Program-made: the position numbers and the translations under genes
In this document: positions 1-64,000 of the stretch, in pieces
How the letters are laid out: every line of letters begins with the position of its first letter
How positions within the stretch are numbered: position 1 is the stretch's first letter
The notes under the pieces: generated by a model
Told to the model about the DNA's origin: nothing
The model's database searches: none
The model's input: the letters and a program-made list of their open reading frames with translations, nothing else
Virus record (IMG/VR): IMGVR_UViG_3300010389_000001
Location: 1 to 64,000 of that record
DNA: 64,000 nt
Reading direction: 5' to 3' (one strand)

Positions 1-44
1 CACGTAAGGAGTCGTCGGCAGCGTCAGATGTGTATAAGAGACAG
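1..44 (+). other. Illumina Nextera i5 adapter/index plus Tn5 mosaic end (sequencing artefact)
   Basis: CAC-GTAAGGAG-TCGTCGGCAGCGTCAGATGTGTATAAGAGACAG is the end of P5, an 8-nt index and the Nextera read-1 adapter. Confidence 0.97.
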
Positions 45-452
45 GTTAAAGATGTTAATTTTGCATTGAAATTAAAAGAAAAATTAACAAAATATAATTT
101 TAATATAATGGGACATCCCAAACCATATAACTATAAGAAACATATTGATGAAGCAAAGCTGGCAAAACTATACATAAGCACCTCTATTTCTGAGACAAAA
201 TCTCAAACTCTTATGGAAAGTTGGGCAAGCGGAGTTCCGTCGGTTACTCACCCAAAAGTTTATCTGCATGGAATAAATTATGAAACCGGAATAATAACAA
301 ACAAGACTATAGAGGATTATGCAGAAGCTATAGCTGAAATAATGGAAAATTCAATTTTGCACAGTCGCCTTTCAAATGGAGCTTATCAGTTTTGCATAAA
401 CAATTTTTCTAAAGATGTCCTCCTGAGGCAATATAGCGATCTAATTAAATAG
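45..452 (+). CDS. Glycosyltransferase family 1 (GT-B) C-terminal part, 5'-truncated
   Basis: SISETKSQTLMESWASGVPSV resembles the GT4 E-x7-E motif, followed by ETGII; the listed ATG lies inside the adapter. Confidence 0.75.
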   Translation, partial: VKDVNFALKLKEKLTKYNFNIMGHPKPYNYKKHIDEAKLAKLYISTSISETKSQTLMESWASGVPSVTHPKVYLHGINYETGIITNKTIEDYAEAIAEIMENSILHSRLSNGAYQFCINNFSKDVLLRQYSDLIK

Positions 453-544
453 TTATATTAATAACTACACAATCTACAGATAGTTTAGTTTGCTACAGCC
501 AAATTGACTGTAAGCATTTTACTTTTTAAAATGTTTGTGCAGTT

Positions 545-772
545 ATGAAAAAAAGATTTTTATTGTTAAGCTCAAAAAGATCAGGTATAGTGAAGTCTGT
601 AATAAAGTTCAAATTAGAGTTTTATGAAAAAGAAAAGCGCAGCGCATGTTGGAATGACTTAAAGAAAAAACTCTTATCGGATCTTAAAGAAGAAGGGCTT
701 GATAGAGAGGAGATAAGAGAAGCTATAAATCTTGCTTATATAGAATGGGGAAGATTATCTAGAATCAGGTAG
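545..772 (+). CDS. Hypothetical protein
   Basis: 75-aa ORF in gene-dense context. Confidence 0.5.
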   Translation: MKKRFLLLSSKRSGIVKSVIKFKLEFYEKEKRSACWNDLKKKLLSDLKEEGLDREEIREAINLAYIEWGRLSRIR

Positions 773-824
773 TCTAACAAAGCATTTAAGCTATTAATAT
801 TTTAGCCTAACCTGAGAGAAGGCT

Positions 825-1169
825 ATGTTTCCAATATTCGTAGAAAATAGCAAGATTCCAGTTATAGCTTCTTATTTTAATTCTATTGATACTTGGGCTA
901 TTTCAATTGGCTTTTTTGTATTTTGTCGGGGTGAAATAAGTGACTTAACGCGCCGGCACGAAACTATTCATTATCACCAGTGGCGGGAGCTTGGATTTGT
1001 TCTCTTCCCTTTGCTGTATGGGCTTTACTACTTTTTTAATATGGCGAAGGGAATGAGCGAAGAAGAAGCTTATTACGCCATTCCGTTTGAAAGAGAAGCT
1101 TACGATCACCAGGAGACAGAGGGCTACCTTGAGTCTAGAAGATTTTTTGCCTGGATCGATCACATTTGA
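825..1169 (+). CDS. Small HExxH zincin-like membrane-associated protein
   Basis: RHETIHYHQ and PFEREAY motifs plus a hydrophobic segment. Confidence 0.65.
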   Translation: MFPIFVENSKIPVIASYFNSIDTWAISIGFFVFCRGEISDLTRRHETIHYHQWRELGFVLFPLLYGLYYFFNMAKGMSEEEAYYAIPFEREAYDHQETEGYLESRRFFAWIDHI

Positions 1170-1385
1170 TTATTTTTGGAGTTATTTAATAATGAATATC
1201 ATCATTAAATTTACATTTTTATGCCTAATTTCCTCAGCCTTTTTTATTCCAGCCTGCTCCAGTGCTGCAAAAAAGAAGCAAAAAGCCAATGCTGCAAAGC
1301 AGGCTGCAGAAGATGAAATTCTGGATATGCTTGAAGAAATAGAATTTGACGAAGATCTCCCCGAAGATACTGGAGCATAAAGATT

Positions 1386-2033
1386 ATGAGAAATAGGCTC
1401 AATAAGCTATCATATTTTTTAAAAATAGCGTCAGAAGATGAAGATCCGATCACATCAAAATCTAGATTAGATCGACTGGATCACCTTCTAAAGCTGGCAA
1501 GCAAATTAGGTCCAGAAAATAAGAGATCCCCCTATAAGGCTATCTTTAAAGTTGCCGGGGAATTTGAAGGGCAATGCAAAATCTACAATGTAGAGGAAGA
1601 CTCTGAAGGCGAAGCCTTGGAGGAAGAGGGCTTAGATTATTACAAGATTCTAGATGATATAGAAAACCTATTCGAGGCTGTTGGAATAAGAATATCTAGA
1701 AACGAAGGATTCTATGAAGCGTGCATAAGCCCAGATAAAAAGGTCATGGGGGCTTCTGTTTTATCTAAAGAAATCTACGACGGAGAGCCAAAGTTAAGAT
1801 TCTCTGTTGCCGTCTCACCAGAAGCTCAGAACAAAGGAATTGGAAGATTTCTTACTGAGAGCATTGTGAATGAGAACAAGGCAGAATGGGCTATTGAAGC
1901 TTGGGTTGTAAATCCAAATATGGCCAAATTATTAGAGAGCCTTGGTTTCGAGGTCCAGGGCGGAGGCGAATGGTCCCAGCATAATCCCATAATGGAATTA
2001 CCAGGATCCGGCAGCTTGGATTGGCTAAATTAG
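1386..2033 (+). CDS. GNAT-family acetyltransferase with leader-like N-terminus
   Basis: VAVSPEAQNKGIGRFL (acetyl-CoA motif A) and LLESLGFE. Confidence 0.75.
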   Translation: MRNRLNKLSYFLKIASEDEDPITSKSRLDRLDHLLKLASKLGPENKRSPYKAIFKVAGEFEGQCKIYNVEEDSEGEALEEEGLDYYKILDDIENLFEAVGIRISRNEGFYEACISPDKKVMGASVLSKEIYDGEPKLRFSVAVSPEAQNKGIGRFLTESIVNENKAEWAIEAWVVNPNMAKLLESLGFEVQGGGEWSQHNPIMELPGSGSLDWLN

Positions 2034-2068
2034 AAAAAATTTTATAAGACTTTATTTAATCATTTTAT

Positions 2069-2102
2069 AAGCAAGGGCCTTATTGATAGCCCTTGCTTTT
2101 TT
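2069..2102 (+). terminator. Rho-independent terminator
   Basis: AAGCAAGGGC/GCCCTTGCTT stem followed by a T-tract. Confidence 0.65.
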
Positions 2103-2436
2103 GATATTTAAAAGCCAAAATTAAATATATAACTTATAAGCAAAAGGGGCAATCCAACTAGGTTTGTCCTAGCCTTTAAATTAGTATCCTTTTTCTTAAT
2201 GATTTTCATCATTATTTTAAAGCTTTCTTAACTTATTCTTAGATAGATGATCCTTATATCCTTAAAAACCCTTGATTATCAATCTTTTTTATTTTATATG
2301 GTTTTATACAAAATTTATAAAGTGGGATAAAGTGGTAGCCCCGTGTGAATAAGTGGGAAAAAGGGGCAAGACAACCCTCGATTTTTATACTAATAAAATG
2401 GCGAGGAATGCAAAGGGAATTTTGAAGGAGTCTGAT

Positions 2437-3108
2437 ATGATGAATAGGTTATCTTATATTTCAAGCTACTTAAAACTGAATGGCTTCGAGGCGGAAGCAA
2501 GTTTGGTTAAGCGCCTGATAAAGCAAGCCAAAGAAGAGAAGCAAGAAATCATAATTAGCTTTATTGAGAACTTTGACAAAAGGCACATAGGAGAAGGAGC
2601 AACCCATTCTCAATTCAATGGAACCAAGGAAGAGTTGGAAGATCTAATTCGAAAAAACCTTCACAGAAGGGTTCCTTCGGGTCAAAGGAAAGATACTTTT
2701 ATCGTGCCCTTACCGCCCGATAATTTTCGCTCGGGCTTGGTAACGGTTGATCCAAATGATCCGGATGTTTATGAGGTAGAGCAACATCAGCTTGATAATC
2801 CCAGATTACCCCTAATAACCACAAGGTATGTAAAGAACAGGGAAAAGCCCCAGGCCAAAATTGCCCAAGCAGTAATAACAATGAATGACCTGCATTATGA
2901 TGAAAGGGAAAATGCCTTCAAGACCCTCGTAACCGTCGTTACCATAATCGCTTCCGATATAGAAAACGAGCCAATGAACCCCCAGGCAATGGAAAGAAAC
3001 AAATCCTATGGCATGGATACCCGATCCGAAGATGATTACCAAGCCGCCCTGGAAGAATCCAAAAAATATTGGGCAAGCAAAGCTTTCCCGGCCCCAAAAG
3101 GGAAATAA
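2437..3108 (+). CDS. Hypothetical protein with shared N-terminal leader
   Basis: AAGGAG RBS before ATG 2437; MMNRLSYISSYLKLNGFEAEASLVKRLIKQA. Confidence 0.7.
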   Translation: MMNRLSYISSYLKLNGFEAEASLVKRLIKQAKEEKQEIIISFIENFDKRHIGEGATHSQFNGTKEELEDLIRKNLHRRVPSGQRKDTFIVPLPPDNFRSGLVTVDPNDPDVYEVEQHQLDNPRLPLITTRYVKNREKPQAKIAQAVITMNDLHYDERENAFKTLVTVVTIIASDIENEPMNPQAMERNKSYGMDTRSEDDYQAALEESKKYWASKAFPAPKGK

Positions 3109-3704
3109 GAGTTGGGAGATTTAATTTCTTTAAAAGATTGGGCGGCCAGGGCCAAAGAAGCCAAAGAAGCCAAAGATCCAAGCAAGCCTCTTTATCCCAT
3201 TCTTTTTTTAACCCCAACCCAATGGGATATCCTTTTGGAAAACCAAACCCTCCCCGCCATTCTTTTTTTAACCGAAGAAGAAATTGATGCCCTGCCCCAA
3301 ACCATCCCCGACCCAAATGAATTAAAGAAAGAAAAAAGAGCCCTTTCCGTGGCCGCGCTTCTTTGGGCCATGACGCCCAAGGGCTAACCCCCAAAAGCAA
3401 TCCAAATTAAATTATCCCGGGTTTAATTTTTTGATAAGAAATAATAAATTCCCCGGTGTAATAAGAAAGGTTAAGATCTAAAGATTCCCCAATACTATAA
3501 GAAATAGAAATCCTCTCTCGCACCAAAGTTATTTCTTATTAAGCATAAGTCTTACCTAACCAAATAAGACGGAGCTTTTATATTAAAGATCTAACCATAT
3601 ACCCATAGATTTCCCTTTAAGCTAAAGAAATGTTTTATTTCTTATGGGTTAGCCATAATGCAAAACCTTAGTCTGTTTATAGTGCAGAATCTTATTAGGG
3701 TAGG

Positions 3705-3832
3705 CTGCAAAGCTTTAATGGATTTAAAAAAACTGCAAAGCTTTATTTGGGATATACTGCAAAGCTTAAAAAAACTGCATAGCTTTATTTAATGCAGAAA
3801 ACTGCAAAGCTTAAAAAAACTGCAAATCTTTT
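3705..3832 (+). repeat. About six direct repeats of CTGCAAAGCTT in AT-rich non-coding DNA
   Basis: Copies or variants at 3705, 3733, 3757, 3775, 3802, 3820. Confidence 0.8.
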
Positions 3833-3893
3833 TTGGTGCAGAAAATGGGGGTGACGGAGGTACCGCGCTGGCGCGCGGTGTCAAGTGGGAATA

Positions 3894-4071
3894 TGTCATA
3901 TAATTGTAAAAATTTGGTCAAATGTTTGTCAAGCAAATGTCAAGAGAATGTCAAGTGTCAAAAGGTTGTCAAGTGTTTGTAAAGTGTTTGTCAAAAGGTT
4001 GTAAAGCAAATGTCAAAAGTATGTCAAAGTTATGTGACGGGCTGTCACACATTTGTCACACGACTGTCACA
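3894..4071 (+). repeat. Array of 17 TGTCA-like pentamers at an 11-bp period (Pho-box-like)
   Basis: Units at 3894, 3905, 3916, 3927, 3938, 3949 / 3956, 3967, 3978, 3989, 4000, 4011, 4022, 4033 / 4043, 4054, 4065. Confidence 0.85.
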
Positions 4072-4078
4072 TAAGAAA

Positions 4079-4107
4079 TTGATCTCATATCCTAGTCCGG
4101 TTATATA
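4079..4107 (+). promoter_or_regulatory. First copy of the conserved phage promoter TTG-N5-TATCC-N6-GGTTATA
   Basis: TTGATC, 17-bp spacer, TATATA; the motif recurs before most early genes (5316, 5887, 6616, 7073, 8587, 9310, 10516, 11314, 12330, 12835, 15362, 15968, 17257 and later variants). Confidence 0.8.
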
Positions 4108-4153
4108 GTTGGCGAGGGGGCAACGCTTCACCCGCCCCGCTCTGGAGGTTCCC

Positions 4154-5074
4154 ATGGCCGTTGCATCCAAGCGTATCGTCGAGAACACCCTGGTCGCGAC
4201 CCTCGCGGCTCGCGGGTGGGCAGCAGGGGGTTCCCCCCTGGCCCAATCGTGGGCCACCGGTTGGGCGGCCCGTTGGGCCGTCGCTATCGAGGCGTCCTCC
4301 GAACGGGGGGAAGGCAAGTACAATTACACCCTGCTCGCCGAGCCCTTCAATTGCGGGCGTGGTATGCAGGTCTGGGATGCTGCATCCCCTAGCGGTCTCC
4401 TGCTGTCTATCAAGGGCAGTGCGAACCCGGACGCCATGCCGGGTACGGTCCACGTTACCACGGGGAAGCCCGTGGAGGGTGTTATCTCGGCGGCGCGCCG
4501 TGGAGCGCGCATCCCCATTGCCTTCGCTCGGGGCTACGTCGCGCCGGGCTCCGTTCCGGCCGGTACGGAGGGGGCTATCCGCCCCGCCGAAGGGGTGCAG
4601 GTCAAGGTGTTTGACCTGGGTCCTGCAATCCGTGCGTGCGCGGATATTCGAGTCCGTCGTGAGCGGGGGCACGGTGATACCGTGTATTTCGGGATCACCA
4701 GCGCGGGATACCGCGTTCTAAAGGTGAACCTGGCGCACCTCCGGCCCCTCACCGGGTGGCTGGACGCCGCCGGCCTGGACGCATGGGCGAGCGACCAGCC
4801 GGTGGGCTGGTCCAGGAAGGACCGGCACGCTGTCGCCCAAAAAGCCGGAGTCCGGTTGTTCACCAACCACCAGGTGCGCGTGGCCGGGCGCCACGTCTGC
4901 ACGCTTCAGCCGGAAGAGGCAGCCCTCCTTCGGCAGCTCCTCGACGCCCCCGAGGGCGAGTACGTCCGCTTCTGCCGAGTGCAGAAGAACAAGCTCGCTA
5001 ACAAGCTGCGCGGGCATGTGTCCATCCAGAGCAAGAGGAAGACTAAGAAGTGCGAAGGGGGCTACTACCTCTAG
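4154..5074 (+). CDS. Hypothetical protein with possible OmpR/PhoB-type winged-helix C-terminus
   Basis: GGAGGT RBS; C-terminal QVRVAGRHVCTLQPEEAALLRQLL...KLANKL...IQSKRK...GGYYL resembles Trans_reg_C, with a shortened central helix. Confidence 0.55.
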   Translation: MAVASKRIVENTLVATLAARGWAAGGSPLAQSWATGWAARWAVAIEASSERGEGKYNYTLLAEPFNCGRGMQVWDAASPSGLLLSIKGSANPDAMPGTVHVTTGKPVEGVISAARRGARIPIAFARGYVAPGSVPAGTEGAIRPAEGVQVKVFDLGPAIRACADIRVRRERGHGDTVYFGITSAGYRVLKVNLAHLRPLTGWLDAAGLDAWASDQPVGWSRKDRHAVAQKAGVRLFTNHQVRVAGRHVCTLQPEEAALLRQLLDAPEGEYVRFCRVQKNKLANKLRGHVSIQSKRKTKKCEGGYYL

Positions 5075-5099
5075 CCCCCGGGCGTCCTCACGCCCATAC

Positions 5100-5137
5100 G
5101 CCCATCGATCCCCCCGGGGGTCGGTGGGCTTTTTTTT
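5100..5137 (+). terminator. Rho-independent terminator
   Basis: GC-rich hairpin and T8 tract after the stop codon. Confidence 0.7.
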
Positions 5138-5366
5138 GTAAACATTTTGCCCCCCCATGGGGGCGTGTGTGCTCGCTCCCTACGGTCGCCGGGCAAACTG
5201 TTTACATAAGCAAGTGTCAAGAAAGGGTCAAGAAAGCTTGACGCTTGTGCGTATGCGGTTAGGGCTCCCTTTCTTTCGTTGGGGCAATCTGTTTACACAA
5301 GCATGTGAGCAAAAATTGATCTCTTATCCTAGTCGGGTTATATGGTAGTGTAAGAAGGAGCAAGCA

Positions 5367-5690
5367 ATGCAGCCTGAAGCCCCCCACACCCTTCCACACC
5401 CGCCTGCAGGCTGGGTGTGGGAATTCGAAACTTTCCCAAGCGGATGGGTCGAGGTAGACGGACTCGTGTCCGCGCTCGATGCCGATGGGCCGCGCGTGTC
5501 CATCTTCGAGCCGGGCGTCGACCCTGCCGAGGACCTCGATTGGGAAATTATCCTTAGCGCTTCGCGCGTGGACGCGGACGAGGAAAACAACCTCGCTCGC
5601 GAAGAGTTCCCCCGGGGGACCCCGCGCGAGGTGGTGCTGGCCTGCGCAGTGGAGCTAGCTCGCTCATTCGTGAGCCTTAGCCAGCCCTGA
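5367..5690 (+). CDS. Hypothetical early protein
   Basis: Conserved promoter at 5316 and AAGGAG RBS. Confidence 0.7.
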   Translation: MQPEAPHTLPHPPAGWVWEFETFPSGWVEVDGLVSALDADGPRVSIFEPGVDPAEDLDWEIILSASRVDADEENNLAREEFPRGTPREVVLACAVELARSFVSLSQP

Positions 5691-5934
5691 CGGCCCCCCC
5701 CGGGTAGCAAGAGCTACCCGGGGGCATTGTTCGCTCTGGAATTGTAAACATTTTGCCCGGGGCATCCAGCCCCCGTGACGGCCTCCGGTGGGCGGCTGGG
5801 CAATCTATTTACATAAGCATGTGATGCTTCGGGCAAAATAGTTACATAGAGTTACACGCGTGCGGGCAAACCATTTACAGAGATTATTGATCTCTTATCC
5901 TAGTCGGGTTATATAGAAGTGTAAGGAGGTTGCC

Positions 5935-6432
5935 ATGCTGAACACCCGAGAAACCCAGCCCACCCTGATTATCGTCAGGGGACTCCCGGGCGCGGGCAAG
6001 AGCACCATCGCCGAGGAATTCGGCGCGCCCGTGCGGGAAGCTGACAAGTTTCCCGGGCTCTACACGTACCACTCCGATGGGCGCGTGGAGTTCCACGGCA
6101 TGAGCCGCATCGAGGGGATGCCGATGATAGCCAGGGCTCACACCTGGTGTCAAAACCAGGTTCGCGAAGACTTGTCTCGGCTGCCGCCTGTGGCGGTCGT
6201 TGCGAATACTTTCACGCAGGGCTGGGAGTTTGCGCCCTACGTGGAGATTGCGAAGGCTGCGGGAGCCCGCATTGTTGTTATCGACGTGTTCGATTCGGGC
6301 TACACCGATGAGGAGTTGGCCGACCGGAACACCCATGGTGTTCCCGAGCACGTTATCGCCCGTATGCGGGCCAATTGGGAGACCGATTGGCGAGCCGCCG
6401 ACCCCCGGCCCCCTTGGGAGAGGGGAGAGTAG
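5935..6432 (+). CDS. P-loop kinase/ATPase (AAA_33-like)
   Basis: Walker A RGLPGAGKST; VVANTF and RNTHGVP motifs. Confidence 0.85.
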   Translation: MLNTRETQPTLIIVRGLPGAGKSTIAEEFGAPVREADKFPGLYTYHSDGRVEFHGMSRIEGMPMIARAHTWCQNQVREDLSRLPPVAVVANTFTQGWEFAPYVEIAKAAGARIVVIDVFDSGYTDEELADRNTHGVPEHVIARMRANWETDWRAADPRPPWERGE

Positions 6433-6663
6433 GAGCCGCCCCTCCGGGGGCAATCCATTTACATAAGTGTGTAAACATTTTGCCCGGGTCTTTGACTGGA
6501 GCTGGCCTCCCGCCGGGCAATCTATTTACATAAGCATGTTATGCTTCGGGCAAAATGGTTACACAAGTTATACAGGGTCTCGGGCAAAATGGTTACAAAA
6601 GCATGTGAGCAATAATTGCTCTCTTATCCTAGTCGGGTTATAGGGTAGTGTAAGGAGGTTACC

Positions 6664-6978
6664 ATGGGAAACAAGGTTGTGGTTAATAGCTGCTACGGCG
6701 GCTTCAATCTGTCCGAGGACGCGAAGCGGCTGTTCAATCAGATCCAGATTGACCGGCACCTGCCGGTCACGGATTGGGATGCGATCTGGGTGGGCGACAT
6801 CCCGAGGCACCACCCGATCCTGGTTCGGGTGGTGGAGCTGCTGGGCGAGAGGGCCGGAGAACGCTACTCCGATCTCCGGGTCGTGGAGATTCCTGGGAAT
6901 CAGTACCTGATTTCCGAGTATGATGGATTTGAGTCGATCCAGACTCCGGAGGGGATGAACTGGACCTTCATTGACTGA
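6664..6978 (+). CDS. Conserved phage hypothetical protein
   Basis: KVVVNSCYGGFNLS, RHHPILVRVVE, EYDGFE; own promoter and RBS. Confidence 0.75.
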   Translation: MGNKVVVNSCYGGFNLSEDAKRLFNQIQIDRHLPVTDWDAIWVGDIPRHHPILVRVVELLGERAGERYSDLRVVEIPGNQYLISEYDGFESIQTPEGMNWTFID

Positions 6979-7123
6979 GGGTCGCCCCTCCGGGGCAATC
7001 TATTTACATAAGTATGTAAACAGTTTGCCCGAGCATTCCTTGGGAGCCCAGGCAATCTATTTACTCAGATTATTGATCTCTTATCCTAGTCGGGTTATAG
7101 GATAGTGTGAAAAGGAGAAGGCA

Positions 7124-7348
7124 ATGCCCTACGCTGACGACGGACAACTCTACCGCGCGCGAATCAGTGAAATCCTCTCGCGCCTGAACGAGATGCGCGA
7201 TGCACAGCTCCAGCGCACGCTGGAGGCCGCTCGCAGCGGCAATATGGTTGATCCGACGGTGATCGAGTATGATCACCAGAGCGCCGTGTACGAGATGCTC
7301 GCGGACGCCATCCAGGTGGTGGTGGAGGTGGCCTACGCTCCCCGGTAG
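7124..7348 (+). CDS. Hypothetical early protein
   Basis: Promoter at 7073 and AGGAG RBS. Confidence 0.7.
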   Translation: MPYADDGQLYRARISEILSRLNEMRDAQLQRTLEAARSGNMVDPTVIEYDHQSAVYEMLADAIQVVVEVAYAPR

Positions 7349-7544
7349 GCCGGCGCTCCGTCTGGAGGCCCCTCGCGGGGCAATCTGTTTACATACTTAT
7401 GTAACTATTTTGCCCGAGGCAGCGTTGTGATATTCGGGCAATCTATTTACATAAGTGCTCTGCCTTGAAAAGCAAAATATTTACAGAGAAATTCATTGAC
7501 TCTCACAGCTCACCTTGTTATGATAATGAAGTAAGGAGGTTTCC

Positions 7545-7898
7545 ATGACTGATTACGCCGACCTTGTTTCTCAGGCCGACCGGGCGCGGGCAGACATCGC
7601 GCACCTTCATCAACTCCATCTTTGGGACGGGGTTGACGTGTCAGCGGCGCTGGCTATGGCAGAGAAGCATCTAGTATGGATTGAGGAGCAGCTCACCGCT
7701 GCTACCATCGAGGTCATTCATGACATCGGCACGGCCCGCTGGAAGGAGCTTCCGGTGCCCGAAGTCTACAGCCCCGAATGGGAGAAATATTCTGCCCTCT
7801 CGCAGAAGCTTGACTCTGCTCGCCGCTACCTCGCCCAGCTCCGGCAGCTCGGCTTCCCGGCAGTACGCTGGTACCACGCTCCCCGCTTCCATGGCTAG
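7545..7898 (+). CDS. Hypothetical early protein
   Basis: TAAGGAGGT RBS; TTGACT-type promoter upstream. Confidence 0.7.
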   Translation: MTDYADLVSQADRARADIAHLHQLHLWDGVDVSAALAMAEKHLVWIEEQLTAATIEVIHDIGTARWKELPVPEVYSPEWEKYSALSQKLDSARRYLAQLRQLGFPAVRWYHAPRFHG

Positions 7899-8073
7899 CG
7901 GGGGGTTTCCCAGAATTGTAAATGATTTGCCCCGGGACTCTGTCCCGGGCCCCGGCTTCCAGCCGGGCAATCTATTTACATAAATGCGCTCCTTTGAAAA
8001 GAAAAATATTTACAGAGAAATCTGTTGCCCCTTTTGGTCAGCTCTGTTATGTAAGTAGAGTAAGGAGGACACT

Positions 8074-8451
8074 ATGTCGGTTCACACTTTTGAATCCTTC
8101 GAACTCTTTCACCACCTTCCGGCGGATGCCCTCGCGGGCCTGCCATTCGCGGTGGCGGAGAAAATGGATTTGGATTTCGTCGAGTGGGGCGGCGTCCATG
8201 GCGAGATCAGCGCGAAGCGCCTCGCGGACGCTGGCATCGAGGATCTCTCTAAGTGGGAGGTTATCGGAGGCAAGCTCATCGACCACAGCGGTTGGTGTGA
8301 CTTCGAGCAGAAAATGGAGTTTCACTATGAGGATCTTCGGATCCTAGTGCGCAAGTCTCATCTCGCGGAAGCCCAGCGGGCTTTCTGCGATGGCCCAGCT
8401 CTGACCCATAATCCTTTTGCGGCCGCTCTCTCGAATCTTCGGGGAGGCTGA
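8074..8451 (+). CDS. Hypothetical early protein
   Basis: TAAGGAGG RBS. Confidence 0.7.
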   Translation: MSVHTFESFELFHHLPADALAGLPFAVAEKMDLDFVEWGGVHGEISAKRLADAGIEDLSKWEVIGGKLIDHSGWCDFEQKMEFHYEDLRILVRKSHLAEAQRAFCDGPALTHNPFAAALSNLRGG

Positions 8452-8639
8452 GGCCTCCGGCCGGGCAAATTATTTACTTAAGTGTGTAAATGGTTTGCCC
8501 GGGTCTTTGGCTAGAGCCGGCCTCCGGCCGGGCAAACCATTTACCGTAATCTGTATGGTGTTCGGGCAATCTATTTACAGAGATTATTGATCCCTTATCC
8601 TAGTCGGGTTATGAGGCAGTGTGAACCCAGGAGGACACC

Positions 8640-8846
8640 ATGGCACGCATCCGCACCACTTACCAGCCCACTCCCGGCGCCAGCGAGGACCAGGTCCTCC
8701 AAATCGCATTTCGGTGCGGCCGGGACCTCGACCCCGACGATCGCCGTGCGCGGTGGATCGATGCCCTCGATGGCGCAGCCTACACGGCTGCGGTGGAGGC
8801 CTACCATGCAGGCCAGGCCGAGGCCTATGAGTGTGAGGGCTGGTAG
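8640..8846 (+). CDS. Hypothetical early protein
   Basis: Promoter at 8587 and AGGAGG RBS. Confidence 0.65.
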   Translation: MARIRTTYQPTPGASEDQVLQIAFRCGRDLDPDDRRARWIDALDGAAYTAAVEAYHAGQAEAYECEGW

Positions 8847-8915
8847 CCACCGGCCCGGCCGGGCAAACTATTTACAGAGTAAACATTTTGTTTTGCAAAT
8901 AGTTTGCCCCGGGGC

Positions 8916-9125
8916 TCAGTCTCCCTTGACGGTGCCCCGACAAGCCTTCCGGCTTTGCTCCTTTCGAGCATCCCCGTGGGATCCGGCCCGTCCAGAGTTC
9001 CCGAGAATCATCCCGAGCACTTCGAGGTTCCGTCGAGCCGGGGCAATTTGTTTACCGTTTTCCATTGCCCTCCGACGGGCGCGAGCCTTCCGAGCCTTCC
9101 GACGTTGCTTGTTTGAGCGCGACAT
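8916..9125 (-). CDS. Small Arg-rich basic protein (inverted module)
   Basis: AGGAGGT RBS on the minus strand; MSRSNKQRRKARKARARRR. Confidence 0.6.
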   Translation of the reverse strand: MSRSNKQRRKARKARARRRAMENGKQIAPARRNLEVLGMILGNSGRAGSHGDARKEQSRKACRGTVKGD

Positions 9126-9362
9126 GGCTACCTCCTAAGGAGGATTAACACGATGAACCGGGAAGGCTAGGAGAAATATCATCCGGGCAAATTATTTACA
9201 AATCCTTATTCGGGTGTCGGGCAAACTATTTACAAAGGCGTGTCAAGGCTTCGGGCAAACTATTTACACAAGTTGCACAGGGCTTCGAACAAAATGTTTA
9301 CATAGAAAATTGATCTCTTATCCTAGTCCGGTTATGTAGTAGTGCCACGAAGGAGAAGTATC

Positions 9363-10265
9363 ATGGCTAAGGCATCGACCCTGATTGAAGAAACCGACGC
9401 CCGTATCGCGGAGGGCATCATCGCGAGCATCGATGACGCGGAAGCCCGTGGCGTCAAGTGGGTCCCCGGGTGGGACCGTTCGGCTGGGTTCCCCTCGAAC
9501 CCGGTTACGGGCCGCCAGTATGGCGGAAACTACAACGGGCTCGTGCTGCTGATTGCAGCATCGCAATTCGGCGACAGCCGGTTCGCTGGCCGTAGCCAGT
9601 GGCGAACCAAGGGGAATGTCATTCCCCGGGACACCATTGGGACGAAAATCTTCTTTCCCCGGTTTGTGTGCGTCAAGTGCAACAAGATCGCGGGATTCGC
9701 GAAGAAGTGCTCCGGTTGTGGAGCCCAATTCAAGCGATACACCGACAAGCGGTGCATCGGCTTTGGCGAGTCTGAGGTTTTCAACAATTTGCAAGGCGAA
9801 ACCCCGTTGCCCGAGGCCGGGTCCGATTGGGAAGTTACGTGCGAGGAAGCTCGCAAGATTGTGGAGAAGGCTGGCGCGGATGTCCGCCACGGCGGTGGGC
9901 GTGCGTTCTACTCCCCGAAGGAGGACCGTATTCAGCTTCCCGAGATGGCTTCCTTTCACGATGAAGCGGCCTACTGGGCCACGAGCTTGCACGAGCATGC
10001 ACACTGGACCGGCCATAAGACGCGGCTCGCCCGTCCTGGCATCGTCAACATGACGGGCTTTGGTTCGGCCGAGTACGCATACGAGGAGCTTGTGGCGGAA
10101 ATTTCCGCGAGCTTCCTGTGCAAGCATGCGGGTGTGCAGCGTGAGGGTCTTGACGACCAGCATGCTGCCTACCTCGCCAGCTGGCGAAAGGCTCTGAGCG
10201 ACGACCCTTCCATCATCCGCAAGGCAGCGGGGGAAGCTGGCAAGGTGCTCCGCTACCTGACCTGA
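9363..10265 (+). CDS. ardC: ArdC-like antirestriction/ssDNA-binding protein (DUF1738 plus zincin domain) with a Zn-ribbon insert
   Basis: NPVTGRQYGG.N, AFYSPKEDRIQLP, LHEHAHWTGH, YAYEELVAE, HAAYLASW; CxxC...CxxC insert. Confidence 0.88.
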   Translation: MAKASTLIEETDARIAEGIIASIDDAEARGVKWVPGWDRSAGFPSNPVTGRQYGGNYNGLVLLIAASQFGDSRFAGRSQWRTKGNVIPRDTIGTKIFFPRFVCVKCNKIAGFAKKCSGCGAQFKRYTDKRCIGFGESEVFNNLQGETPLPEAGSDWEVTCEEARKIVEKAGADVRHGGGRAFYSPKEDRIQLPEMASFHDEAAYWATSLHEHAHWTGHKTRLARPGIVNMTGFGSAEYAYEELVAEISASFLCKHAGVQREGLDDQHAAYLASWRKALSDDPSIIRKAAGEAGKVLRYLT

Positions 10266-10563
10266 TCTGCCCGGCCCCGGGAATTCCCGGGGCCTTTCGC
10301 GCTCGTGTGAATGTAAATATTTTGTTTGCCGGAAATGTAAATGATTTGCCCGGGGTCGTGCCCCGATCCGGCCTGCGGCCGGGGCAAAATGTTTACGTAA
10401 GTGTGTAAAAAGAGGGTAAATTTGTAGGCAAAGTATTTACACAGAGTCACTCACACGCAGGCAAATCATTTACATTCTCTTTGCCTTCCTTCGGGCAATC
10501 TATTTACATAGAAAATTGATCTCTTATCCTAGTTGGGTTATAGGGTAGTGTAGGGAGGTTCCG

Positions 10564-10764
10564 ATGGATTGGCAAAGGTTGATTGCTCTGGCGATGATTG
10601 CAGAGCAGGTTGATGCTTGGCTCACAGCTAAGGTTTGCCTGGCCTTCTTCCAAAAGAATGGCATGGAAATTTCTGAAGATATGTGGCAAGAAGCCGCAAA
10701 GCTGGATATGGAGCTAGAAGGAATGATGATGACGGCCGACGGCTGGATATCCGGGGAAGCGTGA
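10564..10764 (+). CDS. Hypothetical early protein
   Basis: Promoter at 10516 and GGAGGT RBS. Confidence 0.6.
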   Translation: MDWQRLIALAMIAEQVDAWLTAKVCLAFFQKNGMEISEDMWQEAAKLDMELEGMMMTADGWISGEA

Positions 10765-10895
10765 GAAACCTGGGTCGGGGGGAGAGGGTGACTCCCCCCG
10801 GCCTCTCACCGCTCTGTAAATTGTTTGCCCGGGCTTTCCCCATTTTTTATTGCGCTTTTTCTCTGAATCGGTTATCAGTCTTGTAGGAGGTAGCG

Positions 10896-11081
10896 ATGGA
10901 AAAGCATTCCACCCACATCCGGTGCGCGTTCTGCGGCTGGAAAGCACTCAAGTTCCGCAAGCTAAAGTCTGGAAAGACTCGCGGCCCGGATGCAGCCTTT
11001 CAGATGCTGTTTAACCATGCGGCCGCGCATCATCCGGAGCAATTTGACAAGGCTTTTCCCGACCGCTTTGAGGAGGAGTGA
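10896..11081 (+). CDS. Small C2H2-type zinc-binding protein
   Basis: CAFC...HAAAHH; AGGAGGT RBS. Confidence 0.55.
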   Translation: MEKHSTHIRCAFCGWKALKFRKLKSGKTRGPDAAFQMLFNHAAAHHPEQFDKAFPDRFEEE

Positions 11082-11381
11082 GTCGGGGGGTAAATTATTT
11101 ACACAAGCGTGTAAATAGATTGCCTGGATGGCTGATGGATATTGTGGCTTCATTCGGGCAATCTATTTACATAATTAGACCCAACCCTCTGGGCAATCTA
11201 TTTACATTGCCTTCCCATCGTTCGGGCAAAATAGTTACCTAATCCATTTCTCTCCCGGGGCAAACTGTTTACACAATCGCCTTGGTCCCCGGGCAAACTG
11301 TTTACATAGAAAATTGATCTCTTATCCTAGTCGGGTTATATGGTAGCGTGAGGGACGAACCCTCGCAGGAGGTAAACAACA

Positions 11382-11783
11382 ATGGCTAACATCTTCACCA
11401 CCGAGACCACCGAGAGCGCCGTCCAGAACATCAAGGGCACCATGCGCGTGTACCGCGACGACGACGGAGAGGCTTACGTCTCTTTTGCAACGAACAAGGG
11501 GAAGGGCAGCGGTGCCCAGGTTATCCCCGTCGCTGAATTCGCCGATTGCGTTGCAGCCTTGGCGGAAATTTCTTCCAACGGTCTGCCTGAAGTGGAGGAG
11601 GAAATCTCTACCTCCGAGTCGATTCGTCGCACGGCAGCTCTGTCCGATGGGGTTATTTCCTTCCGGGTTCGCTCCGGAAAGGGAGCTAAGCCTGCCAAGG
11701 TTTCCAGCGATGAACTTGCCGACGTGGTAAAGCTTCTCCAGGGAACCGTCAAGGCTGTGGAGAAAGCAGCGAAGGATCTCTAG
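11382..11783 (+). CDS. Tandem-domain GKG protein, paralog 1
   Basis: SFATNKGKGSGAQVIP and SFRVRSGKGAKPAKV internal repeat; paralogs at 17372 and 34141. Confidence 0.8.
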   Translation: MANIFTTETTESAVQNIKGTMRVYRDDDGEAYVSFATNKGKGSGAQVIPVAEFADCVAALAEISSNGLPEVEEEISTSESIRRTAALSDGVISFRVRSGKGAKPAKVSSDELADVVKLLQGTVKAVEKAAKDL

Positions 11784-12377
11784 AGCGAAGGCCCATGGCA
11801 CGCGGGCTAAAGCGTGCCGCCCCTTGGGGCGTATGCCTGAAATGTAAATAAATTGCCCGGGGAGGTGCGCGTGCTTGCAAACGTGCTGGACCTTTCTAAC
11901 GCTCATGTTCCGGGCCCAACTCCAAATTGGGGACGGGTGCGCGTGGTTGAGCATGAATTCGGATGGATTGTCTTTATCTCTGGTGACCTTGGAGATAGGG
12001 AGGCCCGTCGAACGGTTCCCGATTGGATGCTTGGAATTTGGAAGCATGCTGTAAATGAGGGCTGCATCGCTGTCATATTCGACAGAGACGCGGACGTGGA
12101 TGATCGTTTTCTGAAATTCAATTGGTGAGCTAATGGAAGGTCGGCGAAAGCCGAACTTCCTTTCTTTGTTTTCTGTAAACATTTTGCCTGAGCTTCTTTG
12201 TAAATATTTTGCCCGGGCTTGTGTGTTGGTATCCGGAAAGCAAGGGGATATTACTTATCAGGTAATATCCCCGGGCAAAACGTTTACTTAATTGGTGCGC
12301 ACACGCAGGCAAACTGTTTACTCAGAAAATTGCTCTCTTATCCTAGTTGGGTTATAGGGTAGCGTAAGGAGGTTGAG

Positions 12378-12680
12378 ATGAGCAACTTGGTTGGTGCGCC
12401 GGAAGAGGTTTTGGTTGTCCACAGGCTTCTTGTGGAAAACGCTGAGGAAGCAGGGTACGATGCCTCCTTTGTGTATTGTCGCGAAGAGAGGTGCTATCCT
12501 GACTACGAGCCTTCGGGAAATTGGCTCGTCGGGCCAAACATGGAAGGCTTCGGAGGCACCATGGTTCGCACGTCTGCTGGTAATTGGTTTTACCGCGAGG
12601 CATGGAGCGGCGAGGACATCCCGATGAAGGCTGGCTTTGAAGAAGCCAAGTCCGATGCATCATGCTGGTTCACGGGGTGA
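12378..12680 (+). CDS. Hypothetical early protein
   Basis: Promoter at 12330 and RBS. Confidence 0.65.
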   Translation: MSNLVGAPEEVLVVHRLLVENAEEAGYDASFVYCREERCYPDYEPSGNWLVGPNMEGFGGTMVRTSAGNWFYREAWSGEDIPMKAGFEEAKSDASCWFTG

Positions 12681-13034
12681 CCCGCCCCTCCGGGGCAATC
12701 TATTTACAGAGCCTCCGGGCAAAATGTTTGCAAAACAAAATGTTTACCCTGTAAATAGATTGCCCGGTGGCTTTGGCTCAAACAAAATATTTACTTATCT
12801 CTGAGCCAGCAGGGCAAATCATTTACATAGAAAATTGATCTCTTATCCTAGTTCGGTTATATGGTAGCGTAAGGAGGTTGGAATGGAATGGACGGAAATT
12901 TACGTGGCTATCTACAGGGCTACGTGCGATAGGTGCGGGCATGCGGGTCAAGGTTGGTTCTGGATTAAGGGGACCCATGATAGGGGAACCCTCTGCATTG
13001 ACTGTTACCACCGGCAAGGTTAAGGGAGGCTCCT

Positions 13035-14097
13035 ATGGAAGATGAATTGGAATATCACCAATGCGACCGTGATTCGTCTTGGTGGGAAAATGATTATCAG
13101 GGAATTCCCCTTGCGAGGGTTTGCGATAGATGTTATGAAGCTAAGATGGCACGTTTCCGTCCGGAGATTCTCACCGGGTATTCTCAAGGCGACGTTGACG
13201 AGCCAATCGACCCCGATTGGTAATGGGTCGCCTGATTCCTTCTAAAGAATTGGATAAAGCAACACGCACAAGAGGTTTATCATGGCAAACTCAGACGTGA
13301 TCAAGGCATGGGTCCGCGAGGAAGCGTGCAGTTCACAAAACCTTAGCACCGATGGTATTTCTCTTTGGAGTTATCGTCTTAAGATTGGAGATACTATCTG
13401 CGGAAAGAAGGTCGTGTATGACCACACGTCCAATGGTCTAGGGTTTGTTTCCAGAACAACATCTAAGCATGTGGGTCTCGCTAAGTATGAATGCTCCAAG
13501 TAAACCAGGCTGGTATTGGTATAATGATGGTGGAGAATGGGAGGTAGTATTGGTTAGGGGAAATAAATTCCTTTACGTCAAGAGGCTTTCGGGTTATACT
13601 CAGTCGGGCGTGCCACTCTCATGCGTGCGTGGAACTTGGGGCTCTGAAGTTAAGCGAGGTGAATAATGGGCATCACAATCTTTCTAGAAGAAGAATACGG
13701 CTACCGTTACTGGCTGTGGGAAACGGGCATGGACGCGGAAGCGCTCATGTGGTGGTGGTCTAGCCTTTCCTCTGTCGATGAATACTTCTTCGATCCTACA
13801 GGGCTTCCTGGAAAGCTTACGCAGCTGTTTGACTTTACGGACACGCTTGTGGCTAACGTCCTCTCTGAAGATATTGAAGAGGATATTAAGAATAAGAAGC
13901 TAGAAAAGCTGTTTCGCAGTAATCCTATCTGGATTAAGAGCGGAGATATGGGCTATGACCCTCACGCGACCCATGTGGACGTGCCTGGACTAACGGACGG
14001 GTGGACCGCGCACGTCCACATGAACGATGATTCATGGATTAAGCCGCCTGGTAATAAAGAGATATGCCTTGGAGGTAACGATGGTTCGAACCGCTAG
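13035..14097 (+). CDS. Cluster of small hypothetical proteins (13035-13223, 13282-13503, ~13487-13666, 13666-14097)
   Basis: Tightly packed ORFs with RBSs after the promoter at 12835. Confidence 0.55.
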
Positions 14098-14818
14098 AAC
14101 CCTTGGTTACATAATCCTTAGCTTTCTGGATTATGTGGCCGAAAGAAGAGATAGCAGAGTGGGCATTAAAGATGCTGTTCAATCTGCTTTGAGACGCCCG
14201 GTTTAATCCGGGCTTTGTTGTGCCTTTCTTTGGCCTTATTACTTAGCTAAGTAATAAGCTCAGGCAAAATGTTTACTTAAATCTGAGATTCCCTCGGGCA
14301 AAATATTTACATTAAATGTGAGAACTACTTACATTCCATCGGGCAAATTGTTTACTTAACCAGTAAGAGGCCATTACATAACATAGTAAATGGTTTGCCC
14401 GGCGCGCTTTTTGTTTTCTATCTTTTCTGAATAATTAAGACTCAAGTTATTATTTGGGAAATAAATAATAACTTAACTCTACCTTAATAGGGGCTAATGA
14501 TTATTTTTCAAAATCCATTTAATCATCCAAGTCGCGGTAACCAGATGAGGATTCTCTGGATTGTTAATATGAAGGTTTCTTAGAAGCCAGCGAAGATTAG
14601 GATTCGTTAGATTCTTTCTCATTTGGGGAACCGACATTTGATCCAAAACCTTTTGGAGTTCCGCCTTCTGATTGGTCAGATCCTTAACAGACATAATCTA
14701 TAGCCCTCTTTGTTAAAAGATTTCTACTGGTTTGTTTTGTTATTTGACTTGCTTTGTTAGATGCCCCTCGCGCGGGGGGCGAGAAGGGGGCGTGTGCGCG
14801 CGGAAGAACGCGTTAGCT

Positions 14819-15028
14819 TTACGGGCTTTTTTCTCTTTTTGAAGCTCCGGGCGGAGTCGGGCTGATCTTCTTTCGGATCCTTAGCTTTTCTTGAATATCT
14901 AACTCACACATCCCACAACATGATCCAGCTCCGGAAGCTTGAGTTATTTCATGAAGATCCTTTGCTCCCCTGTCAATTAAGGCCTCTACTGCTTTGTCTG
15001 TAATTCCTTTGCAGATGCAGAGTATCAT
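14819..15028 (-). CDS. bfd: Bacterioferritin-associated ferredoxin-like [2Fe-2S] protein
   Basis: MILCICKGIT...GAGSCCGMC matches the BFD CxC...CxxC pattern. Confidence 0.8.
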   Translation of the reverse strand: MILCICKGITDKAVEALIDRGAKDLHEITQASGAGSCCGMCELDIQEKLRIRKKISPTPPGASKREKSP

Positions 15029-15409
15029 TGCTTTGCCTTTTTGGGGAGTCCCCTTGTTAAGTGTATAATAAATTACCAGATTGATTTTGTCAACTATTTT
15101 TTTTAAAAAGTTATTCCGACCATTGCGAGCCCGATGTAATCTATCTTTCTTTGATCTTCTGCCCGGTTATTTGCGGGGCAAAAAAAGTTGTAAAAAAATT
15201 CTTTTGTCTTTTTAATCATTTTCTTTTCGCCTTTCTAATCTTTATTTATTTTGGCTGCGGCTAGCCGCCGGTTGCCCCTGGGGTTTTTATAACCCGTTTT
15301 CCTCATGGCCGCCCCATTTTTTTGGAGCCAACCCTATGGGGCAAAATATTAACAGAAAAAATTGATCTCTTATCCTAGTCGGGTTATATAGAGGTGCAGG
15401 GAGGTTGGA

Positions 15410-15736
15410 ATGGGACTTGACCAATACGCTTTTGCTGTGAAGGACGATGAGCGGATCGAGATTATGTACTGGAGGAAGCATGCCAACCTCGAAGGTTGGA
15501 TGGCTGATCTTTATAAGCAACGCGGTGGAAAGGGGCAGTTTAACTGCGTTGACTTGAAGCTCTTTGAAGATGATATTCTTCGATTGAGAAAAGAGCATCG
15601 TGAGCTTCGCAAGGCTTCCGGGTTCTTTTGGGGTGAATCAAGTCTGGCAAAGGTGGAAAATACTCACGAGTTTATTCAGAAGGCTTTGCAATATCAGAGC
15701 GAAGGCTATGATATTATCTACACCTCCTGGTGGTAG
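15410..15736 (+). CDS. Conserved phage hypothetical protein
   Basis: MGLDQY...YWRKHANLEGWM...GFFWG...YTSWW; promoter at 15362. Confidence 0.75.
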   Translation: MGLDQYAFAVKDDERIEIMYWRKHANLEGWMADLYKQRGGKGQFNCVDLKLFEDDILRLRKEHRELRKASGFFWGESSLAKVENTHEFIQKALQYQSEGYDIIYTSWW

Positions 15737-16427
15737 GGATTGTTAGCAATAAAGCTAGCTACTTTATTGCGGCATAATGGGCGAGAGTTACTCCGGGGTT
15801 CGACTCCCCGGTCGTCAAGAGACGGAATTTGGCCAGTAACCACTCGGTTTCTAAATAAGCGTTGTGGCTAATGCTTATTTAGAGGCGAAGGGAAAGGCGG
15901 GTTATGAAGCCACTTGTAACCCGCCCGACCCTGACCCAGCCGCTGGGCAATCTATTTACCGAAATTATTGCTCTCTTATCCTAGTTCGGTTATAGGGTAG
16001 TGTGGGAGGTGATCGATGGAATGGACGGCTACTTCAATTCTCTCCGGGGTCGAGCGGACCTTGGTTGTCCCTGGCTTGACCGAGGACGCCGTAACCCGTT
16101 GGCAGGCCGGTGAGCTAATCCAGAATGCTATGCCGGATATTGATCCGGAGTGGCGCGAGTTTGTTATGACCGGGATTACTCCCGATGAATGGACCAATCT
16201 TATTGGCGAGGGAGGTGAGTGATGGCCTTTGGAATTCGTCGCCGCAGTCGGAACAGTGATGCTTACGAAGTTTGTATCACCAATATGTATGGAATGGTTC
16301 GACTAGAAGATTTCTGGTCGCCATATAAGGGTGCTACAAAAGAAGAGTGTGAAGAGTATATCGAGCGGATTAAAGCCGCATCAAAAGAGATTGAGAAAGA
16401 TATTCTCGGAAGGAGAAGGAGAGGTGA

Positions 16428-16700
16428 GTGATGGAAGGTAATGCTGATAATGAGCGTCCCTTGTGGAGCCCTTCTCCGCGTCAATCTCCGCCATCATATG
16501 GAGAGGTTCCTCTTCAATTGCTTCGCTGGGGATTGGGGCGCGGAGAGTTTACTAGCCGTCAAGCTTCAGAGGGACTTAATGTTGCTTATCGTGTCGCGGT
16601 TAGAGGGGTAAATAAACTCGCCGATCTTGGATTGGCTGTTGACGTTGGAAAGGATCGGCAAGCCACGCTGTGGACCGTTTCTGTTTCCTGGTCTGATTAA
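16428..16700 (+). CDS. Possible winged-helix DNA-binding protein
   Basis: FTSRQASEGLNVAYRVAVRGVNKLADLGLAV is HTH-like. Confidence 0.45.
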   Translation: MMEGNADNERPLWSPSPRQSPPSYGEVPLQLLRWGLGRGEFTSRQASEGLNVAYRVAVRGVNKLADLGLAVDVGKDRQATLWTVSVSWSD

Positions 16701-16855
16701 CTAATTCCTCCGGGGTAAGATCTTGGCATCTACCCCGCCGGGGCAAACTATTTACAAAGCCCCGGGGCAAAACATTTACAAAACAAAATATTTACATTGT
16801 AAATGTTTTGCCCCGGCCTTGTTACTTCGCGAAGTAACAAGGCCTTTGAGGCTTT

Positions 16856-17140
16856 TTATTCCGCCCTCACAACCTCCCCTGTAAACATCCCATAGACAAC
16901 CTCTAGGAGATTTTCTTTCCCAAGGTCTTCGGGGTTTACATAATTCCCCCATGGCACAGGAGACGTGGTGTAAGTGCCATTCCACTCGCCACCTAGAATC
17001 ATGACAGTTTCCTCATGAGACTTGGGGACAGTTACCATAGTGTCTCCCCTCTTATATGAGACTCCAACACGGGTCAGTTGCATAGCAGACTTCTCAAAGC
17101 CAAGCTTCCGCATCCGGGCAAAAAAGCTACGTCGGGTCAT
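16856..17140 (-). CDS. Hypothetical protein (inverted module)
   Basis: Conserved promoter on the minus strand at 17161-17187 and AGGAGGT RBS. Confidence 0.7.
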   Translation of the reverse strand: MTRRSFFARMRKLGFEKSAMQLTRVGVSYKRGDTMVTVPKSHEETVMILGGEWNGTYTTSPVPWGNYVNPEDLGKENLLEVVYGMFTGEVVRAE

Positions 17141-17371
17141 GGGCTACCTCCTACGCCTCTACATAACCCGACTAGGATAAGAGGCAAATAATTTGGGGCG
17201 GGGCCTCCGGGCAAACTATTTACATAATCCCAGGGGCAAACTGTTTACCGAAATTATTGACCTCTTATCCTAGTTCGGTTATATGGTAGTGTGAGGAGGG
17301 GGAGGCAGAAAAAAGCGAAAAACGCTTGACCCCTCATCGCCAGCCTGTTAATCCACCGTAGGAGGTATCCG

Positions 17372-17803
17372 ATGGCTAACATCTTCAGCAACGACAGCAA
17401 CGAGAGCCCGCTCACCGTTATCCGCCAGACCATGAGCGTTTCGCTCGACGACGGGGGAACCCCGGTTGTCAGCTTTGCCACGAACCGTGGCAAGGGTTCG
17501 GGCGCCCAGACCATGCCGGTCGACCAGTTTGATGCCTATGTGGCTACTCTGGAGGGTTACGTCGCTGATGGCATTCCAGAGGGAACGCCAGAGGAAAACC
17601 TGACTGCTGCGGAGTCTGTGACCCGCACTATCAAGCTGGATGACGGGGTTATCTCGTTCCGTGTCCGGTCTGGTAAGGGCGCGAAGCCCGCGAAGATTCC
17701 TTCCGAGGACTTCGCGGAGACTGTCAAGCTGCTTCGCTCGACTGTTGCGGCCGTTCAGTCTGCGGGGGAGGGCCTTACCTCTTCCGATGACAGCGACGAG
17801 TAA
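17372..17803 (+). CDS. Tandem-domain GKG protein, paralog 2
   Basis: High similarity to 11382-11783. Confidence 0.8.
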   Translation: MANIFSNDSNESPLTVIRQTMSVSLDDGGTPVVSFATNRGKGSGAQTMPVDQFDAYVATLEGYVADGIPEGTPEENLTAAESVTRTIKLDDGVISFRVRSGKGAKPAKIPSEDFAETVKLLRSTVAAVQSAGEGLTSSDDSDE

Positions 17804-17856
17804 ACGCTCGCACACCCGCTGGCACACCGGGTAAAGTGTGCCACGTTTTATTAACC

Positions 17857-17890
17857 GGGGGAGCGCGACTTTTCGCGCTCCCCCTTTTTT
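17857..17890 (+). terminator. Rho-independent terminator
   Basis: GGGGGAGCGCGA/TCGCGCTCCCCC stem and T-tract. Confidence 0.75.
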
Positions 17891-18293
17891 GTGTCCGCGC
17901 GCCAGTTTATGTAAACATTTTGTTTCCCCTTATCTAAGGGTCGACCACATGCGCCCGCGCAAAATATTTACAAAACTTGGGGCAAAATGTTTACAAAGGC
18001 TAAATGAAAATGATTTTCAATTAGATTACTATGTAATATAGAATAAAATGAATTTTTATATTATATATACTATGTAATAGTAATATTTCAGGGGCCTAAG
18101 AATTTTTCTGGTTAGCCCTTTAGTCCGCATCATTCTCAGGGCAATCTGTTTACACAAAGTTCTGATCCACCCTGTAAAGAGATTGTGAAGGCAGCCAGGA
18201 ATTTCTTGCACCATATCCCGGCTCGGTTATATGTAGGCGAGGGTAGCGAAGCACGCCAAACCCTCGCAACATAGAAAGAAGGGATAAGACGTT

Positions 18294-18746
18294 ATGTCCA
18301 AGACTCCTAGTGACCTCTCTCCAGTTGAAGCTATGGCCCTTGCTCAAGCTATCCGTATCTCGGATTGCAATGATGTTTCTGCTTTGCCGGAACAGACCTC
18401 TCAACCCGTGGACTTTACTGTCCATGTAAAGGGGAATGTTACGCGCGGCGTAGGCACTCCCAGGCGGGGCACTAACCGCGCACGTACGAGCGCAAGCATG
18501 ATCATGCTACTTGTGTCCTCTGGCGTTACTCGCAACCACTCTCCACGTCAGATTATCGAGAAGTGGTCAGAGATTGGCACGCTTGATAAGGATGGTTTCA
18601 GCCTTCTCTATGAGTCTCTTTCCGATGAAGAGAGGGCGCTTTATGATGAGTGCATCTCTCTTTTTGAACAAGAGATTGTTGGAAAGCTGCCTCTTATCCC
18701 TGTAAAGGGTGGAGTAAAGTTTAAGGGTAACATTACAAAAGAATAA
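18294..18746 (+). CDS. Hypothetical protein
   Basis: Follows the promoter variant at 18206. Confidence 0.65.
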   Translation: MSKTPSDLSPVEAMALAQAIRISDCNDVSALPEQTSQPVDFTVHVKGNVTRGVGTPRRGTNRARTSASMIMLLVSSGVTRNHSPRQIIEKWSEIGTLDKDGFSLLYESLSDEERALYDECISLFEQEIVGKLPLIPVKGGVKFKGNITKE

Positions 18747-18841
18747 GGTTATGGCGCCCCGTTTGGGGCGCCTTTAACCGGCTCTTAAACTTTATTGCAT
18801 CATATCCAGGCTCGGTTATAGGTAAGTGTAGGGAGGTTACC

Positions 18842-19480
18842 ATGAACTTGACGGAAGCAAAGCTGATTACTGGCCATAAGTCTGGACTCGGAAAGCCCAG
18901 TAAGATGCCCGGTTTCTCTACTGCTATCTCTCCAAAGTCTTGCAAGGTTGGCTCCAAGCTTGCCAAGGTTGAGGGGTCTGTTTGCTCTAAGTGTTACGCT
19001 TTCAAGGGAAACTATACCTTCCCTGGTGTTGTGGCCGCTCATAAGGCGCGAGAGGCCGCGCTCTCTCATCCCCAATGGGTTGAGGCTATGACCCTGCTTA
19101 TCGGTCATTACACCGATGAGTCTGATCCTTACTTCCGGATTCATGATTCCGGAGACTTGCAGGATGAAAACCACCTTATGTTGTGGGTTCAGGTTGCCCG
19201 TAACTTGCCTTGGGTTAACTTCTGGATGCCCACTAAGGAAAGCAGCCTAGTAAAGCAGGTTATGTCAAAGGTTTCTGACTGGCCAGAAAACCTGACTATC
19301 CGCATCTCTGCCCCGATGATTGGGAAGTCTCCTCCGGCTTCTATGGCGGGCTACCTTACCTCGACTGTTCAGGCAGAGGAAGGCGAAGAGTGCCGCGCTT
19401 ACACCCGAGATAACAAGTGCGGTCCCTGCCGCGCCTGTTGGGATAAGCGGGTGCAAAACATCGATTACCATGTGCAGTGA
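18842..19480 (+). CDS. Gp88-like Cys-rich phage protein
   Basis: SKMPG, C..GSKL...CSKCYA, FRIHDSGD, CGPCRACWD. Confidence 0.75.
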   Translation: MNLTEAKLITGHKSGLGKPSKMPGFSTAISPKSCKVGSKLAKVEGSVCSKCYAFKGNYTFPGVVAAHKAREAALSHPQWVEAMTLLIGHYTDESDPYFRIHDSGDLQDENHLMLWVQVARNLPWVNFWMPTKESSLVKQVMSKVSDWPENLTIRISAPMIGKSPPASMAGYLTSTVQAEEGEECRAYTRDNKCGPCRACWDKRVQNIDYHVQ

Positions 19481-19807
19481 TTGGAGGTAACAATGGAATA
19501 TAAGACGCATAATAACGCGCAGATTAACCCCACTGGCACCCACTTGCAGGGTTATCTAAATGCTGGATATAACGAACTAGTAAGGGCCTTTGGGTACCCG
19601 CAAGGTTCAGATGGTTATAAAGTCGATGCAGAGTGGACTATTAAGTTTTCCAGCGGGGAAGTAGCTACTGTTTATAACTGGAAGAATGGCATTAACTATT
19701 GCGGTGCCTCTGGCCTTCATGCGAGCCAGATCACACACTGGCATATTGGCGGGTTTAGCGAAGAGGTTGTCGACCTTGTAAAGTCGGCCCTCGGCCAGGA
19801 TCAATAA
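19481..19807 (+). CDS. Conserved phage hypothetical protein
   Basis: GTHLQG, KVDAEW, ATVYNWK, WHIGG. Confidence 0.65.
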   Translation: MEVTMEYKTHNNAQINPTGTHLQGYLNAGYNELVRAFGYPQGSDGYKVDAEWTIKFSSGEVATVYNWKNGINYCGASGLHASQITHWHIGGFSEEVVDLVKSALGQDQ

Positions 19808-20272
19808 AAAGTAAATAGTTTGCCCGGAGGCCACAATGTCTTATACCGCTATCGTTGCTCGCGGAGATAATTCTTCTTTTTTTGAGTCTTTTCAATTTGA
19901 AAGCTCGCATGATAGGGGCGAGGCTTTCAGCCATGCACGCCTATTGGTAGAGGTGAGGGGAAGTCTGAATGACAACCTAAAGCTTGTAGCCATTGTTCCG
20001 GGCCGACATGAAGCTTGGTCTAATCTAAAGTAATTTAGATAACCAAAAATATAACGAGCCATTACATGCTTCGGAGGCATTCCAAACCCTCCCGTCACTC
20101 CGAAGCATGTAATGGCTTTTGCTTTTTATTGTAAATATTTTGCCCGAAGAACTTTTTTTAAAAAAAGTTCTTGACTTTTATTTATTCGTTCTTATTTACC
20201 CTATTGGCGAGTCAAAATGACCGTCATAAACTCCGCACCTATACAGGGCGGAAGATCAAATAGGAGAAAAAA

Positions 20273-20743
20273 ATGAGATACAAGAAAAGAGCTTTATTTG
20301 AGCCGAGCAAAGCAGAAATTATTACGCCGTTTGACACGCTTATAAATCAAGTAATGAATGATGCTTTTCCGCAATTTAATAAATCATTTGGGGATGACTT
20401 CTTTGCCAAGGGAGCTTATCCGAAAGTAAATGTCTTGGATAAGAAAGATGCCGTGGTTATTGAGGCCGCTGTTCCCGGATTATCCGGAGATGATATTGAT
20501 TTAGAGTTAAAGGAAGATCTGCTCACAATCCGAGGAAAATCAAACCAAGCTGGCCATGGAGATGACGAGTTTGTGAGAAGAGAGATAAAAAGATCTTCTT
20601 TTCAAAGATCTTTTTCTCTCGGCCAAAATTTGGATTCGACAAAAATCTCGGCTTCTTGTTCTAATGGAATTCTAACCATCAGGATTTCAAAGATAGCCGA
20701 GGACAAGCGGCCCGAGGAAGCAAGAAAAATAAAAATTAAATAG
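20273..20743 (+). CDS. Small heat-shock protein (Hsp20/alpha-crystallin)
   Basis: YPKVNV, EAAVPG, FQRSFSL, NGILTIRI. Confidence 0.92.
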   Translation: MRYKKRALFEPSKAEIITPFDTLINQVMNDAFPQFNKSFGDDFFAKGAYPKVNVLDKKDAVVIEAAVPGLSGDDIDLELKEDLLTIRGKSNQAGHGDDEFVRREIKRSSFQRSFSLGQNLDSTKISASCSNGILTIRISKIAEDKRPEEARKIKIK

Positions 20744-20823
20744 CGTCCTTGGTATAATAGTTGAGGGAGCGATAATTCCGCTCGAATAACTAAGAACGAT
20801 TATTAAAATTCATAGGAGATAAT

Positions 20824-21003
20824 ATGAATCAGGTTCAGGAAAAATGGGAAGAGCTTAAGACTCTTGTTGCTTCTTTGGAGGCGGACGTTGAGAAGAATGC
20901 TGCTGGTAACGCTGCTGCCGGTCGACGCGCCCGCAAGGGTCTAAGAGAGCTAAAGACTCAGGCTGCAGATTTAGTTAAGCTAACTCTCGGCAAGGAGGCT
21001 TGA
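20824..21003 (+). CDS. Histone H1-like Hc1-type small protein (59 aa, not in ORF track)
   Basis: Manual translation MNQVQEKWEELKTLVASLEADVEKNAAGNAAAGRRARKGLRELKTQAADLVKLTLGKEA; GNxAAGxRARK motif; AGGAG RBS. Confidence 0.75.
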   Translation: MNQVQEKWEELKTLVASLEADVEKNAAGNAAAGRRARKGLRELKTQAADLVKLTLGKEA

Positions 21004-21007
21004 TCCA

Positions 21008-21556
21008 ATGAGGGCGATTATCTTTTTCTTAATTGCCCTTTTATCCATCGCTTGCACGTCAAGCGGCAGTTCAAGCGATGGCCCCAACCCCCTGCTTGTG
21101 GCCGCCCAATGCAGCCAAAAGCTTGGTTATCATCCTTGCAACTTTACGCTAAAAGATCAGCGAGATAAAAGAGTTTCTCTTTACGATTTTAGGGGAGAAC
21201 CTTTTATTCTTGACTTTAGCACAATGTGGTGCGGTCCATGTATGAATGCGGCCTCAGATGTTCAAATGGTTGCAAATAGATATGGAATTCATTATATAAC
21301 GGTCTTGCTTGAAGATAGATTCTTTATTGATCCAGATTTAGAAGATGCAAAGGCCTGGGCTGATGAATATGGTATCGATGAACCAGTCTTGCAGGGTTCT
21401 TCGGATATGGTTTTTCCTCACCCCGATCTTGGTTGGGAGGTTAATACCCTTCCTACATTTTATCTTATAAATGAAGAGATGAAGCTTGTAGGGATCCAAG
21501 AGGGTTATAACCAAAGGGTTATTGATTCAAGCATTGAATGGCTGCTCGCGCAATAA
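21008..21556 (+). CDS. TlpA-like thioredoxin-fold lipoprotein
   Basis: Lipobox LSIAC; FTLKDQ, LDFSTMWCGPC, LPTFYLIN. Confidence 0.85.
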   Translation: MRAIIFFLIALLSIACTSSGSSSDGPNPLLVAAQCSQKLGYHPCNFTLKDQRDKRVSLYDFRGEPFILDFSTMWCGPCMNAASDVQMVANRYGIHYITVLLEDRFFIDPDLEDAKAWADEYGIDEPVLQGSSDMVFPHPDLGWEVNTLPTFYLINEEMKLVGIQEGYNQRVIDSSIEWLLAQ

Positions 21557-22453
21557 ATTTACATAATAAAATAAAGGAAGGCCAGAGGGTGGTGAATCCC
21601 TCTGGCCTTGATGCAGGAGGTTGGGGTTATTTTTTCGAGCCTTCCCCTTGCTCGGAGGGTCCGTGCCCCTCGCCGGATCTATAACCGGGCCAGGATAAGG
21701 GGGAAATTTTTGGATCCCCGAATGCCGGGCATCGGGCAAAATGTTTACAGAGCGATCTAAAAACTTTTCTTTTTTTCTTGCACCATATCCAGGCCCGGTT
21801 ATATGGAGGTGCAGGGCGGATAAAGCCCTATGAAGCAGGAGGCAGGTCATGGTGACGGTAGCATACAATGGCGATAATTACTACTTTTCCAACGGAAGCT
21901 GGTATGGTTTGAGTCGCGGTAATCGTCGTAATTGTTCTGGCTTCTATCCCGGAGATAACACAAAGGCTCCGCTTTGCGTTTTCCCTGATTTGCGGAAAGT
22001 TGCCATAGAACAAGGTGTTAGCCCTGCTTTGCTTCAGCGTTCTGCACAATCTGATCTAACTGAAGATGATTCGACCGATGAGGCTCCAAAGTCTAGAAAG
22101 ACTCGTCAATCCCGAGCCAAGAAGAACTCTAACTCTATCTCTATCTTTTGAGAGGTGAATTATGATCTCGACAATGACCGAAGAAGAATTGGAGGCAGCT
22201 TTGCAGCAGTTTTTTGCGGACGGAGGTGAGGTTATTCAGCTTCGAGAAGCAACTAAGAGGGACCAGGAAAAGGCGGCTCGTCGCGCTTATCATGAGGATA
22301 AGGCTCTGTGCGGAAATCAGCGAAGCATTGAGATTGTTGAAAGAGAAAGAAAGAAGGAAGCTTCCTTTATCTTTTCTCGGACAGAGCGTGAGCGCGTAAA
22401 CTAATTTGTGCGCCCGCGTGTGGAAAAAGCACGCGGGCCTTGTGAGGGCGGTT

Positions 22454-23041
22454 ATGCCTAACTGGTGTTCTAACACAATGCGGGTAACCGGGCCAAAAGA
22501 AATTTTGGAAGCCTTTGTTCAAAGGGCTAATGGTCCCACTTCATCTTATAATAGTTTTAATGGAGAAAGCTGGGATGCTTTTGATGATGTAAGAATCTCC
22601 GCCATTGTTTCTGGCATGCCGGAGCCTGGTGAGGTATCTGAACTTTCTTTTCATGCTCTGCATCCCGTTCCTGAGCAAATTCAGAAACTTGGTTTCGATG
22701 ATGGAGTTGCCCTAAAAGCAGCTAAAATTGCAGGTGTTGAGTATCCCGGTATGGGCGGCTATGGTTGGCAGTCTGTAAATTGGGGAACGAAATGGGAAGC
22801 CTCCATTGGTTATTGTCAAGCTACTGATAACGAAGCCTTTTATGATTTTGATACAGCTTGGTCTCCACCTATCGCTCTTTATGAGCATATTGCCGCAGAA
22901 TGGCCGCAGCTTACCTTCCATGTGACATGGAGAGAAGAAGGCATGGCATTTGAAGGCGAAGCGGAATATGCCGAAGGTGATGTAGTCTTTTTTGAAGAAA
23001 ATCAAATCGAATGGACCGATGAGGAAGAATACGATGAATAA
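22454..23041 (+). CDS. DUF1281/YubB ferredoxin-like phage protein
   Basis: MPNWCSN, NWGTKW, FDTAWSPP. Confidence 0.8.
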   Translation: MPNWCSNTMRVTGPKEILEAFVQRANGPTSSYNSFNGESWDAFDDVRISAIVSGMPEPGEVSELSFHALHPVPEQIQKLGFDDGVALKAAKIAGVEYPGMGGYGWQSVNWGTKWEASIGYCQATDNEAFYDFDTAWSPPIALYEHIAAEWPQLTFHVTWREEGMAFEGEAEYAEGDVVFFEENQIEWTDEEEYDE

Positions 23042-23813
23042 AGATAACTTTGAAGAATTTATCCTAAAGAAAGCAAGGGAAGAGCCCGAGTTTGCAAATC
23101 AAAACATGGCTCTCCTGAACATGTATAAGAAAGGGCTTGTTGAAGTTTCTTGGAATGAATCTCTTGGAGATTATGATATTCGAGCAACCGTTCTGGGGCA
23201 AGAGTTTTATTACTCTAGTCTGGCGGAAGCATTCGTTCCCGCTGAAGCATAAAAGAACACGCACACACGAGGTATAAAAATGAGCAACCAAAACAATCGT
23301 CATATTTGTTACTTTTACCATCGCACTCCCCGTTATAATGTAACGGTAGCTTATCAGCGCGGAGAGGATAACTCGCTGACTTACGGGGCCGCTTTCTGCC
23401 GGCCAGAAGATCAATTTGTAAAGCGGCGGGGCCGGCAAATCGCACTTGGACGCATGCACACTCAAGAGCATGAGCTAATCGCAGGACCCGCACGCTGGGA
23501 AGCTCATGAGGCTATTCTTACGGATCTTTTGCTAAATCGTGAAGTAGATTGGGTTCCCCATAACTTTCGATCTTAAAAAAAGTTGCACCTTATCCGATCC
23601 GGGTTATAGGTAAGCGTGAGCAGCCAAAAAGGTTGCCAGGGTCCGCCCCCTCCCTTATAATGGGGGCAACCTGGGGGACCGGGGTTGGTCTTTTAATAGC
23701 AATTAAAATAAGTTATAGGTATCTGTGGACGGACCACCTCTGCGTGGTTAAGATGATTTTATAGAAAAAGGTGAAGCGGTTAGCTCAAATACCGCTCATC
23801 GAATAAACTTTAA

Positions 23814-23892
23814 GCGCCCGTGGCCAAATTGGATTAAGGCATTGGATTTCTACTCCAACGATTTGCAGGTTCGAGTCCTGCCGGGCGTGCCA
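23814..23892 (+). tRNA. tRNA-Arg (UCU)
   Basis: Cloverleaf; anticodon arm TTGGA-TTTCTAC-TCCAA; GGTTCGAGTCC; encoded CCA. Confidence 0.9.
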
Positions 23893-24684
23893 TTTTACAA
23901 TAAACTTTAACACTTGGGGCTGTTATCGACGGATAACAGAGTCGGTTGAGGGGTCAGAAGCTCGTAACAAACATTACAATGTTGAGCCTGCACACGCAAT
24001 AGTACATGTAAGAAGAGAAGGTAGCACGGGCTGTGCAATGCTGCTTTCGCCTGACCGTTCTGACCCTCAACCTCCCCTTTCCCTTTTTAATCATGGAGAT
24101 GCGCTATGAGTCTAACCGAAATTCTTGGTCTTCTCTGGGGTATTTACATTCTTTATCATTATTCTAGAAAAGCCCAGCGGCTTGATTCTGCAATCTCTCG
24201 AAGAGATGCTGCTTACCTTTGCATCTCTCTGGCTTTTCTGCTAATGATCTTTTAATAGATTATTGGAGAGAAATCAATGCCATTTACTTTTACAAAAAAG
24301 GATTTCGTTGTAGTCTTTGCCGGTTTAATTAACGCCCTGGTCTTCGCGGCCTTTCTTTTAATCATAGTTGACTATCCAGTTGCTATGGAGTCTTTTTCCA
24401 AAGCCTTTATGGGCGTCGGCTGGACAACCACTATGATGGCCTCTTTTTTTGCCACCTATCTTGTTTGTCATAAGCTGATGTTGAGTGACGGAGGTAACGA
24501 TGACCGAGGTAACCATTCGGCTTGAGTTTATCGAAAACTATAAAGATCCCGAGGAACTTCGCGACGTTGTTTATTGGTATCTAAAGGAATTGATTGAAGA
24601 TAACTCCCTCAACTTCTCTGTTGAGAACTCCAGAGAAGAAGAGGAAGAAGAAATTGTTGGCCATCCAGTCTGACGAGGGTTTCT

Positions 24685-25356
24685 ATGGGCGCGCATGATT
24701 ATACAGTTACTTATCGTTTTTACGAAAAAGATAAGGTCAAAAGCGCGTGGGCACGGCTTTGCGAAGAAGATGCCTATGACTCTGGTTCTGGCGCTTATGC
24801 TGGAAATGCCACGACTATGGGCGGAGCCATTCAATTCTATGATAAAGCCTTTGGCTCTGAAGCCGAGGCTTATCATTGGGTAATGGACAATCACCGGAAG
24901 TGGGGTAGCCCATACGCTTGCTCTTTTTACCTTCCGAAAGAAAACTCTGCTGCAAAGCAAAGGCGAATTGATAATGCTAAGGCAAAGCTGAGGGAAGAGG
25001 AAAAGAAGAAGGTTGATTTTGTAAATGCAGAAATTGATGCTTTCTCGCAAAGAAGTTCGCAGCTCGTTGGGTGTAGTTGTTGCGGCTCAAAGCTGAACAG
25101 AAAGCTGCTGAACAATGCGAGATTTATGTCGCGAGGAAGCCAATCAGTCTATTCTACAGGAAATCATTATACCTCTTATGGCAGGTTGCCACAATGCCCT
25201 CTTTGCTCTGAATCTCTTTTGAGCAAAACTGTAAATAACAAATTGGAGAGGCTAGACAAGAGGGTTGAGAGAGCCAAGGCTCTTTTGGAGGAAGCTCAAA
25301 AGCCTTCTCCATCAAAAGAAATCGGTTGGGTTGTTGGCGGCTGGGCTGCCAATTAG
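24685..25356 (+). CDS. Zinc-finger-containing hypothetical protein
   Basis: CSCCGSK and CPLC. Confidence 0.6.
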   Translation: MGAHDYTVTYRFYEKDKVKSAWARLCEEDAYDSGSGAYAGNATTMGGAIQFYDKAFGSEAEAYHWVMDNHRKWGSPYACSFYLPKENSAAKQRRIDNAKAKLREEEKKKVDFVNAEIDAFSQRSSQLVGCSCCGSKLNRKLLNNARFMSRGSQSVYSTGNHYTSYGRLPQCPLCSESLLSKTVNNKLERLDKRVERAKALLEEAQKPSPSKEIGWVVGGWAAN

Positions 25357-26075
25357 GAGGGTAAAATGCGCGCAACTATTGCAACAAGAAGCGGAAATAA
25401 AGCAACGGGCGATTGCCCTCTTTGTTCAACCGAGGTAAGCGTAAGCCTCGTTGATAGAAATCATAGCTGCAATAATTGCGGGCTTCCATTTGGCGTTAAG
25501 CCTTATTTGAATGGATTCCTTTTTGTTCTAAAGCCTACTTGGGATCCTAATCAGCCGCCCTCTGGAAAGACTATCTCGATTGAAGAGTGGGAGGGTTACT
25601 GATATGTCTCAAAGGCTTCCAAAAAAGATTCTTATCGCAAAGCATGCCCTTGACTCTCAGAACATCAGCGATGAAACAAGAGCCTTTTATAAAGGCCTGA
25701 TTGCTGGATGGGAGTCTGCAAGACCTAAGCCGGAACCCCAAATCTCTCCGGCCCTGAGAAAGACGATGGCCTTTGTTCTTGGGAAAGAAGAGGGCGCTCA
25801 ACTATGCGGAGAAGCTCAAAAAAAGGCTGACCCTAATCCTGATTCGGATAGAATGTATCAGATTTATTCGAAAAATGAATGGGAGGCTTGGGGCTTTAAT
25901 TCTTTTCGGGATTATTGCTGCTGGCTCGGTCGGACAAACGATTAGTCCTCCCGCCCCGCCGGGGCAAATCATTTACTTAGTTCGAAACGCCTTGTTAAAA
26001 AAAGTTGCACCATATCCCAGGCGGGTTATAGGTAAGTGCAGGGAGGAAAGCGGTTAAGCCGGGATGATGGAATAC

Positions 26076-26160
26076 GGGGCTGTGTCGGAATGGTAGACGA
26101 TGAGGATTTAAAATCCTTTGAGCATAGCTCGTGTGGGTTCGAGTCCCACCAGCCCTACCA
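26076..26160 (+). tRNA. tRNA-Leu (UAA)
   Basis: Class II cloverleaf with long variable arm, loop TTTAAAA, encoded CCA. Confidence 0.9.
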
Positions 26161-26189
26161 TTAAAGCTGATGGCAATCCCGAGCTAAAG

Positions 26190-26660
26190 TTAAGAGTAAG
26201 CGCCCTTATTCTTTCCAGCATGGTTAGGAGATTGGGCGTGACAGTTGGGGCAAACAATTCTAAGATTCGTCAAAGAGTTGTTTAAATGATGTCCGTCAAT
26301 GTGATCGAGTTCAAGCGGGATAGGCTTGCCGTTCCACTTATCAAGGTTGCAGACAGAACATTTAGCCTCAAAGTATCCTTCCTTAAGCAAGCGCAGACGC
26401 AAGCGATGGGAGTTAATAGGATGCTTGTTGGATAGGTATTCAGAAAGCTCTCTCTTGGGAGTATACTTGTTGCCTTTGTTCCAGCCCTGTCCTTTGAAGT
26501 GAGAAGTGTCCACATTCCAGTCTTTAACTGCACTGTGAAATGCTCGATAGGCTCCACCGCCTTTAGAGTTTAATCCCAGGCAGATTAGGGTTTGGCGAAT
26601 AGAGTGAGAGTTTGCTACGGCTTTCTTAAACTCTTCTTCGGTAAATTTTCGATTCTTCAT
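26190..26660 (-). CDS. HNH homing endonuclease, antisense within the intron remnant
   Basis: CSVC...LELDHIDG..LNNSLTNLRIVCPNCHAQ; AAGGAG RBS. Confidence 0.9.
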   Translation of the reverse strand: MKNRKFTEEEFKKAVANSHSIRQTLICLGLNSKGGGAYRAFHSAVKDWNVDTSHFKGQGWNKGNKYTPKRELSEYLSNKHPINSHRLRLRLLKEGYFEAKCSVCNLDKWNGKPIPLELDHIDGHHLNNSLTNLRIVCPNCHAQSPNHAGKNKGAYS

Positions 26661-26895
26661 TTGATACTCCTTTTGAAGTTTGGAGACTTAATGGTTGCTG
26701 CCTACGTGCTTGGACGCATAAGGTAAAGAGAAAGTCCAGACCATCAAAGCCTATACCGGATACGAAAGTATTAGTAGGGGTAGCAGCGAAAGCTGTAGTG
26801 GTAAGCAAAATCCCCCGGCTCCCGGTACCACCTTTTAAATTTTATTGCATCATATCCCAGGCGGGTTATAGGTAGGTGCGGGGAGGGTCGAGCGA

Positions 26896-27270
26896 ATGAA
26901 GGTAAGCAATAACATTGTTGAGCTTGCTATCTGTCAGGCCCGCAAGTCTCCAATGCAATATCGGCATGGAGCGGTTCTTTGGAAGGATAATAAGATTCTT
27001 CAGACAGGCTATAACTTTCCGGTTGTAATGCCAAGGGCGAATACAAAGCAATTTTCTATTCATGCAGAGAGAGACTGCCTAAAGGGTTTGCGGGCAGATC
27101 AGATTTACGGATCCTCTTTGCTTTCAGTAAGAATTACTCTTAAAAAGGAATGGCTAACTTCTTCTAGGCCCTGCAAGGGTTGTATGTCTCTTCTGCGAAG
27201 AAAGGGCGTAAATAAAGTTTATTGGTTTGATTCGGAGGGAAACCTCAACAGAGCCTACCTCCAAAAATAA
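26896..27270 (+). CDS. Cytidine/dCMP deaminase-superfamily protein
   Basis: HGAVL, SIHAE, SRPCKGC zinc motif. Confidence 0.85.
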   Translation: MKVSNNIVELAICQARKSPMQYRHGAVLWKDNKILQTGYNFPVVMPRANTKQFSIHAERDCLKGLRADQIYGSSLLSVRITLKKEWLTSSRPCKGCMSLLRRKGVNKVYWFDSEGNLNRAYLQK

Positions 27271-27504
27271 TCAAAAAAATTTGGTGGACTTTTCGGGTCC
27301 GCTGGTTAAGCTGGATGGGCGAGGGGGATTCGATGAAGAAAAGTCTTGAACCGCTTAAGGAAGCATTAGTTGATTTCCTCCATGATCCATTGGGACATTT
27401 TTTAGCGGCATCAGTTTGGATTGTTGTCTTTATTATGGGATGGCTAATCTTTCGAACGATTGCTACTCGCGCACTTCAGATTATTGGAGTAATTTAATTT
27501 TTAT

Positions 27505-27582
27505 GGGGAGATAGCTCAATCTGGTCAGAGCATTCGGCTCATACCCGAACGGTTCTGGGTTCAAATCCCAGTCTCCCTACCA
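27505..27582 (+). tRNA. tRNA with CAU anticodon (Met or Ile2)
   Basis: Cloverleaf; TTCGG-CTCATAC-CCGAA; encoded CCA. Confidence 0.9.
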
Positions 27583-27585
27583 TCT

Positions 27586-27809
27586 TGGGTGCTAACAGCA
27601 ACTTATTATTTGAAGCACAACAAAATGCACCCAGCTTACCAAGGGTAGTTTCAGCAACCTCATATCTTAAGAGGGGCGCGCATTCGTGTGTGCCAATCCA
27701 GTCGGGAAGGCATACTGGCTAATAAATGGTGCCTAAACCCTACCCTGTTTTTTCTTTCATAGGATGCTAACAGCAATCTATACTTACCATTAATTAAGTA
27801 AATGCATCC
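27586..27809 (+). ncRNA. Three tandem stem-loops with a conserved CAGCAA (candidate RNA motif)
   Basis: GGGTGC/GCACCC, GGGTAG/CTACCC and GGATGC/GCATCC stems, each followed 3 nt later by CAGCAA. Confidence 0.55.
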
Positions 27810-27821
27810 AGGAGTAAGAAG

Positions 27822-29270
27822 ATGAATCCGATTGTCCAGTCTATGATGAATGCCTCCACCACTCTCAACGGTGGGGCAACAAACCTTTCTTCCAACAATC
27901 CCGTTGTTGATTTGTTTTTTCAGATCGGCGCTATGCGCGCGTGGTCGGAAGAGGCTATCATCCAGGCGTTTGAGCGTGCCTTCGCGTACAATCAAGCTCA
28001 AGCTCTAAAGGTTCTTTTCTGGGCGCGTGATATTCGCCAGGGCTCCGGTGAGCGCCGCACTTTCCGGGTTGTCTGCCGGCATCTCGCCCAGAATCATACC
28101 GAACTAATGAACGGCCTTATGCGGCTTATTCCCGAGTATGGCCGATGGGATGATTTGCTTTGCTTCATCAATCCAGAGGCCGAGAAGGCTCCATGTGAGG
28201 AGCAGGCTCTCTTTCTCATTGCTGATGCGCTTTACTCCGGTAACGCCCTGGCCGCGAAGTGGTGCCCGCGTGAACGCTCGTCTAAGCGCGCTCTCGCACG
28301 CAAGATTCGTAAGCATATGAGGCTATGTCCAAGGGAATACCGAAAGCTCCTTAGCTCTACGACTAAGGTTGTTGAGTCGCAGATGTGCGCGGGTGAATGG
28401 GATTCCATTAACTATGGGCATGTGCCTTCGCAGGCTATGTCTATTTATAAGAATGCCTTTGGTCGCCACTCCGAAGAGCGCTGGGCCGAATATCTAAAGG
28501 GACTTGCAAGCGGAACCGAAAAGGTTAATGCTGGAGCCATTTACCCGCATGAGATTATCGGAAAGTATATTTCCCAATATGAAAAGCGTCAGATCCCCGC
28601 TGTTTCGGAAGCTCAGTGGGCTGCTATGCCGAACTGGATGGAGAATAATCCTTACCGGATTCTGCCTGTTGTAGATACTTCTGGGTCAATGTATGGCAGC
28701 TACGCCGAATCCTCTTCCCTAAAGCCCATTCAAGTCTCTGTTGCTCTTGGTCTTTACATTGCTGAGCGTAACGAAGGTCCTTTCAAGGATTGCTTTGTTA
28801 CATTCTCTGAGAATCCGGCAATGCAATATGTGTATGGCGATAACCTAACGGACCGTGTAAATTCGGTATCGTCTGCCGATTGGGGCATGAATACAGATCT
28901 TTACCGCACTTTTGATGCTATCTTGAGCCATGCTCAGCGTGTACGCGCAGCGCATTATGACATGCCAAATGTTGTGCTCATTCTTTCGGATATGGAATTC
29001 GATGTGGGCGTGAGTGTAAACAAGACTGCCATGGAGCAAGCTCGGGAGCTATGGGCTCGTTCGGGCTATGAGTTTCCAAAGATTGTTTTCTGGAACCTCA
29101 ATGCGCGAGGAGGCAATGTTCCGGTTCTCTTCCGCGAAGATGGAACCGCTCTCGTCTCTGGCTTCTCCCCGGCAATTATGAAGTCTCTTCTTTCTGGAGA
29201 GAACTTTACTCCCGAAGGGATTATGCTTCAAACAATTGAGGGAGAGCGATACTCTCAAGTTTCTCTATAA
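27822..29270 (+). CDS. TROVE/Ro60-like protein with vWA domain (DUF2828-like)
   Basis: LFWARDIRQGSGER, EYGRWDDL, AAKWCPR, MIDAS-like VVDTSGSM, ILSDMEFD, IVFWNL, LVSGFSP. Confidence 0.85.
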   Translation: MNPIVQSMMNASTTLNGGATNLSSNNPVVDLFFQIGAMRAWSEEAIIQAFERAFAYNQAQALKVLFWARDIRQGSGERRTFRVVCRHLAQNHTELMNGLMRLIPEYGRWDDLLCFINPEAEKAPCEEQALFLIADALYSGNALAAKWCPRERSSKRALARKIRKHMRLCPREYRKLLSSTTKVVESQMCAGEWDSINYGHVPSQAMSIYKNAFGRHSEERWAEYLKGLASGTEKVNAGAIYPHEIIGKYISQYEKRQIPAVSEAQWAAMPNWMENNPYRILPVVDTSGSMYGSYAESSSLKPIQVSVALGLYIAERNEGPFKDCFVTFSENPAMQYVYGDNLTDRVNSVSSADWGMNTDLYRTFDAILSHAQRVRAAHYDMPNVVLILSDMEFDVGVSVNKTAMEQARELWARSGYEFPKIVFWNLNARGGNVPVLFREDGTALVSGFSPAIMKSLLSGENFTPEGIMLQTIEGERYSQVSL

Positions 29271-29347
29271 AAAGATGCCAAGTCCTCCCGGGTGGCTATA
29301 GGGTTAATTGCACCCATCCACCGCCGGATTTTTCAAAAGGAGTTAAA

Positions 29348-29881
29348 ATGACCGCCGTTGATAATAAAGCTTGGTATGCTGTTCGAGTTCTTTCCGGAAC
29401 CGAGAATAAAGTAAAGTCCGCCATTTCTGTTGCGGCTGGACTAAAGGGTTTGGATAATCTCTTTGATGATATTCTTGTGGTTAATAAGGTCATTAAAACA
29501 TCGAAGAACAAGGAAACTACCGTAAATCTATATCCCGGATATATCTTTGTTAATGCTGACCTCAACAGCGAGGCAAGGCATGTTGTTTCTTCGACGAGAG
29601 GCGTTGTTGGGTTTGTTGGAAACCGAAGGAACCCTCCTCCAATGTCTCAGGCTGAAGTTGCGCGACTTCTAAAGGACGTTGGGATTCCAGATAGCAGCAA
29701 GCCGGCTGTTCCCACTTCTCTTTTCTCCGAAGGAGATTATGTCCGCGTCATTGGAACTGGGCTAGAGGGCCATGTAAAGAGACTTTCTAGCTCTGGAGAA
29801 AAGCTTGTTGTTACAACAAATCTTTTCGATCGCCCCGTGGATACCGAAGTTTCTCCGGACCAGATTCAGAAGATTTCATAG
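29348..29881 (+). CDS. nusG: Transcription elongation/antitermination factor NusG
   Basis: WYAVRVLSGTENKV, LYPGYIFV, GVVGFVG, C-terminal KOW. Confidence 0.9.
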   Translation: MTAVDNKAWYAVRVLSGTENKVKSAISVAAGLKGLDNLFDDILVVNKVIKTSKNKETTVNLYPGYIFVNADLNSEARHVVSSTRGVVGFVGNRRNPPPMSQAEVARLLKDVGIPDSSKPAVPTSLFSEGDYVRVIGTGLEGHVKRLSSSGEKLVVTTNLFDRPVDTEVSPDQIQKIS

Positions 29882-29974
29882 TTCTTTTAAAAAAGTTGCA
29901 CCATATCCCAGTCCGGTTATAGGTAGGTAGGGAGCGGGGCGTCAGATAAAACAATTTTTCATTCCGTATCCTTC

Positions 29975-30047
29975 GGGCCTATAGCTCAATTGGCAGAGCA
30001 CCGGACTCTTAATCTGTAGGTTCCAGGTTCAAGCCCTGGTGGGCCCA
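29975..30047 (+). tRNA. tRNA-Lys (CUU), CCA not encoded
   Basis: Cloverleaf; loop CTCTTAA; GGTTCAAGCCC. Confidence 0.85.
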
Positions 30048-30633
30048 CTCCCCTCACTCAAGCGTACCTATCTCTATTAGCAAACTGGCTGGAGATTAAT
30101 TACCTTCTGCAAGGTTCGAATCCTCGCTGTGAAAAAGATAGGTTGAGGCTATAATATTTAAGACTATAAAATGGAAAAGTAAGGTGAGCCTGGGAAGGCT
30201 CTATCCAGCCTGAAAAATGCCATACAAATGGTCGCCTTTTAGATTATAGAAAAGCGTATGCTCACCACCAACATAGGGTCCGGACTACAGAGAGTGGCTT
30301 TCTCATAAGCCACTCTCTGTAAGACACCCGTGAGCGGGTCGCGCTAATGATGTTGGAAACTAGAGGGAAGTAGGGACTTCGTGCGCCCGAATAACAATAG
30401 ACGTTACTGCCTCGCTTAAATCCAGTACCTCTTATGGTGAAACAATCGGTTCCAGCTATAGCTGGCGTGAAATCTGGAGAGCGGTTATTGATCTTGGGAC
30501 CGCACCCCGCTGGCACACCGGGTAAAGTGTGCCAACCCAAAAATATGATAGTCATTCCTATTTTTTTGCGTATAATGTTTTTGCATTAATCTTGATGCCC
30601 CTTAGCTCAGCTTTGGTTAGAGCAGCGGACTGT

Positions 30634-31477
30634 CGCGAAAATGGCAGCTTTAAGGAGAAACTCTTAAAGAAAACCAATCAAATTCGGGGAACCCTTTAAA
30701 ATGGCAATCCCGAGCCAAGCCTCAAAAGAGGAAGGTGTAGAGACTATTTTCTAAATAATTAAAACCTCATCTAGAATGAAGGAAGGAACAATGACAACTA
30801 AACGAGCAAAAAGTCTTTTGTTAGCTATGTCTATCGGTGATGGGTCTGTCCGTAAAGATAGACCAGAGCTTCAAATTGGGCATAGTATAAAGCAAAAAGA
30901 TTTTTGTGAAGAAAAAGCAAAATTGCTTGGAGAATGTTTGGAGCGAAACATTAATACCCGCATAAAAACATATGGCGGATATGATTGTATTCGGTTTAGC
31001 GTTACTCATCCATATTTGAAATTTGTTAGAAAGTGGTTATATAAAAATAATCAAAAAACTCTTAACATTAAAGTGTTGAGAAGACTAACAGATGAAGCAA
31101 TTGCTATTTGGTATATGGACGATGGAAGTCTTTATACTAAAAAAAGAAATGGAATACCTCACGCATTTGAGCTTGTTATTTCAACTTGCTGTCCTACAGT
31201 AGAAGAAGCGCAAACAATTTGTGACTTCTTTTATGAAAGATATGAAGTTAAAATGACGATCAAGAAAATGAAAGGAAGATTTTCCGTTCGCTGTGGAACG
31301 CAAAATGCTCGTAAGTTGATACCTATTCTAGAACCTTATTGTATGTCTGGAATGGAATATAAGTTCAAACCAATTTTAGAAAACTAGACGGTTGGCACCT
31401 AAACAGATAAAGCTGTAGGTGATGGGATAGTCCAGACCACAAACAATTTAATTGGCAGTGAAAACTGTAGTGGTAAG
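30634..31477 (+). mobile_element. Group I intron
   Basis: P1 CTGTC/GGCAG with a U.G pair at the 5' splice site; core AAATTCGGGGAA, GGCAATCCCGAGCC, GAGACT...ATAGTCC; terminal G. Confidence 0.85.
30776..31387 (+). CDS. Intron-encoded LAGLIDADG homing endonuclease (two motifs)
   Basis: LLAMSIGDGSV and IAIWYMDDGSL. Confidence 0.88.
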   Translation: MKEGTMTTKRAKSLLLAMSIGDGSVRKDRPELQIGHSIKQKDFCEEKAKLLGECLERNINTRIKTYGGYDCIRFSVTHPYLKFVRKWLYKNNQKTLNIKVLRRLTDEAIAIWYMDDGSLYTKKRNGIPHAFELVISTCCPTVEEAQTICDFFYERYEVKMTIKKMKGRFSVRCGTQNARKLIPILEPYCMSGMEYKFKPILEN

Positions 31478-32076
31478 TAATCCGCGTGTCCTCGGTTCGA
31501 GTCCGAGAGGGGCAGCCATCTATTTAGCGGGCTTACTCAGAGAGGAACAAAATGTATGTTGTCGATATTTGGGACTCGAAGAACCGAGCCGAAGCCGGCC
31601 CGCACTGGGTTACCGGAAAAGATCTAAGTTTGAAGGAAGCGCTTAATAAAGCAAAGAAGTGGGTTGAGGAATCTGATACCCCGGCTATTTATGAGGTTAT
31701 GTACCGAATTGTTGGATGCCTCTAGGAGAAGTTTTGAGTGAAGAACCTCCCACTTATTGGGAATCTTTAATTGCCGGACTAACAATGACCAAGGAAGATT
31801 GGAAGGCCATTCGAAGTTTGGTGCTAATTATTTTATTTGTTTTAACAATGATTTTCTTTGTTTAAATGATTGGAGGCTTAAATGGGTCTTGACTTTTTTC
31901 AGACTAGAATGGGGCTCACTCTATTTGAGCGAGACGTTCCAGAATTCCTAAGGTTGCTAGAAAGAATTGCCGACGAGCTTAAGCGCAGCAATGATCTAAA
32001 GGAAGAGGGGATGGAAACTGGAACCAAGCGTTCCTTTCGCGGAACCCTTACTGGCGTTGATTATTAACAAAGCTTT

Positions 32077-32149
32077 CTGGACGTAGAACAGGGGATGATT
32101 CGCCGCTTTTGGGAAGCGGAGCACGCAAGTTCGATTCTTGCCGTTCAGA
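32077..32149 (+). tRNA. tRNA-Pro (UGG)
   Basis: CTGGACG/CGTTCAG acceptor; CCGCT-TTTGGGA-AGCGG; GTTCGATTC. Confidence 0.8.
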
Positions 32150-32378
32150 TCATTCTATTGATAGGTTGCTTTATGACCAATCTTTTAAAAGAAACTTTAT
32201 TCTTATCCGATGGCGATACAATTAAGTATAAGCCAACGGGACAGATTGGTATTATAATAAGAGAGCATAATCCTGGCGACTCTGCCGAATCTAGCTATGA
32301 GCTAAAGTTATTGGATCCAGACAAAAAGATTTGGGCTTCCGAGTGCGATATTGAGCTTTTATTTGCCGTGGGCTGATT

Positions 32379-32912
32379 ATGCTAACCTTAGATTCCTTAA
32401 ATCCAGATAAGCCTCTCTCTGTTTTTCTTGCAATTGGCTTTGCAGAGAAAGCCTTCCCGGTTTGGGAAAAAGAATATCCTGAGGATATGAGGCCGAGAAG
32501 GGCAATCGAAGCAGCTAAGGAGTGGCTAAAGAATCCCTCTGCTGCTGCTGCTAATGATGCTCGTGCTGCTTCTGCTGCTTCTGCTGCTTCTGCTTCTGCT
32601 GCTGATGCTGCTGATGCTGCTAATGCTGCTTATGATGCTGCTGCTTATGCTGCTTATGCTGCTGATGCTGCTGCTTATGCTGCTGCTTCTGCTGCTTCTG
32701 CTGCTAATGCTGCTTATGCTGCTGCTTATGCTGCTGCTTTAGTAGTAGATAAAGAAATCTTAATCCACGAAGTAATCTTAGAAAACCTAGACTGGATTCT
32801 GCAATATAAAATAGAGAATGAACAAAGCTTTGCTCAACCAGAGTTGGTCTTTGATTACTTAACCGAAGAACAAAAGCAGAGTTTTCTGTTTAATTTAGAT
32901 GCGGTGGCCTAA
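32379..32912 (+). CDS. Imm5-like protein with Ala-rich repeat, paralog 1
   Basis: WEKEYPEDMRPRRAIEAAKEW, (GCT)n-rich tract, C-terminal FLFNLD. Confidence 0.7.
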   Translation: MLTLDSLNPDKPLSVFLAIGFAEKAFPVWEKEYPEDMRPRRAIEAAKEWLKNPSAAAANDARAASAASAASASAADAADAANAAYDAAAYAAYAADAAAYAAASAASAANAAYAAAYAAALVVDKEILIHEVILENLDWILQYKIENEQSFAQPELVFDYLTEEQKQSFLFNLDAVA

Positions 32913-33282
32913 TTCTAATAATAAAACCATTCGGGGTAGAGGTAATTATGGATCAGGTCATAGGATATATACTAGTTGTTGGTTTCTCATTAGCTTTATC
33001 TACAAGTTTTCTTCTTCATGTTTTTGGTTATCTATACGAAAAGCATAAGGATTATACCAGCGGGCACGTTGAGGAGAGAAAGAACTTTAAGTTGCTTCAG
33101 GGTGGCGTTCGCACTCCACGCGAGGTTGCCGAAGCCAGTTGCGATTCATGTTCCTGCGGCAAGCATAAATAATGACGATGAATCTCATTATTTGAGAGAG
33201 CCCCCCGACGGGCAAAATATTTACATTCATTTCTGCTAATAATTTAAGGCTATTTTGAATAACCACTTTTAGGGAGAATAAA

Positions 33283-34053
33283 ATGCTAAAAGATTTAATT
33301 AAAGTATCCAACTCCTTGGATTCAAAGGGCTTCCGGAAAGAAGCTGATGAGTTAGATAGAATTATAAGAAAGCTTGCTCAGGACGTTGGCTACCCCGGCG
33401 GACTGAATATGGAGAACCGATTTGTAGAAATGCCCACTCTTGAGATTGCTACACCTCCAAAGGGAATGTTCCTAATACCTGGTGATAAGACTTATGGCTA
33501 TGTAATGGATGAGGGAAATGCATCTTATACTGCTTATAAGCTGCCAAGAACGAATATAAATGAGACCAATAGATATATAAAGCTTAAGTCAGGGCTTACT
33601 GCAAATCTGGAAGATAGAGTTCTTCCGGCGGCCGGCATTACGACCCCCATGAAAGAGCACCCAGGGAATGTCGACGAGATACCCATGACAAGGTCGGATG
33701 AGGAAGAGGCATCAACTCCTGAGGTTGATGATCCTTATCTTGCATCAAAGCTTAGACCACTCCTAGAGGCAGTCGAGGCTCAGTATGGCGATGCTCTCAG
33801 GATCCCCGAGGATAATAAAAACGTTAAACAAATTGCAGCCCTTCTAGGCAAGGAGCGCCTTGATATATGGAGAGGAATCTCTACTGCTAAGCTAAAGAGA
33901 ATTGTTGAAAAAGCTATCCGCAAAGCCGAAAAGAGCAATGCTTCAGACGATGCTCTTTTCGCCGAAGCTTCAAGAAAAGAAAAGAGAATCTCCAAGATTG
34001 CTTCTCTTCTATCCGGCGAGTTTAATGGATTGGCAAAGTCTGTAAGGCGATAA
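33283..34053 (+). CDS. Leader-family protein
   Basis: MLKDLIKVSNSLDSKGFRKEADELDRIIRKLA. Confidence 0.8.
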   Translation: MLKDLIKVSNSLDSKGFRKEADELDRIIRKLAQDVGYPGGLNMENRFVEMPTLEIATPPKGMFLIPGDKTYGYVMDEGNASYTAYKLPRTNINETNRYIKLKSGLTANLEDRVLPAAGITTPMKEHPGNVDEIPMTRSDEEEASTPEVDDPYLASKLRPLLEAVEAQYGDALRIPEDNKNVKQIAALLGKERLDIWRGISTAKLKRIVEKAIRKAEKSNASDDALFAEASRKEKRISKIASLLSGEFNGLAKSVRR

Positions 34054-34140
34054 TCCGGGCAAAATATTTACATTTCTAAATAAAGGTTCCCCTCTCAGCA
34101 GATTACTGAGAGGGGTTTTCTTTTGTTACCCCGACTTATA

Positions 34141-34569
34141 TCAGTCTTCGTCAGACTCCTCCGGAGCAACAGAAGCTCCAGCCGATTGAACTGCCTCAAC
34201 CGTAGAAGCAAGAAGAGAAATAACTTCCTCAAAAGCATCCAGCGGAATTCGAGCGGGCTTAGCTCCCTTGCCACTACGCACCCGGAATGAAACCACTCCG
34301 CCCTCACAGCCAATCGTAGAGCGGATTGTATCGGTCACAGAGGGTTCGGTAGCCTCAGACTCAAAGCCGGCCTCCACGAAGCTCTGAAGGCATTCAACAG
34401 CTTCAGCAAATTGGGAAACAGGAATAACTTGAGCGCCAGTCCCCTTGCCACGATTCGTAGCAAAAGAAACAACAGGCTGACCCGAATCATCGAGAGAAAC
34501 AGACATAGTGGAGCGAACAACCTGAATGGGAGACTCAGTGTTATCGGAACCAAAGATTGCGGTAGACAT
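34141..34569 (-). CDS. Tandem-domain GKG protein, paralog 3
   Basis: Similar to 11382 and 17372; conserved promoter on the minus strand at ~34613-34639. Confidence 0.8.
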   Translation of the reverse strand: MSTAIFGSDNTESPIQVVRSTMSVSLDDSGQPVVSFATNRGKGTGAQVIPVSQFAEAVECLQSFVEAGFESEATEPSVTDTIRSTIGCEGGVVSFRVRSGKGAKPARIPLDAFEEVISLLASTVEAVQSAGASVAPEESDED

Positions 34570-34945
34570 ATTTTCTTTCCTTTTTAGGGGGGCGGGACCA
34601 TCCCACACCACCCCATAACCGAGCTAGGATATAGGGCAAGAAATTTTTTATTTTCATTAGAGAAGGATCTGACAGCTCATTACTCCGCCCAAGGAATCAA
34701 AGGAATTATAATAAAAATAATTTTTATTATAATTCCCGCAGACCGGGCACCCCGGGGCAAAATGTTTACTTAGCCATCAAAAACTTCTTTAACTTTTTTT
34801 ACGAACTTATTACTCAGCCTTCTGCTAATAATTTATAATATCATGAGATTCAAGGAGTCTCCTTCAGGCTAACTTGGCCGAAGGCAAACTATTTACAAAG
34901 GAAATCATTCAGCCCCCCGTTAGCTGTCTGTAGGAGAAAACAAAA

Positions 34946-35488
34946 ATGATTAAAGATCTAATTCGTTTAGCTAACCATCTAGACTCTATTGGACTTCATA
35001 AAGAAGCCGATACTTTAGATAAAGTTGCAATTACACTTCAGCCGGATGAGGATTATAATGATGAAATAACAAATGCCGATCCGATAATAGATGCCGCAGA
35101 GAACCTTATAGCCAGGGTAGAGAGGGGCGCAGAAAATGATCCTGCCATCCTCGAAGATGAAAGAGCAAGAGAATCGGCTGGAGATCATCGTCTATATGCG
35201 AAACTATATGAGGAGCTAGAGAGCGGGATATTTAATCTGGCAAAGCATATGGTTGATTCTGGAGGGACAATAGAAGATGTAGCTAGCCAGCTAGAAGATT
35301 CAAAAGAAGGAAGCTTTGGTTATTATTTAGAAAAAGAAATAGTCGAAGAATATGTGCAGGCTCTTATAGATATTGCAAACAAACTCTTTAGAGAAGAGCT
35401 TCCCCCCTTCGAGCTTAAACCAGAGGTCCTAATATCAAAGGCGAATGAAGCTCTAATGTCCGAGCCTTTACCGGAAGCACCCTTCTAG
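34946..35488 (+). CDS. Leader-family protein
   Basis: MIKDLIRLANHLDSIGLHKEADTLDKVA. Confidence 0.8.
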   Translation: MIKDLIRLANHLDSIGLHKEADTLDKVAITLQPDEDYNDEITNADPIIDAAENLIARVERGAENDPAILEDERARESAGDHRLYAKLYEELESGIFNLAKHMVDSGGTIEDVASQLEDSKEGSFGYYLEKEIVEEYVQALIDIANKLFREELPPFELKPEVLISKANEALMSEPLPEAPF

Positions 35489-35737
35489 AAATAATCCCAA
35501 CCCCCAGGGCAATTTATTTACAAAAGAACCAACCCCCCATTAAAGAAGGATCTAAACCATCCTTCTTTTTTTCTTGCATCTTATCCCCGCCGGGTTAGGG
35601 GAGGGCGAGGCCCCCGTTAGATGCAACAGTAATAGCACTTAACTGACCATTCTAATGGAAGAAATTCAAACAAACTAAAGATAATCCGATAAAGACTTAT
35701 CTGGTATTATTTAACCAAAAGAAAAGGAGCCCAAGTT

Positions 35738-36277
35738 ATGTCAGACCAAACGAGCCAAAGGTTATTCTATCTTCACAAGGTAGCACCCAACCTCTATTCT
35801 CTTTATTCTCTAAAAACAGACCATCGCATTTTATCCGGAGTGACTCTAGAAGTCGCTTCGGATTTTTTGTTTTTAAATGAGCCGACCCACCCGGCTCTAA
35901 CTCACGAATGGATTTCTCAAAAGCTTAATGGAAAGTCCGACAAAGATACCGCTCACCTAACCTTCTCTATCAATAGCCTTCCAAACCCAGATCAAAATGA
36001 TCTTTCCATTATTCCCAGCAATCCTTTTTTCAATCCGCCCGGTTTAGATCTTTGTTCAGACTTAAAAGATTACCATCTTCTAAAGATGGACCCCCTCTAT
36101 AACTCTATAAGAACATACAGCAATCATCCCTTAGAGGAAACTTCAATGGAGTCTATGCTTTATAGATTCCTCCAAGAAGAGTTAGAGGCAGATAAGACAA
36201 AAAGCTCTCCCCCCACTAGGGAAGAAGCAAAAGTTATTTCAATGAAGGATTGGAAGACCTTAGACGTAGAAGACTAA
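35738..36277 (+). CDS. Hypothetical protein
   Basis: AAGGAG RBS; promoter variant at 35574. Confidence 0.6.
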   Translation: MSDQTSQRLFYLHKVAPNLYSLYSLKTDHRILSGVTLEVASDFLFLNEPTHPALTHEWISQKLNGKSDKDTAHLTFSINSLPNPDQNDLSIIPSNPFFNPPGLDLCSDLKDYHLLKMDPLYNSIRTYSNHPLEETSMESMLYRFLQEELEADKTKSSPPTREEAKVISMKDWKTLDVED

Positions 36278-36856
36278 GACAACTTTTTCTAATTTATTAA
36301 GGACCCCTTTTCTCCCAGGAGCGAAGGGGTCTTTTTTTTGGGGCAAAGAGGGCCTTTTTTTTGAGAATTAGAAGGCCTTTTTTTCTGAGGATCAGAGGGC
36401 TATATAATTCTGGAATAATTCTTGGGGTTTTTAGGGAAATTGGGGAAAGCCACGCAGCGCAGTTTTTCGCTTTTCCCAATTTTCCCCAAATTCCATATAA
36501 GTTTTTCCGGACCCACTAATCCGGAAAGAGCCTGACCCAAAAAATTTTCTATATATTTTTTTTGGATTTTTCATATAAGCCTATAAGCGCACGCGCGTGC
36601 GGACGCGCGATAGGGGCGGCCATGGGGCCTGCACGCCGGAAACCGAGGAAAGAAAGCCGGGACCAAAAAAGCCTCTGAGATAATGGGGCCCAGGGCTTTT
36701 TGATTTTTGATTTGCCGAGGTCTTTGTCCGGAAAAGATAAGAGCCAAACCGCCTGGTCCCCCCGGTCGGTGAGGATATACTAATTAAGTTTTATTTGATG
36801 TTATGTGGGTTTGGGCATAATGAACAATAACTTATTAGGATAAAGGGAAGCTAAAA

Positions 36857-36991
36857 ATGTTAAAAGACTTAATTAGTTTAGCCAATGCCTTAGGTGAAAA
36901 TGGCTTAAGAGCAGAAGCAGATTACTTAGATAAGATTATAGTCTTTCTTTCCGATCATGGGTTTGAGGCCATTGAGCAACTGGGCTATTAA
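36857..36991 (+). CDS. Leader-only mini-protein (44 aa, not in ORF track)
   Basis: Manual translation MLKDLISLANALGENGLRAEADYLDKIIVFLSDHGFEAIEQLGY. Confidence 0.6.
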   Translation: MLKDLISLANALGENGLRAEADYLDKIIVFLSDHGFEAIEQLGY

Positions 36992-37017
36992 CCCAATACT
37001 TAGTACAAGGGGATAAG

Positions 37018-38115
37018 GTGTTTAACAAGTTAATCAATTTAAAAAAGACTCTATTATCTCTTAACCTTAAGGCTGGAGCCCAAGAGGTTGAGAGGCTAAT
37101 TAAATTAGCTGTGCCGATAGAGGCTGTAATATCTCCCGGGGAAACATCCATAAGATATAACGAAGAAGATGAAGATGAGGAACCCGAATGGAAAGATGAA
37201 GAGCCCAGAGTAGAACCTCCTTATGTTTCCGCTTATCCGACGCGGAGATGGTACGGTTCTTTATCCGCTCTCGGAAACTCTGTTATACTTATTCCAATGT
37301 CTTTTTCATTATTAGAAGAAGATGATATATGGGCTTTATCCAATATCTTTGGACTGGACTATGAATCTGATTCCGCTTCTCTTTTAGAAAAGATAAATGC
37401 TTTTTCTGCTTTTTCATATAAGGCCAAAAATAAGCTTGGAGACAGACATACTCTTAAAGAGCATTATCCAAATCTATGGAAAGCAATATCGGAAATCTTA
37501 GCGAAAAAGGGCTTAAGAGAAGAAGAGGTTATTTATTTAATCTTCGATGAAGATGAGTCTCCAGATCCAAGAATACTTTTGGACCCCGAGTTTTTTGCTC
37601 ACGACATTGGACATATAGATGCAGAGCTTGGCCTTCGTGGCGAAGGATATGAGGTAATGGATCTTTATCATTCTATATGGGGCTTCTTATTCGAAGCATC
37701 TAGATTATATAAATCTGAAGACGGCGATTCTTTGGCTATTGCCTTAAGCGATGATGAAGATGGGGAGCATTATGATTATGATGATATCAACGAGATGACC
37801 CGAAAGTTCTTTCCTCAAAATGTTTTCAGTGGCGACTACGGCGGTGATCCAAGCGATGAAGTTAACGATGTAATCTCGGCAGCATTAGCGGGAGAGTTAA
37901 AGGCAGAAATTCCGGAAACGATAACTTTTGAGGACGAGAAATATCATCTAGAAGAATCTAGAAGAGATGATTTGCTCAAACTAATATCTAACTTTAAAGA
38001 CCAGTTTATGAAGCTAATTAAAACCAAAGGCTCTGAAGATAAATGGGGTTATAAGGGACCGCTGGGCGAAGCCCGAGGTCATGTTATTGTTTACTCTGTT
38101 AACTCTGTTAACTAA
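37018..38115 (+). CDS. Acidic leader-family protein
   Basis: Divergent leader ending ERLIKLA; AHDIGH zincin-like motif. Confidence 0.7.
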   Translation: MFNKLINLKKTLLSLNLKAGAQEVERLIKLAVPIEAVISPGETSIRYNEEDEDEEPEWKDEEPRVEPPYVSAYPTRRWYGSLSALGNSVILIPMSFSLLEEDDIWALSNIFGLDYESDSASLLEKINAFSAFSYKAKNKLGDRHTLKEHYPNLWKAISEILAKKGLREEEVIYLIFDEDESPDPRILLDPEFFAHDIGHIDAELGLRGEGYEVMDLYHSIWGFLFEASRLYKSEDGDSLAIALSDDEDGEHYDYDDINEMTRKFFPQNVFSGDYGGDPSDEVNDVISAALAGELKAEIPETITFEDEKYHLEESRRDDLLKLISNFKDQFMKLIKTKGSEDKWGYKGPLGEARGHVIVYSVNSVN

Positions 38116-38241
38116 GTTTTTATAATTATTCCTTGATCTTAACCAAACCGGCTTGCGCAAGATCAAAGTCTCTATTAATTTTTAAAAATAAGTTATATCA
38201 TTTATTATGATGAACTTTTATTACCTTAGGAGAATTTAAAA

Positions 38242-38862
38242 ATGCTAAAAGAATTAGTAAGGCTAGCTAATGCTTTAGACCAGAGAGGCTTGCAGAAAGA
38301 AGCCGATGCTTTGGACTCAATAATTCAGAAGTCTGCGGCTTCTTGGCCAACAGACGATTATGATTTTTTTGATTTTATAGATGAAACGCGAGATTTTAAA
38401 GGGGATGAGTCTTGGCATCCATCGGATGCCAATAGGGATGAGGCTAAAGAAATATTAGAATTCGACCCTGCAGCTTTCTTTATATATAGATTGCACAAAA
38501 GCTACCCAGATTTGGGCGAGAAAGCTGTACACAAAATAAAGCCGGGATTCTTTTTTTCCCGAAGACTCGATAAAGATTATCCGGACTTAGCCCAGGAATT
38601 TGCAACAAAACTTGCTGAATACCCGGGCTATAAAAGGGAATACTTTGACTTAGGTCTGCATGAAAGAGAAGAGTTCGCGGAAGTCACAAAGAAGGCCGCA
38701 ATAAGTTGGGCCGAGCATACAATGAATCCGGAAAGAGCATTAAACAGAATGGAAAAGTGGTTTCCCACTACGGTCAAAGCTATCAGAGATAACCTAGCGG
38801 ATAGCCCGGAACTGCTAGAGAAAAAGCCATTCCGCAGACGTAAACGGCAATCCTTAGGATAA
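38242..38862 (+). CDS. Leader-family protein
   Basis: MLKELVRLANALDQRGLQKEADALDSIIQKSA. Confidence 0.8.
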   Translation: MLKELVRLANALDQRGLQKEADALDSIIQKSAASWPTDDYDFFDFIDETRDFKGDESWHPSDANRDEAKEILEFDPAAFFIYRLHKSYPDLGEKAVHKIKPGFFFSRRLDKDYPDLAQEFATKLAEYPGYKREYFDLGLHEREEFAEVTKKAAISWAEHTMNPERALNRMEKWFPTTVKAIRDNLADSPELLEKKPFRRRKRQSLG

Positions 38863-38940
38863 AGAAACTGCAGACAAGGCAGGCAGATTAAAAAATTTTC
38901 GCGCCTGAATACAAACTAGACAAACTTACTAGAGAATAAA

Positions 38941-39609
38941 ATGCTTAAAGATTTAATAAAGTTAGCAAATGATTTAGACTCAAAGGGCTTAAGAAAAGAA
39001 GCCGACTATCTAGATAAGGTTATAAGGAAGCTTTCATCAGACTTAGATCTAGAAAACCCATGGGATTTAGATTATGTGCCAGAGGTAGAGCCGAGGCTTT
39101 CGCCCGAGAGTCTTGAGTCTATAGACCCCAAAATTCCTCTTCAGCATTTCCGTGATTCAAAAGATAACTATATTCGGAACATCAGTCGGGTGTTAGGAGA
39201 ACTTAAGGAGGTATGGGGTGATGCGCTTATGAAACCTTGGGCGAAGACGCTGGGCGGGCCTCTATGGTTCTCTGAAGAACCCGGCGAGCAAGGCATCATA
39301 TGGGATGAGGTCAAACGCTTCATGGAAAAGATTAAGAATGGACCGGAAGGAGTTGATACTGAACTAACTTACGATTTTGTTATAGGGACACTTGAAGATA
39401 AAGAGCAAGAGAAATTAGGCGAAGCTATAGAAAATCTTTTTAAACAAATCAATAGAGCGAAAGAGGCGGCCAAGACAGCGAGGAAAGAAAGTCTTAAAGC
39501 CAAAATTAGGCAGCATAAAGAAGGATATGACGATGGTCCTCAGGAGACTTTCGAAAAGGAGATGATTGTTCCATCGGGCGCTCCAGACATTGACCATCCC
39601 ACTTACTAA
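38941..39609 (+). CDS. Leader-family protein
   Basis: MLKDLIKLANDLDSKGLRKEADYLDKVIRKLS. Confidence 0.8.
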   Translation: MLKDLIKLANDLDSKGLRKEADYLDKVIRKLSSDLDLENPWDLDYVPEVEPRLSPESLESIDPKIPLQHFRDSKDNYIRNISRVLGELKEVWGDALMKPWAKTLGGPLWFSEEPGEQGIIWDEVKRFMEKIKNGPEGVDTELTYDFVIGTLEDKEQEKLGEAIENLFKQINRAKEAAKTARKESLKAKIRQHKEGYDDGPQETFEKEMIVPSGAPDIDHPTY

Positions 39610-39724
39610 TTGTCGCATTACCTCATGAGAGGGAATGGTGATTCATTCGAGTAGCCCGAGCTTTCCTAAAACATAATGTTTAGACTCCCCGGAGGGGGTA
39701 AAAAAAAATCGTTGCGAAAAACAA

Positions 39725-40723
39725 ATGGACAAACAACTTACAACATTGGCAAAGGCTCTTGAATCTATTGGGTTTCGTAAAGAAGCAAGTAGAATTAGAA
39801 AACTGTCTTCCTTGGCCTCCGAAGAGGGCGGTTCACAAGATTATGGATGGCTTAACTATGGGATTACCGAAGAGATAAAGGCGAGAGTCGGAGAGGCCGC
39901 GTTCAACGAATTTATAAGATTAAACAGCGACAAGTTTAATGAGTGGTCGCCAAAGAGGTACTTGGGCTCTGGAAAAGTTGGAACTGCCTGGGAAATCGAA
40001 GGAAGATGGGGGAAGCGGGTCTTAAAGATATTTGATGCTGGCGCTTCTTTAAACGATTTTGAAAAATATAAAGCTATCCAAGATGGCTTATGGAGGGGTG
40101 AGGGGCATTCATCTATGCCAATGGTTTATGGTCTTGGCAAATTAAAGGTTCCTGCCCAGTTCTATAATATTAAATCTCCATCTGAGCATAACAGGCGTTA
40201 CCCCCAGTTAGCTTGGGTAATTATGGAAAGAGTGAATACGCCTCAGACAATCGCCGAAGATTATGTTGAACATAATCCCCATTTAATGAACAAAGATGAT
40301 GGTGATCATAAAATAAATAAAATTCCAATAGAAGATGTGCCTATTCCTCTGTGGAATTCTTACGAAAAAGATCCTTATGATTCTTTTTTGACTAAATTTG
40401 TTACTTATATGACTACCCATATAGTATGGGATATGGTCAAGACTTATGATAAGGCCGTAGCTCTCGCAAGAGCCGATGAGGAAGACCCTGAAGATCCCGA
40501 TGTTTTAGAAGAAATCAAATGGTCTATGGAGAAAGATATAGAGTGGAGCGAATCTTACGGAGAAGAATCTCTTGGAGCTTTTGAGACGGTGCTTGGGCTC
40601 AAGCAAGGATGGGAAGAGGAATGGGCCGAAGCTATTATAGCTAACCTAAAAGCGGAACGAGGAGATTTGCACGGATTGAACGTGGGGCTAAGAGGCGGGA
40701 AGCCGGTATTCTTTGATGGTTAA
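39725..40723 (+). CDS. Protein-kinase-like protein with leader
   Basis: LGSGKVGTAW, VLKIF, VIMERV, GDLHGLNV, FFDG. Confidence 0.75.
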   Translation: MDKQLTTLAKALESIGFRKEASRIRKLSSLASEEGGSQDYGWLNYGITEEIKARVGEAAFNEFIRLNSDKFNEWSPKRYLGSGKVGTAWEIEGRWGKRVLKIFDAGASLNDFEKYKAIQDGLWRGEGHSSMPMVYGLGKLKVPAQFYNIKSPSEHNRRYPQLAWVIMERVNTPQTIAEDYVEHNPHLMNKDDGDHKINKIPIEDVPIPLWNSYEKDPYDSFLTKFVTYMTTHIVWDMVKTYDKAVALARADEEDPEDPDVLEEIKWSMEKDIEWSESYGEESLGAFETVLGLKQGWEEEWAEAIIANLKAERGDLHGLNVGLRGGKPVFFDG

Positions 40724-40805
40724 GTAGTCGCTGATTATATTATCTTGAATATGCTAATTAATTTATATTCTATGTCATAGACGAAACTAGTAAAAGGAAA
40801 TCGAG

Positions 40806-41351
40806 ATGATCAAAGAATTAATTCATTTAGCTAATGCATTAGACTCAAGAGGTCTGCAGAAACAGGCTAATGCCCTGGACTCTATAATAAGAAAGGTTGC
40901 CGAAGAAGAGGGCGAAAGATTTATAAAGGATATGGCAAGACTAGGCGGCGCTCTTAAAGAGGAGAGTGAAGGTGGCTCTGTGGTCAACTGGTTTCTCAAT
41001 GGCGCCGATGCTCCATTTGGCGACGAAGAAGCGATGAGTGAGTATAAACTTAATAATCATATTGGAAAGGCAGAAAAAGATTCTGGCGACAACTGGACTG
41101 TAACTGTCTGGAATCCTGAGTTAGAGTATCCAGTCGAAAGAAGCTATTCTGGAGAAGAGGCCAAAACTTTGGCTGAAGTTGGAATGACTCAAGATATTTT
41201 AGAGATGGAACCACTAAAGATGGTTCCAGAAGGCTATGAGTTTTCTGACCAAGAAGTTCCTGCCTATGAATCCGGAAGTCTTGATTCGCCAGAAGAGGTG
41301 GAAGAGCCTGACTTGGGCGTTCCGCCTTACATTAGCGATTTAGGGCTATAA
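40806..41351 (+). CDS. Leader-family protein
   Basis: MIKELIHLANALDSRGLQKQANALDSIIRKVA. Confidence 0.8.
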   Translation: MIKELIHLANALDSRGLQKQANALDSIIRKVAEEEGERFIKDMARLGGALKEESEGGSVVNWFLNGADAPFGDEEAMSEYKLNNHIGKAEKDSGDNWTVTVWNPELEYPVERSYSGEEAKTLAEVGMTQDILEMEPLKMVPEGYEFSDQEVPAYESGSLDSPEEVEEPDLGVPPYISDLGL

Positions 41352-41353
41352 CT

Positions 41354-41899
41354 TTAGTAGCCTAGATCTTTTGCCAATTTATAAACATCATCTGGAGTTG
41401 GATCAAAACTAACTCCAATTAAGCCCAACCCCGTCTCTCTTGCGTATAAAGTAACCGCCCCAATCCTCTCAAGCCATCTGTTGAATTTTGCAATCTCCTC
41501 ATAGGTTGAAAGATCGGACAGACCATGAAGTCGTATAGACTTCTTTTCAGACGCCTCTATTGGATTGCTCTCTTTATCATATAATCTCTTTAATTTATCT
41601 GCGATTGTTTTAAGCTCTCCCTTAGGAACTTTGCTGGGATCTTTTATATAATATATCTCAGACCTCTCCATAAATATTGTTATGCCGTTCATAGGAATCC
41701 AGTCTCCCTCTTTATTTAAATGAGGTGTTCCGGTTCCGGTTGATCTATAAAAAACCTTTGGACTTCCATCTGACAGCCTTACTGCAAGTAATATTCTTCC
41801 TTCGTCGTCTGACCATATTTCGTCTGATGCAAGAAGAATATCTCCTATTTTTTTACCGCTATAAGGCTTAAATATATTTTTAAATTTGCTGAATATCAA
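41354..41899 (-). CDS. Hypothetical protein
   Basis: 181-aa ORF; FYRSTGTG...GDWIP. Confidence 0.6.
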   Translation of the reverse strand: MIFSKFKNIFKPYSGKKIGDILLASDEIWSDDEGRILLAVRLSDGSPKVFYRSTGTGTPHLNKEGDWIPMNGITIFMERSEIYYIKDPSKVPKGELKTIADKLKRLYDKESNPIEASEKKSIRLHGLSDLSTYEEIAKFNRWLERIGAVTLYARETGLGLIGVSFDPTPDDVYKLAKDLGY

Positions 41900-42012
41900 A
41901 ATAATTTACTTATCCAATAAAATAAAATATATTAGCAAATATAATGCTTATAATCAACTAATATTAAAGGAATAATGACCGGCAGATAAAATGCCTCCTG
42001 GAGAATAAAGAA

Positions 42013-42327
42013 ATGATTAAAGAATTAGTTAAACTGGCAAATCACCTTGATGCAAAAGGATTAAAGAAAGAGGCTGACTTTTTGGACTCCGTTATAGAGA
42101 AGGCCGCCCAAGCAATGGCTGAGCCGAAGAAGGTTCAATACAAAGTATGCCCTGGTGAATCATGGTCCAGCATATGGGAAGATGCAACAAGGGGCACGGG
42201 CAAGTCTGTCGAGGATAACGTAGCTCTCAATGAAGGTATGGATCTAAGTACGGTACTACAGCCTGGTGATATGCTGACTGTATGGGCAAGACCGGAAGTC
42301 GAGGATACTGCTCAGAAGAGGTGCTAA
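42013..42327 (+). CDS. Leader-family protein with LysM domain
   Basis: Leader plus YKVCPGESWSSI...ALN...LQPGDMLTV. Confidence 0.8.
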   Translation: MIKELVKLANHLDAKGLKKEADFLDSVIEKAAQAMAEPKKVQYKVCPGESWSSIWEDATRGTGKSVEDNVALNEGMDLSTVLQPGDMLTVWARPEVEDTAQKRC

Positions 42328-42354
42328 AAAAATTATTAATGTAGAGAGGAAGTT

Positions 42355-42792
42355 ATGTCTTTAGTTTTGTTTTTATTTGGTCACGTCTTATCGTCACTCC
42401 TGGTTTATCTTAATCATAGATTTGTTTTGCATGGCAAACTTGGAAAGCTACCTCTTCTAAAAGATTTTAGGCAGTTGCATATCGCTCACCACAGACATGC
42501 TTATGATGACGAAAGGAATCTTCACTTTGAGCCTCTATGGCTCACTGGCTCGTTATTCTTTATAATAGGAGGAATAGGTATTCTTGTCAATGGGTATCTG
42601 GCACTTGGCATGGCTTCCTTTGCTGGACTATATGCCTACAGACATAAGAGAATCCACAATAAAGATGAGTCCTCCTACTTCTCCAAGCACCATAGATATC
42701 ACCATACCAGAAACGGCAGAGTGAATTTTTCTGGAATTTACCCTTGGATAGACAAACTGTTTGGAACCTTTGTAGACTCTAGTTGCCTGTAA
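42355..42792 (+). CDS. Fatty acid hydroxylase/sterol desaturase-family membrane protein
   Basis: His boxes HRFVLH, HIAHH, HKRIH, HRYHH; NFSG...DKLFGT. Confidence 0.85.
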   Translation: MSLVLFLFGHVLSSLLVYLNHRFVLHGKLGKLPLLKDFRQLHIAHHRHAYDDERNLHFEPLWLTGSLFFIIGGIGILVNGYLALGMASFAGLYAYRHKRIHNKDESSYFSKHHRYHHTRNGRVNFSGIYPWIDKLFGTFVDSSCL

Positions 42793-43526
42793 CCCTTGTT
42801 AAGTATATATAGCTCACGAAAAATTATCTGTCAATTTTTTTTAAAACAAAATGGCTGTGCTATCAATAAAAAGAGATAAGATAAGAGCTTCACACATGTC
42901 ATATGAGCATAAATTTAGAATAACTATTGACTGGCTAAATCGGGTTGGCCTCACCAAAGAGGCGTCCGATTTGACAGCACTCATGCTGGATTGTCGGAAC
43001 CACTCCGAGTTGCTGGAGAAAATAAGATCCCTAAAGATTGAGCGAGCCAGAATGGCGATGCTAAATCGAGCTATGTTGAATAAGGCTTGCTGAAAGCCGT
43101 GAACTCTATTGTTATGATTGCGGCTTTATGGAGCTTATGAATAATTTTAAAGGTTCTGTTGCCCATCGTGGTGGGGCTGGTTACCCTGATGTGGGGCAAG
43201 GTTTTCCTGCCCCCATTCGATATTCTTAAAAAGTAAAGGGAAATTTCGGCCGCATTATTTGCTGCAACAAATAATATCGCAAGCTAATTATTTCTTGATA
43301 GCTGAGAGCGAAGCATGGCCAACTTAAAAAATTTCATAAAGTCCTTGGCGAAATCAAACCTGTCTTTCTTAGCCGGCCTGATATACGGCTCGATTGTAGT
43401 TGCGATTACTTCCTATATAATCCTGGGTCCGGTAGCTTTGGATGAAGAGAATCTATCAGATGTGGATAGATTAAAAGAATGCATCTTTGAAGATGGCGAG
43501 TGATTTGGTAGAATATTCTTTATAAT

Positions 43527-43610
43527 GCTAGGGTGGCCGAGAGGTTGAAGGCACTAGATTTGTAATCTAGTTAGGAGACTACATCGCAGGTTCGAATCCT
43601 GTCCCTAGCT
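43527..43610 (+). tRNA. tRNA-Thr (UGU) with long variable arm
   Basis: GCTAGGG/CCCTAGC acceptor; CTAGA-TTTGTAA-TCTAG; ~15-nt variable region. Confidence 0.8.
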
Positions 43611-44418
43611 CTTTTTAAAACACTAAAGCTTGGTTGCTGTAATGCTCGATAAAGTTAATTGCAGAGAGTGCGGCGAAGAATACAATCCAAAGAGAGCGGC
43701 TCTTGGATACGCCACCTGCCTTAGTTGCGGTGATGCTAGCGCAAGAGAATTGGCAAGGCATCGCTCTCGCTGTTCTGCTCCAGCTTTCAATAAGGGTGCC
43801 TACCAACCTGTTATGAGCAAAGATGACGCAAAGTGGGTAGGGAAGTGACCGCAATAGATAAAGATCCAAATATTGCGTTGATGCAACTTGATAAAATAGA
43901 AGAAAAGATCAATATTCAGAAGAAATTGATTTCTTCTATAAGAAGCCAAATCCTACTTAAAAGAGATTTCGGTGTTTGCGTAAGCCAGATCGCTGGGCAG
44001 AAAAGAATGTTTAAAAAACAAATTGGATCTAGAAACTTATCTAAAACTGGATATGCCTTAATTCTTTTGAAGTGCGGAAAAGAAGTGAGGGTTCCAGATA
44101 GCCTGTTGGAATGGAATAATGAGTGAATCAACAAAGGAAATGATCGGCCTTATGCTAATGTCCTTTATGCTTTATTCTTTTAGCTTTGCTTATTTGTATT
44201 TTTACTGAGTGATCTATGGATATTGTCGGCGTTAAATTTAGGTTGCCTGGCATTTGGAGAATTAGAGATTTAGATATTCCGGTTACTATAGTTCAATATC
44301 TAGGCCCGAAAGACGGCGAAGACTGGTTTCTAATAGAATCAAAAGACGGCGAAGTTACTGGAGCACCAGCATCACAGTTGTTTGTAGATAAGTTTCCTCT
44401 ATCGGGAATAGAAAGCAA

Positions 44419-44901
44419 ATGCTAACCTTAGAGTCACTAAATCCAGATAAGCCTCTCTCTGTTTTTCTTGCGATTGGATTTTCAGAGAAGGCACTCCCGG
44501 TTTGGGAAAAAGAATATCCGAAGGATATGAGGCCGAGAAAAGCAATCGAAGCAGCTAAGGAATGGCTAAGCAATCCCTCTGCTGCTGCTGCTGCTGCTGC
44601 TAGGGCTGCTTATGCTGCTGCTTATGCTGCTGCTTCTGCTGCTGCTAATGATGCTGCTTATGCTGCTTATGCTGCTGCTAGGGCTGCTTCTGCTGCTGCT
44701 TATGCTGCTGTTTATGCTGCTAGGGCTTTAAAGGCAGATAAGGAAAGCTTAATCCACGAAGTAATCTTAGAAAACCTAGATTGGATTCTGCAATATAAGA
44801 TTGAGAATGGACAGAGTTTTGGAGATCCAGAGTTAATTTTTGATTACTTAACCGAAGAACAAAAGCAAAGATTTCTGTTTAATTTAGATGCGGTGGCCTA
44901 A
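44419..44901 (+). CDS. Imm5-like protein with Ala-rich repeat, paralog 2
   Basis: Flanks near-identical to 32379-32912, different repeat tract. Confidence 0.75.
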   Translation: MLTLESLNPDKPLSVFLAIGFSEKALPVWEKEYPKDMRPRKAIEAAKEWLSNPSAAAAAAARAAYAAAYAAASAAANDAAYAAYAAARAASAAAYAAVYAARALKADKESLIHEVILENLDWILQYKIENGQSFGDPELIFDYLTEEQKQRFLFNLDAVA

Positions 44902-45501
44902 AGGGGGCGGAGGAGATATGTCCGGAATATATGATTCTAATGGCAATCTGATTATTGAAAGAAAATCTGTAACGATAAAGCTATCTGATGATGAGGCAGA
45001 GGAGTTATTGGTTGGTCTTGCGACTAATGTAGCCAGACTTCATAGGCTGGGAAGATATAAGTGGTCTCAAGGCATTAGTGAATCTATTGGCTATGGGAAA
45101 AGGCTATCTAGAATATTTGAAGAAGCATGTGACGCAGACCCCCTGTGGTTTGAGGGAATTATTAAAACAATAGACAACAGGGAATTATCCGGAAAAAAAT
45201 CTTTATTTTCCACATATAATATTTAATTTAAAATGAAAGACTTTAAGATTAAAGAAATTGTTGTTGTAAAACAAAAGGCTTCTGATTCAGGCTGGCCTCG
45301 TCCGCCTAAATATTATCTTGATGAAGAGTCTGCAAAAGATGCCGGCGAGACAAGCTGGGAGAAGGTTGCCGTTCTTTACTGGAAAGATGGATTTAGAGAA
45401 AGGTTTTTTACTCTCACGGAATTGATAGAAAAAGTAAAGCATTAATTTGGTCTTCTGTTTAATTCTATTAATTTATAGAAGTATATTGATTGGAACAATC
45501 T

Positions 45502-45573
45502 GGGGTTATGGTGAAACTGGGATCACGCTAGCCTTGCAAGCTGGAATTCAGGGTTCGAGTCCCTGTAACTCCA
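45502..45573 (+). tRNA. tRNA-Ala (UGC)
   Basis: G3:U70 pair; CTAGC-CTTGCAA-GCTGG. Confidence 0.85.
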
Positions 45574-46230
45574 TATTGTTCCAATATTAACCGCCTTGTG
45601 CAAGATAATGGTTTTCTTGCAGGCAGGTTGCCGCCAGGTTTTAGCTGGCTTTAAGCCTAACCCATAGATGCCTATTTACCTTTTGTGGACAGGATAATAA
45701 TCGTGCCTATCCTGTAAAAAAGGTGAACCGCTATAATGTGTGGCAACCTGGGAGGCTTGCATGGTTTTTCACCTTTCCATCAAAAGCCTGTTTGCTTTAT
45801 TTATTTTCGCGAGGTGAAACCTCTTGATCTCAGTCGAGGGTTAGTAACCGCATCGTAGGGTGGACTGCATGAGTTTGGTGACCAAAAAATATCAAACAGA
45901 GTGTGCAGGAGATTTTGTGCTTTCTGAAAAAGAAGCAGAGCATTTTCGTAGATTTAGCGCAGAGAACTACATTCTGCAATCAAACTTTGGTCTGATTCCA
46001 TTTGATCTATGGCACGAGAAAACGAAGAACAAAGAAGACCCGTTTGATGGAATGCCTGAAGAAGAGGCTCTTGCTGCCAGAAGAAAGTTTAGGAAGCTAA
46101 AAAAAATATTGGCAGCTATTCACGAGGTTCCATATAAAAGAGTATCATTCTCTGGGGTTCTTAGAAATTTTTGGATTTCTCGCACGAACTCTTACTTGAG
46201 AGATAAAGCGGGTCTATAAGAAGTTAATTA

Positions 46231-46307
46231 GCGGAAGTATCCCCTCGGCCTCCTAAGCTGTTGAAAGGGTAACTGGACACATGCGGGTTCGACTCCCGCC
46301 TTCCGCA
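46231..46307 (+). tRNA. Non-canonical tRNA-Arg(CCU)-like RNA lacking a D arm
   Basis: Perfect GCGGAAG/CTTCCGC acceptor, GCGGG-TTCGACT-CCCGC T arm, CGGC-CTCCTAA-GCTG arm; only ~8 nt between acceptor and anticodon arm. Confidence 0.6.
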
Positions 46308-46597
46308 CTCTAAAACAATAGAAGAAAACTAAAAGCATTGGAGCATAAAATGAAGGTGAGTATAGGCGCTAAGCTTTATTTGAGTAAGCTTGGGGCTTAC
46401 GGGTTTCACTATCCTAATAACGAGAAGCCTTTAACGGTAACAGCTACCTTCTCTGCAAAGGAGGTTTCCTGGGTCGGAAGTAAGTTTTACTCTGCCATTA
46501 TACCGGATGATCAGGCGACTGCTGTGGATTCAGATGGTAACTTTTATCGAATCAACTACCCGGTCTGGGTTGAAAATTCGTAAAATCTAAATTGATC

Positions 46598-47167
46598 ATG
46601 CTGACGTTAAACGCCATACTGCCTGATGCGAAGCTATCCACCTTTCTTGCAATAGAGTTTGCGAAAGAGGCTCTGCCAATCTGGGAGGGGGCGAACAAGC
46701 ATGACGATAGGCCTCAAAGATCGCTGGATACTGTAAGCGAAATTTATGGAGACTTATCCGCCGCTGGAGGCTACGATAGAGCTTATGATGCATACAACTC
46801 AGCGGTACAGGCAACTTTTTCCGCCAAGTCTAAGGCCTCACTATCCAGTGCATATTCAGTAGCTTATGCTGCTTATACTGCGGCACATGCTGCCGCCCAT
46901 GAGCGAGATAAGCTTTTCGGCAGCACAAACGTTAATGCTAGATATAATCTTTCAATAAACTTGAGAACTTCCGCAGATTTTGCATCAGAAGCATTATTTG
47001 AAGTTAGCTATAAGTTTGTAGATAGGATAATAAAAAAAAGCTTAGACCATATTCTTGATTATAATATTGCTAATTCAAGAGGCTTTGGTGATTCAGAAAA
47101 AGTTCTTGAATCATTAAGCGATTTGCAGAAAGAAAAGTTCTTATTCAATATCGAGGTGCTAAGATGA
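46598..47167 (+). CDS. Imm5-like protein, divergent paralog 3
   Basis: MLTLN..., DDRPQRSL, C-terminal FLFNIE. Confidence 0.65.
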   Translation: MLTLNAILPDAKLSTFLAIEFAKEALPIWEGANKHDDRPQRSLDTVSEIYGDLSAAGGYDRAYDAYNSAVQATFSAKSKASLSSAYSVAYAAYTAAHAAAHERDKLFGSTNVNARYNLSINLRTSADFASEALFEVSYKFVDRIIKKSLDHILDYNIANSRGFGDSEKVLESLSDLQKEKFLFNIEVLR

Positions 47168-47307
47168 AATTCAATTATTATTGTCGCCATTGTGGTTGTG
47201 GATCTCACGGACCCCTTTGGTTTTTCGGAAGATGCCCAAAGTGCGGAGCGTCTACTTTGCCGAAGGAATGGCTGGATAGCTTAGAATCTTAGAGCTGGTG
47301 ATGTAAG

Positions 47308-48588
47308 ATGATTTTTAGATATGTTGACTTGGACGAAGGGGCAGAAATCGCTCTGTCAGCAAGAGTGGTTGGTTTCCGCAGAATGGGCAATGTCTCGTTC
47401 GGGCATATACAAGATGCTACAGGAAGAATTCAGTTTTGTATAAAGAAGAACTCTCTGCATAGTCCGTCTGAATACAAAGAGCTTGTAAAGTCTATAACAA
47501 ATGGCTGCTTCCTCTCCTTGGAGGGAAACATATGGTTTTCAAAGACTGGCGAGAAGACGGTCCTTGTAACCTCTGGAGCTATGCTTTCTAGGCCGGTTAC
47601 ACCAATGCCCTCTAAGTTCTATGGCATAGCGGACGAAGAGAGCCTAATTAGAAAGCGATACCTTCACACGGCGCTAGATGCTGATGCGGCATCGACCTTT
47701 CTTATCCGGTCAAAGGTAATAAGTATTATAAGAGAGTTCTTAACTTCGTCGGACTTTCTTGAGGTCGAGACTCCAATCTTATCTGCTCAGGCATCTGGAG
47801 CTATTGCCAGGCCCTTCATAACTCATCACAATGCATTGGATAAGGATTTTTACCTAAGGATTGCGCCAGAGACTTATCTAAAGATGATGACTGCAGGAGG
47901 ATTCAATAAAGTATTTGAGATTGGCAAGTCCTTTAGAAATGAAGGATTAGATCGGTCTCACGTTCAAGAGTTTACTTCTCTTGAGTGGTATTATGCTTTT
48001 GCTGATTACCAAAAGAATAAGCATTTATTTTCATCACTTATAGGCAGAGTGTTGAATGTCCTAGGTTTCGACGGAGGCTTAGTTCAGCGTGGCGACGTAA
48101 AGCTGGATTTTTCAAATATAGAAACGAAGAAGTATAGGGAATTGTTTGAGGAGTATGGTCTAAATGGCCCGGACTCCTATTCTTCGCAGGAAGCAGATGA
48201 TTTGTTCAAGAAGGTTATTAGGCCGAACATTATACAGCCTCTTTTTGTTGAAGATTATCCGGCTCATATGTCGCCTATGGCTGCAAGAAAGCCTAATGAT
48301 GAATCAACGGTAGAGCAGTGGCAGCTAATAGTGGACGGCTGGGAAATAGCCAAGTGTTATACCGAGCTTATTGATCCAGTCCTGCAGAGAAAACTCCTCG
48401 AAGATCAAATGCAACAAAGGGCCGAAGGAGATGAGGAGGCTATGATGATTGACGAAGCCTTCCTTGAGGCAATGGAATATGGTATGCCTCCACAGTCTGG
48501 TCTGGGCCTTGGCATAGATAGATTAGTTTGCTTGCTTGCAGATAAGCAAACCCTTAGGGATGTTATATATTTTCCGCTAACTAGGTGA
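47308..48588 (+). CDS. lysS: Class II lysyl-tRNA synthetase
   Basis: OB fold; FLEVETPIL, YLRIAPETYLK, FRNEG, YGMPPQSGLGLGIDRL. Confidence 0.93.
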   Translation: MIFRYVDLDEGAEIALSARVVGFRRMGNVSFGHIQDATGRIQFCIKKNSLHSPSEYKELVKSITNGCFLSLEGNIWFSKTGEKTVLVTSGAMLSRPVTPMPSKFYGIADEESLIRKRYLHTALDADAASTFLIRSKVISIIREFLTSSDFLEVETPILSAQASGAIARPFITHHNALDKDFYLRIAPETYLKMMTAGGFNKVFEIGKSFRNEGLDRSHVQEFTSLEWYYAFADYQKNKHLFSSLIGRVLNVLGFDGGLVQRGDVKLDFSNIETKKYRELFEEYGLNGPDSYSSQEADDLFKKVIRPNIIQPLFVEDYPAHMSPMAARKPNDESTVEQWQLIVDGWEIAKCYTELIDPVLQRKLLEDQMQQRAEGDEEAMMIDEAFLEAMEYGMPPQSGLGLGIDRLVCLLADKQTLRDVIYFPLTR

Positions 48589-48817
48589 TCGTTTTGAAAA
48601 ATGAAGATTTGCATAATATCGGAATCGTTTTAAATAAAGATAAAATTACGTTGTGCAATGATATGGGCGTTCCAGATTATCTCGGGATTGCCCTTAGCTG
48701 GCTTAATTTATCCAATGAAACTGGAGAAAAGGTTGCCAAAAGAAATTACCAATATTATATTGGTGTCGCCGAAGAATTTGGAATGTGCGAACGAGTAGGA
48801 TCTCCAGCCATTAAGGA

Positions 48818-49372
48818 GTGATTGTGAAGCATAAAGAAATAGAATATAAGTATTGGGCAGGCGAGTTATCTAAAGAGGATTTCCTTTTTCGATTAAAGTC
48901 GATAGACGAAATAGATGTTCCAGAGGCCCTTTACGTTGTATCATGTGATGATTATTATATTAAGAAATGCGAAGATCATGCTGACTTTATTAGATTTAGA
49001 AAGGGCGGCAGTGTTTATGAGCTGACAATAAAGGTCAAAGAGGATAAAAATGTTGTAAGAAAAGAGGTGAATCTAAACGTAACAGATAACGATGATTCTT
49101 CGGTAGTGGAGTTCATAAAGCTAACTGGATATAAGAAGGAATTTCAAGTCTATAAGGAAGCTTGGATCTGGCACTTTGAAGACTGCGATGTTTCGTATTA
49201 CACGCTATCCGATGGAAGAAGTGTGGTTGAACTTGAGGCGGTCAGACCAAATACGGTAGAGGATGGGGTAAGGGCAATCTCGTGGTGGGAAAAGTCTCTA
49301 AACCTATCTTCTCTCCAGAAGGAATCCCGATCGCTGTACGAAATCTTTACTGAAGAAAGATCCGTAGAGTAG
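48818..49372 (+). CDS. CYTH-domain (triphosphate tunnel) protein
   Basis: EIEYKY, RFRK, ELTIK, RKEVNL, VELE. Confidence 0.75.
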   Translation: MIVKHKEIEYKYWAGELSKEDFLFRLKSIDEIDVPEALYVVSCDDYYIKKCEDHADFIRFRKGGSVYELTIKVKEDKNVVRKEVNLNVTDNDDSSVVEFIKLTGYKKEFQVYKEAWIWHFEDCDVSYYTLSDGRSVVELEAVRPNTVEDGVRAISWWEKSLNLSSLQKESRSLYEIFTEERSVE

Positions 49373-50252
49373 AGGCGGTAGTAGGCTTTGCGGCTGGGAA
49401 GAAAGGCAGATTTCCTTGTCAATATTAAAAATATTGCATCTTATCCCAGGCGGGTTACGGTCTAGTGCAGGAGTAGTTCTTACAATGATGCTTGCATTCT
49501 GCGAGGCGCCACATGGCTCCTATGAAGAGGTTATCTGCGTAGCCAGAAAGAGGCTAGATTCAATGGATGATAGCCTTTTGAGAGATGCCGTAGCAGATGG
49601 ACTACTCGATGATGATTACTCAAAATATGAGCTTAAGGAGTCAGATCTATACAATCTGGACAACCCTTTGGCCATGTATCTGAGAGCCCAAGTAATGGAG
49701 GCTGTAGATATTGTTCTTATATCAATGGATACAAGCCTGCATGTTACCACCAGAATTCTAGATAATAAAAGCTGGGCATTTACTGGCGGGCAAACTCTTG
49801 AGGAATTTCCCTCTGATATATTTAGAAATATACTGATAATAGAGTACTTTAACTTATTCAGGGACATGGGCTCTAAGGACTTTGATTATGAAGATTGCAA
49901 TTCCTGGTAATCAGTGGTTCCTAAAAATTATTCAATAAACCAATACCCAAGGGAGGTTTTCCTTGGGCATTGGTGTTTGTGGGTGTTGCGGTGAGCATTG
50001 TAAACGGCGTCATTATCTTTCTGCTTGGACTAGTGATCGGTATTTATTCCGGGTATAGGATTGCAGGCTTTTTTGCGGTACTAGCCATGCAGACTTTCGA
50101 TTTCAAAAAGATGAAGTGGGAAGAGAGCATCTTTGCTTATCGCCCAAAAAGATTCTCTGATAATCTAAGGCCGGGAGATGTAATTTCATTTACGCTAACA
50201 CCGGACCTTGCAAATATATTTAATGGCATTGCAAGGTTAAAGGAAAAGAATA

Positions 50253-51380
50253 ATGAAGTTTGATACGCTATATGGAAGGTCCACCTCTGGAAAGATCAAG
50301 CAGTGGACGGTATCAGTTTTAAAGCTTGCAGATGGAACATGCTATGTAGAGACGGAGCATGGATATATCGACGGCAAGAAGCAACTAGACCAAAGGTTGG
50401 TAGACTCTGGAAAGAATATTGGCCGAGCAAACGAGACAACTGTATATGAACAGGCCTGTTCCGAGGCTCAGTCGGCTTATAACAAGAAGGTAGACGAGGG
50501 TTACTACACATCTCCATCTGATATTCCAAAGGAATCAGAAGGGATGTTTCTGCCGATGCTGGCCCACAGGTACGATAAGCACTATAAAAAGATCAAATAC
50601 CCCTGCCTGGTTCAGCCAAAGTTAGATGGCTGCAGAATGATCGCAAAGAAAGAGGGCGGCAATGTTCTGATGTGGACTAGAAAGGGCAAGCCGATAGAAC
50701 TCTTGGATAAGATTCAGGACCAGCTTTCCAATATTTTAAGAGAAGGTCAAGCAGTCGATGGAGAAGTGTATGTTCACGGCTGGACCTTTCAAAGAATTAT
50801 CTCTGCGGTAAAAAAGAAGTCGGATGATACTGATCTTCTAGAGTATCATATCTATGATGCTCCACATGAAGAATTGCCATTCGAAGAGCGTATGCCACAG
50901 ATTAGTGAGGAATCTAGAGTTTTCCCGGAATATTGTAAGGGCTGGGAAGATCATGGCTCAAATATTGTATTCGTTGAAACCCTAAGGTCCATGTCAAAAG
51001 AAATCTTTGACACCCAAGAGCTTCTATTTACAACAGAAGGCTATGAGGGCATGATGGTGAGAAACGAGAGTAGTCTTTATAAATACAAGCATCGTTCATT
51101 TGACTTGCAAAAGGTGAAGAGGTTTGTTGATGATGAGTTTGAAATCATTGGAGGCAAAGACGGTTCCGGCAGAGAGTCTGGACTAATTATCTTTAGGTGC
51201 AAAACAAAGTCTGGGCTGGAGTTTGATGTAAGGCCAAGGGGCTCTCAAGAGTCTAGGAGGGAGATCTTTGACAACCTCCAATCTTACATTGGAAAAGAAC
51301 TAACGGTAAGGTACCAAGAGCTTACAGATGATGGAGTGCCAAGATTCCCCGTTGGAATTGCAGTGAGAGATTATGAGTGA
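50253..51380 (+). CDS. ATP-dependent DNA ligase
   Basis: QPKLDGCR, DGEVY, EGMMVR, LQKVK, PRFPV. Confidence 0.93.
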   Translation: MKFDTLYGRSTSGKIKQWTVSVLKLADGTCYVETEHGYIDGKKQLDQRLVDSGKNIGRANETTVYEQACSEAQSAYNKKVDEGYYTSPSDIPKESEGMFLPMLAHRYDKHYKKIKYPCLVQPKLDGCRMIAKKEGGNVLMWTRKGKPIELLDKIQDQLSNILREGQAVDGEVYVHGWTFQRIISAVKKKSDDTDLLEYHIYDAPHEELPFEERMPQISEESRVFPEYCKGWEDHGSNIVFVETLRSMSKEIFDTQELLFTTEGYEGMMVRNESSLYKYKHRSFDLQKVKRFVDDEFEIIGGKDGSGRESGLIIFRCKTKSGLEFDVRPRGSQESRREIFDNLQSYIGKELTVRYQELTDDGVPRFPVGIAVRDYE

Positions 51381-51466
51381 TTTGCCAAAGAGTTCGTAGC
51401 GATGATATAATTTAAGGTTATTTTGCGCAAACAATATAATAAAAAAAACATGGAGAAGATTAGAGT

Positions 51467-52321
51467 ATGTCAACTGCAAGTGTAATTGATTCTGTAATTA
51501 AAAGTAATCCAGTTCTATCTCATCAGGAGCAAGTAGATCTAGTAAACGACTGGCAGCGCAACTCAAACAAACTAAGCTTAGACAAGCTAGTTCTATCAAA
51601 TATGAAGCTAATCAATAAGGAGGCTTTCTCCGCGAAGAAGAAGAACGGCCATCTTTCTTACGATGATCTGGTACAGGAAGGAATTGCTGGCTTGCTAAAG
51701 GCCGCAAATATGTTTGATTCATCTCATGAGGTGAAGTTCATAACTTATGCTATGCTATGGGTCAAGGCTAATATGCGGGCTCATGTTATGAGCAATCGAT
51801 CAATAGTTAAGATGGGAACTACTCGTGATGACAGAGTTCTATTTAACAATTTGTCAAAGGTATCGAGGGAGGCCGACCTCTCTGGGGTCGAGGGAGAGGC
51901 GAAGGTAGAGTATATCTCAAAGCGCTTAGGTGTTGGGAAAGGTTCTGTTAGAAAGATGCTTTGCTCAACCAGGGGATACGACACAAGGCTTGATGCCCCA
52001 GTAAAGTCGGATGATGGCTCAGAGACTCTTCGAGTTACTCTGCTTGAAGATGAGGGTTCTGGCGAAGCCCAGACTATCTTGGACGTAGCGAGTGAGAAGA
52101 AGGTGGCGATACTAGAGGCGACAATTTCATCGCTGCCTGAATCTGAGTCAAAGATTATCCGAGACCGCTATCTTGCTGATAACCCAAAGACCCTTAGGGA
52201 GCTAGAGAAGGAAATGTCTATCTCGCGCGAATGGATTAGAAAGCTTGAGATGCGTGCTTTGAATCGAGTCAAGAAGCGCCTAAAGACAGAGTATGGAATC
52301 TCTGATATGCTAGATATCTAA
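51467..52321 (+). CDS. Sigma-70 family RNA polymerase sigma factor, RpoH-like
   Basis: DLVQEGIAGLLKA, FITYAMLW, RpoH-box-like VKMGTT...LFNNL, TLREL...SREWIRKLE. Confidence 0.88.
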   Translation: MSTASVIDSVIKSNPVLSHQEQVDLVNDWQRNSNKLSLDKLVLSNMKLINKEAFSAKKKNGHLSYDDLVQEGIAGLLKAANMFDSSHEVKFITYAMLWVKANMRAHVMSNRSIVKMGTTRDDRVLFNNLSKVSREADLSGVEGEAKVEYISKRLGVGKGSVRKMLCSTRGYDTRLDAPVKSDDGSETLRVTLLEDEGSGEAQTILDVASEKKVAILEATISSLPESESKIIRDRYLADNPKTLRELEKEMSISREWIRKLEMRALNRVKKRLKTEYGISDMLDI

Positions 52322-52649
52322 AATATTTTTTAGTATAATTTTTTTATGGGCGCTAACGAAGATTACAAAAAATATAAATACATTATATGGAGCCAAGAAG
52401 AAGGCCTCTTTTCTATAGACTCTATATCAGATGATGATCTAAAGTCAATATCAACAGCCTTAAATATAGAGTTGACCAAAAGGGTTGAGGAAGATACCTC
52501 GGCTAAGTTTAAAAAGCTAAAAGACTGCTGATTAATCAGTCATTTCTTCGACGGCTTTTGGGCGATTTTATCACCATACTTATAAAACACAAGAATTTTG
52601 TTGCACATTATTCTGCCTGGGTTATAAGAAGTGGGACAGCTTTTATTAT

Positions 52650-53026
52650 GGGGGTGAATAGGTTTCGACGTGGCAATGAGCCTGGATAGTGCAAGCGGTC
52701 TGCGGCAACAAAAGACCTAAATAGTGTTGCAAAACTAATAATTGCCAACAACAATTATCACTACAACTCTGTCGCTCTAGCGGCTTAGTCGTCGGGGCTT
52801 CTAGTCGCCTTGTAACCAAAGGCTAGATAACAGGTAGATCCCTGCGAAAATAAAAAATCAAAATGGCTACCCTCGTTGTATGAGGTGGAGCGCAATAGGG
52901 CAGTGAGCGCTGGTTGGAAAATCTGTCTATCTTTGCTGATTTGTGATAGTAAATCGGACAAGCTTGTGAACGACTTGAATGGTTATTTGTTGCGGACGCG
53001 AGTTTCGATTCTCGCCACCTCCACCA
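52650..53026 (+). ncRNA. ssrA: tmRNA; tag peptide ANNNYHYNSVALAA (52744-52788)
   Basis: GGGGGTG...GGTTTCGAC 5' end, G3:U70 acceptor, TTCGATT T-loop, CCA, tag ending in ALAA. Confidence 0.93.
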
Positions 53027-53053
53027 CTTTTCAAAAAAGTTAGAGGAGTAGAG

Positions 53054-53992
53054 ATGATTAGGAAAGAGAAAAATCATGTCATAAACTCTATTGTTAGAAA
53101 TTGCTGCATACCAGCGTGGCTTAAAGACTTGGACCCGATCTTGGCAGGGGGTTCGATTCTTTATTTCTACCTGATGTTTGGGGACGAAAATTCTTTTGCA
53201 TCAAAGAAGGTCATGGCAAAGATCAAGATGGTAGATAGATTCAGCGGCAACAAGGAGATCAGAAAGTATCTTTTGAATAAATCAGATGGCATTACCGATT
53301 ACCCTGGCGATGTTGACGTTTGGTTTGCTTCAGAAGAAGCTCTGGCTTCAGCGATGGCTTCTGTTCCTTCCTCAAATGCAATAAAAACATCGAATTGGGC
53401 AAATACCTTTCTCTTGAGAAATAGAGTCTTCCCAAGAATGAGGTCCCTGCAGGTTGTGAAGAAGGTTCAAGAATCCCCAGAGTCTCTCATCGAAAGCTTT
53501 GATCTTGCTAACTGCATGATTGCCTGGAGGGATGACACTCTTTATATTGATGATAGGCTGGATGCGGCGTTTGCTTCCGGTGCCCTTGAGTACGTAAACA
53601 ACCCATATGAAGGCGATTTGACATTTGCCTCAAAGCTATACAATGCTCTGAGGTTATTTAAGTATGCGGATAGGTATTCTTTATCTTTTTCAGATGAAAT
53701 TCACTCTATCATACTTAGTCTATTCCTAGAGGCGGACGATGCTGACTTAAAAGAATATGCCGAGAAAACCAGCTTTCAGAATATCCATTATGGAAAGGTG
53801 TATGCTTCGGAAAATACGGTAAGATCCATGATGCAAAACTTGGCATATAGCATCTCGATCTGGTATGGTATGGAAAATTTCAGAGAAGAAAACCTGGCCT
53901 TCCTCATAGGCCTTAAGTCTAAGGAGCTTTTGGTGACCCAGGAATTCGTTAAATCAGCCTTCGGAGAAGGCGCTAGATCACCTGGATGGTAA
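53054..53992 (+). CDS. Nucleotidyltransferase-like protein (PolA/CCA head-like)
   Basis: LAGGSI, DVDVWF, FDLANC, RLFKY. Confidence 0.6.
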   Translation: MIRKEKNHVINSIVRNCCIPAWLKDLDPILAGGSILYFYLMFGDENSFASKKVMAKIKMVDRFSGNKEIRKYLLNKSDGITDYPGDVDVWFASEEALASAMASVPSSNAIKTSNWANTFLLRNRVFPRMRSLQVVKKVQESPESLIESFDLANCMIAWRDDTLYIDDRLDAAFASGALEYVNNPYEGDLTFASKLYNALRLFKYADRYSLSFSDEIHSIILSLFLEADDADLKEYAEKTSFQNIHYGKVYASENTVRSMMQNLAYSISIWYGMENFREENLAFLIGLKSKELLVTQEFVKSAFGEGARSPGW

Positions 53993-54008
53993 AGCCTTTG
54001 GAGGCATT

Positions 54009-54944
54009 ATGCAAAACTTAGGATACGCCTGCATTAACATGACTCTATCAAATGTGTCGCCAAAGAAAAAGGTGACGACTAACAGGAGTATGATCAAAAG
54101 AACTTTCGAGAAAAAAGGATCTCTCTACGCCGGAGAGCTTGCTCTTCAAAATGTTAGGGATTTAACGAAAATCTTGAGATGGAATAACGATAAGAATATT
54201 AAGTTTTTTCGTATATCATCAGAAGTTTTTCCATGGGCGTCAGAGTATTCTATCGCGAGCTTGAGCAATTATTCATCCATCCTTCTGGCGGCACAGGCAG
54301 CAGGAAGGGTTGCTAGTAATTATGGTATGAGGCTGACGGCTCACCCTGGGCCTTTTAACAAGCTGTGCTCTCCGAAGGAGCATGTTGTTAAAAATACAAT
54401 AAGAGACTTAGAGATTCACGGAGAGTTCTTCGATATGCTGGGCCTATCAAGAACTCCATACAACAAAATCAATATTCATGTTGGCGCAGCATATGACTCA
54501 AAGCAAGTCGCACTTGATACGTTCTGTCGCAATTTCGAGAGGCTTCCAGATTCAGTTCGAACAAGACTTACGGTAGAGAACGATGACCGGCCTTCTTTAT
54601 ACTCAACTCACGAACTTTACGATGGAATCTACAAGAGGCTTGGAATTCCAATAGTCTTTGACTATCATCATCATAAGTTTAGAAATGATGGAGAGTCAGA
54701 GGAAGAGGCCTTAAGGCTTGCTGCATCAACATGGGGTGATGTAACTCCTGTTGTTCATTACTCGGAGTCAAGGTCGGAAGAGTACGGCGATCCGAAGATT
54801 AAGGATAATGCTCATTCGGATTATATCTACAATCGCATTGATGACTATGGTTTAGATATTGATATTATGATTGAGGCAAAGGCGAAAGAGTTAGCTCTCC
54901 TAAAGTATAGGGAGGAAAATTGTGGCATACTTGAACCTGAATAA
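54009..54944 (+). CDS. uvsE: UV damage endonuclease
   Basis: LGYACIN, FFRISS, HPGPF, INIHVG, VENDD, FDYHHH, HYSES, MIEAKAKE. Confidence 0.93.
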   Translation: MQNLGYACINMTLSNVSPKKKVTTNRSMIKRTFEKKGSLYAGELALQNVRDLTKILRWNNDKNIKFFRISSEVFPWASEYSIASLSNYSSILLAAQAAGRVASNYGMRLTAHPGPFNKLCSPKEHVVKNTIRDLEIHGEFFDMLGLSRTPYNKINIHVGAAYDSKQVALDTFCRNFERLPDSVRTRLTVENDDRPSLYSTHELYDGIYKRLGIPIVFDYHHHKFRNDGESEEEALRLAASTWGDVTPVVHYSESRSEEYGDPKIKDNAHSDYIYNRIDDYGLDIDIMIEAKAKELALLKYREENCGILEPE

Positions 54945-55521
54945 TCTGTGTTCGCCATATCCAGATCCAGCCTTGTCCCTGAAGGTTGGGCTTCACTTTT
55001 TGGAGTCTGCTGTTCCGGCAGAGTATCGTGTGTCGTGCGCAGCGATTGATCTGGCAAAGAACTATGTATACGGCGATCAGAGTGATCTATCTGCAGATAA
55101 TGCCTCTACGGTATATCATCAGGGTGAGCTTTTCGCTAGGCGGGCCTGTGAGTTGGCTATCAAAAAGCACTTTCAAAGATCTTTTTCATATAGAGCGACG
55201 GCGCGGTTTTGCTGCGCAGTTTCTAGGCTGCACGACAAGCGGCTGGCTAGCAGATACACATTTTATTCCTATGTAAAGTCTTCGATTAGAGCGGCTGCAG
55301 CAGCGCGATATTATTCGAGCAATAATCCTGAAGTAATGAAAGAAGATTCTAATGAAAATCGAGAAATAATTCACGATTATATGGTCTCTATACTTCCTGA
55401 GATAATTGATCACGTTATAGGCAGCCGCTCGGTACTGCTTGATCCAGGTATGATTATGGGCCTCATTAAAGACGAAGAGGTTATGGACAAGTTTCTTTTT
55501 AACTTAGACTCATTGAGGTAA
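54922..55521 (+). CDS. Divergent paralog 4 of the Imm5-like family
   Basis: LNLNNL...PDPALS N-terminus and FLFNLDSLR C-terminus. Confidence 0.55.
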   Translation: MAYLNLNNLCSPYPDPALSLKVGLHFLESAVPAEYRVSCAAIDLAKNYVYGDQSDLSADNASTVYHQGELFARRACELAIKKHFQRSFSYRATARFCCAVSRLHDKRLASRYTFYSYVKSSIRAAAAARYYSSNNPEVMKEDSNENREIIHDYMVSILPEIIDHVIGSRSVLLDPGMIMGLIKDEEVMDKFLFNLDSLR

Positions 55522-55523
55522 TC

Positions 55524-56318
55524 GTGAAGGCAAGTGCAAAGCAGAAGAAAATTTTTGATTCTTTTTTTCTTCATATGAAAAAAAATATCGAAGTAATTAG
55601 AAAGCGTTGGGCAATCAATCTTAAAAATAAAGATTCTGTAATTGACTTTTGGGATTCTCTCAGCAAGGCCGACAAGAAGCGACTTGTCTCGCATCCTAGC
55701 TTTAAACATTATCCCTCATGCAGTTGGTCTAGAACCTCAAGAAAGCCATACGGAGAAGCCATAGGCCATCTTGTATCTAAAAGAATTATGCTGTCTCCAT
55801 CCGACAGGCAGCTTCTAGTGAAAAATGCCGTAGGTGTTTTTGCTGTTTATGCCTTCGATCAGGCAGAGGCTTATGAAAAAATAGCTATGTCGAAAAGACT
55901 CTTTTATTCTACCGATAAGCGAGTTAGGGGCAGGTCGCTAACCTATGCTCCACTCCCAATGATTAAGAGAGAAATGATCTCTGTAATTAGCAGGGGCGAT
56001 TGGAGTCTGACTAATAAGCTTGTAAAAAGAGTTGGATTTATAAACTGCTATAGGCTATTTATTCCGGATAATCTAGAGCGGCTCTCTAATAAGAGATTCT
56101 CTTACAACTATTACTGGTGGACGCGAAAAGCCCTGGAGTTTGCATCAAGGTCGGAAGTAAAGCATTTGGATGATCAGATAGATAGCTGCAATAGCGATTT
56201 AGTCAAGTCAATCCTTATTAGCAAGATGCCTGCAAGCAAGATGTTATTTTATATGAATAATACATCAAAAGGTATGCGTACCGCAGAAGTCCTGCAGCGC
56301 AAACTGGAGATTATTTAA
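55524..56318 (+). CDS. Hypothetical basic protein
   Basis: 264-aa ORF within an operon. Confidence 0.6.
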   Translation: MKASAKQKKIFDSFFLHMKKNIEVIRKRWAINLKNKDSVIDFWDSLSKADKKRLVSHPSFKHYPSCSWSRTSRKPYGEAIGHLVSKRIMLSPSDRQLLVKNAVGVFAVYAFDQAEAYEKIAMSKRLFYSTDKRVRGRSLTYAPLPMIKREMISVISRGDWSLTNKLVKRVGFINCYRLFIPDNLERLSNKRFSYNYYWWTRKALEFASRSEVKHLDDQIDSCNSDLVKSILISKMPASKMLFYMNNTSKGMRTAEVLQRKLEII

Positions 56319-57971
56319 ATGTGTGGTTTTTCGGCTTATTATGGCGAAGCGCCAGAACGCTTTGCAGAAGATGGTTTGTCAGTTAGGTATCGAGGCCCAG
56401 ATAATTCGGCGTTCAGAGAGGTGTCGAATAAAGTTGGTATGCTTTTTCATAGGCTTGCCATAGTGGGGCTAGATGAATCTGGAAATCAGCCGCTACATCA
56501 CAATGGTATATACCTAGTCTGCAATGGCGAGATATATAATCATAAGGAACTAATTGAAGCAGAATCCTTTCCAGTAGACACAACATCAGACTGCGAAGTT
56601 ATAATCCACCTGTATGAAAAGTACGGAATATCAGAGTGTCTCAATAAGCTGGATGGCGTGTTTGCCTTTTTCCTATATGATTCCGACAGAGATATAGCTT
56701 ACGCAGCAAGAGATAGGTTTGGCGTTAGGCCGGCATTCTTCGGCATAAGCAATGGAACTCTTTGTGTATCATCAGAAGCAAAGGCAATTGCCAATTTTGT
56801 CGATACCGTATTTCACCTTGAGCCTGGCAGGTACATAGATTCAGTTTCGTTAAGCCAGATAAGCTATTACAGTCTTCCGATTGGGCACACGATTATTGCT
56901 CCAGATATCGCCAGATACACTGAGGGTGTAAAGCGAGAGGTAAGATGGCGTCTCGTTAAGGCGGTCGAGAAGAGGATGATGTCAGACAGAGAGGTTTGTT
57001 GCCTCCTTTCTGGAGGGCTAGATAGCAGCCTGATAGCATCGATTGTATCGATGATGGTAAATGGTTATAGGCTGGTCAGATACGCCGAAAGAGACTCCTG
57101 GGAGTTCTTCGAGGATAAGAAGCTTGATTATAAGTTAAAAACATTTTCAATAGGGATGGATGGCAGCCCTGACCTTGATTATGCAGATATTGCAGCAAGA
57201 TGGATTGACTCTGACCACCATCGAATCGAGCTAACCGAAGAGGAATTCTTATCTAACATTGAGCGAACTATATACGTTACGGAATCGTATGATACAACTA
57301 CGGTTAGAGCCAGTGTTGGCAACTATTTAGTATCTAAGTATATCTCAGATAATACTGATTGCAAAGTAGTATTTAATGGCGATGGAAGTGATGAGGTATG
57401 TTGTGGTTACATATATAACGCTAATGCTCCATCTCCATATGCTTTGCACAAAGAGTCGATGAGACTTGTAAATGAGATTTACTTATTTGATGTACTGAGG
57501 TCAGACAGATCAATAAGCTCTAATGGGCTTGAGGCTAGAACGCCATTTCTGGATAAGGACTTTGTGCAATACTATATGTCCATTGACCCCAGCCTAAAGA
57601 TGTTTGGCTCGAACTATAAGATAGAAAAAGAGCTTCTGAGATCGTCATTTAGGAATGATGGCTTGTTGCCAATGGAGATACTTTGGCGACATAAGTGTGC
57701 TTTTTCCGATGGGGTATCGGCAAAGGAGAAGTCTTGGCATAAGACTCTGCAGGCTCATATAGATTCAGAGATAACCGATGATGAGTTTGAGCAAGAAAGG
57801 ATTTCTATAAAAAATTGTACGCCAGAGCTAAAAGAAAGCCTATACTACAGAAGGGTGCATAGAAAGCTTTTCCCGGAATCCATGGATGATATTATCCCGC
57901 ACTTCTGGATGCCAAAGTGGACTAATGTAAAAGACCCATCTGCAAGAGAACTAGACTCAAACAAGGAATAG
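56319..57971 (+). CDS. asnB: Asparagine synthetase B (glutamine-hydrolysing)
   Basis: MCG N-terminus, RGPD, NGEIYNH, RDRFGVRP, LLSGGLDSS, GDGSDE, EARTPFLD. Confidence 0.95.
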   Translation: MCGFSAYYGEAPERFAEDGLSVRYRGPDNSAFREVSNKVGMLFHRLAIVGLDESGNQPLHHNGIYLVCNGEIYNHKELIEAESFPVDTTSDCEVIIHLYEKYGISECLNKLDGVFAFFLYDSDRDIAYAARDRFGVRPAFFGISNGTLCVSSEAKAIANFVDTVFHLEPGRYIDSVSLSQISYYSLPIGHTIIAPDIARYTEGVKREVRWRLVKAVEKRMMSDREVCCLLSGGLDSSLIASIVSMMVNGYRLVRYAERDSWEFFEDKKLDYKLKTFSIGMDGSPDLDYADIAARWIDSDHHRIELTEEEFLSNIERTIYVTESYDTTTVRASVGNYLVSKYISDNTDCKVVFNGDGSDEVCCGYIYNANAPSPYALHKESMRLVNEIYLFDVLRSDRSISSNGLEARTPFLDKDFVQYYMSIDPSLKMFGSNYKIEKELLRSSFRNDGLLPMEILWRHKCAFSDGVSAKEKSWHKTLQAHIDSEITDDEFEQERISIKNCTPELKESLYYRRVHRKLFPESMDDIIPHFWMPKWTNVKDPSARELDSNKE

Positions 57972-58937
57972 GCACAAGATCTTTTTTTAGTGATGCCTTT
58001 AATATATAGGGGTTATTATGAAGAAAAAGATCTATGGCTATAAGATAAGAAACAAAAAGACGGGCAAGTATTTAGCTTCATCTGGAAACTGGACAAGCAT
58101 TGGTAAGGTCTGGGCAAGAAAGGGCGGAGCTATAAAGAAGCTAAATGACCTTCTAAAAAGAGCGTCAAATGCAGAAAAAAGATGGCATGGCGGGCGAAAG
58201 CCTGATTGGCTAAAAACAAAAGAAGATCTATTGGAAGAGATTTTACAATGCGAAGTAGTAGAATTATCTGAGTCTAACTCATACCCAATAACTTTTGAGA
58301 TAGACAAGATAAAGGTTTAATATATGTCTTTTGCCATTCCATCGGAGAAAGAAACTCCACAAACCCTCTGGAAAAGCCAGAGGGAAATGGGCGGGAGAAT
58401 TCTGCTAAAGATACCTTTTGATTCTACCGAAGCTGATATGCAGGGATTCATATCTACTATGGGGTCGAAAGATAGCGGTCTTCCCGTCCTTACGGTATGC
58501 GTCGCGAAGCCGACAGGTGGTGCCATAGTTTCAACTATAGTCTTCCCGTCATCCGAGAAATACATGGATTTTATTTCTCTAGCCTCTTCGGACTCTCTTC
58601 TTCATTTTTTTGAAGACCAAGCTGTTTGACGTAGATCGGGCGATAGAATCCGCCGTAGTCCAAATTCATGCTTAGATTAACGTAAGGACTAATGCTTTCG
58701 GGAATGATTCTGTTTTCAGCACTTAGGGTTTCAGATATATTCCCATAAGTTTTATCTGATCCATATATTTCTGCAATAAAAAATAAAGATATTACAATAA
58801 TAATCAATGATTTATTTTTCATGATCTAATCTCTTGCCCTCTTTTATACCCAGTTTTCAATTATTAGTATAATCGGGAGGAATTTTTTTGCACTTTATCC
58901 CGGCCCGGTTATAGCCCCTATGGAGGAGTGCGCCTTT

Positions 58938-59627
58938 ATGATTAAGATGTTAGGCAGGGTCGATAGAGACTTTATTCTTACCCTATCAGGCGGTGTAGAC
59001 AGCATGGTTGCGCTGGACTTTTTGGCCAAGCGCAATCGAAATGTTTTGGCCCTACATTTCGATCACGGTACGGAGTACGGAGCCAGAGCAAGATCTTTTG
59101 TAGAAGAGGTATGTCTTCTAAACAATATTCCACTGGTAGTTGGTTCTATTAGTCGAGAGAGAGATGCGGGCGAATCAAAGGAGGCTTATTGGAGAGAGCA
59201 AAGGTATAGCTTTTTTGATTCATGGGATGATGAGAGGCACAGCAGAGTAGTTGACTTTGATAATCAATTTTTTAAGAGATCAAAGATTGTTACCTGCCAC
59301 CATTTAGATGACGCCGTAGAAACTTATCTCTTCTCTTCTATCCGTGGAAATGCAAAGCTTATTCCTTATGCTAGGCAGAATTATATTCGCCCATTTTTGC
59401 TGACAAAGAAAAGCGAGATTATCGAATATGCGAATAGGCAGGGGGTTCAATGGCTTGACGATCCTTCTAATGCGAATCAGGACTTTGCAAGAAACTTCAT
59501 TAGGCACACACTTCTTCCAAATGCCCTGCAAGTGAACCCAGGACTTCATAAGACGGTAAAAAAGAAGATTCTGGCTCAATACGAGGCGCAGCAAGATTTT
59601 GAATATCAAATCGATAATTTTTGCTAG
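58938..59627 (+). CDS. tilS: tRNA(Ile)-lysidine synthetase (short form)
   Basis: SGGVDS PP-loop, HFDHG, HHLDDAVET, IRPFL, DPSN...RNFIRH. Confidence 0.9.
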   Translation: MIKMLGRVDRDFILTLSGGVDSMVALDFLAKRNRNVLALHFDHGTEYGARARSFVEEVCLLNNIPLVVGSISRERDAGESKEAYWREQRYSFFDSWDDERHSRVVDFDNQFFKRSKIVTCHHLDDAVETYLFSSIRGNAKLIPYARQNYIRPFLLTKKSEIIEYANRQGVQWLDDPSNANQDFARNFIRHTLLPNALQVNPGLHKTVKKKILAQYEAQQDFEYQIDNFC

Positions 59628-60663
59628 TTTCGATAGACTTCTTCTAACGGGTGACTAGCATGTCGTTGTGGGCCGGATGGTTGGCTTGCACAAAAGCCCA
59701 AGATTATAACGCGGGCATTGAATTTCTAGACAGGAAGTTATAATGACTTTTGAAAGAGTCCGAGGCCCAGCCTCAGACCGATACGATTGCTTTAATATTC
59801 GAGACTTTCGAAAGAATGACTCGATTATCGTTCTTGTAGAACGTGGCACACGCCGCCTACGAGGCGTTGTTACTTACGTAGATGAAGAAACAAATATGAT
59901 CTCATTCGTTACAAATGAGGGGGATTATATGACTGACATTAATTCTATCGTTTTCTTGGGAGACCCCAAGGGTGGCTGGCTTGAAAGAGCAGACTCCTAG
60001 TTCCCTGGCCTGGTCAGAGGTTCTGGATCTGCTGGATAAGTATCAGTTATCTGCCGATGATGTAATGGCTATCGCAGAAGTTCTTTATGATATGGCTCAA
60101 GACTATCTTGAGGAAGATACACTAAAAAAGAGCGATGCCAATTTGAGCAATCCCTCTAGGGCAATATCAATAAAGTCTAGCGCAAGAAATCCGGCATTTG
60201 ATAGATTCCCTCTCTTTAAACAAAGGTGGGGTCTAGATCCCTCCCTTATTTACGAAGACAACTAGCGTGGAAGGTAATATGGCAAAAGAAACTGCGGAGA
60301 CCAGCAAGAAGGCTCCCAAGAAGAAAAAGATTATGATATTTGATCAAGATAAAAAAGGAGAATAACATGAGCACGAAGCCAATCAATAAGACCAAGTCAA
60401 CTAAGTCTGTTCGCCTACGACTAAGCTTGAATCAGCCATCAAAGCGCGCTGGATGCAATCAGCTTAGCATTACCGTGCCTTCAAGCGACTGGCGCATTCC
60501 AAACCAGAGCCTAAGTTTGAGCGTTCGAGATGCCGAGGTTATTCGTCGTTTTCTAAATGAGTACCTTGGCGACTGATAAGTAGTCTCTTAGAGGGGGCCG
60601 GCAGCGAATAGTCGCTGCCGGCTTTATTGCGTTAGTTAAACAAAGTTTTAGACGAGCGGGTAA

Positions 60664-61509
60664 ATGGCAGATAAAGTTCTGATTGTAGATGGTTATAATA
60701 TGATTCACCGCTGCCGCTTTCAGTGGGGTGGGGGATTGGCGAAGGGTGATAATCAAATTGTATATAACTTCTTTAGAACTTTCAAGGCAACTGTTACCCA
60801 GTTTCAGCCAGACGTGGTGTACTTTCCGCTCGACGGCACCCCAAAGGTAAGGCTTGATCTGGATTCGGAGTATAAGGCAAACCGAAAGATTGACGAGTCT
60901 GATCCCGAAGTAGTAGCTTACTGGAAATACTTTAGGGAGCAAAAAAGAGAGATTATTAGATCTCTGCGAGAAAATTATCCAGTTCGGGTAGTTTATCATC
61001 CGGAAAATGAGTGTGACGACTTGATTTATTATCTAGTTAAGCATCACCACTATAATGATGATGTTACAATTGTTTCTTCAGATACTGATTTTATTCAGAT
61101 TTTAAATGAATTTTCAGACAATGTAAAGCTATACAATCCGGTTGCAAAAAAGTATAGAGAAAATACTCCGTATGATTACGTTGCCTGGAAAGCTATGGTT
61201 GGTGACAAGGCGGATAATATTCCTGGAGTTAGAGGCGTAGGCAAGATTGGTGCAGAAAAGATCCTTCTAAAGAAGGGCGGGCTTCAGGAAAAGCTACTCT
61301 CAGATAAGTTTAGAGAGTCCTACGAGAGTTCTTATAAACTTATCAAGTTCCTTGATTTGAAGGAAGAAGAAAGTAATATAATGATAACAAGTTCTGATCT
61401 TGATATCAATGCAATCGAAAGCGATTTTGAAATGATGAACTTTAATTCAATGCTCAAAGCAGATTACCTAGAATCTTATGAGCAAGAATTCAGCAGACTA
61501 AAGAGGTAA
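60664..61509 (+). CDS. 5'-3' exonuclease/flap endonuclease (T4 RNase H-like)
   Basis: LIVDGYN, YKANR, ECDD, SSDTDF, GDKADNIPGVRGVG. Confidence 0.92.
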   Translation: MADKVLIVDGYNMIHRCRFQWGGGLAKGDNQIVYNFFRTFKATVTQFQPDVVYFPLDGTPKVRLDLDSEYKANRKIDESDPEVVAYWKYFREQKREIIRSLRENYPVRVVYHPENECDDLIYYLVKHHHYNDDVTIVSSDTDFIQILNEFSDNVKLYNPVAKKYRENTPYDYVAWKAMVGDKADNIPGVRGVGKIGAEKILLKKGGLQEKLLSDKFRESYESSYKLIKFLDLKEEESNIMITSSDLDINAIESDFEMMNFNSMLKADYLESYEQEFSRLKR

Positions 61510-61510
61510 C

Positions 61511-62560
61511 ATGAAAACTACGATACTTAAGTGCGAATACATCTGGCTTGACGGAAACAAGACCCAGACTCTACGATCCAAGACAAGAGTTCTTTCGCTT
61601 AGAAGCGAAGAGGAGAACTGGAATTTATCACTAAAAGATATTCCGATGTGGTCTTTTGATGGATCAAGCACCAATCAGGCCGAAACAACTGCTTCAGACC
61701 TAGTTCTTAGGCCAGTATTTGCTTGCGTTGATTCGAATAGGGAGAACGGCGTTGTCGTCCTGTGCGATGTTCTTAATCCAGATATGACTCCGCATGAATC
61801 AAATCATAGAGCAAAGCTTATAGATCAGCTTCTGGAGCACAGAGATTCCGACCCGTTCGTGGGGTTTGAGCAAGAGTATTTCCTCTATGACAATAATGGC
61901 GTCATGGGCTGGGAGGAAGATCCGGAGGCTATGAGGCCGCAGGGTCCATACTATTGTGGAGTAGGCACAGATAATGTAGCCGGGAGAAACTTGGTCGAGT
62001 TGCATCTAACCTCCTGCATTAACTCTGGCTTATCTATCGTCGGTGTGAACGCTGAGGTTGCAAAGGGTCAGTGGGAGTATCAGGTTGGTGGTCCCGGAGT
62101 CAATGTTGTTGCTGCCTGTGATCATCTTTGGGTTTCAAGATTCCTTCTTCAGAGGGTGTGTGAGCTTCAGGGTGTTTCGGTATCATTTGATCCAAAGCCA
62201 GTGACCGGAGATTGGAACGGAAGCGGAATGCATACAAACTTCTCAACGAGATCCATGAGAGAAGCTGGTGGCATTAACGCTATCAATAAGGCGTGCGAGC
62301 TACTCGGGGAGGAGTCTGCGCTTATGGCGGCCAGAGCCAATTACGGAGAGGGCCTTGAAAGAAGGCTTACTGGGAAGCATGAGACTGCAAATATCGATGA
62401 GTATTCTTTTGGTGTTGCCGATAGGTCTGCGTCAGTAAGAATTCCTCTTCACGTTTCTAGAGATGGACAAGGCTATCTTGAAGATAGGCGCCCAAACTCA
62501 AACGCTGACCCCTACCGTGTTACTGCGGTACTGGTATCTAGCCTTGGAGGCTTAGGCTAG
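61511..62560 (+). CDS. glnII: Glutamine synthetase type II
   Basis: EYIWLDG, WSFDGSST, QGPYYCG, NAEVAKGQWEYQVG, DWNGSGMHTNFST, YLEDRRP. Confidence 0.93.
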   Translation: MKTTILKCEYIWLDGNKTQTLRSKTRVLSLRSEEENWNLSLKDIPMWSFDGSSTNQAETTASDLVLRPVFACVDSNRENGVVVLCDVLNPDMTPHESNHRAKLIDQLLEHRDSDPFVGFEQEYFLYDNNGVMGWEEDPEAMRPQGPYYCGVGTDNVAGRNLVELHLTSCINSGLSIVGVNAEVAKGQWEYQVGGPGVNVVAACDHLWVSRFLLQRVCELQGVSVSFDPKPVTGDWNGSGMHTNFSTRSMREAGGINAINKACELLGEESALMAARANYGEGLERRLTGKHETANIDEYSFGVADRSASVRIPLHVSRDGQGYLEDRRPNSNADPYRVTAVLVSSLGGLG

Positions 62561-62965
62561 TCGTGGGCAGAAAAATCGACAAATACTATAAATACCTTGA
62601 GGTTGATCAGGGTAATGGTATTACGGCTTTTGGGTGGACCGATGCTGATTCTATAGATAAGAATCAAGATTATGTATTAAGCTATCCGTCTAGATCAAAG
62701 AAAACTTCAGAAGAAGATCTGGAGTGGTCAAGCAAAGAAGGCTGTAGCGCAACTGCGCTTGTCGATTACGCAACTTACGTTGAGAGGCTAACTGGGGAAT
62801 CTCCGCAGGGCTTCTTCGATGAGTGGGAAGAAAAAATAGACTTATACGATGAATCTAAAGAAAGCTGGAGAGAGGGATCTGCGGAGTTTATATTAAATCT
62901 ATGCAGACTAATCTTGGGAGAGAAAGCTAGCTTCACACAATTTGGAAGAGTTTATAAAAGAGTCA

Positions 62966-63532
62966 ATGTCGAAAGCTAAAAAGATCTATTATAGCAATCC
63001 TGTTAATCCGCACAATTTTCGAGATAGAACCAGGCGACAAAGATATGAAACAAAAAAGTCTAATTCCAACGACTTAAATCTATCAATAGCAACGATAAAC
63101 TTCTCTAATGATGAGAACTTGGCCTTCACGATTAGGGGTGCTGCTTGTTTCGGAGTAAGAGACATTTACATTATAGGTTCTGTGCCGCCCAGATCTTTTC
63201 TAAATTCCAGGTCTGGGTCACTGTACGATTACGTAAACATTAAGTCTTTCTCAAGGCCCTCAACTTTTCTGAGATTCTGCAGAGATAATGAGATCGACTT
63301 ATTTAGTTTAGATATTACGGATGACTCACGGTCAATATATGATGTGGAGTTTTCTGCAGAAAAAAAGTCTGCAATCGTCCTGGGGCATGAAACAATGGGC
63401 ATTCCTGCAGAGATCTTGTTTAACAGCAAACATATTCATATTCCGATGCCAGGAGTTGGATACTGTTTAAATGTAAGTCAAGCCGGCACAGTTGCCATGA
63501 GCGAGTTCTTTAGAAAGACACTAACACGATAG
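62966..63532 (+). CDS. TrmH/SpoU-family RNA methyltransferase
   Basis: NLAFTIRGAACFG, VLGHETMGIP, IPMPG...LNVSQA. Confidence 0.85.
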   Translation: MSKAKKIYYSNPVNPHNFRDRTRRQRYETKKSNSNDLNLSIATINFSNDENLAFTIRGAACFGVRDIYIIGSVPPRSFLNSRSGSLYDYVNIKSFSRPSTFLRFCRDNEIDLFSLDITDDSRSIYDVEFSAEKKSAIVLGHETMGIPAEILFNSKHIHIPMPGVGYCLNVSQAGTVAMSEFFRKTLTR

Positions 63533-64000
63533 GGAGCAAAAATGAGCGAAGAAAGAGAAGACTTTATTTACTTTACCTACGACAATCGAACTTCAGGAAA
63601 TGCTGAAGGGCAAGGCGGGAGTGATGAGCGCCGTAAAGTGCAGGTCTCTAGAGAGACATGGGAGAGGGGTTGGCTCAATTACTGGAAGCATGTTGAGCGA
63701 ACTATGGCTACAGAGCTGCCCTCAGAAGAGTAGGTCGAAAAGCCCTGTTACCCTTGGCCCACAGCCTCTTTTGCTAGGCTGTGGATTTTCTCTTTTATGG
63801 GACTCCAATGCTTTTCGGATAGATGCTCTGAGGCAAGCTCTATCCCCAAGAGTCCAAATATTTGGAATAGGAAATCTCCGATGCCAAAGATAACGGCCGC
63901 AATCTTTGTTAGCACTGGTTCGGGGGCAGCAAGTAAAGCTAAGCTGATTGTATCAAGTATCAGTGCGATACCGTTTGTAATAGAGAATACTAGGTCTAGC

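What the first reader, a model, noticed from the sequence alone, without database searches (positions are those of the whole stretch)
3894..5074. Giant 11-bp-phased TGTCA (Pho-box-like) array in front of a gene with an OmpR/PhoB-like winged-helix C-terminus
Seen: 17 TGTCA/TGTAA units at an 11-bp period in three registers, ending CTGTCACACATTTGTCACACGACTGTCACAT just before the first conserved promoter. That promoter drives a 306-aa protein ending ...LQPEEAALLRQLL...KLANKL...IQSKRK...GGYYL. Known: PhoB/OmpR regulators bind TGTCA direct repeats with an 11-bp period, normally only a few units. Inference: this is the master switch of the early region, either sensing or sequestering host PhoB or autoregulated by a phage wHTH protein, which would also be the best candidate binder of the downstream boxes. 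On the minus strand many units read TTGACA (sigma70 -35), so an RNAP decoy is an alternative.
Basis: partly seen in the sequence, partly recalled or inferred. Interest (0 to 1): 0.85.

Follow-up and report, generated by a model that had tools for sequence, protein, structure and literature searches.

The report
Giant repeat operator before phage early gene
A huge uncultured phage carries 17 one-helical-turn TGTCA repeats directly before its first early promoter, and the gene behind that promoter encodes a stripped-down relative of the bacterial PhoB/OmpR DNA-binding domain, so this is probably an oversized self-regulating switch, not a proven phosphate sensor.

Summary
Positions 3894-4075 carry 17 TGTCA-type units at an 11-bp period in three registers. 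Core bases are near-invariant and spacers near-random. The array ends 10 bp before the first of 14 near-identical early promoters.

The 306-aa product of gene 1 (4154-5074) has a C-terminal domain homologous to OmpR/PhoB effector domains (hhalign 95.8 %, E 8e-9). It lacks helix alpha2 and the sigma-contacting loop, and it has no receiver domain. Its N-terminal 220 residues match nothing known.

Relatives keep the gene at the same place, but the repeats differ by lineage: 3 TGTCA units, 3 units 22 and 44 bp apart, a hexamer array, or TGCCAA units. The giant array is an expansion seen only in the window's own lineage. A near-identical phage (flanks 93-97 % identical) carries a gene-1 allele only 33 % identical.

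The best reading is that Gp1 lines up head-to-tail on the array and autoregulates P1, most likely by repression (confidence about 0.4). Binding by host PhoB, an iteron origin and a terminus or packaging role are not excluded. TGTCA is no commoner than a control word among 11-bp arrays in viral contigs. I file it as a new variant of a known kind, of moderate interest.

The parts
3431..3645 (.). ATAAGAAATA-type short repeats, direct and inverted, in the AT-rich leader; one further copy at 4070-4079 touches P1
   Evidence: the repeat finder families D13, I1, I2, I4, I8-I10. GATAAGA blocks lie at the same relative place in L120 and L125.
3695..3845 (+). Second repeat family: about 7 copies of CTGCAAAGCTT with A-runs and TGCAGAA inverted partners (period about 45)
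   Evidence: TRF rows 3724-3845; the repeat finder D3, D4, D9, D10.
3847..3879 (+). Conserved GC-rich element: GGGGGTGACGGAGG followed by a 7-bp-stem GC hairpin
   Evidence: Read. The same element precedes the TGTCA units in L125/L126/L130. Related ACGG(A/T)G plus GC-palindrome elements occur in L120 and L134.
3894..3955 (+). Array block I: six 11-bp units (TGTCATATAAT, TGTAAAAATTT, GGTCAAATGTT, three TGTCAAG; the last is cut to 7 bp)
   Evidence: The TGTCATATAA unit is shared with the L125 lineage.
3956..4042 (+). Array block II: eight units (TGTCAAR / TGTAAAG / TGTGAC), with a 33-bp (three-unit) super-period
   Evidence: (period 33, 2.2 copies).
4043..4075 (+). Array block III: three CTGTCACA-type units. 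The last one sits where the other 13 promoters have the TTTACA half of their box.
   Evidence: Best match to the E. coli 18-mer pho box is 15/18 at 4042. About 93 % identical in L132.
3903..3932 (-). Consensus-like sigma-70 promoter on the minus strand, made of two array units (TTGACA, 18 nt, TACAAT)
   Evidence: 11 of 12 matches, but 1 site found against 1.6 expected. No counterpart in L125.
4079..4112 (+). P1, the first of 14 copies of the conserved early promoter
   Evidence: 14 matches against 0 expected, all on the + strand, 4079-17283; aligned.
4154..5074 (+). Gene 1, 306 aa. Residues 1-224 form an unassigned alpha/beta domain (invariant G68, D75, G81, K87). Residues about 225-306 (nt 4826-5071) form an OmpR/PhoB-type winged-helix domain lacking alpha2.
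5100..5139 (+). Intrinsic terminator closing the single-gene unit P1-gene 1
   Evidence: 13-pair stem followed by T8. Identical in L132.
5215..5241 (+). Small TGTCAAG cluster downstream of gene 1: two direct units 11 bp apart and one inverted unit
   Evidence: 100 % conserved in L132.

Best explanation
The array is an expanded tandem operator at the upstream edge of the early region. Host RNA polymerase fires P1 after injection. P1 drives a single gene whose product, Gp1, carries an OmpR/PhoB-type winged-helix domain. Such domains bind head-to-tail, one monomer per 11-bp direct repeat, so Gp1 is expected to line up cooperatively on the three blocks of units until it reaches the TGTCACA units that abut the -35 region. 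Gp1 lacks the alpha2/alpha3 loop through which PhoB-type activators contact sigma. The likely outcome is therefore autorepression or insulation of P1, with the many sites acting as a buffer or timer for free Gp1. Shown: the array and its statistics; its position relative to P1; the single-gene unit; the homology and the deletion in the domain; lineage-specific repeats next to a fast-evolving gene. Inferred: that Gp1 is the binder, that binding is cooperative, and the sign of regulation.
For: The array is real, and its core is conserved while its spacers are free, as expected for protein-binding sites and not for recent slippage. The C-terminal profile hits only OmpR/PhoB domains at the top of the PDB list (PmrA/BasR 2m87, E 9.8e-4). 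Profile-profile comparison with six E. coli effector domains gives 95.8 % probability and E 8e-9. One family member touches Pfam Trans_reg_C at E 0.011. The AlphaFold model with 12 sequences (pLDDT 88.8) has the four-strand sheet, alpha1, a recognition helix and a wing hairpin. Atlas structure neighbours are response regulators. PhoB effector domains bind 11-nt direct repeats head-to-tail, and do so constitutively without the receiver (PMC4415409). P1 is the only one of the 14 promoters without the GGGCAA-N4-TTTACA box, and it has a TGTCACA unit in that place. Gene 1 is its own transcription unit, with a TGTCAAG cluster on each side. Across relatives the box and promoter plan are conserved, but the repeats next to gene 1 change along with gene 1. 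P0001 and P0004 share the same array and, alone in the family, a basic KRKTK..GGYY wing insertion. No other early ORF tested has a recognisable DNA-binding domain.
Against: There are no binding data. A near-identical phage (L132) keeps the array at about 93 % identity while its Gp1 is only 33 % identical, and the recognition helices differ. TGTCA units persist in lineages whose Gp1 is 25-40 % identical. Both facts would fit a constant binder, from the host or from another phage gene, at least as well. Loss of alpha2 might impair DNA binding. Whole-chain Foldseek found no winged-helix hit. Seventeen sites for an autoregulator is without precedent that I know of.
Confidence: 0.4

Rival explanations
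1. A host OmpR/PhoB-family response regulator, PhoB itself if the host is a proteobacterium, binds the array. The first early unit is thereby tied to phosphate or another host signal, or the array soaks up the host regulator.
For: The unit has the formal anatomy of a PHO box repeat: 11 nt, TGTCA core, freer 4-nt tail (PMC4415409). TGTCATATAA matches the CTGTCATAAAT unit in the E. coli phoB promoter as read. Best 18-mer match is 15/18. The motif stays constant while Gp1 diverges or is swapped, as expected for a constant host binder.
Against: The host is unknown, and no relatives were found in species genomes. PHO box consensus differs between phyla (PMC4415409). The array lies upstream of the -35 hexamer, not in its place. 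Some lineages have non-TGTCA repeats at the same spot. TGTCA is not enriched among 11-bp arrays in viral contigs: 19 loci against 29 for the control.
Confidence: 0.15
2. The 700-bp leader is a replication origin. The repeats are iterons, and Gp1 is the initiator that also autoregulates, as in P1 RepA/oriR or iteron plasmids.
For: Three repeat families lie in a 66-76 % AT leader next to a gene for a winged-helix protein. L120 has 22-bp repeats, the classical iteron spacing. L120 and L134 have a promoter copy firing leftward into the repeats, which recalls transcription-primed origins.
Against: Gp1 shows no similarity to any Rep family. There are no DnaA boxes within one mismatch. Cumulative GC skew does not turn here. 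An essential initiator would not be expected to be swapped for a 33 %-identical allele on an unchanged origin. The window has no leftward copy of the early promoter.
Confidence: 0.1
3. The leader marks the physical start of the genome, or a packaging or end-protection site. The repeats are then bound by a terminase small subunit, a virion protein or another phage protein, not by Gp1.
For: The leader sits at the junction between late or accessory genes and the first early genes, where defined ends usually lie. A conserved GC-rich element lies in AT-rich DNA. Many assemblies end within 30-170 bp upstream of gene 1 or inside the array.
Against: Three long contigs run straight through the region. 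No terminal repeat was detected. The assembly breaks are equally explained by the repeated promoter and array.
Confidence: 0.1
4. The giant size has little function of its own. A three-unit site was amplified by slippage or unequal recombination, possibly serving only as upstream bent DNA or as a weak sink of -35-like hexamers for RNA polymerase.
For: Relatives manage with 3-4 units. A 33-bp super-period points to module duplication. Eleven-bp tandem arrays of any word are fairly common in viral contigs. Nine units read TTGACA on the minus strand.
Against: The units have diverged in their spacers while keeping the core, so the array is old and under selection, unlike the near-perfect young arrays found in the survey. 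The promoter-proximal part is about 93 % conserved in L132, next to a gene only 33 % identical.
Confidence: 0.15

Closest known systems
PhoB and PHO boxes (E. coli pstS, phoB and others)
   Same: Direct repeats of 11 nt with a TGTCA core and a freer tail. Bound head-to-tail by an OmpR/PhoB winged-helix domain to which Gp1's C-terminus is homologous (PMC4415409).
   Different: PHO promoters have 2-6 units that replace the -35 element. Here 17 units lie upstream of it. Gp1 has no receiver domain and no alpha2 or transactivation loop, so it cannot work as a phosphorylation-controlled, sigma-contacting activator (PMC3973317).
ToxR and the TTTTGAT heptad repeats of the ctxAB promoter on CTX phage
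   Same: A variable number of short tandem repeats upstream of a phage-borne promoter that recruit transcriptional activators (bioRxiv 10.1101/2021.05.14.444153). That ToxR is one of them and belongs to the OmpR/PhoB family is my own knowledge, not checked here. Copy number differs between strains there and between lineages here.
   Different: The period is 7 bp, the repeat number is much smaller (3-8 from memory, not read here), the regulator is host-encoded and membrane-bound, and the phage is filamentous and temperate.
Phage Mu repressor c and operators O1-O3 (my own knowledge, not checked here)
   Same: About a dozen copies of a roughly 11-bp consensus spread over about 200 bp next to the early promoter. 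They are bound cooperatively by a phage winged-helix protein that shuts early transcription.
   Different: The Mu sites are not strictly phased, the repressor gene is divergent from the early promoter, and the DNA-binding domain belongs to a different winged-helix family.
ParR and parC of plasmid R1 (my own knowledge, not checked here)
   Same: Ten 11-bp direct repeats flank the promoter of the operon that encodes the binder. The protein coats the repeats as a filament and autoregulates.
   Different: ParR is a ribbon-helix-helix protein, the system is a centromere paired with an actin-like motor, and no motor gene lies next to gene 1.
Iteron origins with an adjacent rep gene (P1 RepA/oriR, F RepE; my own knowledge)
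   Same: An array of direct repeats immediately upstream of the promoter of a gene for a winged-helix protein of about 300 aa, with autoregulation.
   Different: Iterons are 17-22 bp at two-turn spacing. Gp1 has no Rep-family similarity and no DnaA boxes are present.

Membership tests
OmpR/PhoB-type winged-helix effector domain (Pfam Trans_reg_C, PF00486) | Match to the curated Pfam model at its gathering score | tested here: not met
   No Trans_reg_C hit for the window protein at E up to 10. One of 8 relatives hits it at E 0.011, below the cut-off.
OmpR/PhoB-type winged-helix effector domain (Pfam Trans_reg_C, PF00486) | Detectable homology to bona fide members | tested here: met
   Profile of 12 C-termini against PDB: the top eight hits are all OmpR/PhoB domains, best E 9.8e-4. 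hhalign against PhoB, OmpR, BasR, CpxR, PhoP and KdpE domains: 95.8 %, E 8e-9, 62 columns.
OmpR/PhoB-type winged-helix effector domain (Pfam Trans_reg_C, PF00486) | Full topology: four-strand sheet, alpha1, beta5, alpha2, alpha3, C-terminal hairpin | tested here: not met
   The model has strands at 226-250, a helix at 253-264, a helix at 275-284 and a hairpin at 292-305. About 18 residues covering alpha2 and the alpha2-alpha3 loop are absent in every alignment.
OmpR/PhoB-type winged-helix effector domain (Pfam Trans_reg_C, PF00486) | Binds direct repeats one helical turn apart | not testable with these tools
   Needs EMSA, footprinting or DAP-seq.
Two-component response regulator, OmpR/PhoB subfamily | N-terminal receiver domain with a phospho-acceptor aspartate | tested here: not met
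   No Response_reg hit in any of 8-12 members. The N-terminal 224 residues have no significant sequence or fold match.
PHO box (PhoB operator) | Two or more 11-nt direct repeats, 7 conserved (CTGTCAT-like) plus 4 less conserved | tested here: met
   17 units; core 1.0-2.0 bits, tail 0.1-0.7 bits. Best 18-mer match 15/18. Definition taken from PMC4415409.
PHO box (PhoB operator) | Takes the place of the -35 element of the regulated promoter (my own knowledge) | tested here: not met
   The last unit ends at 4075 and the -35-like TTGATC is at 4079-4084.
PHO box (PhoB operator) | Bound by host PhoB~P; phosphate-dependent expression | not testable with these tools
   The host is unknown. The genome scan found no relatives.
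Iteron-type replication origin with cognate initiator | Adjacent gene belongs to a known initiator family | tested here: not met
   No Rep-type hit in Pfam, PHROGs or NCBIfam.
Iteron-type replication origin with cognate initiator | DnaA boxes and an AT-rich unwinding element next to the iterons | tested here: inconclusive
   The leader is 66-76 % AT, but has no DnaA box within one mismatch. The host consensus is unknown.
PD-(D/E)xK nuclease fold (N-terminal domain, considered only) | Significant structural or sequence match, and a D...(D/E)xK catalytic motif | tested here: inconclusive
   D75 and K87 are invariant and E50 nearly so, but the middle acid is S/Q/A. Restriction enzymes (SwaI, SfiI, MspJI, EcoRV) appear among Foldseek hits only at E > 1.

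The most novel reading that the evidence does not exclude
Gp1 and its repeats form a previously undescribed control module of huge phages. In this reading a receiver-less, alpha2-less PhoB-type DNA binder, fused to a new (possibly nuclease-like) domain, polymerises on a one-turn-period array into a long nucleoprotein filament at the entry end of the early region. The filament sets the timing, boundary or identity of early expression. The binder gene is exchanged between otherwise identical phages as part of phage-phage or phage-host conflict.
Probability: 0.15. Interest if true: 0.7.

Novelty: new variant of a known kind. Interest (0 to 1): 0.5.

Why it matters
Almost nothing is known about how uncultured huge phages start their early programme. 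This locus offers a defined, testable promoter-operator-regulator unit: a 180-bp array, one promoter and one 306-aa protein. It would show how a two-component effector domain was taken over by a phage without its receiver and without its sigma-contacting loop. The contrast between an extremely variable gene 1 and nearly invariant flanks also marks gene 1 as a likely conflict gene. The array explains why assemblies of this phage group tend to break at this point.

Tried and rejected
- **Cultured relatives:** DNA and protein searches of the GenBank phage collection found none.
- **Word-indexed protein search:** it found only the query. The exhaustive HMMER search was needed to find relatives.
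- **Single-sequence AlphaFold:** the model was useless, pLDDT 34.
- **Whole-chain Foldseek:** nothing significant against PDB or BFVD.
- **Lambda Cro resemblance:** residues about 102-144 match at E 0.06. This covers one helix plus a hairpin, and I did not pursue it.
- **Box pattern scan of viral contigs:** almost only chance single hits.
- **Terminal repeat:** none found with the first bases after the adapter.
- **Alignment scans:** The genome scan with A8 found no relatives, so there is no host clue.
- **Site scans of the leader:** DnaA boxes are absent, and IHF-like matches are one-mismatch by-products of the unit. A CRP-like TGTGA..TCACA at 4033-4049 has the wrong spacing (read by eye).
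- **Coding potential of the array:** ORFs at 3833-3982 and 3922-4074 were rejected. They have no Shine-Dalgarno sequence, and relatives with three units have no such ORF.
- **Minus-strand sigma-70-like promoter:** no more than chance, and absent in L125.
- **Context of similar arrays in other viral contigs:** heterogeneous (transposase, head protein, ParB-like), so it gives no functional clue.
- **Recognition-helix covariation:** K at the position aligned to PhoB R201 occurs in three TGTCA lineages and T in three non-TGTCA lineages, but N occurs in L132. There are too few lineages to count as evidence.

Full report
**Where the window comes from**

The window is the first 64 kb of a 232.5-kb IMG/VR contig, IMGVR_UViG_3300010389_000001. 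It is a huge phage. It carries seven or eight tRNA genes and a tmRNA. It also encodes a class II aminoacyl-tRNA synthetase, asparagine synthase, glutamine synthetase, a Ro/TROVE-like protein, DNA ligase, UvdE and a sigma factor. No cultured phage is close.

Base composition is in three parts:
- 33-40 % G+C up to about 3900;
- 55-65 % from 4000 to about 12000;
- about 42 % afterwards.

The finding sits exactly at the first boundary.

Thirteen exact TGTCA lie on the + strand between 3879 and 4069. The word is not over-represented in the window as a whole: 66 found, 79 expected. With one-mismatch variants there are 17 units, and one further unit sits at 3879:

| Block | Positions | Units | Step to next block |
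|---|---|---|---|
| I | 3894-3949 | 6 | 7 bp |
| II | 3956-4033 | 8 | 10 bp |
| III (TGTCACA) | 4043-4065 | 3 | – |

Identity at lag 11 is 0.59, against at most 0.415 in 5000 dinucleotide shuffles, with echoes at lags 22 and 33. The core columns T-G-T-(C/A)-A hold 1.0-2.0 bits, and the last four columns hold 0.1-0.7 bits. This is the pattern of selected binding sites. It is unlike the near-perfect, young 11-mer arrays I found elsewhere. A 33-bp super-period suggests growth by duplication of three-unit modules.

**The surroundings**

The array is the last of three repeat families in a 700-bp, 66-76 % AT leader:
- ATAAGAAATA motifs at 3431-3645;
- about seven CTGCAAAGCTT units at 3695-3845;
- a conserved GC-rich element with a hairpin at 3847-3879;
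- then the TGTCA units.

Ten bases after the last unit begins P1, the first of 14 copies of a 27-34-nt promoter. All copies are on the + strand between 4079 and 17283, against none expected by chance.

All 13 other copies have the box GGGCAA-N4-TTTAC(A) upstream of the TTGATC hexamer, 11 at 7 nt and 2 at 19 nt. P1 alone lacks the box and has the last CTGTCACA unit at that position. P1, gene 1 (4154-5074, with a GGAGG Shine-Dalgarno sequence) and a strong terminator (5100-5139) form a single-gene unit. A small cluster of two direct and one inverted TGTCAAG-type units follows at 5215-5241.

**The protein**

Standard searches found nothing. An exhaustive HMMER search found seven relatives at 27-40 % identity, and a profile search added four.

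*C-terminal domain.* The evidence for an OmpR/PhoB-type effector domain is as follows:
- The family consensus of the last 80 residues reads like an OmpR/PhoB effector domain.
- Its profile hits only such domains at the top of the PDB list: PmrA/BasR E 9.8e-4, then ArlR, and PhoB further down.
- I fetched six E. coli effector domains from the K-12 record. Profile-profile comparison gives 95.8 % probability and E 8e-9 over 62 columns.
- One member touches Pfam Trans_reg_C at E 0.011.
- ESM Atlas structure neighbours are response regulators.

Every alignment shows the same gap of about 18 residues, covering helix alpha2 and the alpha2-alpha3 loop. The AlphaFold model built on 12 sequences (pLDDT 88.8, pTM 0.81) has the four-strand sheet, alpha1, one further helix and the wing hairpin, but no alpha2. 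In PhoB and PmrA that loop carries the acidic patch that contacts sigma region 4 (PMC3973317). Gp1 therefore looks like a binder, not a PhoB-type activator.

*N-terminal domain.* There is no receiver domain. Residues 1-224 match nothing significantly. Invariant D75 and K87, together with weak restriction-enzyme hits, hint at a PD-(D/E)xK-like fold. This is unproven.

**Relatives**

Gene 1 always opens a GC-rich early region and is followed by small ORFs, an AAA_33 kinase-like gene and an ArdC-like gene. The box and the general promoter plan are conserved. The repeats in front of gene 1 are not:

| Lineage | Repeats upstream of gene 1 |
|---|---|
| L125/L126/L130 | exactly three TGTCA units at 11 bp, after the same GC-rich element |
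| L120 | three TTGTCAAC units 22 and 44 bp apart, plus one GGTCAAC |
| L134 | eight RTGRGA hexamers, no TGTCA |
| L124, L128 | ATGCCAA units in either orientation |

The giant array is therefore an expansion seen only in the window's own lineage, from a small, variable site.

L132 is the most informative relative. Its sequence is about 93 % identical through the last six units, P1 and the leader. It is 97 % identical from the stop codon of gene 1 onward. Its gene 1, however, is only 33 % identical at the protein level. Within the family, the two alleles share a basic wing insertion (KRKTK..GGYY) found in no other member.

**How unusual is such an array?**

- At least 118 IMG/VR loci have four or more exact TGTCA at 11-bp spacing. 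The longest run seen was 11 units.
- Only 19 loci have six or more.
- A control word of the same composition gives 29 loci.

One-turn tandem arrays are thus a general feature of viral DNA, and TGTCA is not favoured. The TGTCA core alone is therefore weak evidence for PhoB. Seventeen diverged units with a conserved core remain rare.

**Interpretation**

The most economical model is that Gp1 binds the array head-to-tail, as PhoB effector domains do on 11-nt repeats, and as they do constitutively when freed of the receiver (PMC4415409). It would thereby autoregulate P1, probably negatively.

In favour:
- the fit between domain type and site geometry;
- the unique architecture of P1;
- the single-gene unit flanked by TGTCAAG clusters;
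- variable repeats that travel with a variable gene while the boxes stay constant.

Against:
- there are no binding data;
- the L132 allele swap happened on an unchanged array;
- TGTCA persists across very divergent Gp1 proteins, which would suit a constant host binder such as PhoB.

An iteron origin is weakened by the absence of Rep similarity, DnaA boxes or a skew change. A genome-end or packaging role cannot be excluded. Many short assemblies stop within 170 bp upstream of gene 1 or inside the array, but three long contigs read through. The idea that Gp1 binds the downstream boxes is not favoured, because the boxes are conserved where Gp1 is not.

**Verdict**

The feature is real and statistically solid. 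I file it as a new variant of a known kind: a tandem direct-repeat operator for an OmpR/PhoB-type domain. What is new is its size, a receiver-less and alpha2-less binder, and a huge-phage setting. Interest is moderate.

Noticed in passing
window 12-44: The contig starts with an Illumina Nextera transposase adapter (TCGTCGGCAGCGTCAGATGTGTATAAGAGACAG, recognised from my own knowledge). The first listed ORF (30-452) is partly adapter, and the contig start is an assembly artefact.
   Followed up: partly
window 5137-21749 (a few up to 35522): About 60-80 copies of a box cGGGCAA(A/T)(C/A)T(A/G)TTTACA, in both orientations and often as inverted pairs, lie in early intergenic regions. One sits 7 nt (twice 19 nt) upstream of each of promoters 2-14. 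The same box (GGCAA-N4-TTTAC) is conserved in all relatives. Its binder is unknown.
   Followed up: partly
window 4079-17283: There are fourteen near-identical 27-34-nt promoters. Their TATA(T/G)G region is not a good sigma-70 -10 element, and they end in ...TTATAGGGTAGTG, which recalls single-subunit RNA-polymerase promoters. Which polymerase reads them is open.
   Followed up: no
window 4000-12000 against the rest; L120 8000-16888: The early region is 55-65 % G+C in a 42 % genome that carries tRNAs for A/U-ending codons. Relatives show the same shift. Early genes may be tuned to a GC-rich host before the phage tRNAs are made.
   Followed up: no
L132 1-1468 against window 4005-5420: Gene 1 is replaced by a 33 %-identical allele between flanks that are 93-97 % identical. 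The breakpoints lie at the start and stop codons. This looks like a hypervariable first early gene, as seen for anti-defence or exclusion genes.
   Followed up: yes
L120 7853-7945; L134 about 1497-1590: In two lineages P1 is paired with a perfect inverted copy of itself that points leftward into the repeat region. The window has no such copy.
   Followed up: partly
L122, L123, L124, L127, L128, L129, L131, L132, L135: Nine independent short contigs end 30-170 bp upstream of gene 1 or inside the array. L128 and L129, from different assemblies, end at the same base. The cause is either repeat-induced assembly breaks or a physical end.
   Followed up: partly
window 32530-32740 and about 44500-44780: Dense CTGCT/GCTGCT repeats. 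At 32.5 kb they encode alanine-rich repeats (AAYAA, AASAA) inside an ORF. The stretch at 44.5 kb was not read.
   Followed up: no
window 52650-53026: A phage-borne tmRNA with tag ANNNYHYNSVALAA. The ORF called at 52979-53992 overlaps its 3' end.
   Followed up: no
L155 2520-2660 (IMGVR_UViG_3300025677_000243): An unrelated 23.7-kb viral contig has a very similar TGTCAAAAGGTTGTCAAAAAT-type 11-bp array, between a DDE transposase gene and a RecE-like exonuclease gene.
   Followed up: partly

What the first reader, a model, noticed from the sequence alone, without database searches (positions are those of the whole stretch)
4079..58915. Genome-wide promoter with a near-palindromic TATCC-N6-GGTTA element spanning the spacer and -10
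Seen: ~27 copies. Fifteen have a near-invariant TAGTCG-type core (4079-17257). Twelve have a variable N6 and TTGCAY/TTGCCC (18206, 18795, 21778, 23583, 26005, 26845, 29896, 34639 minus, 35574, 49434, 52601, 58888) and sit before tRNAs, tmRNA and tilS among others. TATCC and GGTTA are conserved while N6 varies, and they are a one-mismatch inverted repeat. Inference: either an operator for a dimeric regulator that switches the class off together, or a recognition element for a phage-modified RNAP or sigma.
Basis: partly seen in the sequence, partly recalled or inferred. Interest (0 to 1): 0.65.

Follow-up and report, generated by a model that had tools for sequence, protein, structure and literature searches.

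The report
Phage promoter class with fixed spacer pentamer
About thirty near-identical promoters drive the non-structural genes of an uncultured aquatic jumbo phage; the "palindrome" is most likely chance, made of the start of the -10 region plus a conserved spacer pentamer, so this is an unusual promoter class rather than a repressor site.

Summary
TATCC-N6-GGTTA occurs 27 times in the window (0.1 expected), plus one one-mismatch copy before the tmRNA.

It is not genome-wide. The window is the first 64 kb of a 232.5-kb jumbo-phage record, and all 31 sites lie between 4 and 79 kb. The other 153 kb uses TATAAT-type signals.

All sites look like promoters: an A/T tract, TTGCAC or TTGATC, a 16- or 17-bp spacer, then TATAGG-like bases, a conserved GTG, and a Shine-Dalgarno site or an RNA gene.

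- **GGTTA** is G-15 G-14 T-13 T-12 A-11, the upstream edge of the -10 region.
- **TATCC** sits at -26 to -22. It keeps a fixed distance to GGTTA, while the TTG hexamer shifts by 1 nt between the two classes.
- **The dyad is probably chance.** The T/T asymmetry is fixed in 31 of 31 sites. The closest relatives keep GGTTATAGG but carry CATTC, CATCC or GATCT on the left.
- **T-7 is present in 1 of 31 sites**, which fits a primary sigma poorly.

My best reading is a middle/early promoter class read by RNA polymerase carrying the phage's RpoH-like sigma. Host sigma and an overlapping operator remain open. I also found 70 copies of a 14-bp box arrayed upstream of class-1 promoters.

The parts
4079..17293 (.). 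Class-1 promoter cluster: 15 near-identical cassettes. TATCC starts at 4088, 5325, 5896, 6625, 7082, 8596, 9319, 10525, 11323, 12339, 12844, 15371, 15977 and 17266 (+), and at 17179 (-). Layout: TTGATC (TTGCTC or TTGACC in some sites), TCT, TATCC, TAGTCG-type N6, GGTTAT, then GTG and AAGGAGG.
   Evidence: ATG typically 23 nt after GGTTA
18206..18241 (+). Class-2 promoter before the 150-aa ORF at 18294-18746, with a 64-nt leader
18795..18830 (+). Class-2 promoter before the GP88-family gene at 18842-19480
21670..21705 (-). Class-2-like promoter (TTTCCC hexamer) with no ORF. About 100 nt downstream lies a terminator hairpin at 21609-21578, so this is a candidate small RNA.
21778..21813 (+). Class-2 promoter before the ORF at 21849-22151; divergent from the 21697(-) site
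23583..23618 (+). Class-2 promoter upstream of tRNA-Arg (23814), in tandem with a consensus-type promoter at 23633
26005..26040 (+). Class-2 promoter 47 nt before tRNA-Leu (26076)
26845..26880 (+). Class-2 promoter before the deaminase-like gene at 26896-27270
29896..29931 (+). Class-2 promoter before tRNA-Lys (29975)
34604..34639 (-). Class-2 promoter (TTGCCC hexamer) before the minus-strand paralogue gene at 34569-34141
35574..35609 (+). Class-2 promoter directly after a terminator hairpin (35542-35568). Its -10 variant is GGTTAGGGG. A 140-nt leader runs to 35738.
49434..49469 (+). Class-2 promoter (GGTTACGGT variant) heading the operon of the 141-aa ORF, ligase and sigma1
52601..52636 (+). 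Class-2 promoter with TATTC (one mismatch), 25 nt before the tmRNA (52650-53026)
58888..58923 (+). Class-2 promoter before the TilS-N-like PP-loop gene at 58938-59627
51467..52321 (+). sigma1: RpoH-like sigma factor with regions 2 and 4; the candidate reader of this promoter class
51382..51411 (+). Near-consensus sigma70-type promoter, TTGCCA-N18-TATAAT, in the 87-nt gap before sigma1
23633..23661 (+). Near-consensus sigma70-type promoter, TTGCCA-N17-TATAAT (11 of 12)
5138..17248 (.). Dense arrays of the 14-bp box GGCAA-N4-KTTAC upstream of class-1 promoters. The proximal box starts 31 or 42 nt before TATCC and the period is 33-34 bp. Scattered copies reach 35521.

Best explanation
These are about 31 promoters of one temporal class (early or middle, non-structural genes) of an uncultured aquatic jumbo phage. 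Each has an A/T-rich upstream tract (often the T-run of a terminator), a -35 hexamer TTGCAC (class 2) or TTGATC (class 1), and a 16- or 17-bp spacer. The -10 region begins inside GGTTA (G-15 G-14 T-13 T-12 A-11, then T-10 A-9 and variable -8/-7). TATCC is not half of an operator palindrome. It is a spacer element at -26 to -22, one helical turn upstream of GGTTA and locked to it rather than to the -35. The G+C-rich N6 lies between them. I infer that the whole 16-mer is read by RNA polymerase holoenzyme, most probably carrying the phage's RpoH-like sigma1. By analogy, GGTT plays the part that the C-rich 'extended -10' plays for E. coli sigma32. In this model host sigma70 holoenzyme starts the cascade from a few consensus-type promoters, two of which sit directly before the two phage sigma genes. 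Shown here: the sites, their anatomy, their confinement to 80 kb, the lack of T-7, and the behaviour in relatives. Inferred: the start sites, which sigma reads them, and what contacts TATCC.
For: 27 window sites against 0.1 expected; 31 in the genome, all between 4 and 79 kb. All are co-oriented with downstream genes, tRNAs or the tmRNA, with fixed spacing to the Shine-Dalgarno site and ATG. TATCC-to-GGTTA spacing is 6 in 31/31 sites, while the TTG hexamer is shifted 1 nt between the classes. In class 2 the flanks and N6 have diverged (13 N6 variants in 16 sites), yet TATCC is kept in 15/16 and GGTTA in 16/16, which indicates selection rather than recent copying. T at -7 occurs in 1/31 sites and A-11 in 31/31. 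The standard sigma70 scan does not pick these sites up. Consensus-type promoters do exist in the genome, at 51382 before sigma1, at G000 108340 before the operon holding sigma2, and at 23633. sigma1 is RpoH-like over its full length. Its region 2.4 reads WVKANMR, like RpoH WIKAEIH and unlike SigA WIRQAIT; its region 4.2 keeps the R-E..R of SigA, which fits a TTG-type -35. Published sigma32 promoters are TTGAAA plus CCCCATWT with a C-rich extended -10, and Ehrlichia sigma32 uses TATATN with a free sixth position (PMC6687850). Here TTGCAC is followed by 13 nt (class 1: 14 nt) and then GGTTATAG. No Pfam-detectable phage RNA polymerase is encoded. Relatives keep the skeleton xAT..-N6-(T/G)GnTATA while the pentamer drifts, so the dyad is not conserved.
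Against: There are no transcript data: no RNA run holds the phage, so start sites and timing are inferred. sigma1 itself lies downstream of a class member (49442). In the closest relative with DNA (L218) I found no consensus-type promoter within 2.9 kb upstream of sigma1, only the class-type one. That is awkward if the class strictly needs sigma1. Orthologous promoters in L210 and L216 have TGnTATAAT or TGnTATAAA, which a host primary sigma could read. Class 1 drives genes one expects very early, such as the ArdC-like gene. The host is unknown.
Confidence: 0.5

Rival explanations
1. These are host-dependent early promoters. The host's primary sigma holoenzyme reads TTGCAC/TTGATC, G-14 (a partial extended -10) and TATAnn. 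TATCC and the G+C-rich N6 tune strength or DNA shape for that host's polymerase. The phage sigmas serve later classes.
For: The -35 hexamer, the 16/17-bp spacer, and T-12/A-11 all fit sigma70 geometry. G-14 is invariant, and relatives have true TGn extended -10 with TATAAT or TATAAA at orthologous promoters. The class drives early-looking functions and sigma1 itself. L218 shows no other promoter before sigma1.
Against: T-7 is near-universal for primary sigmas but occurs in only 1 of 31 sites; G is preferred at -7 and -8. Consensus TTGACA/TATAAT-type promoters exist elsewhere in the same genome, so the host apparently reads the usual consensus. A scan of 185,579 species' genomes for TTGCAY-NN-TATCC-N6-GGTTAT gave 102 hits at chance level (about 140 expected), none promoter-like. 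The extended motif is therefore not a host promoter form.
Confidence: 0.25
2. TATCC-N6-GGTTA is an operator for a phage-encoded regulator, either a dimer tolerating an imperfect dyad or an asymmetric-site binder. It overlaps the core promoter and switches the whole class off, or on, together.
For: Two invariant pentamers sit 11 bp centre to centre, on one face of the helix, with a free N6 and 4 of 5 dyad positions matching. Their invariance exceeds that of the -35. A site centred near -18.5 would occlude polymerase. Every promoter-like GGTTA comes with TATCC.
Against: The T/T asymmetry is fixed in 31/31 sites, and no symmetric variant occurs at a promoter. In relatives the left pentamer changes (CATTC, CATCC, GATCT) without any compensating change on the right, leaving 2/5 symmetry. 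GGTTA is explained by the -10 region alone. The site never occurs away from a promoter. No Xre-type HTH protein reaches the Pfam cut-off, and no MotA or AsiA match was found, though those two searches had no positive control. The 14-bp box arrays are a better operator candidate for class 1.
Confidence: 0.2
3. The sites are not promoters but a repeated site for recombination, packaging or replication that happens to sit between genes.
For: The class-1 cassettes are near-identical repeats that could mediate recombination, and other repeat families surround them.
Against: The sites show strict co-orientation with genes and fixed distance to the Shine-Dalgarno site or mature RNA 5' ends. They have an upstream TTG hexamer and A/T tract, and some have terminators just upstream.
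Confidence: 0.03

Closest known systems
sigma32 (RpoH) promoters: E. coli TTGAAA plus CCCCATWT with a C-rich extended -10; Ehrlichia chaffeensis TTGTAT plus TATATN (PMC6687850)
   Same: A TTG-type -35; 13-14 nt to a 4-nt block that precedes an invariant A-T-(A/T); the sixth -10 position is free; an RpoH-like sigma is encoded next to the sites.
   Different: The block is GGTT, not CCCC. An extra invariant pentamer sits at -26 to -22. Dependence on sigma1 is untested. sigma1 scores below NCBI's RpoH cut-offs (173 against 323 bits).
Sigma cascades and early-promoter clusters of large lytic phages, such as the SPO1 host-takeover module and gp28, gp33/34 (from my own knowledge)
   Same: Many strong, nearly identical promoters and strong Shine-Dalgarno sites before small genes in one end region; phage sigma genes; separate late signals.
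   Different: The motifs are unrelated. Here the class also drives tRNAs, the tmRNA and metabolic genes over 75 kb. Timing is unknown.
T4 early and middle promoters, including the MotA box with AsiA (from my own knowledge)
   Same: Within-genome conservation goes well beyond the two hexamers, and a conserved element lies upstream of the -10 at fixed distance.
   Different: The MotA box replaces the -35 at about -30. Here a TTG hexamer is kept and the extra element lies in the spacer. No MotA or AsiA match was found (those searches had no positive control).
Promoter-plus-stem-loop cassettes (PeSL) that shuffle genes in T4-type phages (from my own knowledge)
   Same: Class 1 consists of repeated hairpin-plus-promoter cassettes between small, variable genes.
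   Different: The hairpins here are built from a 14-bp box that also forms direct arrays with a 33-34 bp period. Mobility was not tested.
Palindromic operators of dimeric repressors overlapping core promoters (from my own knowledge)
   Same: Two pentamers one helical turn apart, overlapping the -10, at many promoters.
   Different: The dyad is imperfect in a fixed way and is not kept in relatives.

Membership tests
Primary-sigma (sigma70-type) promoter | A -35 hexamer resembling TTGACA | tested here: met
   TTG occurs in 29/31 sites; TTGCAC or TTGATC match 3-4 of 6 positions
Primary-sigma (sigma70-type) promoter | A 16-18 bp spacer to a TAnnnT hexamer with A-11 and T-7 | tested here: not met
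   The spacer is 16 or 17 bp and T-12/A-11 occur in 31/31 sites, but T-7 occurs in 1/31 (G in 22, A in 6). No other register gives a consistent TAnnnT. The consensus scan misses all sites.
Primary-sigma (sigma70-type) promoter | Extended -10 TGn at -15 to -13 | tested here: inconclusive
   G-14 occurs in 31/31 sites, but -15 is G, not T. Relatives L210 and L216 have a true TGn.
sigma32-type promoter | TTGAAA-like -35, then 13-15 nt, then CCCCATWT | tested here: inconclusive
   The spacing (13 or 14 nt) and the A-T-W core are met. The 4-nt block is GGTT rather than CCCC, and the final T is absent (consensus from PMC6687850).
sigma32-type promoter | Transcription depends on an RpoH-family sigma | not testable with these tools
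   An RpoH-like gene is present, but there are no RNA data
Operator of a homodimeric repressor | Dyad symmetry of the two half-sites, kept through evolution | tested here: not met
   4/5 pairs match, with a fixed T/T mismatch in 31/31 sites. Symmetric versions are absent at promoters. Relatives show 2/5.
Operator of a homodimeric repressor | A cognate DNA-binding protein is encoded | tested here: inconclusive
   HTH_3 matches fall below the cut-off only. Most early proteins have no family.
T4-type middle promoter (sigma appropriation) | MotA box at -30 replacing the -35, with MotA and AsiA encoded | tested here: not met
   A TTG hexamer is retained and the extra element lies at -26 to -22. There are no MotA_activ or AsiA matches, but those searches lacked a positive control.
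Promoter of a phage-encoded RNA polymerase | A phage single-subunit or multisubunit polymerase gene | tested here: not met
   PF00940 and PF00562 give no match in the 232-kb record. The record is about 68% complete, and very divergent enzymes would be missed.

The most novel reading that the evidence does not exclude
A clade of widespread aquatic jumbo phages has evolved, with its own RpoH-like sigma, a tripartite promoter. A base-specific element at -26 to -22 (TATCC here; CATTC, CATCC or GATCT in sister lineages) is read one helical turn upstream of a GGTT-type extended -10. That would be a promoter element at a position where no sigma contact is known, and it would co-evolve lineage by lineage.
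Probability: 0.15. Interest if true: 0.65.

Novelty: new variant of a known kind. Interest (0 to 1): 0.42.

Why it matters
Phage-specific promoter classes with extra conserved bases are well known, so the kind is not new. Three things here are unusual and testable. First, five invariant bases sit in the spacer at -26 to -22. Second, the -10 lacks T-7 in 30 of 31 sites. Third, the genome encodes two sigma factors, each preceded by a consensus host-type promoter. The phage belongs to a large uncultured clade found in marine, sediment and freshwater metagenomes of 13 studies. A defined sigma-promoter pair would give a first handle on its gene-expression programme. It could also yield an orthogonal sigma/promoter pair. 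The 14-bp box arrays may be the real class-wide switch.

Tried and rejected
- **Near-identical phage in GenBank phages:** none. DnaE-like polymerase, sigma and terminase reach only 25-37% identity to cultured phages, so neither host nor family could be named.
- **Motif scans of IMG/VR:** TTGCAY-NN-TATCC-N6-GGTTAT and TATCC-N6-GGTTATAGG gave only single, non-promoter-like hits at chance level.
- **Scan of one genome per 185,579 species:** 102 chance-level hits, none promoter-like. One IS-like repeat in Candidatus Galacturonibacter was set aside.
- **RNA evidence:** no RNA run holds the stretch. DNA contigs from four runs showed 95-99% relatives and cross-mapping between promoter copies, but no usable variant table at the motifs.
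- **sigma1 single-protein scan of IMG/VR:** no relatives. The closest relatives (74-77%) from ENA and Logan had no retrievable DNA. The metagenome scan with an alignment supplied them instead.
- **nhmmer with a class-2 model:** this finds the promoter type only in L217/L218. Deeper relatives have their own extended motifs.
- **Alternative readings rejected:**
  - TATCC as a -35 for GGTTA: an 11-bp centre distance is too short for the sigma2-sigma4 geometry.
  - TATCC as a -35 for the downstream GTG: the start site would then fall inside or after the Shine-Dalgarno site.
  - MerR-type spacer operator: the spacer is 16/17 bp, not 19-20, and the dyad runs into the -10.
  - IHF-like WATCAR-N4-TTR: the register is off by 3.
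  - sigma54: there is no GG 10 nt upstream of TTGCA.
  - T7-like promoter: no such polymerase is encoded, and N6 varies where specificity bases should lie.
- **Common RNA fold of the four GGCGAGG leaders:** none found.

Full report
**What the window is.** The window is bases 1-64,000 of a 232,533-bp IMG/VR virus record. The record is linear and CheckV rates it 68% complete. Nearly all genes lie on the + strand.

The record encodes:
- a DnaE-like polymerase, SbcC, UvsX, terminase and portal;
- two GroEL genes;
- an RpoH-like sigma, an Asn/Asp-type tRNA synthetase, ATP-dependent ligase, UvdE, asparagine synthase and a glutamine-synthetase-like protein;
- a TilS-N-like PP-loop protein;
- seven or eight tRNAs and a tmRNA.

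Cultured phages are only 25-37% identical in the polymerase, sigma and terminase. The host is unknown. Strain-level relatives occur in sediment, marine, freshwater and aquaculture metagenomes of 13 studies, and no RNA run holds the phage.

**Checking the observation.** TATCC-N6-GGTTA occurs 27 times in the window, against 0.10 expected. A 28th site before the tmRNA reads TATTC. The whole record has 30 exact sites plus that one, all between 4,088 and 79,132. The motif therefore marks one 75-kb region, not the genome.

No N5 or N7 variant exists. No promoter-like TTG-N13/14-GGTTA site lacks TATCC. It missed the minus-strand site at 21697.

**Anatomy.** I number bases on the assumption that TA of GGTTA is -12/-11. 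All start sites are inferred.

Class 2 (16 sites) reads as follows:
- an A/T tract;
- TTGCAC at -34 to -29;
- two variable bases;
- TATCC at -26 to -22;
- a G+C-rich N6 (77% G+C, 13 variants);
- G-15 G-14 T-13 T-12 A-11 T-10 A-9 G-8 G-7;
- conserved G at -3 and -1.

Class 1 (15 sites, 4-17 kb) is a near-identical cassette of about 65 nt. It has TTGATC one base further upstream, giving a 17-bp spacer, and AAGGAGG follows almost at once. The ATG typically lies 23 nt after GGTTA.

All sites are co-oriented with what follows. Downstream features include ORFs with strong Shine-Dalgarno sites, tRNA-Arg, tRNA-Leu, tRNA-Lys, the tmRNA and the TilS-like gene. One site (21697 minus) has about 100 nt and then a terminator, so it may make a small RNA. 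Several sites directly follow a terminator hairpin whose T-run doubles as the upstream A/T tract. This is promoter anatomy. It is inference from sequence, not a measured start site.

**Is the near-palindrome meaningful?** Four of five dyad positions pair, but position 3 is T opposite T in 31 of 31 sites. Neither perfect palindrome occurs at any promoter. The TTG hexamer slides by 1 nt between classes while TATCC stays 6 nt from GGTTA. TATCC is therefore positioned relative to the -10, not the -35.

The sigma1 gene has a large family of orthologues at 43-77% identity on contigs up to 348 kb. A metagenome scan fetched syntenic loci. Their orthologous promoters compare as follows:

| Lineage | sigma1 identity | Promoters seen | Left element | -10 region |
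|---|---|---|---|---|
| L217/L218 | 75% | tmRNA; 141-aa gene | TTGCAK, CC, CATTC, GATAYG | GGTTATAGG |
| L216 | 76% | tmRNA | CATCC at the same position | TGT TATAAA |
| L210/L219/L221 | 66% | three promoters | GATCT or CATCG | TGY/GGG TATA-AT/GG/GA |

The right-hand part behaves as a -10 region throughout. The left pentamer drifts without compensation, so symmetry falls to 2 of 5. Deeper relatives (L212, L228, L226/L261) carry other lineage-specific extended motifs before TATAnn. An nhmmer model of class 2 finds only L217/L218. I conclude that the dyad is coincidental. GGTTA is the upstream edge of the -10 region, and TATCC is a separate spacer element under selection. The selection argument is that class-2 flanks and N6 have diverged while TATCC has not.

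**Which polymerase form?** The record has no Pfam-detectable phage polymerase, so host core enzyme is used. T-7 is the hallmark of primary-sigma -10 elements, yet it is present in only 1 of 31 sites. The standard scan misses every site.

The genome does contain near-consensus TTGACA/TATAAT promoters. Two of the five intergenic 11-of-12 matches lie directly before the two phage sigma genes:
- 51382, TTGCCA-N18-TATAAT, before sigma1;
- G000 108340, TTGTCA-N17-TATAAT, before a Cas4-like gene and the very divergent sigma2 at 109146-109952.

sigma1 aligns over its full length to E. coli RpoH (PDB 8hkc). Its region 2.4 is RpoH-like (WVKANMR against WIKAEIH; SigA has WIRQAIT). Its region 4.2 keeps the R-E..R of SigA, which fits a TTG-type -35.

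Published sigma32 promoters are TTGAAA plus CCCCATWT, with the C-run acting as an extended -10. Ehrlichia sigma32 uses TATATN with a free last position (PMC6687850). The present TTGCAC-N13-GGTTATAG has the same geometry and the same A-T-W core, with GGTT in place of CCCC.

Late intergenic regions (80-232 kb) are instead enriched 3.2-fold for TATAAT without a -35. That could be sigma2's class.

I therefore favour a cascade: host sigma70, then sigma1 reading the TATCC/GGTTA class, then a late class.

Four points count against this:
- sigma1 lies downstream of a class member (49442).
- L218 shows no consensus promoter within 2.9 kb upstream of its sigma1.
- Some relatives' orthologous promoters are good TGnTATAAT sites.
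- Class 1 drives early-looking genes such as an ArdC-like protein.

A mixed model is possible, in which host polymerase gives weak recognition and sigma1 amplifies it.

**What reads TATCC?** This is unknown. The pentamer lies one helical turn upstream of G-15/G-14, on the same face of the helix. No sigma domain is known to read bases there. Candidates are a diverged sigma1 domain 3, a polymerase-bound phage protein, an asymmetric-site repressor, or a DNA-shape requirement. No Xre-type HTH protein reaches the Pfam cut-off, and no MotA or AsiA match was found. A scan of 185,579 species' genomes found the extended motif only at chance level and never in promoter context, so it is phage-specific.

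**A second, larger repeat system.** A near-palindromic 14-bp box, GGCAA-N4-KTTAC, occurs 70 times in the window against 0.26 expected. The genome has 73 copies, almost all between 5 and 36 kb.

- Upstream of nearly every class-1 promoter, the proximal box starts 31 or 42 nt before TATCC. The difference of 11 nt is one helical turn.
- Further boxes follow at 33-34 bp intervals, up to five in a row.
- Convergent box pairs 22 bp apart form long hairpins just after gene ends.
- Four class-2 sites have one box at 50, 51 or 74 nt.

If a regulator switches a promoter class as a group, these arrays are a better candidate operator or enhancer than the TATCC/GGTTA 16-mer.

**Verdict.** The promoter reading is well supported by anatomy. 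'Genome-wide' is wrong, and the palindrome is probably chance. This is a new variant of a known kind, namely phage-specific promoter classes in a sigma cascade. Its unusual features are a fixed spacer pentamer and a -10 without T-7.

Noticed in passing
window 5138-35521 (dense 5138-17248): A 14-bp near-palindromic box, GGCAA-N4-KTTAC, has 70 copies against 0.26 expected. It forms direct arrays with a 33-34 bp period upstream of class-1 promoters; the proximal box starts 31 or 42 nt before TATCC. Convergent pairs form long hairpins after gene ends. It is a candidate regulator-binding or curvature element.
   Followed up: partly
window 3690-4080: A non-coding stretch holds two more repeat families, CTGCAAAGCTT-like (about 6 copies) and TGTCAA[AG] (more than 10 copies). 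It lies just before the first class-1 promoter, at the border between A/T-rich and G+C-rich DNA, and looks iteron- or origin-like.
   Followed up: no
window 4001-12000: G+C is 55-59% here, against 37-45% in the rest of the record. This island holds the small class-1 genes.
   Followed up: no
G000 108340-109952 (outside the window; L022 and L297): A second, very divergent sigma-70-family gene (268 aa, weak ECF/SigF-like) lies behind a Cas4-like nuclease gene. The operon is headed by a near-consensus TTGTCA-N17-TATAAT promoter.
   Followed up: partly
window 11382-11783 (+), 17372-17803 (+), 34141-34569 (-): Three paralogous proteins of 133-143 aa with no family match, each with its own TATCC/GGTTA promoter.
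   Followed up: no
window 21570-21705 (-): A promoter without an ORF, followed after about 100 nt by a strong terminator hairpin (21609-21578). This is a candidate small RNA, divergent from the 21786 promoter.
   Followed up: no
G000 80,500-231,700: Late intergenic regions are enriched for TATAAT (20 against 6.2 expected, in 16 of 38 regions) without a -35, and for ACTAAT (11 against 2.2). This is a separate late signal.
   Followed up: partly
window 4104, 18230, 21681 (-), 35598: Four promoters with long leaders are followed by GGCGAGG(G). No shared fold was found.
   Followed up: partly
window 9363-10265: A protein combining the ArdC N-terminal domain with a zincin-like metallopeptidase (MPTase-PolyVal) sits behind a class-1 promoter. 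It is a likely anti-restriction function.
   Followed up: no
window 46231-46307: Rfam calls a weak tRNA here (30.3 bits, cut-off 29) that ARAGORN does not report.
   Followed up: no
G000 65172-66773 and 126038-127675: Two GroEL-like chaperonin genes in one phage genome.
   Followed up: no
L216, L225, L228, L267: Relatives carry tmRNAs with related 14-residue tags (ANNNYFYNSVALAA, ANNNYYYNNVALAA, ANDNYFNNDVALAA, ANNNNHFYAAALAA). The tmRNA is a conserved clade feature next to sigma1.
   Followed up: no

What the first reader, a model, noticed from the sequence alone, without database searches (positions are those of the whole stretch)
5137..18160. Modular early region: single-gene cassettes each preceded by helically phased GGGCAA-N4-TTTACA boxes at a fixed distance from the promoter
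Seen: boxes recur at 33-35 bp (5798/5831/5864; 6515/6548/6582; 9185/9219/9253/9287; 11156/11191/11224/11258/11291). The last box starts exactly 23 bp before the promoter TTG in ten cases (5864, 7050, 8564, 9287, 10493, 11291, 12307, 12812, 15339, 15945; also 17234) or 34 bp, one more helical turn (5282, 6582). Each box can be read as two half-sites (GGGCA, TTACA) 11 bp apart, the geometry of the TGTCA array. Inference: a dedicated activator or DNA-coating regulon with ~60 sites controlling a bank of small host-takeover genes, conceptually like but distinct from PeSL promoter cassettes of T4-type phages.
Basis: partly seen in the sequence, partly recalled or inferred. Interest (0 to 1): 0.85.

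Follow-up and report, generated by a model that had tools for sequence, protein, structure and literature searches.

The report
Phased regulator boxes before phage promoters
An uncultivated 232-kb phage carries about 70 copies of a 16-21 bp DNA box, set at a fixed distance upstream of nearly every promoter in its GC-rich bank of small early genes. The same layout recurs in related phages, so it is most likely the binding-site set of a dedicated phage transcription regulator.

Summary
The box GGGCAA-N4-TTTACA has 86 matches against about 6 expected, and 76 score above every shuffle. Sixty-six lie in 5.1-18.2 kb, and 68 of the 70 up to 22 kb are intergenic.

The proximal box starts 23 bp (11 cases) or 34 bp (2 cases) before the promoter TTG. 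Neighbouring boxes sit at distances that step by about 11 bp, although their spacers are unrelated.

Two strain variants show the box core evolving about 4 times slower than other intergenic DNA. At least five diverged metagenomic relatives keep the layout of terminator, box or boxes, then promoter. The box's 3' end lies a lineage-constant 29-33 nt before the -10, although the sequence in between differs completely.

The first gene of the region encodes a 306-aa protein whose C-terminal domain models as an OmpR/PhoB-type winged helix with no receiver domain. Every homologue context examined that has flanking DNA also carries boxes.

Best reading: these are operator arrays for a dedicated phage DNA-binding protein that acts on RNA polymerase from about -50, probably as an activator. 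The binder and the sign of regulation are inferred, not shown.

I rate this a new variant of a known kind: multi-site phage regulons and PeSL-like cassettes.

The parts
3879..4069 (+). Lattice of 13 TGTCA(A/C) repeats, spaced 11, 21-22 or 33 bp apart with two off-lattice gaps (15, 7). It ends at promoter P4079. This is a second repeat family, which occupies the place of the boxes upstream of the first gene.
   Evidence: 13 of the window's 40 plus-strand TGTCA lie within 190 bp.
4079..4107 (+). Promoter P4079. It has the same core as the cassette promoters (TTGATC, 17 bp, TATATA) but no GGGCAA box.
4154..5074 (+). Gene for the 306-aa protein, the candidate box or lattice binder. Residues about 225-306 model as an OmpR/PhoB-type winged helix. 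There is no receiver domain.
5137..5344 (+). Intergenic module: boxes at 5137(-), 5191(+) and 5282(+); promoter TTG at 5316 (box 34 bp before it).
5743..5915 (+). Module: boxes at 5743(-), 5798, 5831 and 5864(+); promoter TTG at 5887 (23 bp).
6448..6644 (+). Module: tail-to-tail pair 6448(+)/6470(-), then an array at 6515, 6548 and 6582; promoter TTG at 6616 (34 bp).
6993..7101 (+). Module: pair 6993(+)/7015(-), box 7050; promoter TTG at 7073 (23 bp).
7378..7524 (+). Module: pair 7378(+)/7400(-), box 7436, degenerate box 7470; variant promoter TTGACT at 7496 with TATGAT ending at 7524 (box 26 bp before TTG).
7917..8055 (+). Module: boxes 7917(-) and 7965(+), a degenerate box near 7999, and a variant promoter paralogous to the one at 7496.
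8463..8615 (+). Module: pair 8463(+)/8485(-), boxes 8530 and 8564; promoter TTG at 8587 (23 bp).
8861..9338 (+). Module: pair 8861(+)/8894(-), box 9041, an array at 9185, 9219 and 9253 plus the degenerate box 9287; promoter TTG at 9310 (23 bp). It drives the ArdC-like gene 9363-10265.
10336..10544 (+). Module: box 10336(-), array at 10382, 10426, 10459 and 10493; promoter TTG at 10516 (23 bp).
10815..10830 (-). Lone minus-strand box just after the end of gene 10564-10764.
11088..11342 (+). Module: pair 11088(+)/11110(-), a five-box array at 11156, 11191, 11224, 11258 and 11291; promoter TTG at 11314 (23 bp).
11843..11858 (-). Lone minus-strand box after gene 11382-11783.
12174..12358 (+). Module: boxes 12174(-), 12199(-), 12273(+) and 12307(+); promoter TTG at 12330 (23 bp).
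12693..12863 (+). Module: boxes 12693(+), 12717(+), 12750(-) and 12812(+); promoter TTG at 12835 (23 bp). It drives the operon 12883-14206.
14262..14400 (+). Box cluster 14262, 14296, 14341(+) and 14385(-) at the end of the operon. No cassette promoter follows.
15339..15390 (+). Single box 15339; promoter TTG at 15362 (23 bp).
15945..15996 (+). Single box 15945; promoter TTG at 15968 (23 bp).
16741..16813 (+). Boxes 16741(+) and 16765(+) with 16798(-). The last two form a perfect long inverted repeat after the operon 16016-16700.
17160..17285 (.). Divergent promoters (minus-strand TTG at 17188, plus-strand TTG at 17257) with boxes 17209 and 17234 between them. Box 17234 is 23 bp before the plus-strand TTG.
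17957..18233 (+). Boxes 17957, 17980 and 18139, and the first 'class 2' promoter (TTGCAC type, at 18205; box 66 bp before it).
19810..35522 (.). Scattered outlying boxes: 19810(-), 20130(-), 21548, 21734, 25962, 33210, 34057, 34755, 34882 and 35507. All are intergenic or at a stop codon. Some lie 42-66 bp before class 2 promoters.

Best explanation
The boxes are the operator set of one dedicated sequence-specific DNA-binding protein that controls the early gene bank of this phage clade.

Each intergenic module reads: terminator hairpin; often a tail-to-tail box pair or a lone inverted box; then one to five same-orientation boxes about three helical turns apart; then the promoter. The promoter-proximal box covers roughly -58 to -43. 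From there the bound protein would touch RNA polymerase, most likely the alpha C-terminal domain, in the position where box-less promoters of the same genome carry an A/T tract. Upstream boxes would add cooperative occupancy on about the same DNA face. Boxes at gene ends would insulate one cassette from the next.

I think activation is the more likely sign (about 0.45, against about 0.25 for shut-off).

The best candidate for the binder (about 0.4) is the 306-aa protein of the first cassette, 4154-5074. It has an OmpR/PhoB-type winged helix and no receiver domain. Its own promoter carries a TGTCA lattice where the others carry boxes.

Shown: the boxes exist, their position and spacing are constrained, they are under purifying selection, and the layout is conserved in relatives.

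Inferred: that a protein binds them, which protein, and the sign of regulation.
For: 1. Enrichment and placement: 86 matches against about 6 expected; 76 above all shuffles; 68 of 70 intergenic.

2. Fixed register to the promoter: 23 bp in 11 cases and 34 bp in 2, the latter through an exact 11-bp insert.

3. Centre-to-centre distances are quantised. Same strand: 24 / 34 / 44.5. Plus then minus: 21 / 32 / 43. Minus then plus: about 36.5 / 46.5 / 55.5.

4. The 15 spacers in the 33-35 bp arrays are unrelated. Mean identity is 0.335 against 0.264 expected from composition, and only one pair is a duplicate. The spacing is therefore selected, not inherited.

5. Strain variants L092 and L095: box core 5/216 changed, other intergenic 51/609 (Fisher p=0.0014), N4 9/72 (p=0.0017). 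Two of the core changes restore the consensus.

6. Relatives carry the same box core with their own N4 and their own promoter. The box 3' end lies a lineage-constant distance before the -10: 30 nt in 10 of 13 L102 promoters, 30 nt in 4 of 5 L084 promoters, 29-30 nt in 3 of 5 L093 promoters, 33 nt in 7 of 9 L118 promoters and 5 of 6 L119 promoters, and 31 nt by hand count in two L116 promoters. L105 varies (30, 19 and 27 nt). The 30-nt linker is unrelated between lineages.

7. L102, L084 and L118 have no recognisable -35, as activator-dependent promoters do. The window's class 2 promoters lack boxes and have A/T tracts at the same place.

8. The arms of the tail-to-tail pairs are no more alike in N4 than random boxes (1.89 against 2.19 of 4; P=0.87). 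Each box is therefore selected as a unit, not as half of a hairpin.

9. Candidate protein. The AlphaFold2 model has pLDDT 88. For the C-terminal domain model (pLDDT 89), the top 11 PDB matches are all OmpR/PhoB DNA-binding domains, with probability up to 0.94 and TMq 0.40-0.68 (0.5 or higher in 9 of the 11). Pfam Trans_reg_C matches 2 of 8 homologues at E=0.002. A profile gives weak hits to the PmrA/BasR C-terminal domain. Homologues sit first in the same cassette array, and every context with flanking DNA has boxes: L102/L103, L104, L105, L115, L116/L117 and L118/L119.

10. OmpR sites are tandem 10-bp sub-sites of the form GTTACA/TTTACA, arranged in threes upstream of ompF and ompC (PMC5438342, PMC3050692). 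The 3' half of the box has that form.
Against: - There is no binding, transcript or TSS data.
- The Foldseek E-values for the winged helix are weak (0.05-0.9), the helix before the recognition helix appears to be missing, and the full-length model matches nothing.
- The TGTCA lattice next to the gene is conserved in L118, with related repeats in L102. It is an equally good or better target for that protein, in which case the box binder is unknown.
- An activator requirement fits poorly with anti-restriction genes, which should be expressed at once.
- Tail-to-tail pair geometry differs between lineages (6-bp gap here, 1-2 bp in L102 and L104), and array spacing is looser in relatives (28-45 bp).
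- The roughly 20-bp lineage-specific block just upstream of the -10 could mean a phage-specific polymerase or sigma factor rather than host sigma-70, which would change the contact model.
Confidence: 0.55

Rival explanations
1. The boxes are the same protein-bound operators, but the protein is a shut-off repressor or roadblock. It would occlude the upstream (UP-like) contact of strong early promoters and, at gene ends, stop read-through. This resembles stoperators, or Aca-type repression of anti-defence promoters.
For: Anti-restriction-type genes (ArdC-like) should fire immediately, without waiting for a phage activator. The window promoters have a usable -35 (TTGATC or TTGCTC) and an A/T-rich linker. 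Inverted boxes sit right after terminators in every lineage. Multi-copy asymmetric sites that stop elongation are known in Cluster A mycobacteriophages (PMC9283540, PMC6550527).
Against: The boxes never overlap the -35 or -10. A strict box-to-(-10) register across lineages is more typical of a stereospecific contact. Relatives L102, L084 and L118 lack a -35. In arrays the boxes lie upstream of promoters, not inside transcription units.
Confidence: 0.25
2. No dedicated protein is involved. The box would be a composite, multi-use DNA element: the T-rich tail of intrinsic terminators, an UP-like or curved upstream element, and a homology block that lets cassettes recombine, as in PeSLs.
For: Many plus-strand boxes directly follow a short GC hairpin that uses the GGGC, so that AAUCUAUUUACA serves as a U-rich tail (the same in L118). 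The proximal box overlaps the UP-element position. The promoter module of L092 is a mosaic of other copies. The number of cassettes between the winged-helix gene and the ArdC-like gene differs between relatives: 7 in the window, 5 in L102, 4 in L118 and 1 in L105.
Against: GGGC and ACA are almost invariant and conserved across lineages whose promoters differ completely. Arrays of 3-5 boxes have no hairpins and no nearby terminator role. The 11-bp quantised spacing with unrelated spacers is not needed for homology or for U-tracts. A/T content alone would not hold the core at 2.3% divergence.
Confidence: 0.1
3. The boxes are iteron-like or centromere-like sites for replication, partition or DNA organisation, bound by a winged-helix Rep-like or ParB-like protein. 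Their position near promoters would be secondary.
For: The repeats are direct, about 20 bp long and roughly in helical phase, with inverted pairs as well. This matches the iteron-versus-operator pattern of Rep proteins (my own knowledge). A winged-helix gene sits next to an AT-rich non-coding region full of repeats, 3400-4080.
Against: The sites are spread over 13 kb at nearly every promoter, with a fixed register to the -10 in several lineages. The Rep-DNA structure 5kbj is only a very weak match (probability 0.08-0.09). The origin-like features belong to the TGTCA and CTGCAAAGCTT region, not to the boxes.
Confidence: 0.05
4. The boxes act at the RNA level as stem-loops (terminators, processing or stabilising hairpins), or the TTTACA half is simply the -35 of an overlapping promoter (TTTACA, 16 bp, TATCCT).
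For: Some convergent pairs fold well, with z-scores of -4.7 to -7.5. The promoter scan finds TTTACA-16-TATCCT at seven proximal boxes (TTAACA at an eighth).
Against: The arms of pairs are not kept complementary in N4, and three of the 21-bp pairs fold no better than shuffles (z -1.0 to -2.2). Most boxes are unpaired direct repeats upstream of the TSS. The TATCCT-type -10 is not found at the matching place in L102, L084, L093 or L105, and distal boxes have no -10 at all.
Confidence: 0.05

Closest known systems
PeSL (promoter-early stem-loop) cassettes of T4-type phages (PMC2839356, PMC4122927)
   Same: A composite terminator plus conserved early promoter is repeated between small, variable and mostly unknown genes. 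Cassette content differs between relatives. Repeated modules show signs of exchange, such as the L092 mosaic promoter.
   Different: This system adds a separate, strongly conserved 16-21 bp box in one to five phased copies, plus inverted copies at gene ends, which PeSLs do not have. The phage is not a recognisable T4 relative within the window. The early genes are compositionally distinct (GC3 0.6-0.8).
Stoperators of Cluster A mycobacteriophages (L5 gp71-type repressor; PMC9283540, PMC6550527)
   Same: Dozens of copies of an asymmetric site sit in short intergenic gaps, all read by one phage protein. A monomeric two-domain protein reading an asymmetric site is a good model for how a 306-aa multi-domain protein could read GGGCAA and TTTACA.
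   Different: Stoperators are 13-14 bp, spread over the whole genome, in one orientation relative to transcription, and they block elongation for lysogenic immunity. Here the sites are confined to one region, sit upstream of promoters in a fixed register, form phased arrays, and no lysogeny genes were seen.
OmpR/PhoB-family tandem site arrays (ompF F1-F3, ompC C1-C3, pho boxes; PMC3050692, PMC5438342)
   Same: Sites are 20 bp, made of two 10-11 bp sub-sites, repeated in tandem upstream of the promoter down to about -40. The half-site form is GTTACA/TTTACA for OmpR (PMC5438342) and, for PhoB, TGTCA (my own knowledge). The candidate protein has that DNA-binding fold.
   Different: There is no receiver domain, so no phosphorylation control. 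The repeat period is 33-35 bp rather than 20-22 bp. The two halves of the box are not direct repeats of each other. The regulon is inside a phage.
Conserved early promoters with conserved inverted-repeat operators in Streptomyces phage phiC31, and the dispersed C1 operators of phage P1 (my own knowledge, not checked here)
   Same: There are many near-identical promoters in the early region, with a multi-copy operator for one phage regulator in the intergenic gaps.
   Different: Those operators are repressor sites of temperate phages, single or paired, not phased arrays at a fixed upstream distance.

Membership tests
PeSL cassettes (T4-type phages) | Composite motif of a terminator stem-loop directly followed by a conserved early promoter | tested here: met
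   GC hairpins after stop codons, followed by a conserved promoter of about 43 bp, occur in at least 13 intergenic regions. An extra box element lies between them.
PeSL cassettes (T4-type phages) | Indels and replacements between close relatives have their end points in the motif | tested here: inconclusive
   Cassette number differs between relatives, and the L092 promoter module is a mosaic. No pair of close genomes with a clean indel end point was available.
PeSL cassettes (T4-type phages) | The host genome is a T4-type myovirus | not tested
   Only the window was read. Its genes (tRNAs, tmRNA, ligase, AsnRS-like and others) do not identify a T4 core, and there was no nucleotide match to known phages.
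Stoperator regulon (Cluster A mycobacteriophages) | Many copies of a short asymmetric site in intergenic DNA | tested here: met
   76 asymmetric boxes; 68 of the 70 up to 22 kb are intergenic.
Stoperator regulon (Cluster A mycobacteriophages) | One orientation relative to transcription, inside transcription units genome-wide | tested here: not met
   Both orientations occur in a context-specific pattern. The sites lie upstream of promoters and are confined to about 5-22 kb.
Stoperator regulon (Cluster A mycobacteriophages) | Bound by the immunity repressor, which stops elongation | not testable with these tools
   Needs binding and transcription assays.
OmpR/PhoB-type regulator with tandem upstream sites | Winged-helix Trans_reg_C DNA-binding domain | tested here: inconclusive
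   For the domain model, the top 11 PDB matches are all of this family (probability up to 0.94, TMq 0.40-0.68, but E 0.05-0.9). Pfam PF00486 matches 2 of 8 homologues at E=0.002. The window protein itself has no Pfam hit.
OmpR/PhoB-type regulator with tandem upstream sites | N-terminal receiver domain with a phospho-acceptor Asp | tested here: not met
   No Response_reg match was found. The N-terminal 220 residues model confidently but match no known fold.
OmpR/PhoB-type regulator with tandem upstream sites | Sites made of direct repeats 10-11 bp apart | tested here: inconclusive
   The TGTCA lattice meets this. Within the box, GGGCA and TTACA are 11 bp apart but share only the CA.
OmpR/PhoB-type regulator with tandem upstream sites | Sites upstream of the -35, reaching to about -40 | tested here: met
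   The proximal box spans about -58 to -43 if the -10 is TATAKG, and further boxes lie upstream.
Iteron origin / Rep initiator | Repeats clustered at one origin next to the rep gene | tested here: not met
   The boxes are dispersed at more than 20 intergenic regions. Only the separate TGTCA and CTGCAAAGCTT region fits this feature.
Integron gene cassettes | Promoter-less cassettes ending in attC sites, next to an integrase and a common promoter | tested here: not met
   Each cassette has its own promoter and ribosome-binding site. No integrase appeared among the proteins scanned.

The most novel reading that the evidence does not exclude
A clade of uncultivated large phages may run a plug-and-play gene-cassette platform. 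One receiver-less OmpR/PhoB-type protein would read both a TGTCA lattice at its own gene and about 70 phased boxes. It would act as a position-locked activator at about -50 and as an insulator at cassette ends. Any small foreign gene dropped between two modules would then be expressed, insulated and co-regulated at once. That would be functionally analogous to an integron, but with a promoter per cassette and built on a transcription factor. The separate high-GC codon style of the whole bank would match early expression before the phage's own tRNAs take over.
Probability: 0.15. Interest if true: 0.8.

Novelty: new variant of a known kind. Interest (0 to 1): 0.6.

Why it matters
Large uncultivated phages are known almost only as gene lists, and their regulatory logic is nearly blank. 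This case gives a complete, testable cis-regulatory grammar read from sequence alone: box, spacing rule, register to the promoter, terminator coupling and a candidate regulator. It is conserved in at least five lineages.

If the binder is confirmed, the result would be:
- a compact orthogonal regulator-operator pair with built-in spacing rules;
- a marker for finding the early, anti-defence gene banks of this phage group in metagenomes;
- an example of how phages keep a fast-changing set of accessory genes under one control.

Tried and rejected
1. Nucleotide search of the region against 50,697 phage records found no match. Protein searches with four window proteins found no close cultured relative.

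2. The promoter core searched in IMG/VR found only the source contig, plus chance hits inside a coding region of an unrelated phage.

3. A strict box pattern in IMG/VR gave multiple hits only in the source contig. All other loci were single chance hits.

4. The two-box pattern in metagenomes gave 19 loci. L092, L095, L084 and L093 are true relatives. L085, L087, L090, L091, L094 and L097-L099 are unrelated tandem repeats or eukaryotic satellites and were set aside.

5. The same pattern in bacterial genomes gave nothing convincing. One Verrucomicrobiota MAG contig has three box-like repeats.

6. Pfam and PHROGs scans of 30 cassette proteins found no classical HTH regulator.

7. The word-based homologue search for the 306-aa protein found only the protein itself. 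The exhaustive search found 7 homologues.

8. Full-length fold searches against the PDB and BFVD were uninformative.

9. The sigma-54 reading (GGCA...TT.C in the right spacing) was rejected. The -12 GC is AC, and arrays 33 bp apart make no sense as promoters.

10. The IHF-like core CAA-N4-TT was rejected as too partial.

11. The hairpin reading and the TTTACA-as-(-35) reading were tested and rejected.

12. Rfam finds no known RNA family in the region.

Full report
WHAT THE WINDOW IS

The window comes from IMG/VR contig IMGVR_UViG_3300010389_000001, which is 232,533 bp long. It carries seven tRNAs and a tmRNA, an AsnRS-like synthetase, asparagine and glutamine synthetase-like genes, a DNA ligase and UvdE. 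It is therefore a large uncultivated phage. It has no nucleotide match and no close protein relative among deposited phages.

The backbone is about 41% GC. The stretch 4-12 kb is 53-61% GC.

CHECK OF THE OBSERVATION

The pattern GGGCAANNNNTTTACA with up to 2 mismatches occurs 86 times, against 5.96 +/- 2.27 in shuffles. A weight matrix built from the hits with at most 1 mismatch finds 76 boxes above the best score of any shuffle. Sixty-six of them lie in 5137-18154. Of the 70 boxes up to 22 kb, 68 are intergenic, although two thirds of that DNA is coding.

The middle four bases are not free. They read W-M-T-R, and the box continues on both sides as YC-GGGCAA-WMTR-TTTACA-TAA.

A second conserved element, TTGAYC-TCTTATCCTAGTYSGG-TTATAKGG followed by AAGGAGG, occurs 14 times on the plus strand between 4.1 and 17.3 kb. 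A looser form (TTGCAY..ATCC..GGTTATAGG) continues to 58.9 kb.

The start of the last box is 23 bp before the TTG for eleven promoters. It is 34 bp for two, and those two carry an exact 11-bp insert. The box at 9287 is degenerate.

ANATOMY OF AN INTERGENIC MODULE

The usual order is:
- stop codon;
- a GC-rich hairpin;
- often a plus box and a minus box tail to tail with a 6-bp gap, or a lone minus box;
- a gap;
- one to five plus boxes;
- promoter, ribosome-binding site and gene.

About a dozen units hold one gene. The stretches 12883-14206 and 16016-16700 are operons.

SPACING

Centre-to-centre distances between neighbours fall into classes that step by about 11 bp:
- same strand: 23-25 (4 cases), 33-35 (15 cases), 44-45 (2 cases);
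- plus then minus: 21 (5 cases), 32 (3 cases), 43 (1 case);
- minus then plus: about 36.5, 46.5 and 55.5, with 49, 63 and 75 falling outside these classes.

The 15 spacers inside the 33-35 bp arrays are unrelated to each other. Their mean identity is 0.335, against 0.264 expected from composition, and only one pair is a duplicate. The spacing is therefore maintained by selection rather than inherited by tandem duplication. Thirty-three to 35 bp is about 3.2 turns, so 'helically phased' is approximate. The 11-bp stepping is the firm result.

SELECTION ON THE BOXES

Two short contigs from another sample, L092 and L095, are strain variants of 9.5-12.4 kb. Across them:
- box core positions changed at 5 of 216 sites;
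- other intergenic DNA changed at 51 of 609 sites (Fisher p=0.0014);
- the N4 positions changed at 9 of 72 sites (p=0.0017);
- coding DNA changed at 131 of 1818 sites.

Two of the five core changes restore the consensus. The promoter module before gene 10564 in L092 is a mosaic of other copies, which points to exchange between modules.

RELATIVES

A two-box pattern searched in metagenomes, together with the contigs that encode homologues of the first cassette protein, gave several diverged relatives:
- L093 is syntenic with 13.6-20 kb at 50-87% amino-acid identity.
- L084 has an ArdC-like homologue at 38% identity.
- L102/L103, L104, L105, L116/L117 and L118/L119 were reached through the protein homologues.

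All have the same core, (G)GCAA-N4-TTT(T/C)ACA, with a lineage-specific N4. All have the same module order and a lineage-specific promoter.

The 3' end of the proximal box lies a nearly constant distance before the -10-like TAT:
- 30 nt in 11 of the 13 box-bearing class 1 promoters here (41 nt in the other two);
- 30 nt in 10 of 13 promoters in L102;
- 30 nt in 4 of 5 in L084;
- 29-30 nt in the 3 box-bearing promoters of 5 in L093;
- 33 nt in 7 of 9 in L118 and 5 of 6 in L119;
- 31 nt in L116 (two promoters, counted by hand);
- 30, 19 and 27 nt in L105.

The 30 nt in between is unrelated from one lineage to the next. L102, L084 and L118 have nothing like a -35. This conserved register is the strongest evidence that whatever sits on the box works together with the transcription machinery.

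WHAT THE BOXES ARE NOT

Hairpins. Some convergent pairs fold well. However, the arms of pairs are no more alike in N4 than random boxes (1.89 against 2.19 of 4; P=0.87). Most boxes are also unpaired.

An overlapping promoter. TTTACA-16-TATCCT is flagged at seven proximal boxes (TTAACA at an eighth). The relatives have no -10 at that place, and distal boxes have none at all.

A known RNA. No Rfam family matches.

One qualification applies. Several plus boxes follow a short hairpin that uses their GGGC, so the box may also serve as the U-rich tail of a terminator (the same in L118).

A CANDIDATE BINDER

The first gene after the non-coding region, 4154-5074, uses the same promoter core but carries four TGTCAC repeats at 11 bp where the other promoters carry boxes. 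Its 306-aa product has no Pfam or PHROG match. An exhaustive search found only seven homologues.

With their alignment, AlphaFold2 gives a confident model (pLDDT 88, pTM 0.79). The whole model matches nothing. The C-terminal 89 residues were modelled alone (pLDDT 89). For that model the eleven best PDB matches are all OmpR/PhoB DNA-binding domains, including PhoP, PrrA, VbrR-DNA, RpaA and NsrR. Probability reaches 0.94 and TMq is 0.40-0.68 (0.5 or higher in 9 of the 11), but the E-values are only 0.05-0.9.

Two homologues hit Pfam Trans_reg_C at E=0.002. A profile gives weak PmrA/BasR hits over the same residues. There is no receiver domain.

In L102, L105, L116 and L118 the homologue is again the first gene of the cassette array, after an AT-rich non-coding stretch. 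Every homologue context with flanking DNA carries boxes.

The caveat is that the TGTCA lattice also recurs upstream of the homologue in L118, and related TTGTCAAC repeats occur in L102. The protein may therefore read the lattice rather than the boxes, or both. GGGCAA, TGTCAA and TGCCAA share nGnCAA.

MECHANISM

I take the boxes to be operators of one dedicated DNA-binding protein. The proximal box at about -58 to -43 is where OmpR-type activators sit. It is also where the box-less class 2 promoters of this genome have A/T tracts. Three relatives lack a -35. These points favour activation by contact with RNA polymerase, with the upstream boxes adding cooperative binding on about the same face.

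A shut-off repressor or roadblock using the same sites is the main rival. It fits better with genes, such as the ArdC-like anti-restriction gene, that should fire at once. A protein-free composite element, an iteron- or centromere-like role, and RNA-level roles are less likely, for the reasons given under the rivals.

The roughly 20-bp lineage-specific block just upstream of the -10 is unexplained. It may mean a phage-specific sigma factor or polymerase.

COMPARISON AND NOVELTY

The layout works like PeSL cassettes (PMC2839356, PMC4122927) with an added operator layer. It also works like the multi-site regulons of temperate phages, such as stoperators (PMC9283540, PMC6550527), and like OmpR tandem sites (PMC3050692, PMC5438342).

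It is not a member of any of these:
- PeSLs have no boxes.
- Stoperators are single-orientation sites within transcription units.
- OmpR/PhoB regulators have a receiver domain, and their sites have a 20-22 bp period.

I rate it a new variant of a known kind. Interest is moderate to high, because the grammar is unusually clean, conserved and directly testable.

Noticed in passing
window 3400-4080: An AT-rich non-coding region holds two further repeat families: six CTGCAAAGCTT-like repeats (3705-3820) and 13 TGTCA(A/C) repeats on an 11-bp lattice (3879-4065). The reverse complement of TGTCAA is TTGACA. It resembles an origin or control region. Similar repeats lie upstream of the homologous gene in L118 and L102.
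   Followed up: partly
window 4154-12680 against the rest; L102 10001-19082: The early cassette genes have GC3 of 0.6-0.8, against 0.36-0.45 in backbone genes. The same jump begins exactly at the winged-helix gene in relative L102. The phage's tRNAs mostly read A/U-ending codons (anticodons TCT, TAA, TGG, TGT and TGC). This suggests the early genes are tuned to a GC-rich host and the late genes to the phage's own tRNAs.
   Followed up: partly
window 18205-58887 (for example 18205, 18794, 21777, 23582, 26004, 26844, 29895, 35573, 49433, 58887): A second promoter class (TTGCAY-CATATCC-N6-GGTTATAGG) has A/T tracts instead of boxes. The invariant ATCC...GG inside the spacer is unexplained. Each related lineage has its own block of about 20 bp there.
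   Followed up: partly
window 11382-11783 and 17372-17803; 34141-34611 (-): Paralogous small proteins (starting MANIF...) occupy separate cassettes. L093 also carries two copies. No family match was found.
   Followed up: no
window 9363-10265, 5935-6432, 11871-12128: An ArdC-N plus zincin MPTase-PolyVal protein, an AAA_33 kinase-like protein and a DUF5983 protein occupy cassettes. This gene set is typical of the leading regions of conjugative elements. The same ArdC-like and AAA_33 pair recurs in L102 and L118, and the ArdC-like gene in L105.
   Followed up: partly
L106 (Verrucomicrobiota MAG contig CAZECJ010000256.1) 440-560: Three box-like repeats (GGGCAAAGTTTTTACG on the reverse strand) lie at a 31-bp period in a 66% GC contig. 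The feature-based Atlas look-alikes of the 306-aa protein were also mostly from Verrucomicrobiota. Together these are a weak lead to the host.
   Followed up: no
window 52650-53026: A phage-encoded tmRNA with tag peptide ANNNYHYNSVALAA overlaps the start of ORF 52979-53992.
   Followed up: no
L105 1400-1560; L116 1500-1560 and 2690-2860: Relatives carry a further repeat family (GAACTRTGCCAAC and TGGCATGATTTTTGCA) interleaved with the boxes in some intergenic regions.
   Followed up: no

What the first reader, a model, noticed from the sequence alone, without database searches (positions are those of the whole stretch)
6448..11126. Inverted box pairs with a conserved asymmetric 6-bp core just after stop codons resemble site-specific recombination sites
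Seen: 16-bp arm, 6-bp core, inverted 16-bp arm at 6448 (core TAAGTG), 6993 (TAAGTA), 7378 (TACTTA, the reverse complement of TAAGTA), 8463 (TAAGTG) and 11089 (CAAGCG), most within ~10-50 bp of a stop codon. Known: tyrosine-recombinase sites (dif, loxP) are inverted arms around an asymmetric 6-8-bp core. Inference: these could be cassette-shuffling sites making an integron-like gene bank in a phage, or dimer-bound roadblock terminators. No recombinase is visible in this window.
Basis: partly seen in the sequence, partly recalled or inferred. Interest (0 to 1): 0.75.

Follow-up and report, generated by a model that had tools for sequence, protein, structure and literature searches.

The report
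Phased protein-binding boxes between phage cassettes
The five "inverted box pairs" are real, but they are one arrangement of about 80 copies of a conserved 16-bp box that sits, spaced in step with the DNA helix, between the terminator and promoter of nearly every early gene of an uncultured marine jumbo phage; the boxes look like docking sites for a DNA-binding protein and like hot spots for ordinary homology-driven gene shuffling, not like recombinase sites.

Summary
**Observation:** confirmed.

**What they are:**
- They are a subset of 76 copies of one asymmetric box, GGGCAA-WMTR-TTTACA (0.45 expected by chance).
- The boxes are confined to 5-36 kb of a 232-kb jumbo-phage contig. In the 4.1-18 kb stretch, 64 of 65 are intergenic.
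- Box centres lie 22-25, 33-36, 44-46 or 54-57 bp apart, a period of about 11 bp, in direct, convergent and divergent orientation alike.
- One box sits 8 nt upstream of the -35 of a conserved promoter (13 of 14 copies).
- A reverse box follows terminators.

**Selection:**
- The two hexamers are under purifying selection (3.5% divergence against 11% at third codon positions).
- The middle four positions (14%) and the "cores" (8%) are not.
- Paired arms do not co-vary.

**Relatives:**
- The box is conserved in every relative examined, along with three PUR-like paralogues.
- Cassette order differs among relatives. Junctions fall at box edges or at other short repeats, never in a core.

**Recombinases:** no tyrosine or serine recombinase, Y1 transposase or rve integrase was found. 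A UvsX-like recombinase is present.

**Best reading:** operator-like sites of an unidentified DNA-binding protein, inside PeSL-like regulatory modules that recombine by homology.

The parts
6448..6485 (.). Convergent box pair 1 (forward box 6448-6463, spacer TAAGTG, reverse box 6470-6485). It lies 15 nt after the stop of the AAA_33 kinase-like gene.
6993..7030 (.). Convergent box pair 2 (spacer TAAGTA). It lies 14 nt after the stop of gene 6664-6978. The forward box's GGGGC forms the 3' arm of a 5-bp GC hairpin.
7378..7415 (.). Convergent box pair 3 (spacer TACTTA), 29 nt after the stop of gene 7124-7348.
8463..8500 (.). Convergent box pair 4 (spacer TAAGTG), 11 nt after the stop of gene 8074-8451. 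It is part of an 82-nt module that is 84% identical to 6448-6529.
11088..11125 (.). Convergent box pair 5 (spacer CAAGCG; arms GGGT.. and AGGC..), 6 nt after the stop of gene 10896-11081.
5138..35521 (.). The whole box field: about 76-80 copies of ccyC-GGGCAA-WMTR-TTTACA-nA (58 on the + strand, 19 on the - strand). It contains 57 of the genome's 58 exact copies.
6515..6597 (+). Example of a head-to-tail array (boxes 6515, 6548, 6582; 33-34-bp period) running into promoter 6615.
9185..9302 (+). Four-box array (9185, 9219, 9253, degenerate 9287; 34-bp period) upstream of the ArdC-like gene's promoter.
11156..11306 (+). Longest array (five boxes at 11156, 11191, 11224, 11258, 11291), upstream of PUR-like paralogue 11382-11783.
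6615..6663 (+). One of 14 copies of the conserved promoter-leader module in the window's cassette block (4-17 kb): ATTGATCTCTTATCCTAGTCGGGTTAT, then TATAGG-type -10 and AGGAGG. In 13 of the 14 a box ends 8 nt before the TTGAT -35. The other copies start at 4078, 5315, 5886, 7072, 8586, 9309, 10515, 11313, 12329, 12834, 15361, 15967 and 17256; the copy at 4078 has no box.
5100..5152 (+). Pattern A gene end: a strong hairpin plus T8 terminator, followed at once by a single reverse box (5138-5152). The same layout is found in relative L025.
11382..11783 (+). PUR-like paralogue 1 (133 aa, 54% identical to P0001). Candidate box binder.
17372..17803 (+). P0001, PUR-like paralogue 2 (143 aa; internal tandem repeat). 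The model matches Pur-alpha repeat I-II (Z 8.1). A homologue is present in every box-bearing relative examined; 592 homologues were found.
34141..34569 (-). PUR-like paralogue 3 (142 aa, 55% identical to P0001), near the far edge of the box field.
16856..17140 (-). P0002, a 94-aa protein divergently transcribed from P0001 and conserved in all relatives. Confident model, no convincing fold match.

Best explanation
**What the box is.** The box is a duplex-DNA recognition site for a sequence-specific DNA-binding protein. It has two different hexamers, GGGCAA and TTTACA, one helical turn apart.

**How the sites are laid out.** Sites are placed in helical register at multiples of about 11 bp, so bound proteins lie on one face of the DNA and can contact one another across a whole intergenic region:
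- a reverse box directly behind the terminator of the upstream gene;
- one to five forward boxes leading to a fixed position about 8 nt upstream of the -35 of the downstream promoter.

It is used where the terminator hairpin is weak.

**Proposed function (inferred).** The bound protein co-regulates the early cassette promoters, by activation or timed shut-off. It also insulates neighbouring cassettes by reinforcing termination as a roadblock.

**Side effect (shown).** The modules of box, promoter and leader (45-107 nt, 13 or more copies) are the commonest repeats in the region. The phage's own homologous-recombination machinery, or microhomology-mediated events, exchange, delete and duplicate cassettes there, as PeSL modules do in T4-type phages.

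**Binder not identified.** The candidates, in order, are the three PUR-like paralogues inside the box field, the phage's HU/IHF-family protein, and a host factor.
For: **Shown**
1. The box is a discrete unit. There are 76 copies against 0.45 expected. In 4.1-18 kb, 64 of 65 are intergenic although 65% of that stretch is coding (P about 1e-28).
2. Helical phasing holds across orientations. Spacings of adjacent centres (n=77; window plus three relatives) fall at 22-25, 33-36, 44-46 and 54-57. None falls at 26-32 or 37-43 for direct or convergent pairs. The best period is about 11.25 bp, R=0.76. Array spacers keep their length (17-19 nt) but not their sequence (33% pairwise identity).
3. Selection acts on the hexamers only. 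Against relatives 92-97% identical in sequence, the divergences are:
   - fixed box positions, 3.5%;
   - middle four positions, 14.3%;
   - cores, 8.3%;
   - other intergenic DNA, 6.0%;
   - third codon positions, 11.1%.
4. The arms of a pair are independent instances of the box. They share 0, 2, 1, 2 and 2 of the 4 middle positions, against 2.14 for random box pairs.
5. The register to the promoter is fixed in the window and in distant relatives L064 and L066.
6. The box is conserved across the clade (GGGCAA-N4-TT[T/G]AC) while shared genes fall to about 70% nucleotide identity and P0001 homologues to 62-67% amino-acid identity. Counts are 31 boxes in each of L057, L061 and L063, 14 in L064, 19 in L066 and 15 in G002. 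In the two contigs long enough to tell, G000 and G002, the boxes are confined to one region.
7. A reverse box directly follows terminators in both the window and G002.
8. Recombination leaves its traces.
   - Gene order differs among relatives.
   - Junctions lie at box edges: X4 11290>9290, X3 10396>11291, X1 10396>7049, X3 6565>8563 and L071 at box 6515.
   - Array copy number varies.
   - UvsX-like and SbcC-like genes are present.

**Leads for the binder**
- P0001 has a tandem-repeat fold matching Pur-alpha I-II (Foldseek probability 0.96-0.99; VIA Z 8.1 over 103 residues).
- There are three paralogues, all inside the box field.
- The longest array lies upstream of one of them.
- An HU/IHF-family gene lies at 97.3 kb.
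- From my own knowledge, the box contains CAA-N4-TT(T/G), the core of the E. coli IHF consensus WATCAANNNNTTR.
Against: - No binding was tested. The one complex prediction was not folded and gives no evidence.
- PUR and Whirly proteins are best known as single-strand binders, and Z 8 is borderline by the tool's own note.
- P0001 is acidic.
- Activation, repression and roadblock cannot be told apart without RNA data.
- Boxes 22 bp apart would clash if the binder had an IHF-sized footprint.
- Part of the spacing regularity could be inherited from duplicated modules, although the spacer sequences argue against that.
Confidence: 0.55

Rival explanations
1. The boxes are read by RNA polymerase itself. 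TTTACA/TTGACA would act as a -35-like hexamer and GGGCAA as an upstream element, recognised by host sigma-70 holoenzyme or by one of the phage's own sigma factors. The arrays would then be promoter-proximal recruitment or decoy sites that concentrate polymerase on the early cassettes.
For: - The 3' hexamer equals the -35 consensus in relatives.
- The promoter-proximal box can be read as TTTACA-16-TATCCT.
- The box sits in UP-element territory 8 nt upstream of TTGAT.
- The phage encodes sigma-70-family proteins.
Against: - Array and terminator-side boxes have no -10 at 16-18 bp. The next conserved thing there is the next GGGCAA.
- Canonical promoters in the same region place TTGACT 10 nt downstream of a box (7496).
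- Reverse boxes would fire antisense into the upstream gene.
- GGGCAA is as conserved as TTTACA.
Confidence: 0.15
2. The palindromes act in RNA, as terminator or attenuator hairpins, RNase III processing sites or 3' stabilisers of the upstream mRNA. Single boxes would be decayed halves.
For: - The pairs lie 6-29 nt after stop codons.
- Two of the five fold as full 16-bp-arm hairpins with z -4.3 and -4.5.
- Small GC hairpins overlap the forward box and were scored terminator-like.
Against: - The arms do not co-vary, and their middles match less than random box pairs do.
- In two of the five the palindrome is not the minimum-energy fold.
- No U-run follows.
- Most boxes are single or direct repeats upstream of promoters, with the same phasing.
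- There is no Rfam family.
Confidence: 0.1
3. The pairs are site-specific recombination sites. A tyrosine-type recombinase would bind the inverted arms and exchange strands in the 6-bp core, moving cassettes as in an integron.
For: - The geometry is right: inverted 16-bp arms around an asymmetric 6-bp spacer.
- The region is organised in cassettes and gene order varies among relatives.
- The genome is only 68% complete, so a recombinase could be missing.
Against: - No Phage_integrase, Resolvase, Y1_Tnp or rve protein in 232 kb.
- The cores are not identical between sites and are not conserved.
- No joint or breakpoint lies in a core.
- Only 5 of about 80 boxes are in this arrangement.
- The cassettes carry their own promoters.
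- Some indels use box-free microhomology.
Confidence: 0.05
4. The boxes are selfish or neutral repeats (REP/BIME- or MITE-like) that spread with the regulatory modules and have no function of their own.
For: - The larger 45-107-nt modules are clearly duplicated.
- Arrays expand and contract.
- The boxes are extragenic, often just after stop codons, and occur as inverted pairs, as BIMEs do.
Against: - Purifying selection is limited to the two hexamers.
- Spacing is kept while spacer sequence is free.
- The register to the -35 is fixed in phages whose promoters have diverged.
- The box is conserved across a clade with 62% protein identity.
- There is no RAYT/Y1 transposase.
Confidence: 0.08

Closest known systems
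PeSL (promoter-early stem-loop) regulatory cassettes of T4-type phages (PMC2839356, PMC4122927)
   Same: - Composite intergenic modules run from stop codon through stem-loop terminator, A/T-rich stretch, sigma-70-like promoter and Shine-Dalgarno site to the start codon.
- They are concentrated in hyperplastic regions upstream of small ORFans.
- Indels and replacements between relatives have their junctions in the modules.
- The phage has its own homologous-recombination genes.
   Different: - This phage is not T4-like (TerL at most 25% identical to any deposited phage).
- Its modules carry an extra, discrete 16-bp box in helically phased arrays and pairs. The PeSL papers read here describe no such feature.
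- Minicircles were not tested.
Stoperators of Cluster A mycobacteriophages (L5 gp71-type repressor; PMC9283540)
   Same: - Dozens of copies of a short asymmetric site spread over the genome in short intergenic gaps, many near stop codons.
- The site is read by a protein that uses two domains on two half-sites.
   Different: - Stoperators are 13 bp, are spread over the whole genome and belong to a temperate immunity system.
- The box here is confined to about 30 kb, forms phased arrays and pairs, and sits at a fixed promoter-upstream position.
- No repressor or integrase is seen here.
Tyrosine-recombinase core sites (dif, loxP, FRT) and integron attC
   Same: Inverted arms flank a 6-8-bp asymmetric spacer. 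attC sites also lie directly after cassette stop codons.
   Different: - No recombinase was found.
- The spacers are neither identical nor conserved.
- No crossover is seen in them.
- The cassettes have their own promoters.
- Most copies are not in the inverted-pair arrangement.
IHF/HU-family sites, e.g. SPO1 TF1 at early promoters (from my own knowledge)
   Same: - The site is asymmetric, with CAA-N4-TT(G/T) as in WATCAANNNNTTR.
- The phage encodes a type II DNA-binding protein.
- The sites cluster at early promoters of a large lytic phage.
- The 33-34-bp array period is close to one IHF footprint.
   Different: - GGG replaces WAT.
- The 5' flank is C-rich rather than A/T-rich.
- The 22-bp pairs are too close for two IHF-size footprints.
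- No binding data exist.
REP/BIME extragenic palindromes of enterobacteria
   Same: Extragenic repeats found just after stop codons, as inverted pairs, in many copies.
   Different: - A REP unit is itself a palindrome that acts in RNA and is mobilised by RAYT.
- Here the unit is not palindromic, the arms do not co-vary, and no Y1 transposase is present.

Membership tests
Tyrosine-recombinase core-type site (dif/loxP-like) | Two inverted recombinase-binding arms around a 6-8-bp asymmetric overlap region | tested here: met
   Five 16+6+16 sites read in the sequence.
Tyrosine-recombinase core-type site (dif/loxP-like) | A cognate recombinase is encoded or available | tested here: inconclusive
   PF00589 and PF00239 gave no match at E<=1 in 232 kb. 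The record is only 68% complete, and a host enzyme cannot be excluded.
Tyrosine-recombinase core-type site (dif/loxP-like) | The overlap region is identical between partner sites and conserved | tested here: not met
   The cores are TAAGTG, TAAGTA, TACTTA, TAAGTG and CAAGCG. Core divergence against near relatives is 3/36, compared with 32/924 for the arm hexamers.
Tyrosine-recombinase core-type site (dif/loxP-like) | Rearrangement breakpoints fall inside the overlap region | tested here: not met
   None of about 19 joints in four runs lies in a core, though only 15 were shown and the rest were not inspected. None of the differences from L070, L071 or L072 lies in a core either. The assemblies are short-read contigs, so rare events would be missed.
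Integron (attC cassette array) | IntI integrase, attI and a common Pc promoter, with promoterless cassettes each ending in an attC | tested here: not met
   No integrase was found. In the 4-17-kb cassette block, 14 genes or short operons carry the conserved promoter module and two others (7545, 8074) have their own sigma-70-type promoter. attC secondary structure was not modelled.
PeSL-type mobile regulatory cassette | A composite intergenic motif of stem-loop terminator plus sigma-70-like early promoter, repeated many times | tested here: met
   Thirteen copies of a 73-107-nt module. Hairpins lie behind stop codons. This rests on sequence only; promoter and terminator activity were not assayed.
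PeSL-type mobile regulatory cassette | Concentrated in hyperplastic regions, and junctions of indels and replacements between relatives lie in the motif | tested here: met
   Gene order is variable upstream of about 15 kb and conserved downstream. Junctions lie at box or module edges. Some indels use other short repeats.
PeSL-type mobile regulatory cassette | Circular excision products (minicircles) | not testable with these tools
   Only assembled contigs of four runs could be laid.
PeSL-type mobile regulatory cassette | The host phage belongs to the T4 superfamily | tested here: not met
   TerL is at most 25% identical to any deposited phage, and the best hits are Bacillus siphoviruses. No deposited phage holds a P0001 homologue. 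The claim is therefore 'works like', not 'is a member'.
Stoperator-type repressor sites | Many copies of an asymmetric site in intergenic gaps | tested here: met
Stoperator-type repressor sites | A cognate immunity repressor in a temperate phage | tested here: not met
   No integrase was found, and no helix-turn-helix (HTH) repressor turned up among 40 proteins scanned. The binder is unknown.
IHF/HU-family binding site | Match to WATCAANNNNTTR with an A/T-rich 5' flank | tested here: inconclusive
   The box has CAA-N4-TT(T/G), but GGG in place of WAT and a C-rich flank. The consensus is recalled from memory.
IHF/HU-family binding site | A type II DNA-binding protein is available | tested here: met
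   Bac_DNA_binding match, E 1.3e-24, at G000:97354-97614.
Intrinsic terminator | A GC-rich hairpin followed by a U-run | tested here: inconclusive
   Strong hairpins precede single reverse boxes (5100-5129 with T8). The 5-bp hairpins overlapping forward boxes are followed only by AATCTATTTAC. The palindromes themselves have no U-run.

The most novel reading that the evidence does not exclude
An abundant, uncultured clade of marine jumbo phages may carry a dedicated cis/trans system. In it, three PUR-like (Whirly-type) paralogues, or the phage's HU/IHF-like protein, would bind helically phased arrays of one conserved asymmetric box. The resulting nucleoprotein scaffold would switch, insulate and perhaps synapse exchangeable early-gene cassettes, including anti-restriction genes. 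One protein would then couple regulation of the accessory-gene bank to its high recombination rate.
Probability: 0.25. Interest if true: 0.7.

Novelty: new variant of a known kind. Interest (0 to 1): 0.5.

Why it matters
- **How the gene bank is built.** The region shows how a large lytic phage keeps a fast-changing bank of early genes. These include an ArdC-like anti-restriction gene and many ORFans with 55-61% GC, in a phage whose other DNA is mostly 40-45% GC. All sit under one regulatory grammar: a standard terminator, box array and promoter module that any incoming gene can be dropped between.
- **An experimental handle.** The box is conserved across a clade with hundreds of metagenomic members, so finding its binder would open up early-gene control in phages that have no cultured representative.
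- **A caution for genome scans.** Inverted arms around a 6-bp spacer are not, on their own, evidence of a recombinase site.

Tried and rejected
- **Exact box in IMG/VR.** The exact 16-mer gave only 16 single chance hits. Megablast of 5-13 kb against deposited phages found nothing.
- **Relatives through cassette proteins in IMG/VR.** The 104-aa protein gave one distant hit and the 125-aa protein gave none. The ArdC-like protein led to G001 and G002.
- **Promoter pattern in JGI metagenomes.** Only three short contigs were found.
- **Exact-protein look-ups.** The 125-aa and 133-aa proteins returned only the window's own contig. The 61-aa protein gave the useful near relatives.
- **Pairs of contigs carrying the same P0001 homologue.** They turned out to be identical over their overlap, so no breakpoints could be read from them.
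- **Transposon-end reading.** I considered a TG...CA reading, with abutted ends as at an IS circle junction. I rejected it because the internal boxes have the wrong orientation for nested end sites, and there is no rve or Y1 transposase.
- **Sigma-54 promoter reading.** I rejected this for the window. The box spacing is one base shorter than TGGCAC-N5-TTGC, and the window has no such motif.
- **Complex prediction (P0001 with box DNA).** Not folded; no evidence either way.
- **Annotation of candidates.** The protein atlas gave nothing for P0002 and only unnamed or sub-threshold neighbours for P0001. Pfam and PHROGs found nothing for P0001-P0003.
- **P0002 model.** It has no convincing structural neighbour.

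Full report
**1. Where the window lies.** The window is the first 64 kb of a 232,533-bp IMG/VR virus record that CheckV estimates to be 68% complete, so the whole genome is about 340 kb. The record encodes the following:
- large terminase and portal;
- a family-B DNA polymerase;
- an SbcC-like protein and a UvsX-like recombinase;
- two GroEL homologues;
- an HU/IHF-family protein;
- at least two sigma-70-family proteins;
- Hsp20 and an Hc1 histone-like protein.

No deposited phage is close. TerL is at most 25% identical to any, and the P0001 family has no deposited homologue. Fragments 85-100% identical to 6-12 kb occur in some 20 marine, sediment and aquaculture metagenome runs.

**2. The observation.** All five 16+6+16 sites are present as described, 6-29 nt after the stop codons of genes 5935-6432, 6664-6978, 7124-7348, 8074-8451 and 10896-11081. 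The arm is one instance of a box whose logo is ccyC-GGGCAA-W(A/C)T(A/G)-TTTACA-nA.
- There are 76 copies with at most 1 mismatch, against 0.45 expected.
- 57 of the genome's 58 exact copies lie between 5.1 and 35.5 kb.
- 64 of 65 copies in 4.1-18 kb are intergenic, although 65% of that stretch is coding.

**3. Anatomy of an intergenic region.** Relative to the direction of transcription, the order of elements is as follows.
- **A terminator hairpin.** Pattern A is a strong hairpin (-26 to -38 kcal/mol), sometimes with a T-run. Pattern B is a 5-bp GC hairpin whose 3' arm is the GGGGC of a forward box.
- **A reverse box.** It stands alone in pattern A. In pattern B it is the right arm of the convergent pair.
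- **A spacer of about 28 nt.** This puts the reverse box and the next forward box 45-46 bp apart, centre to centre.
- **One to five forward boxes** with a 33-35-bp period.
- **A conserved promoter-leader module**.
  - The motifs run TTGATC/TTGCAC, then TATCC, then GGT-TATAGG, then AGGAGG.
  - Of 29 copies between 4 and 80 kb, 14 lie in the 4-17-kb cassette block and 13 of those have a box ending 8 nt before the -35.
  - The remaining copies mostly have an A/T tract there instead.

Two cassettes (7545, 8074) use a canonical TTGACT-17-TATGAT-type promoter with a box-like element at the same distance.

**4. Tests that bear on mechanism.**
- **Phasing.** Adjacent box centres (n=77; window plus L057, L061, L063) fall at 22-25, 33-36, 44-46 and 54-57 bp.
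  - None falls at 26-32 or 37-43 for direct or convergent pairs.
  - The best period is about 11.25 bp, with mean resultant length 0.76.
  - Spacers in the arrays are 17-19 nt long but only 33% identical to one another, so length rather than sequence is kept.
- **Constraint.** Against relatives 92-97% identical (L070, L071, L049, L050), divergence by sequence class is:

| Sequence class | Differences | Divergence |
|---|---|---|
| Twelve fixed box positions | 32/924 | 3.5% |
| Middle four box positions | 44/308 | 14.3% |
| Six-bp cores | 3/36 | 8.3% |
| Promoter module | 29/495 | 5.9% |
| Other intergenic DNA | 212/3531 | 6.0% |
| Codon positions 1 and 2 | 139/6130 | 2.3% |
| Codon position 3 | 340/3062 | 11.1% |

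- **Arm covariation.** The two arms of the five pairs share 0, 2, 1, 2 and 2 of the four middle positions (mean 1.4). Random box pairs share 2.14. There is no selection for a hairpin or cruciform.
- **RNA folding.** The full palindrome is the minimum-energy fold in only two of the five (z -4.5 and -4.3). In 6448 and 6993 the upstream GC hairpin competes for the box's GGGC. None is followed by a U-run. Rfam finds only four tRNAs in 1-40 kb.
- **The 'core'.** Its nA..Tn pattern is what two abutting arms give if each prefers A two positions past the box, as 59 of 77 boxes do.

**5. Relatives.** The ArdC-like protein led to IMG/VR contigs G001 and G002 (87-88 kb, 26% complete).
- Their box variant is GGGCAA-AAAN-TTGACA.
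- It is again confined to about 22 kb of raised GC.
- It again follows terminators directly and precedes a promoter and leader of the same style.

P0001 (17372-17803) has 592 homologues in marine metagenomes. Contigs carrying them all hold the box:

| Locus | P0001 homologue identity | Boxes |
|---|---|---|
| L057, L061, L063 | 86-91% | 31 each |
| L064 | 63% | 14 |
| L066 | 64% | 19 |

- In L064 and L066 the box sits at the same distance from a diverged promoter (TTGATTTC..CATCGGTTAC).
- Upstream of the P0002/P0001 pair, gene content and order differ between G000, L057, L061 and L063. For example, the AAA_33 gene is upstream of ArdC in G000 and downstream of it in L057.
- Metallophos, PolyA_pol and DUF3228 cassettes are absent from G000.
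- Downstream of the pair the order is conserved.

**6. Breakpoints.**
- **In Logan contigs of four runs**, alternative joints link different boxes.
  - X4 joins 11177-11290 to 9290-9410 through CGGG, which recreates a canonical box.
  - X3 joins 10396 to 11291.
  - X1 joins 10396 to 7049, through an 18-20-nt foreign spacer.
  - X3 joins 6565 to 8563.
  - X3 lacks one 35-bp array unit (11155>11191).
  - X3 lacks cassette 8640-8846.
- **In near relatives.**
  - L071 has a different upstream gene, and homology to the window starts at the 5' edge of box 6515.
  - L070 has an extra 58-bp reverse-box unit at 10301-10353.
  - L070 has a 330-bp extra gene at 13261-13268, flanked by a leader repeat of about 15 nt.
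  - L070 lacks 16226-16416, lying between 14-nt repeats at translationally coupled gene junctions. The last two events involve no box.
- **L048** keeps 90-93% identity in both regulatory flanks, while the enclosed gene is only 33% identical in protein.
- **No joint lies in a 6-bp core.** With no tyrosine or serine recombinase, Y1 transposase or rve integrase and a UvsX-like recombinase present, exchange by homology or microhomology between the repeated 45-107-nt modules is the economical explanation. This is what was shown experimentally for PeSLs in T4-type phages (PMC2839356; PMC4122927).

**7. Who binds the box? (leads only)**
- **P0001** is a tandem repeat of two units of about 55 residues.
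  - Its AlphaFold model (pLDDT 78) matches Pur-alpha repeat I-II. Foldseek probability is 0.96-0.99, and VIA-align gives Z 8.1 over 103 residues at 3.0 Å. That is borderline by the tool's own note.
  - G000 has three paralogues (54-55% identical), all inside the box field. The longest array precedes one of them.
  - A two-repeat monomer would suit two unlike half-sites one turn apart, as the two-domain stoperator repressor does (PMC9283540).
- **The HU/IHF-family protein** is the second candidate, because the box contains CAA-N4-TT(T/G). The consensus is recalled from memory.
- **P0002** is conserved next to P0001 but has no convincing fold match.
- **The complex prediction** was not folded and is not evidence.

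**8. Verdict.**
- The recombinase-site interpretation is not supported.
- The cassette-bank idea is supported, but with a homology mechanism.
- The roadblock idea remains open.
- The best reading is protein-binding operator arrays embedded in PeSL-like modules, with confidence 0.55.
  - **Shown:** the box as a selected, phased, clade-conserved duplex element, and cassette shuffling with junctions at repeats.
  - **Inferred:** that a protein binds it, which protein, and whether it activates, represses or blocks.

Noticed in passing
window 3680-4075: Two other repeat arrays lie just upstream of the first cassette promoter, which has no box. One has about 7 copies of ACTGCAAAGCTTWAAAAAA (3690-3835). 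The other has about 15 copies of TGTCAA(G/A) at an 11-bp period (3880-4070), ending in three copies of TGTCACA. They look like iterons (origin, partition or terminal function?) and sit at the boundary between the 36% GC block and the 55-61% GC block.
   Followed up: no
window 4001-12000 compared with the rest: GC is 53-61% over 4-12 kb, and 55-61% in the genes there. It is 36-38% in 1-4 kb and mostly 40-45% elsewhere. Intergenic DNA stays AT-rich. G002 has the same local rise (53-55%) in its box region, which suggests imported genes framed by native regulatory DNA.
   Followed up: partly
window 4088-79117 (29 sites): There is a phage-wide promoter class, TTGCAC/TTGATC-..-TATCC-N6-8-GGT-TATAGG, with an unusually conserved spacer. 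It has 29 copies up to 80 kb. The 14 copies in the 4-17-kb block carry a proximal box (all but the one at 4078). The phage also encodes sigma-70-family proteins (51467-52321 and about 109.2 kb). Which polymerase reads these promoters is unknown.
   Followed up: partly
L025 5800-10100; G002 59-70 kb; L064: Relatives carry a second intergenic motif that matches the sigma-54 promoter consensus (TGGCAC-N5-TTGCA). There are 13 copies in G002, on both strands, 5 in L064 and none in the window. A palindrome ATGCCAA-T-TTGGCAT is also present.
   Followed up: partly
window 9363-10265: An ArdC-like anti-restriction protein (ArdcN plus zincin-like MPTase-PolyVal; phrog_7245) is one of the cassettes. Its neighbours include an AAA_33 kinase-like gene (5935-6432) and many ORFans.
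   Followed up: partly
window 8916-9125 (-): A 69-aa protein with an arginine-rich N-terminus (reminiscent of a lambda N-type motif) is the only minus-strand gene in 4-12 kb. It is conserved in L057, L064 and G002, and it contains the only box that lies inside a coding region (9041).
   Followed up: no
window 8861-8909, 12693-12765, 16741-16813: Composite elements combine a box, a second box or a TTTGC-variant box, an AAAACAAAAT half-box and a reverse box 33-34 bp away. The one at 16741-16813 lies between convergent genes and is replaced in L061 and L063 by a perfectly symmetrical pair.
   Followed up: partly
L048 against window 4010-5412: The regulatory flanks are 90-93% identical, while the enclosed 306/327-aa gene is only 33% identical in protein. 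This is either allelic replacement or very fast divergence of a cassette gene.
   Followed up: partly
window 20273-21556; 23814-30047: Hsp20, an Hc1 histone H1-like protein (59 aa) and a peroxiredoxin-like gene lie in a row. Four tRNA genes are at 23814, 26076, 27505 and 29975.
   Followed up: no
G000:95447-95461: The only exact box outside the 5-36-kb field lies about 1.9 kb upstream of the HU/IHF-family gene (97354-97614).
   Followed up: no
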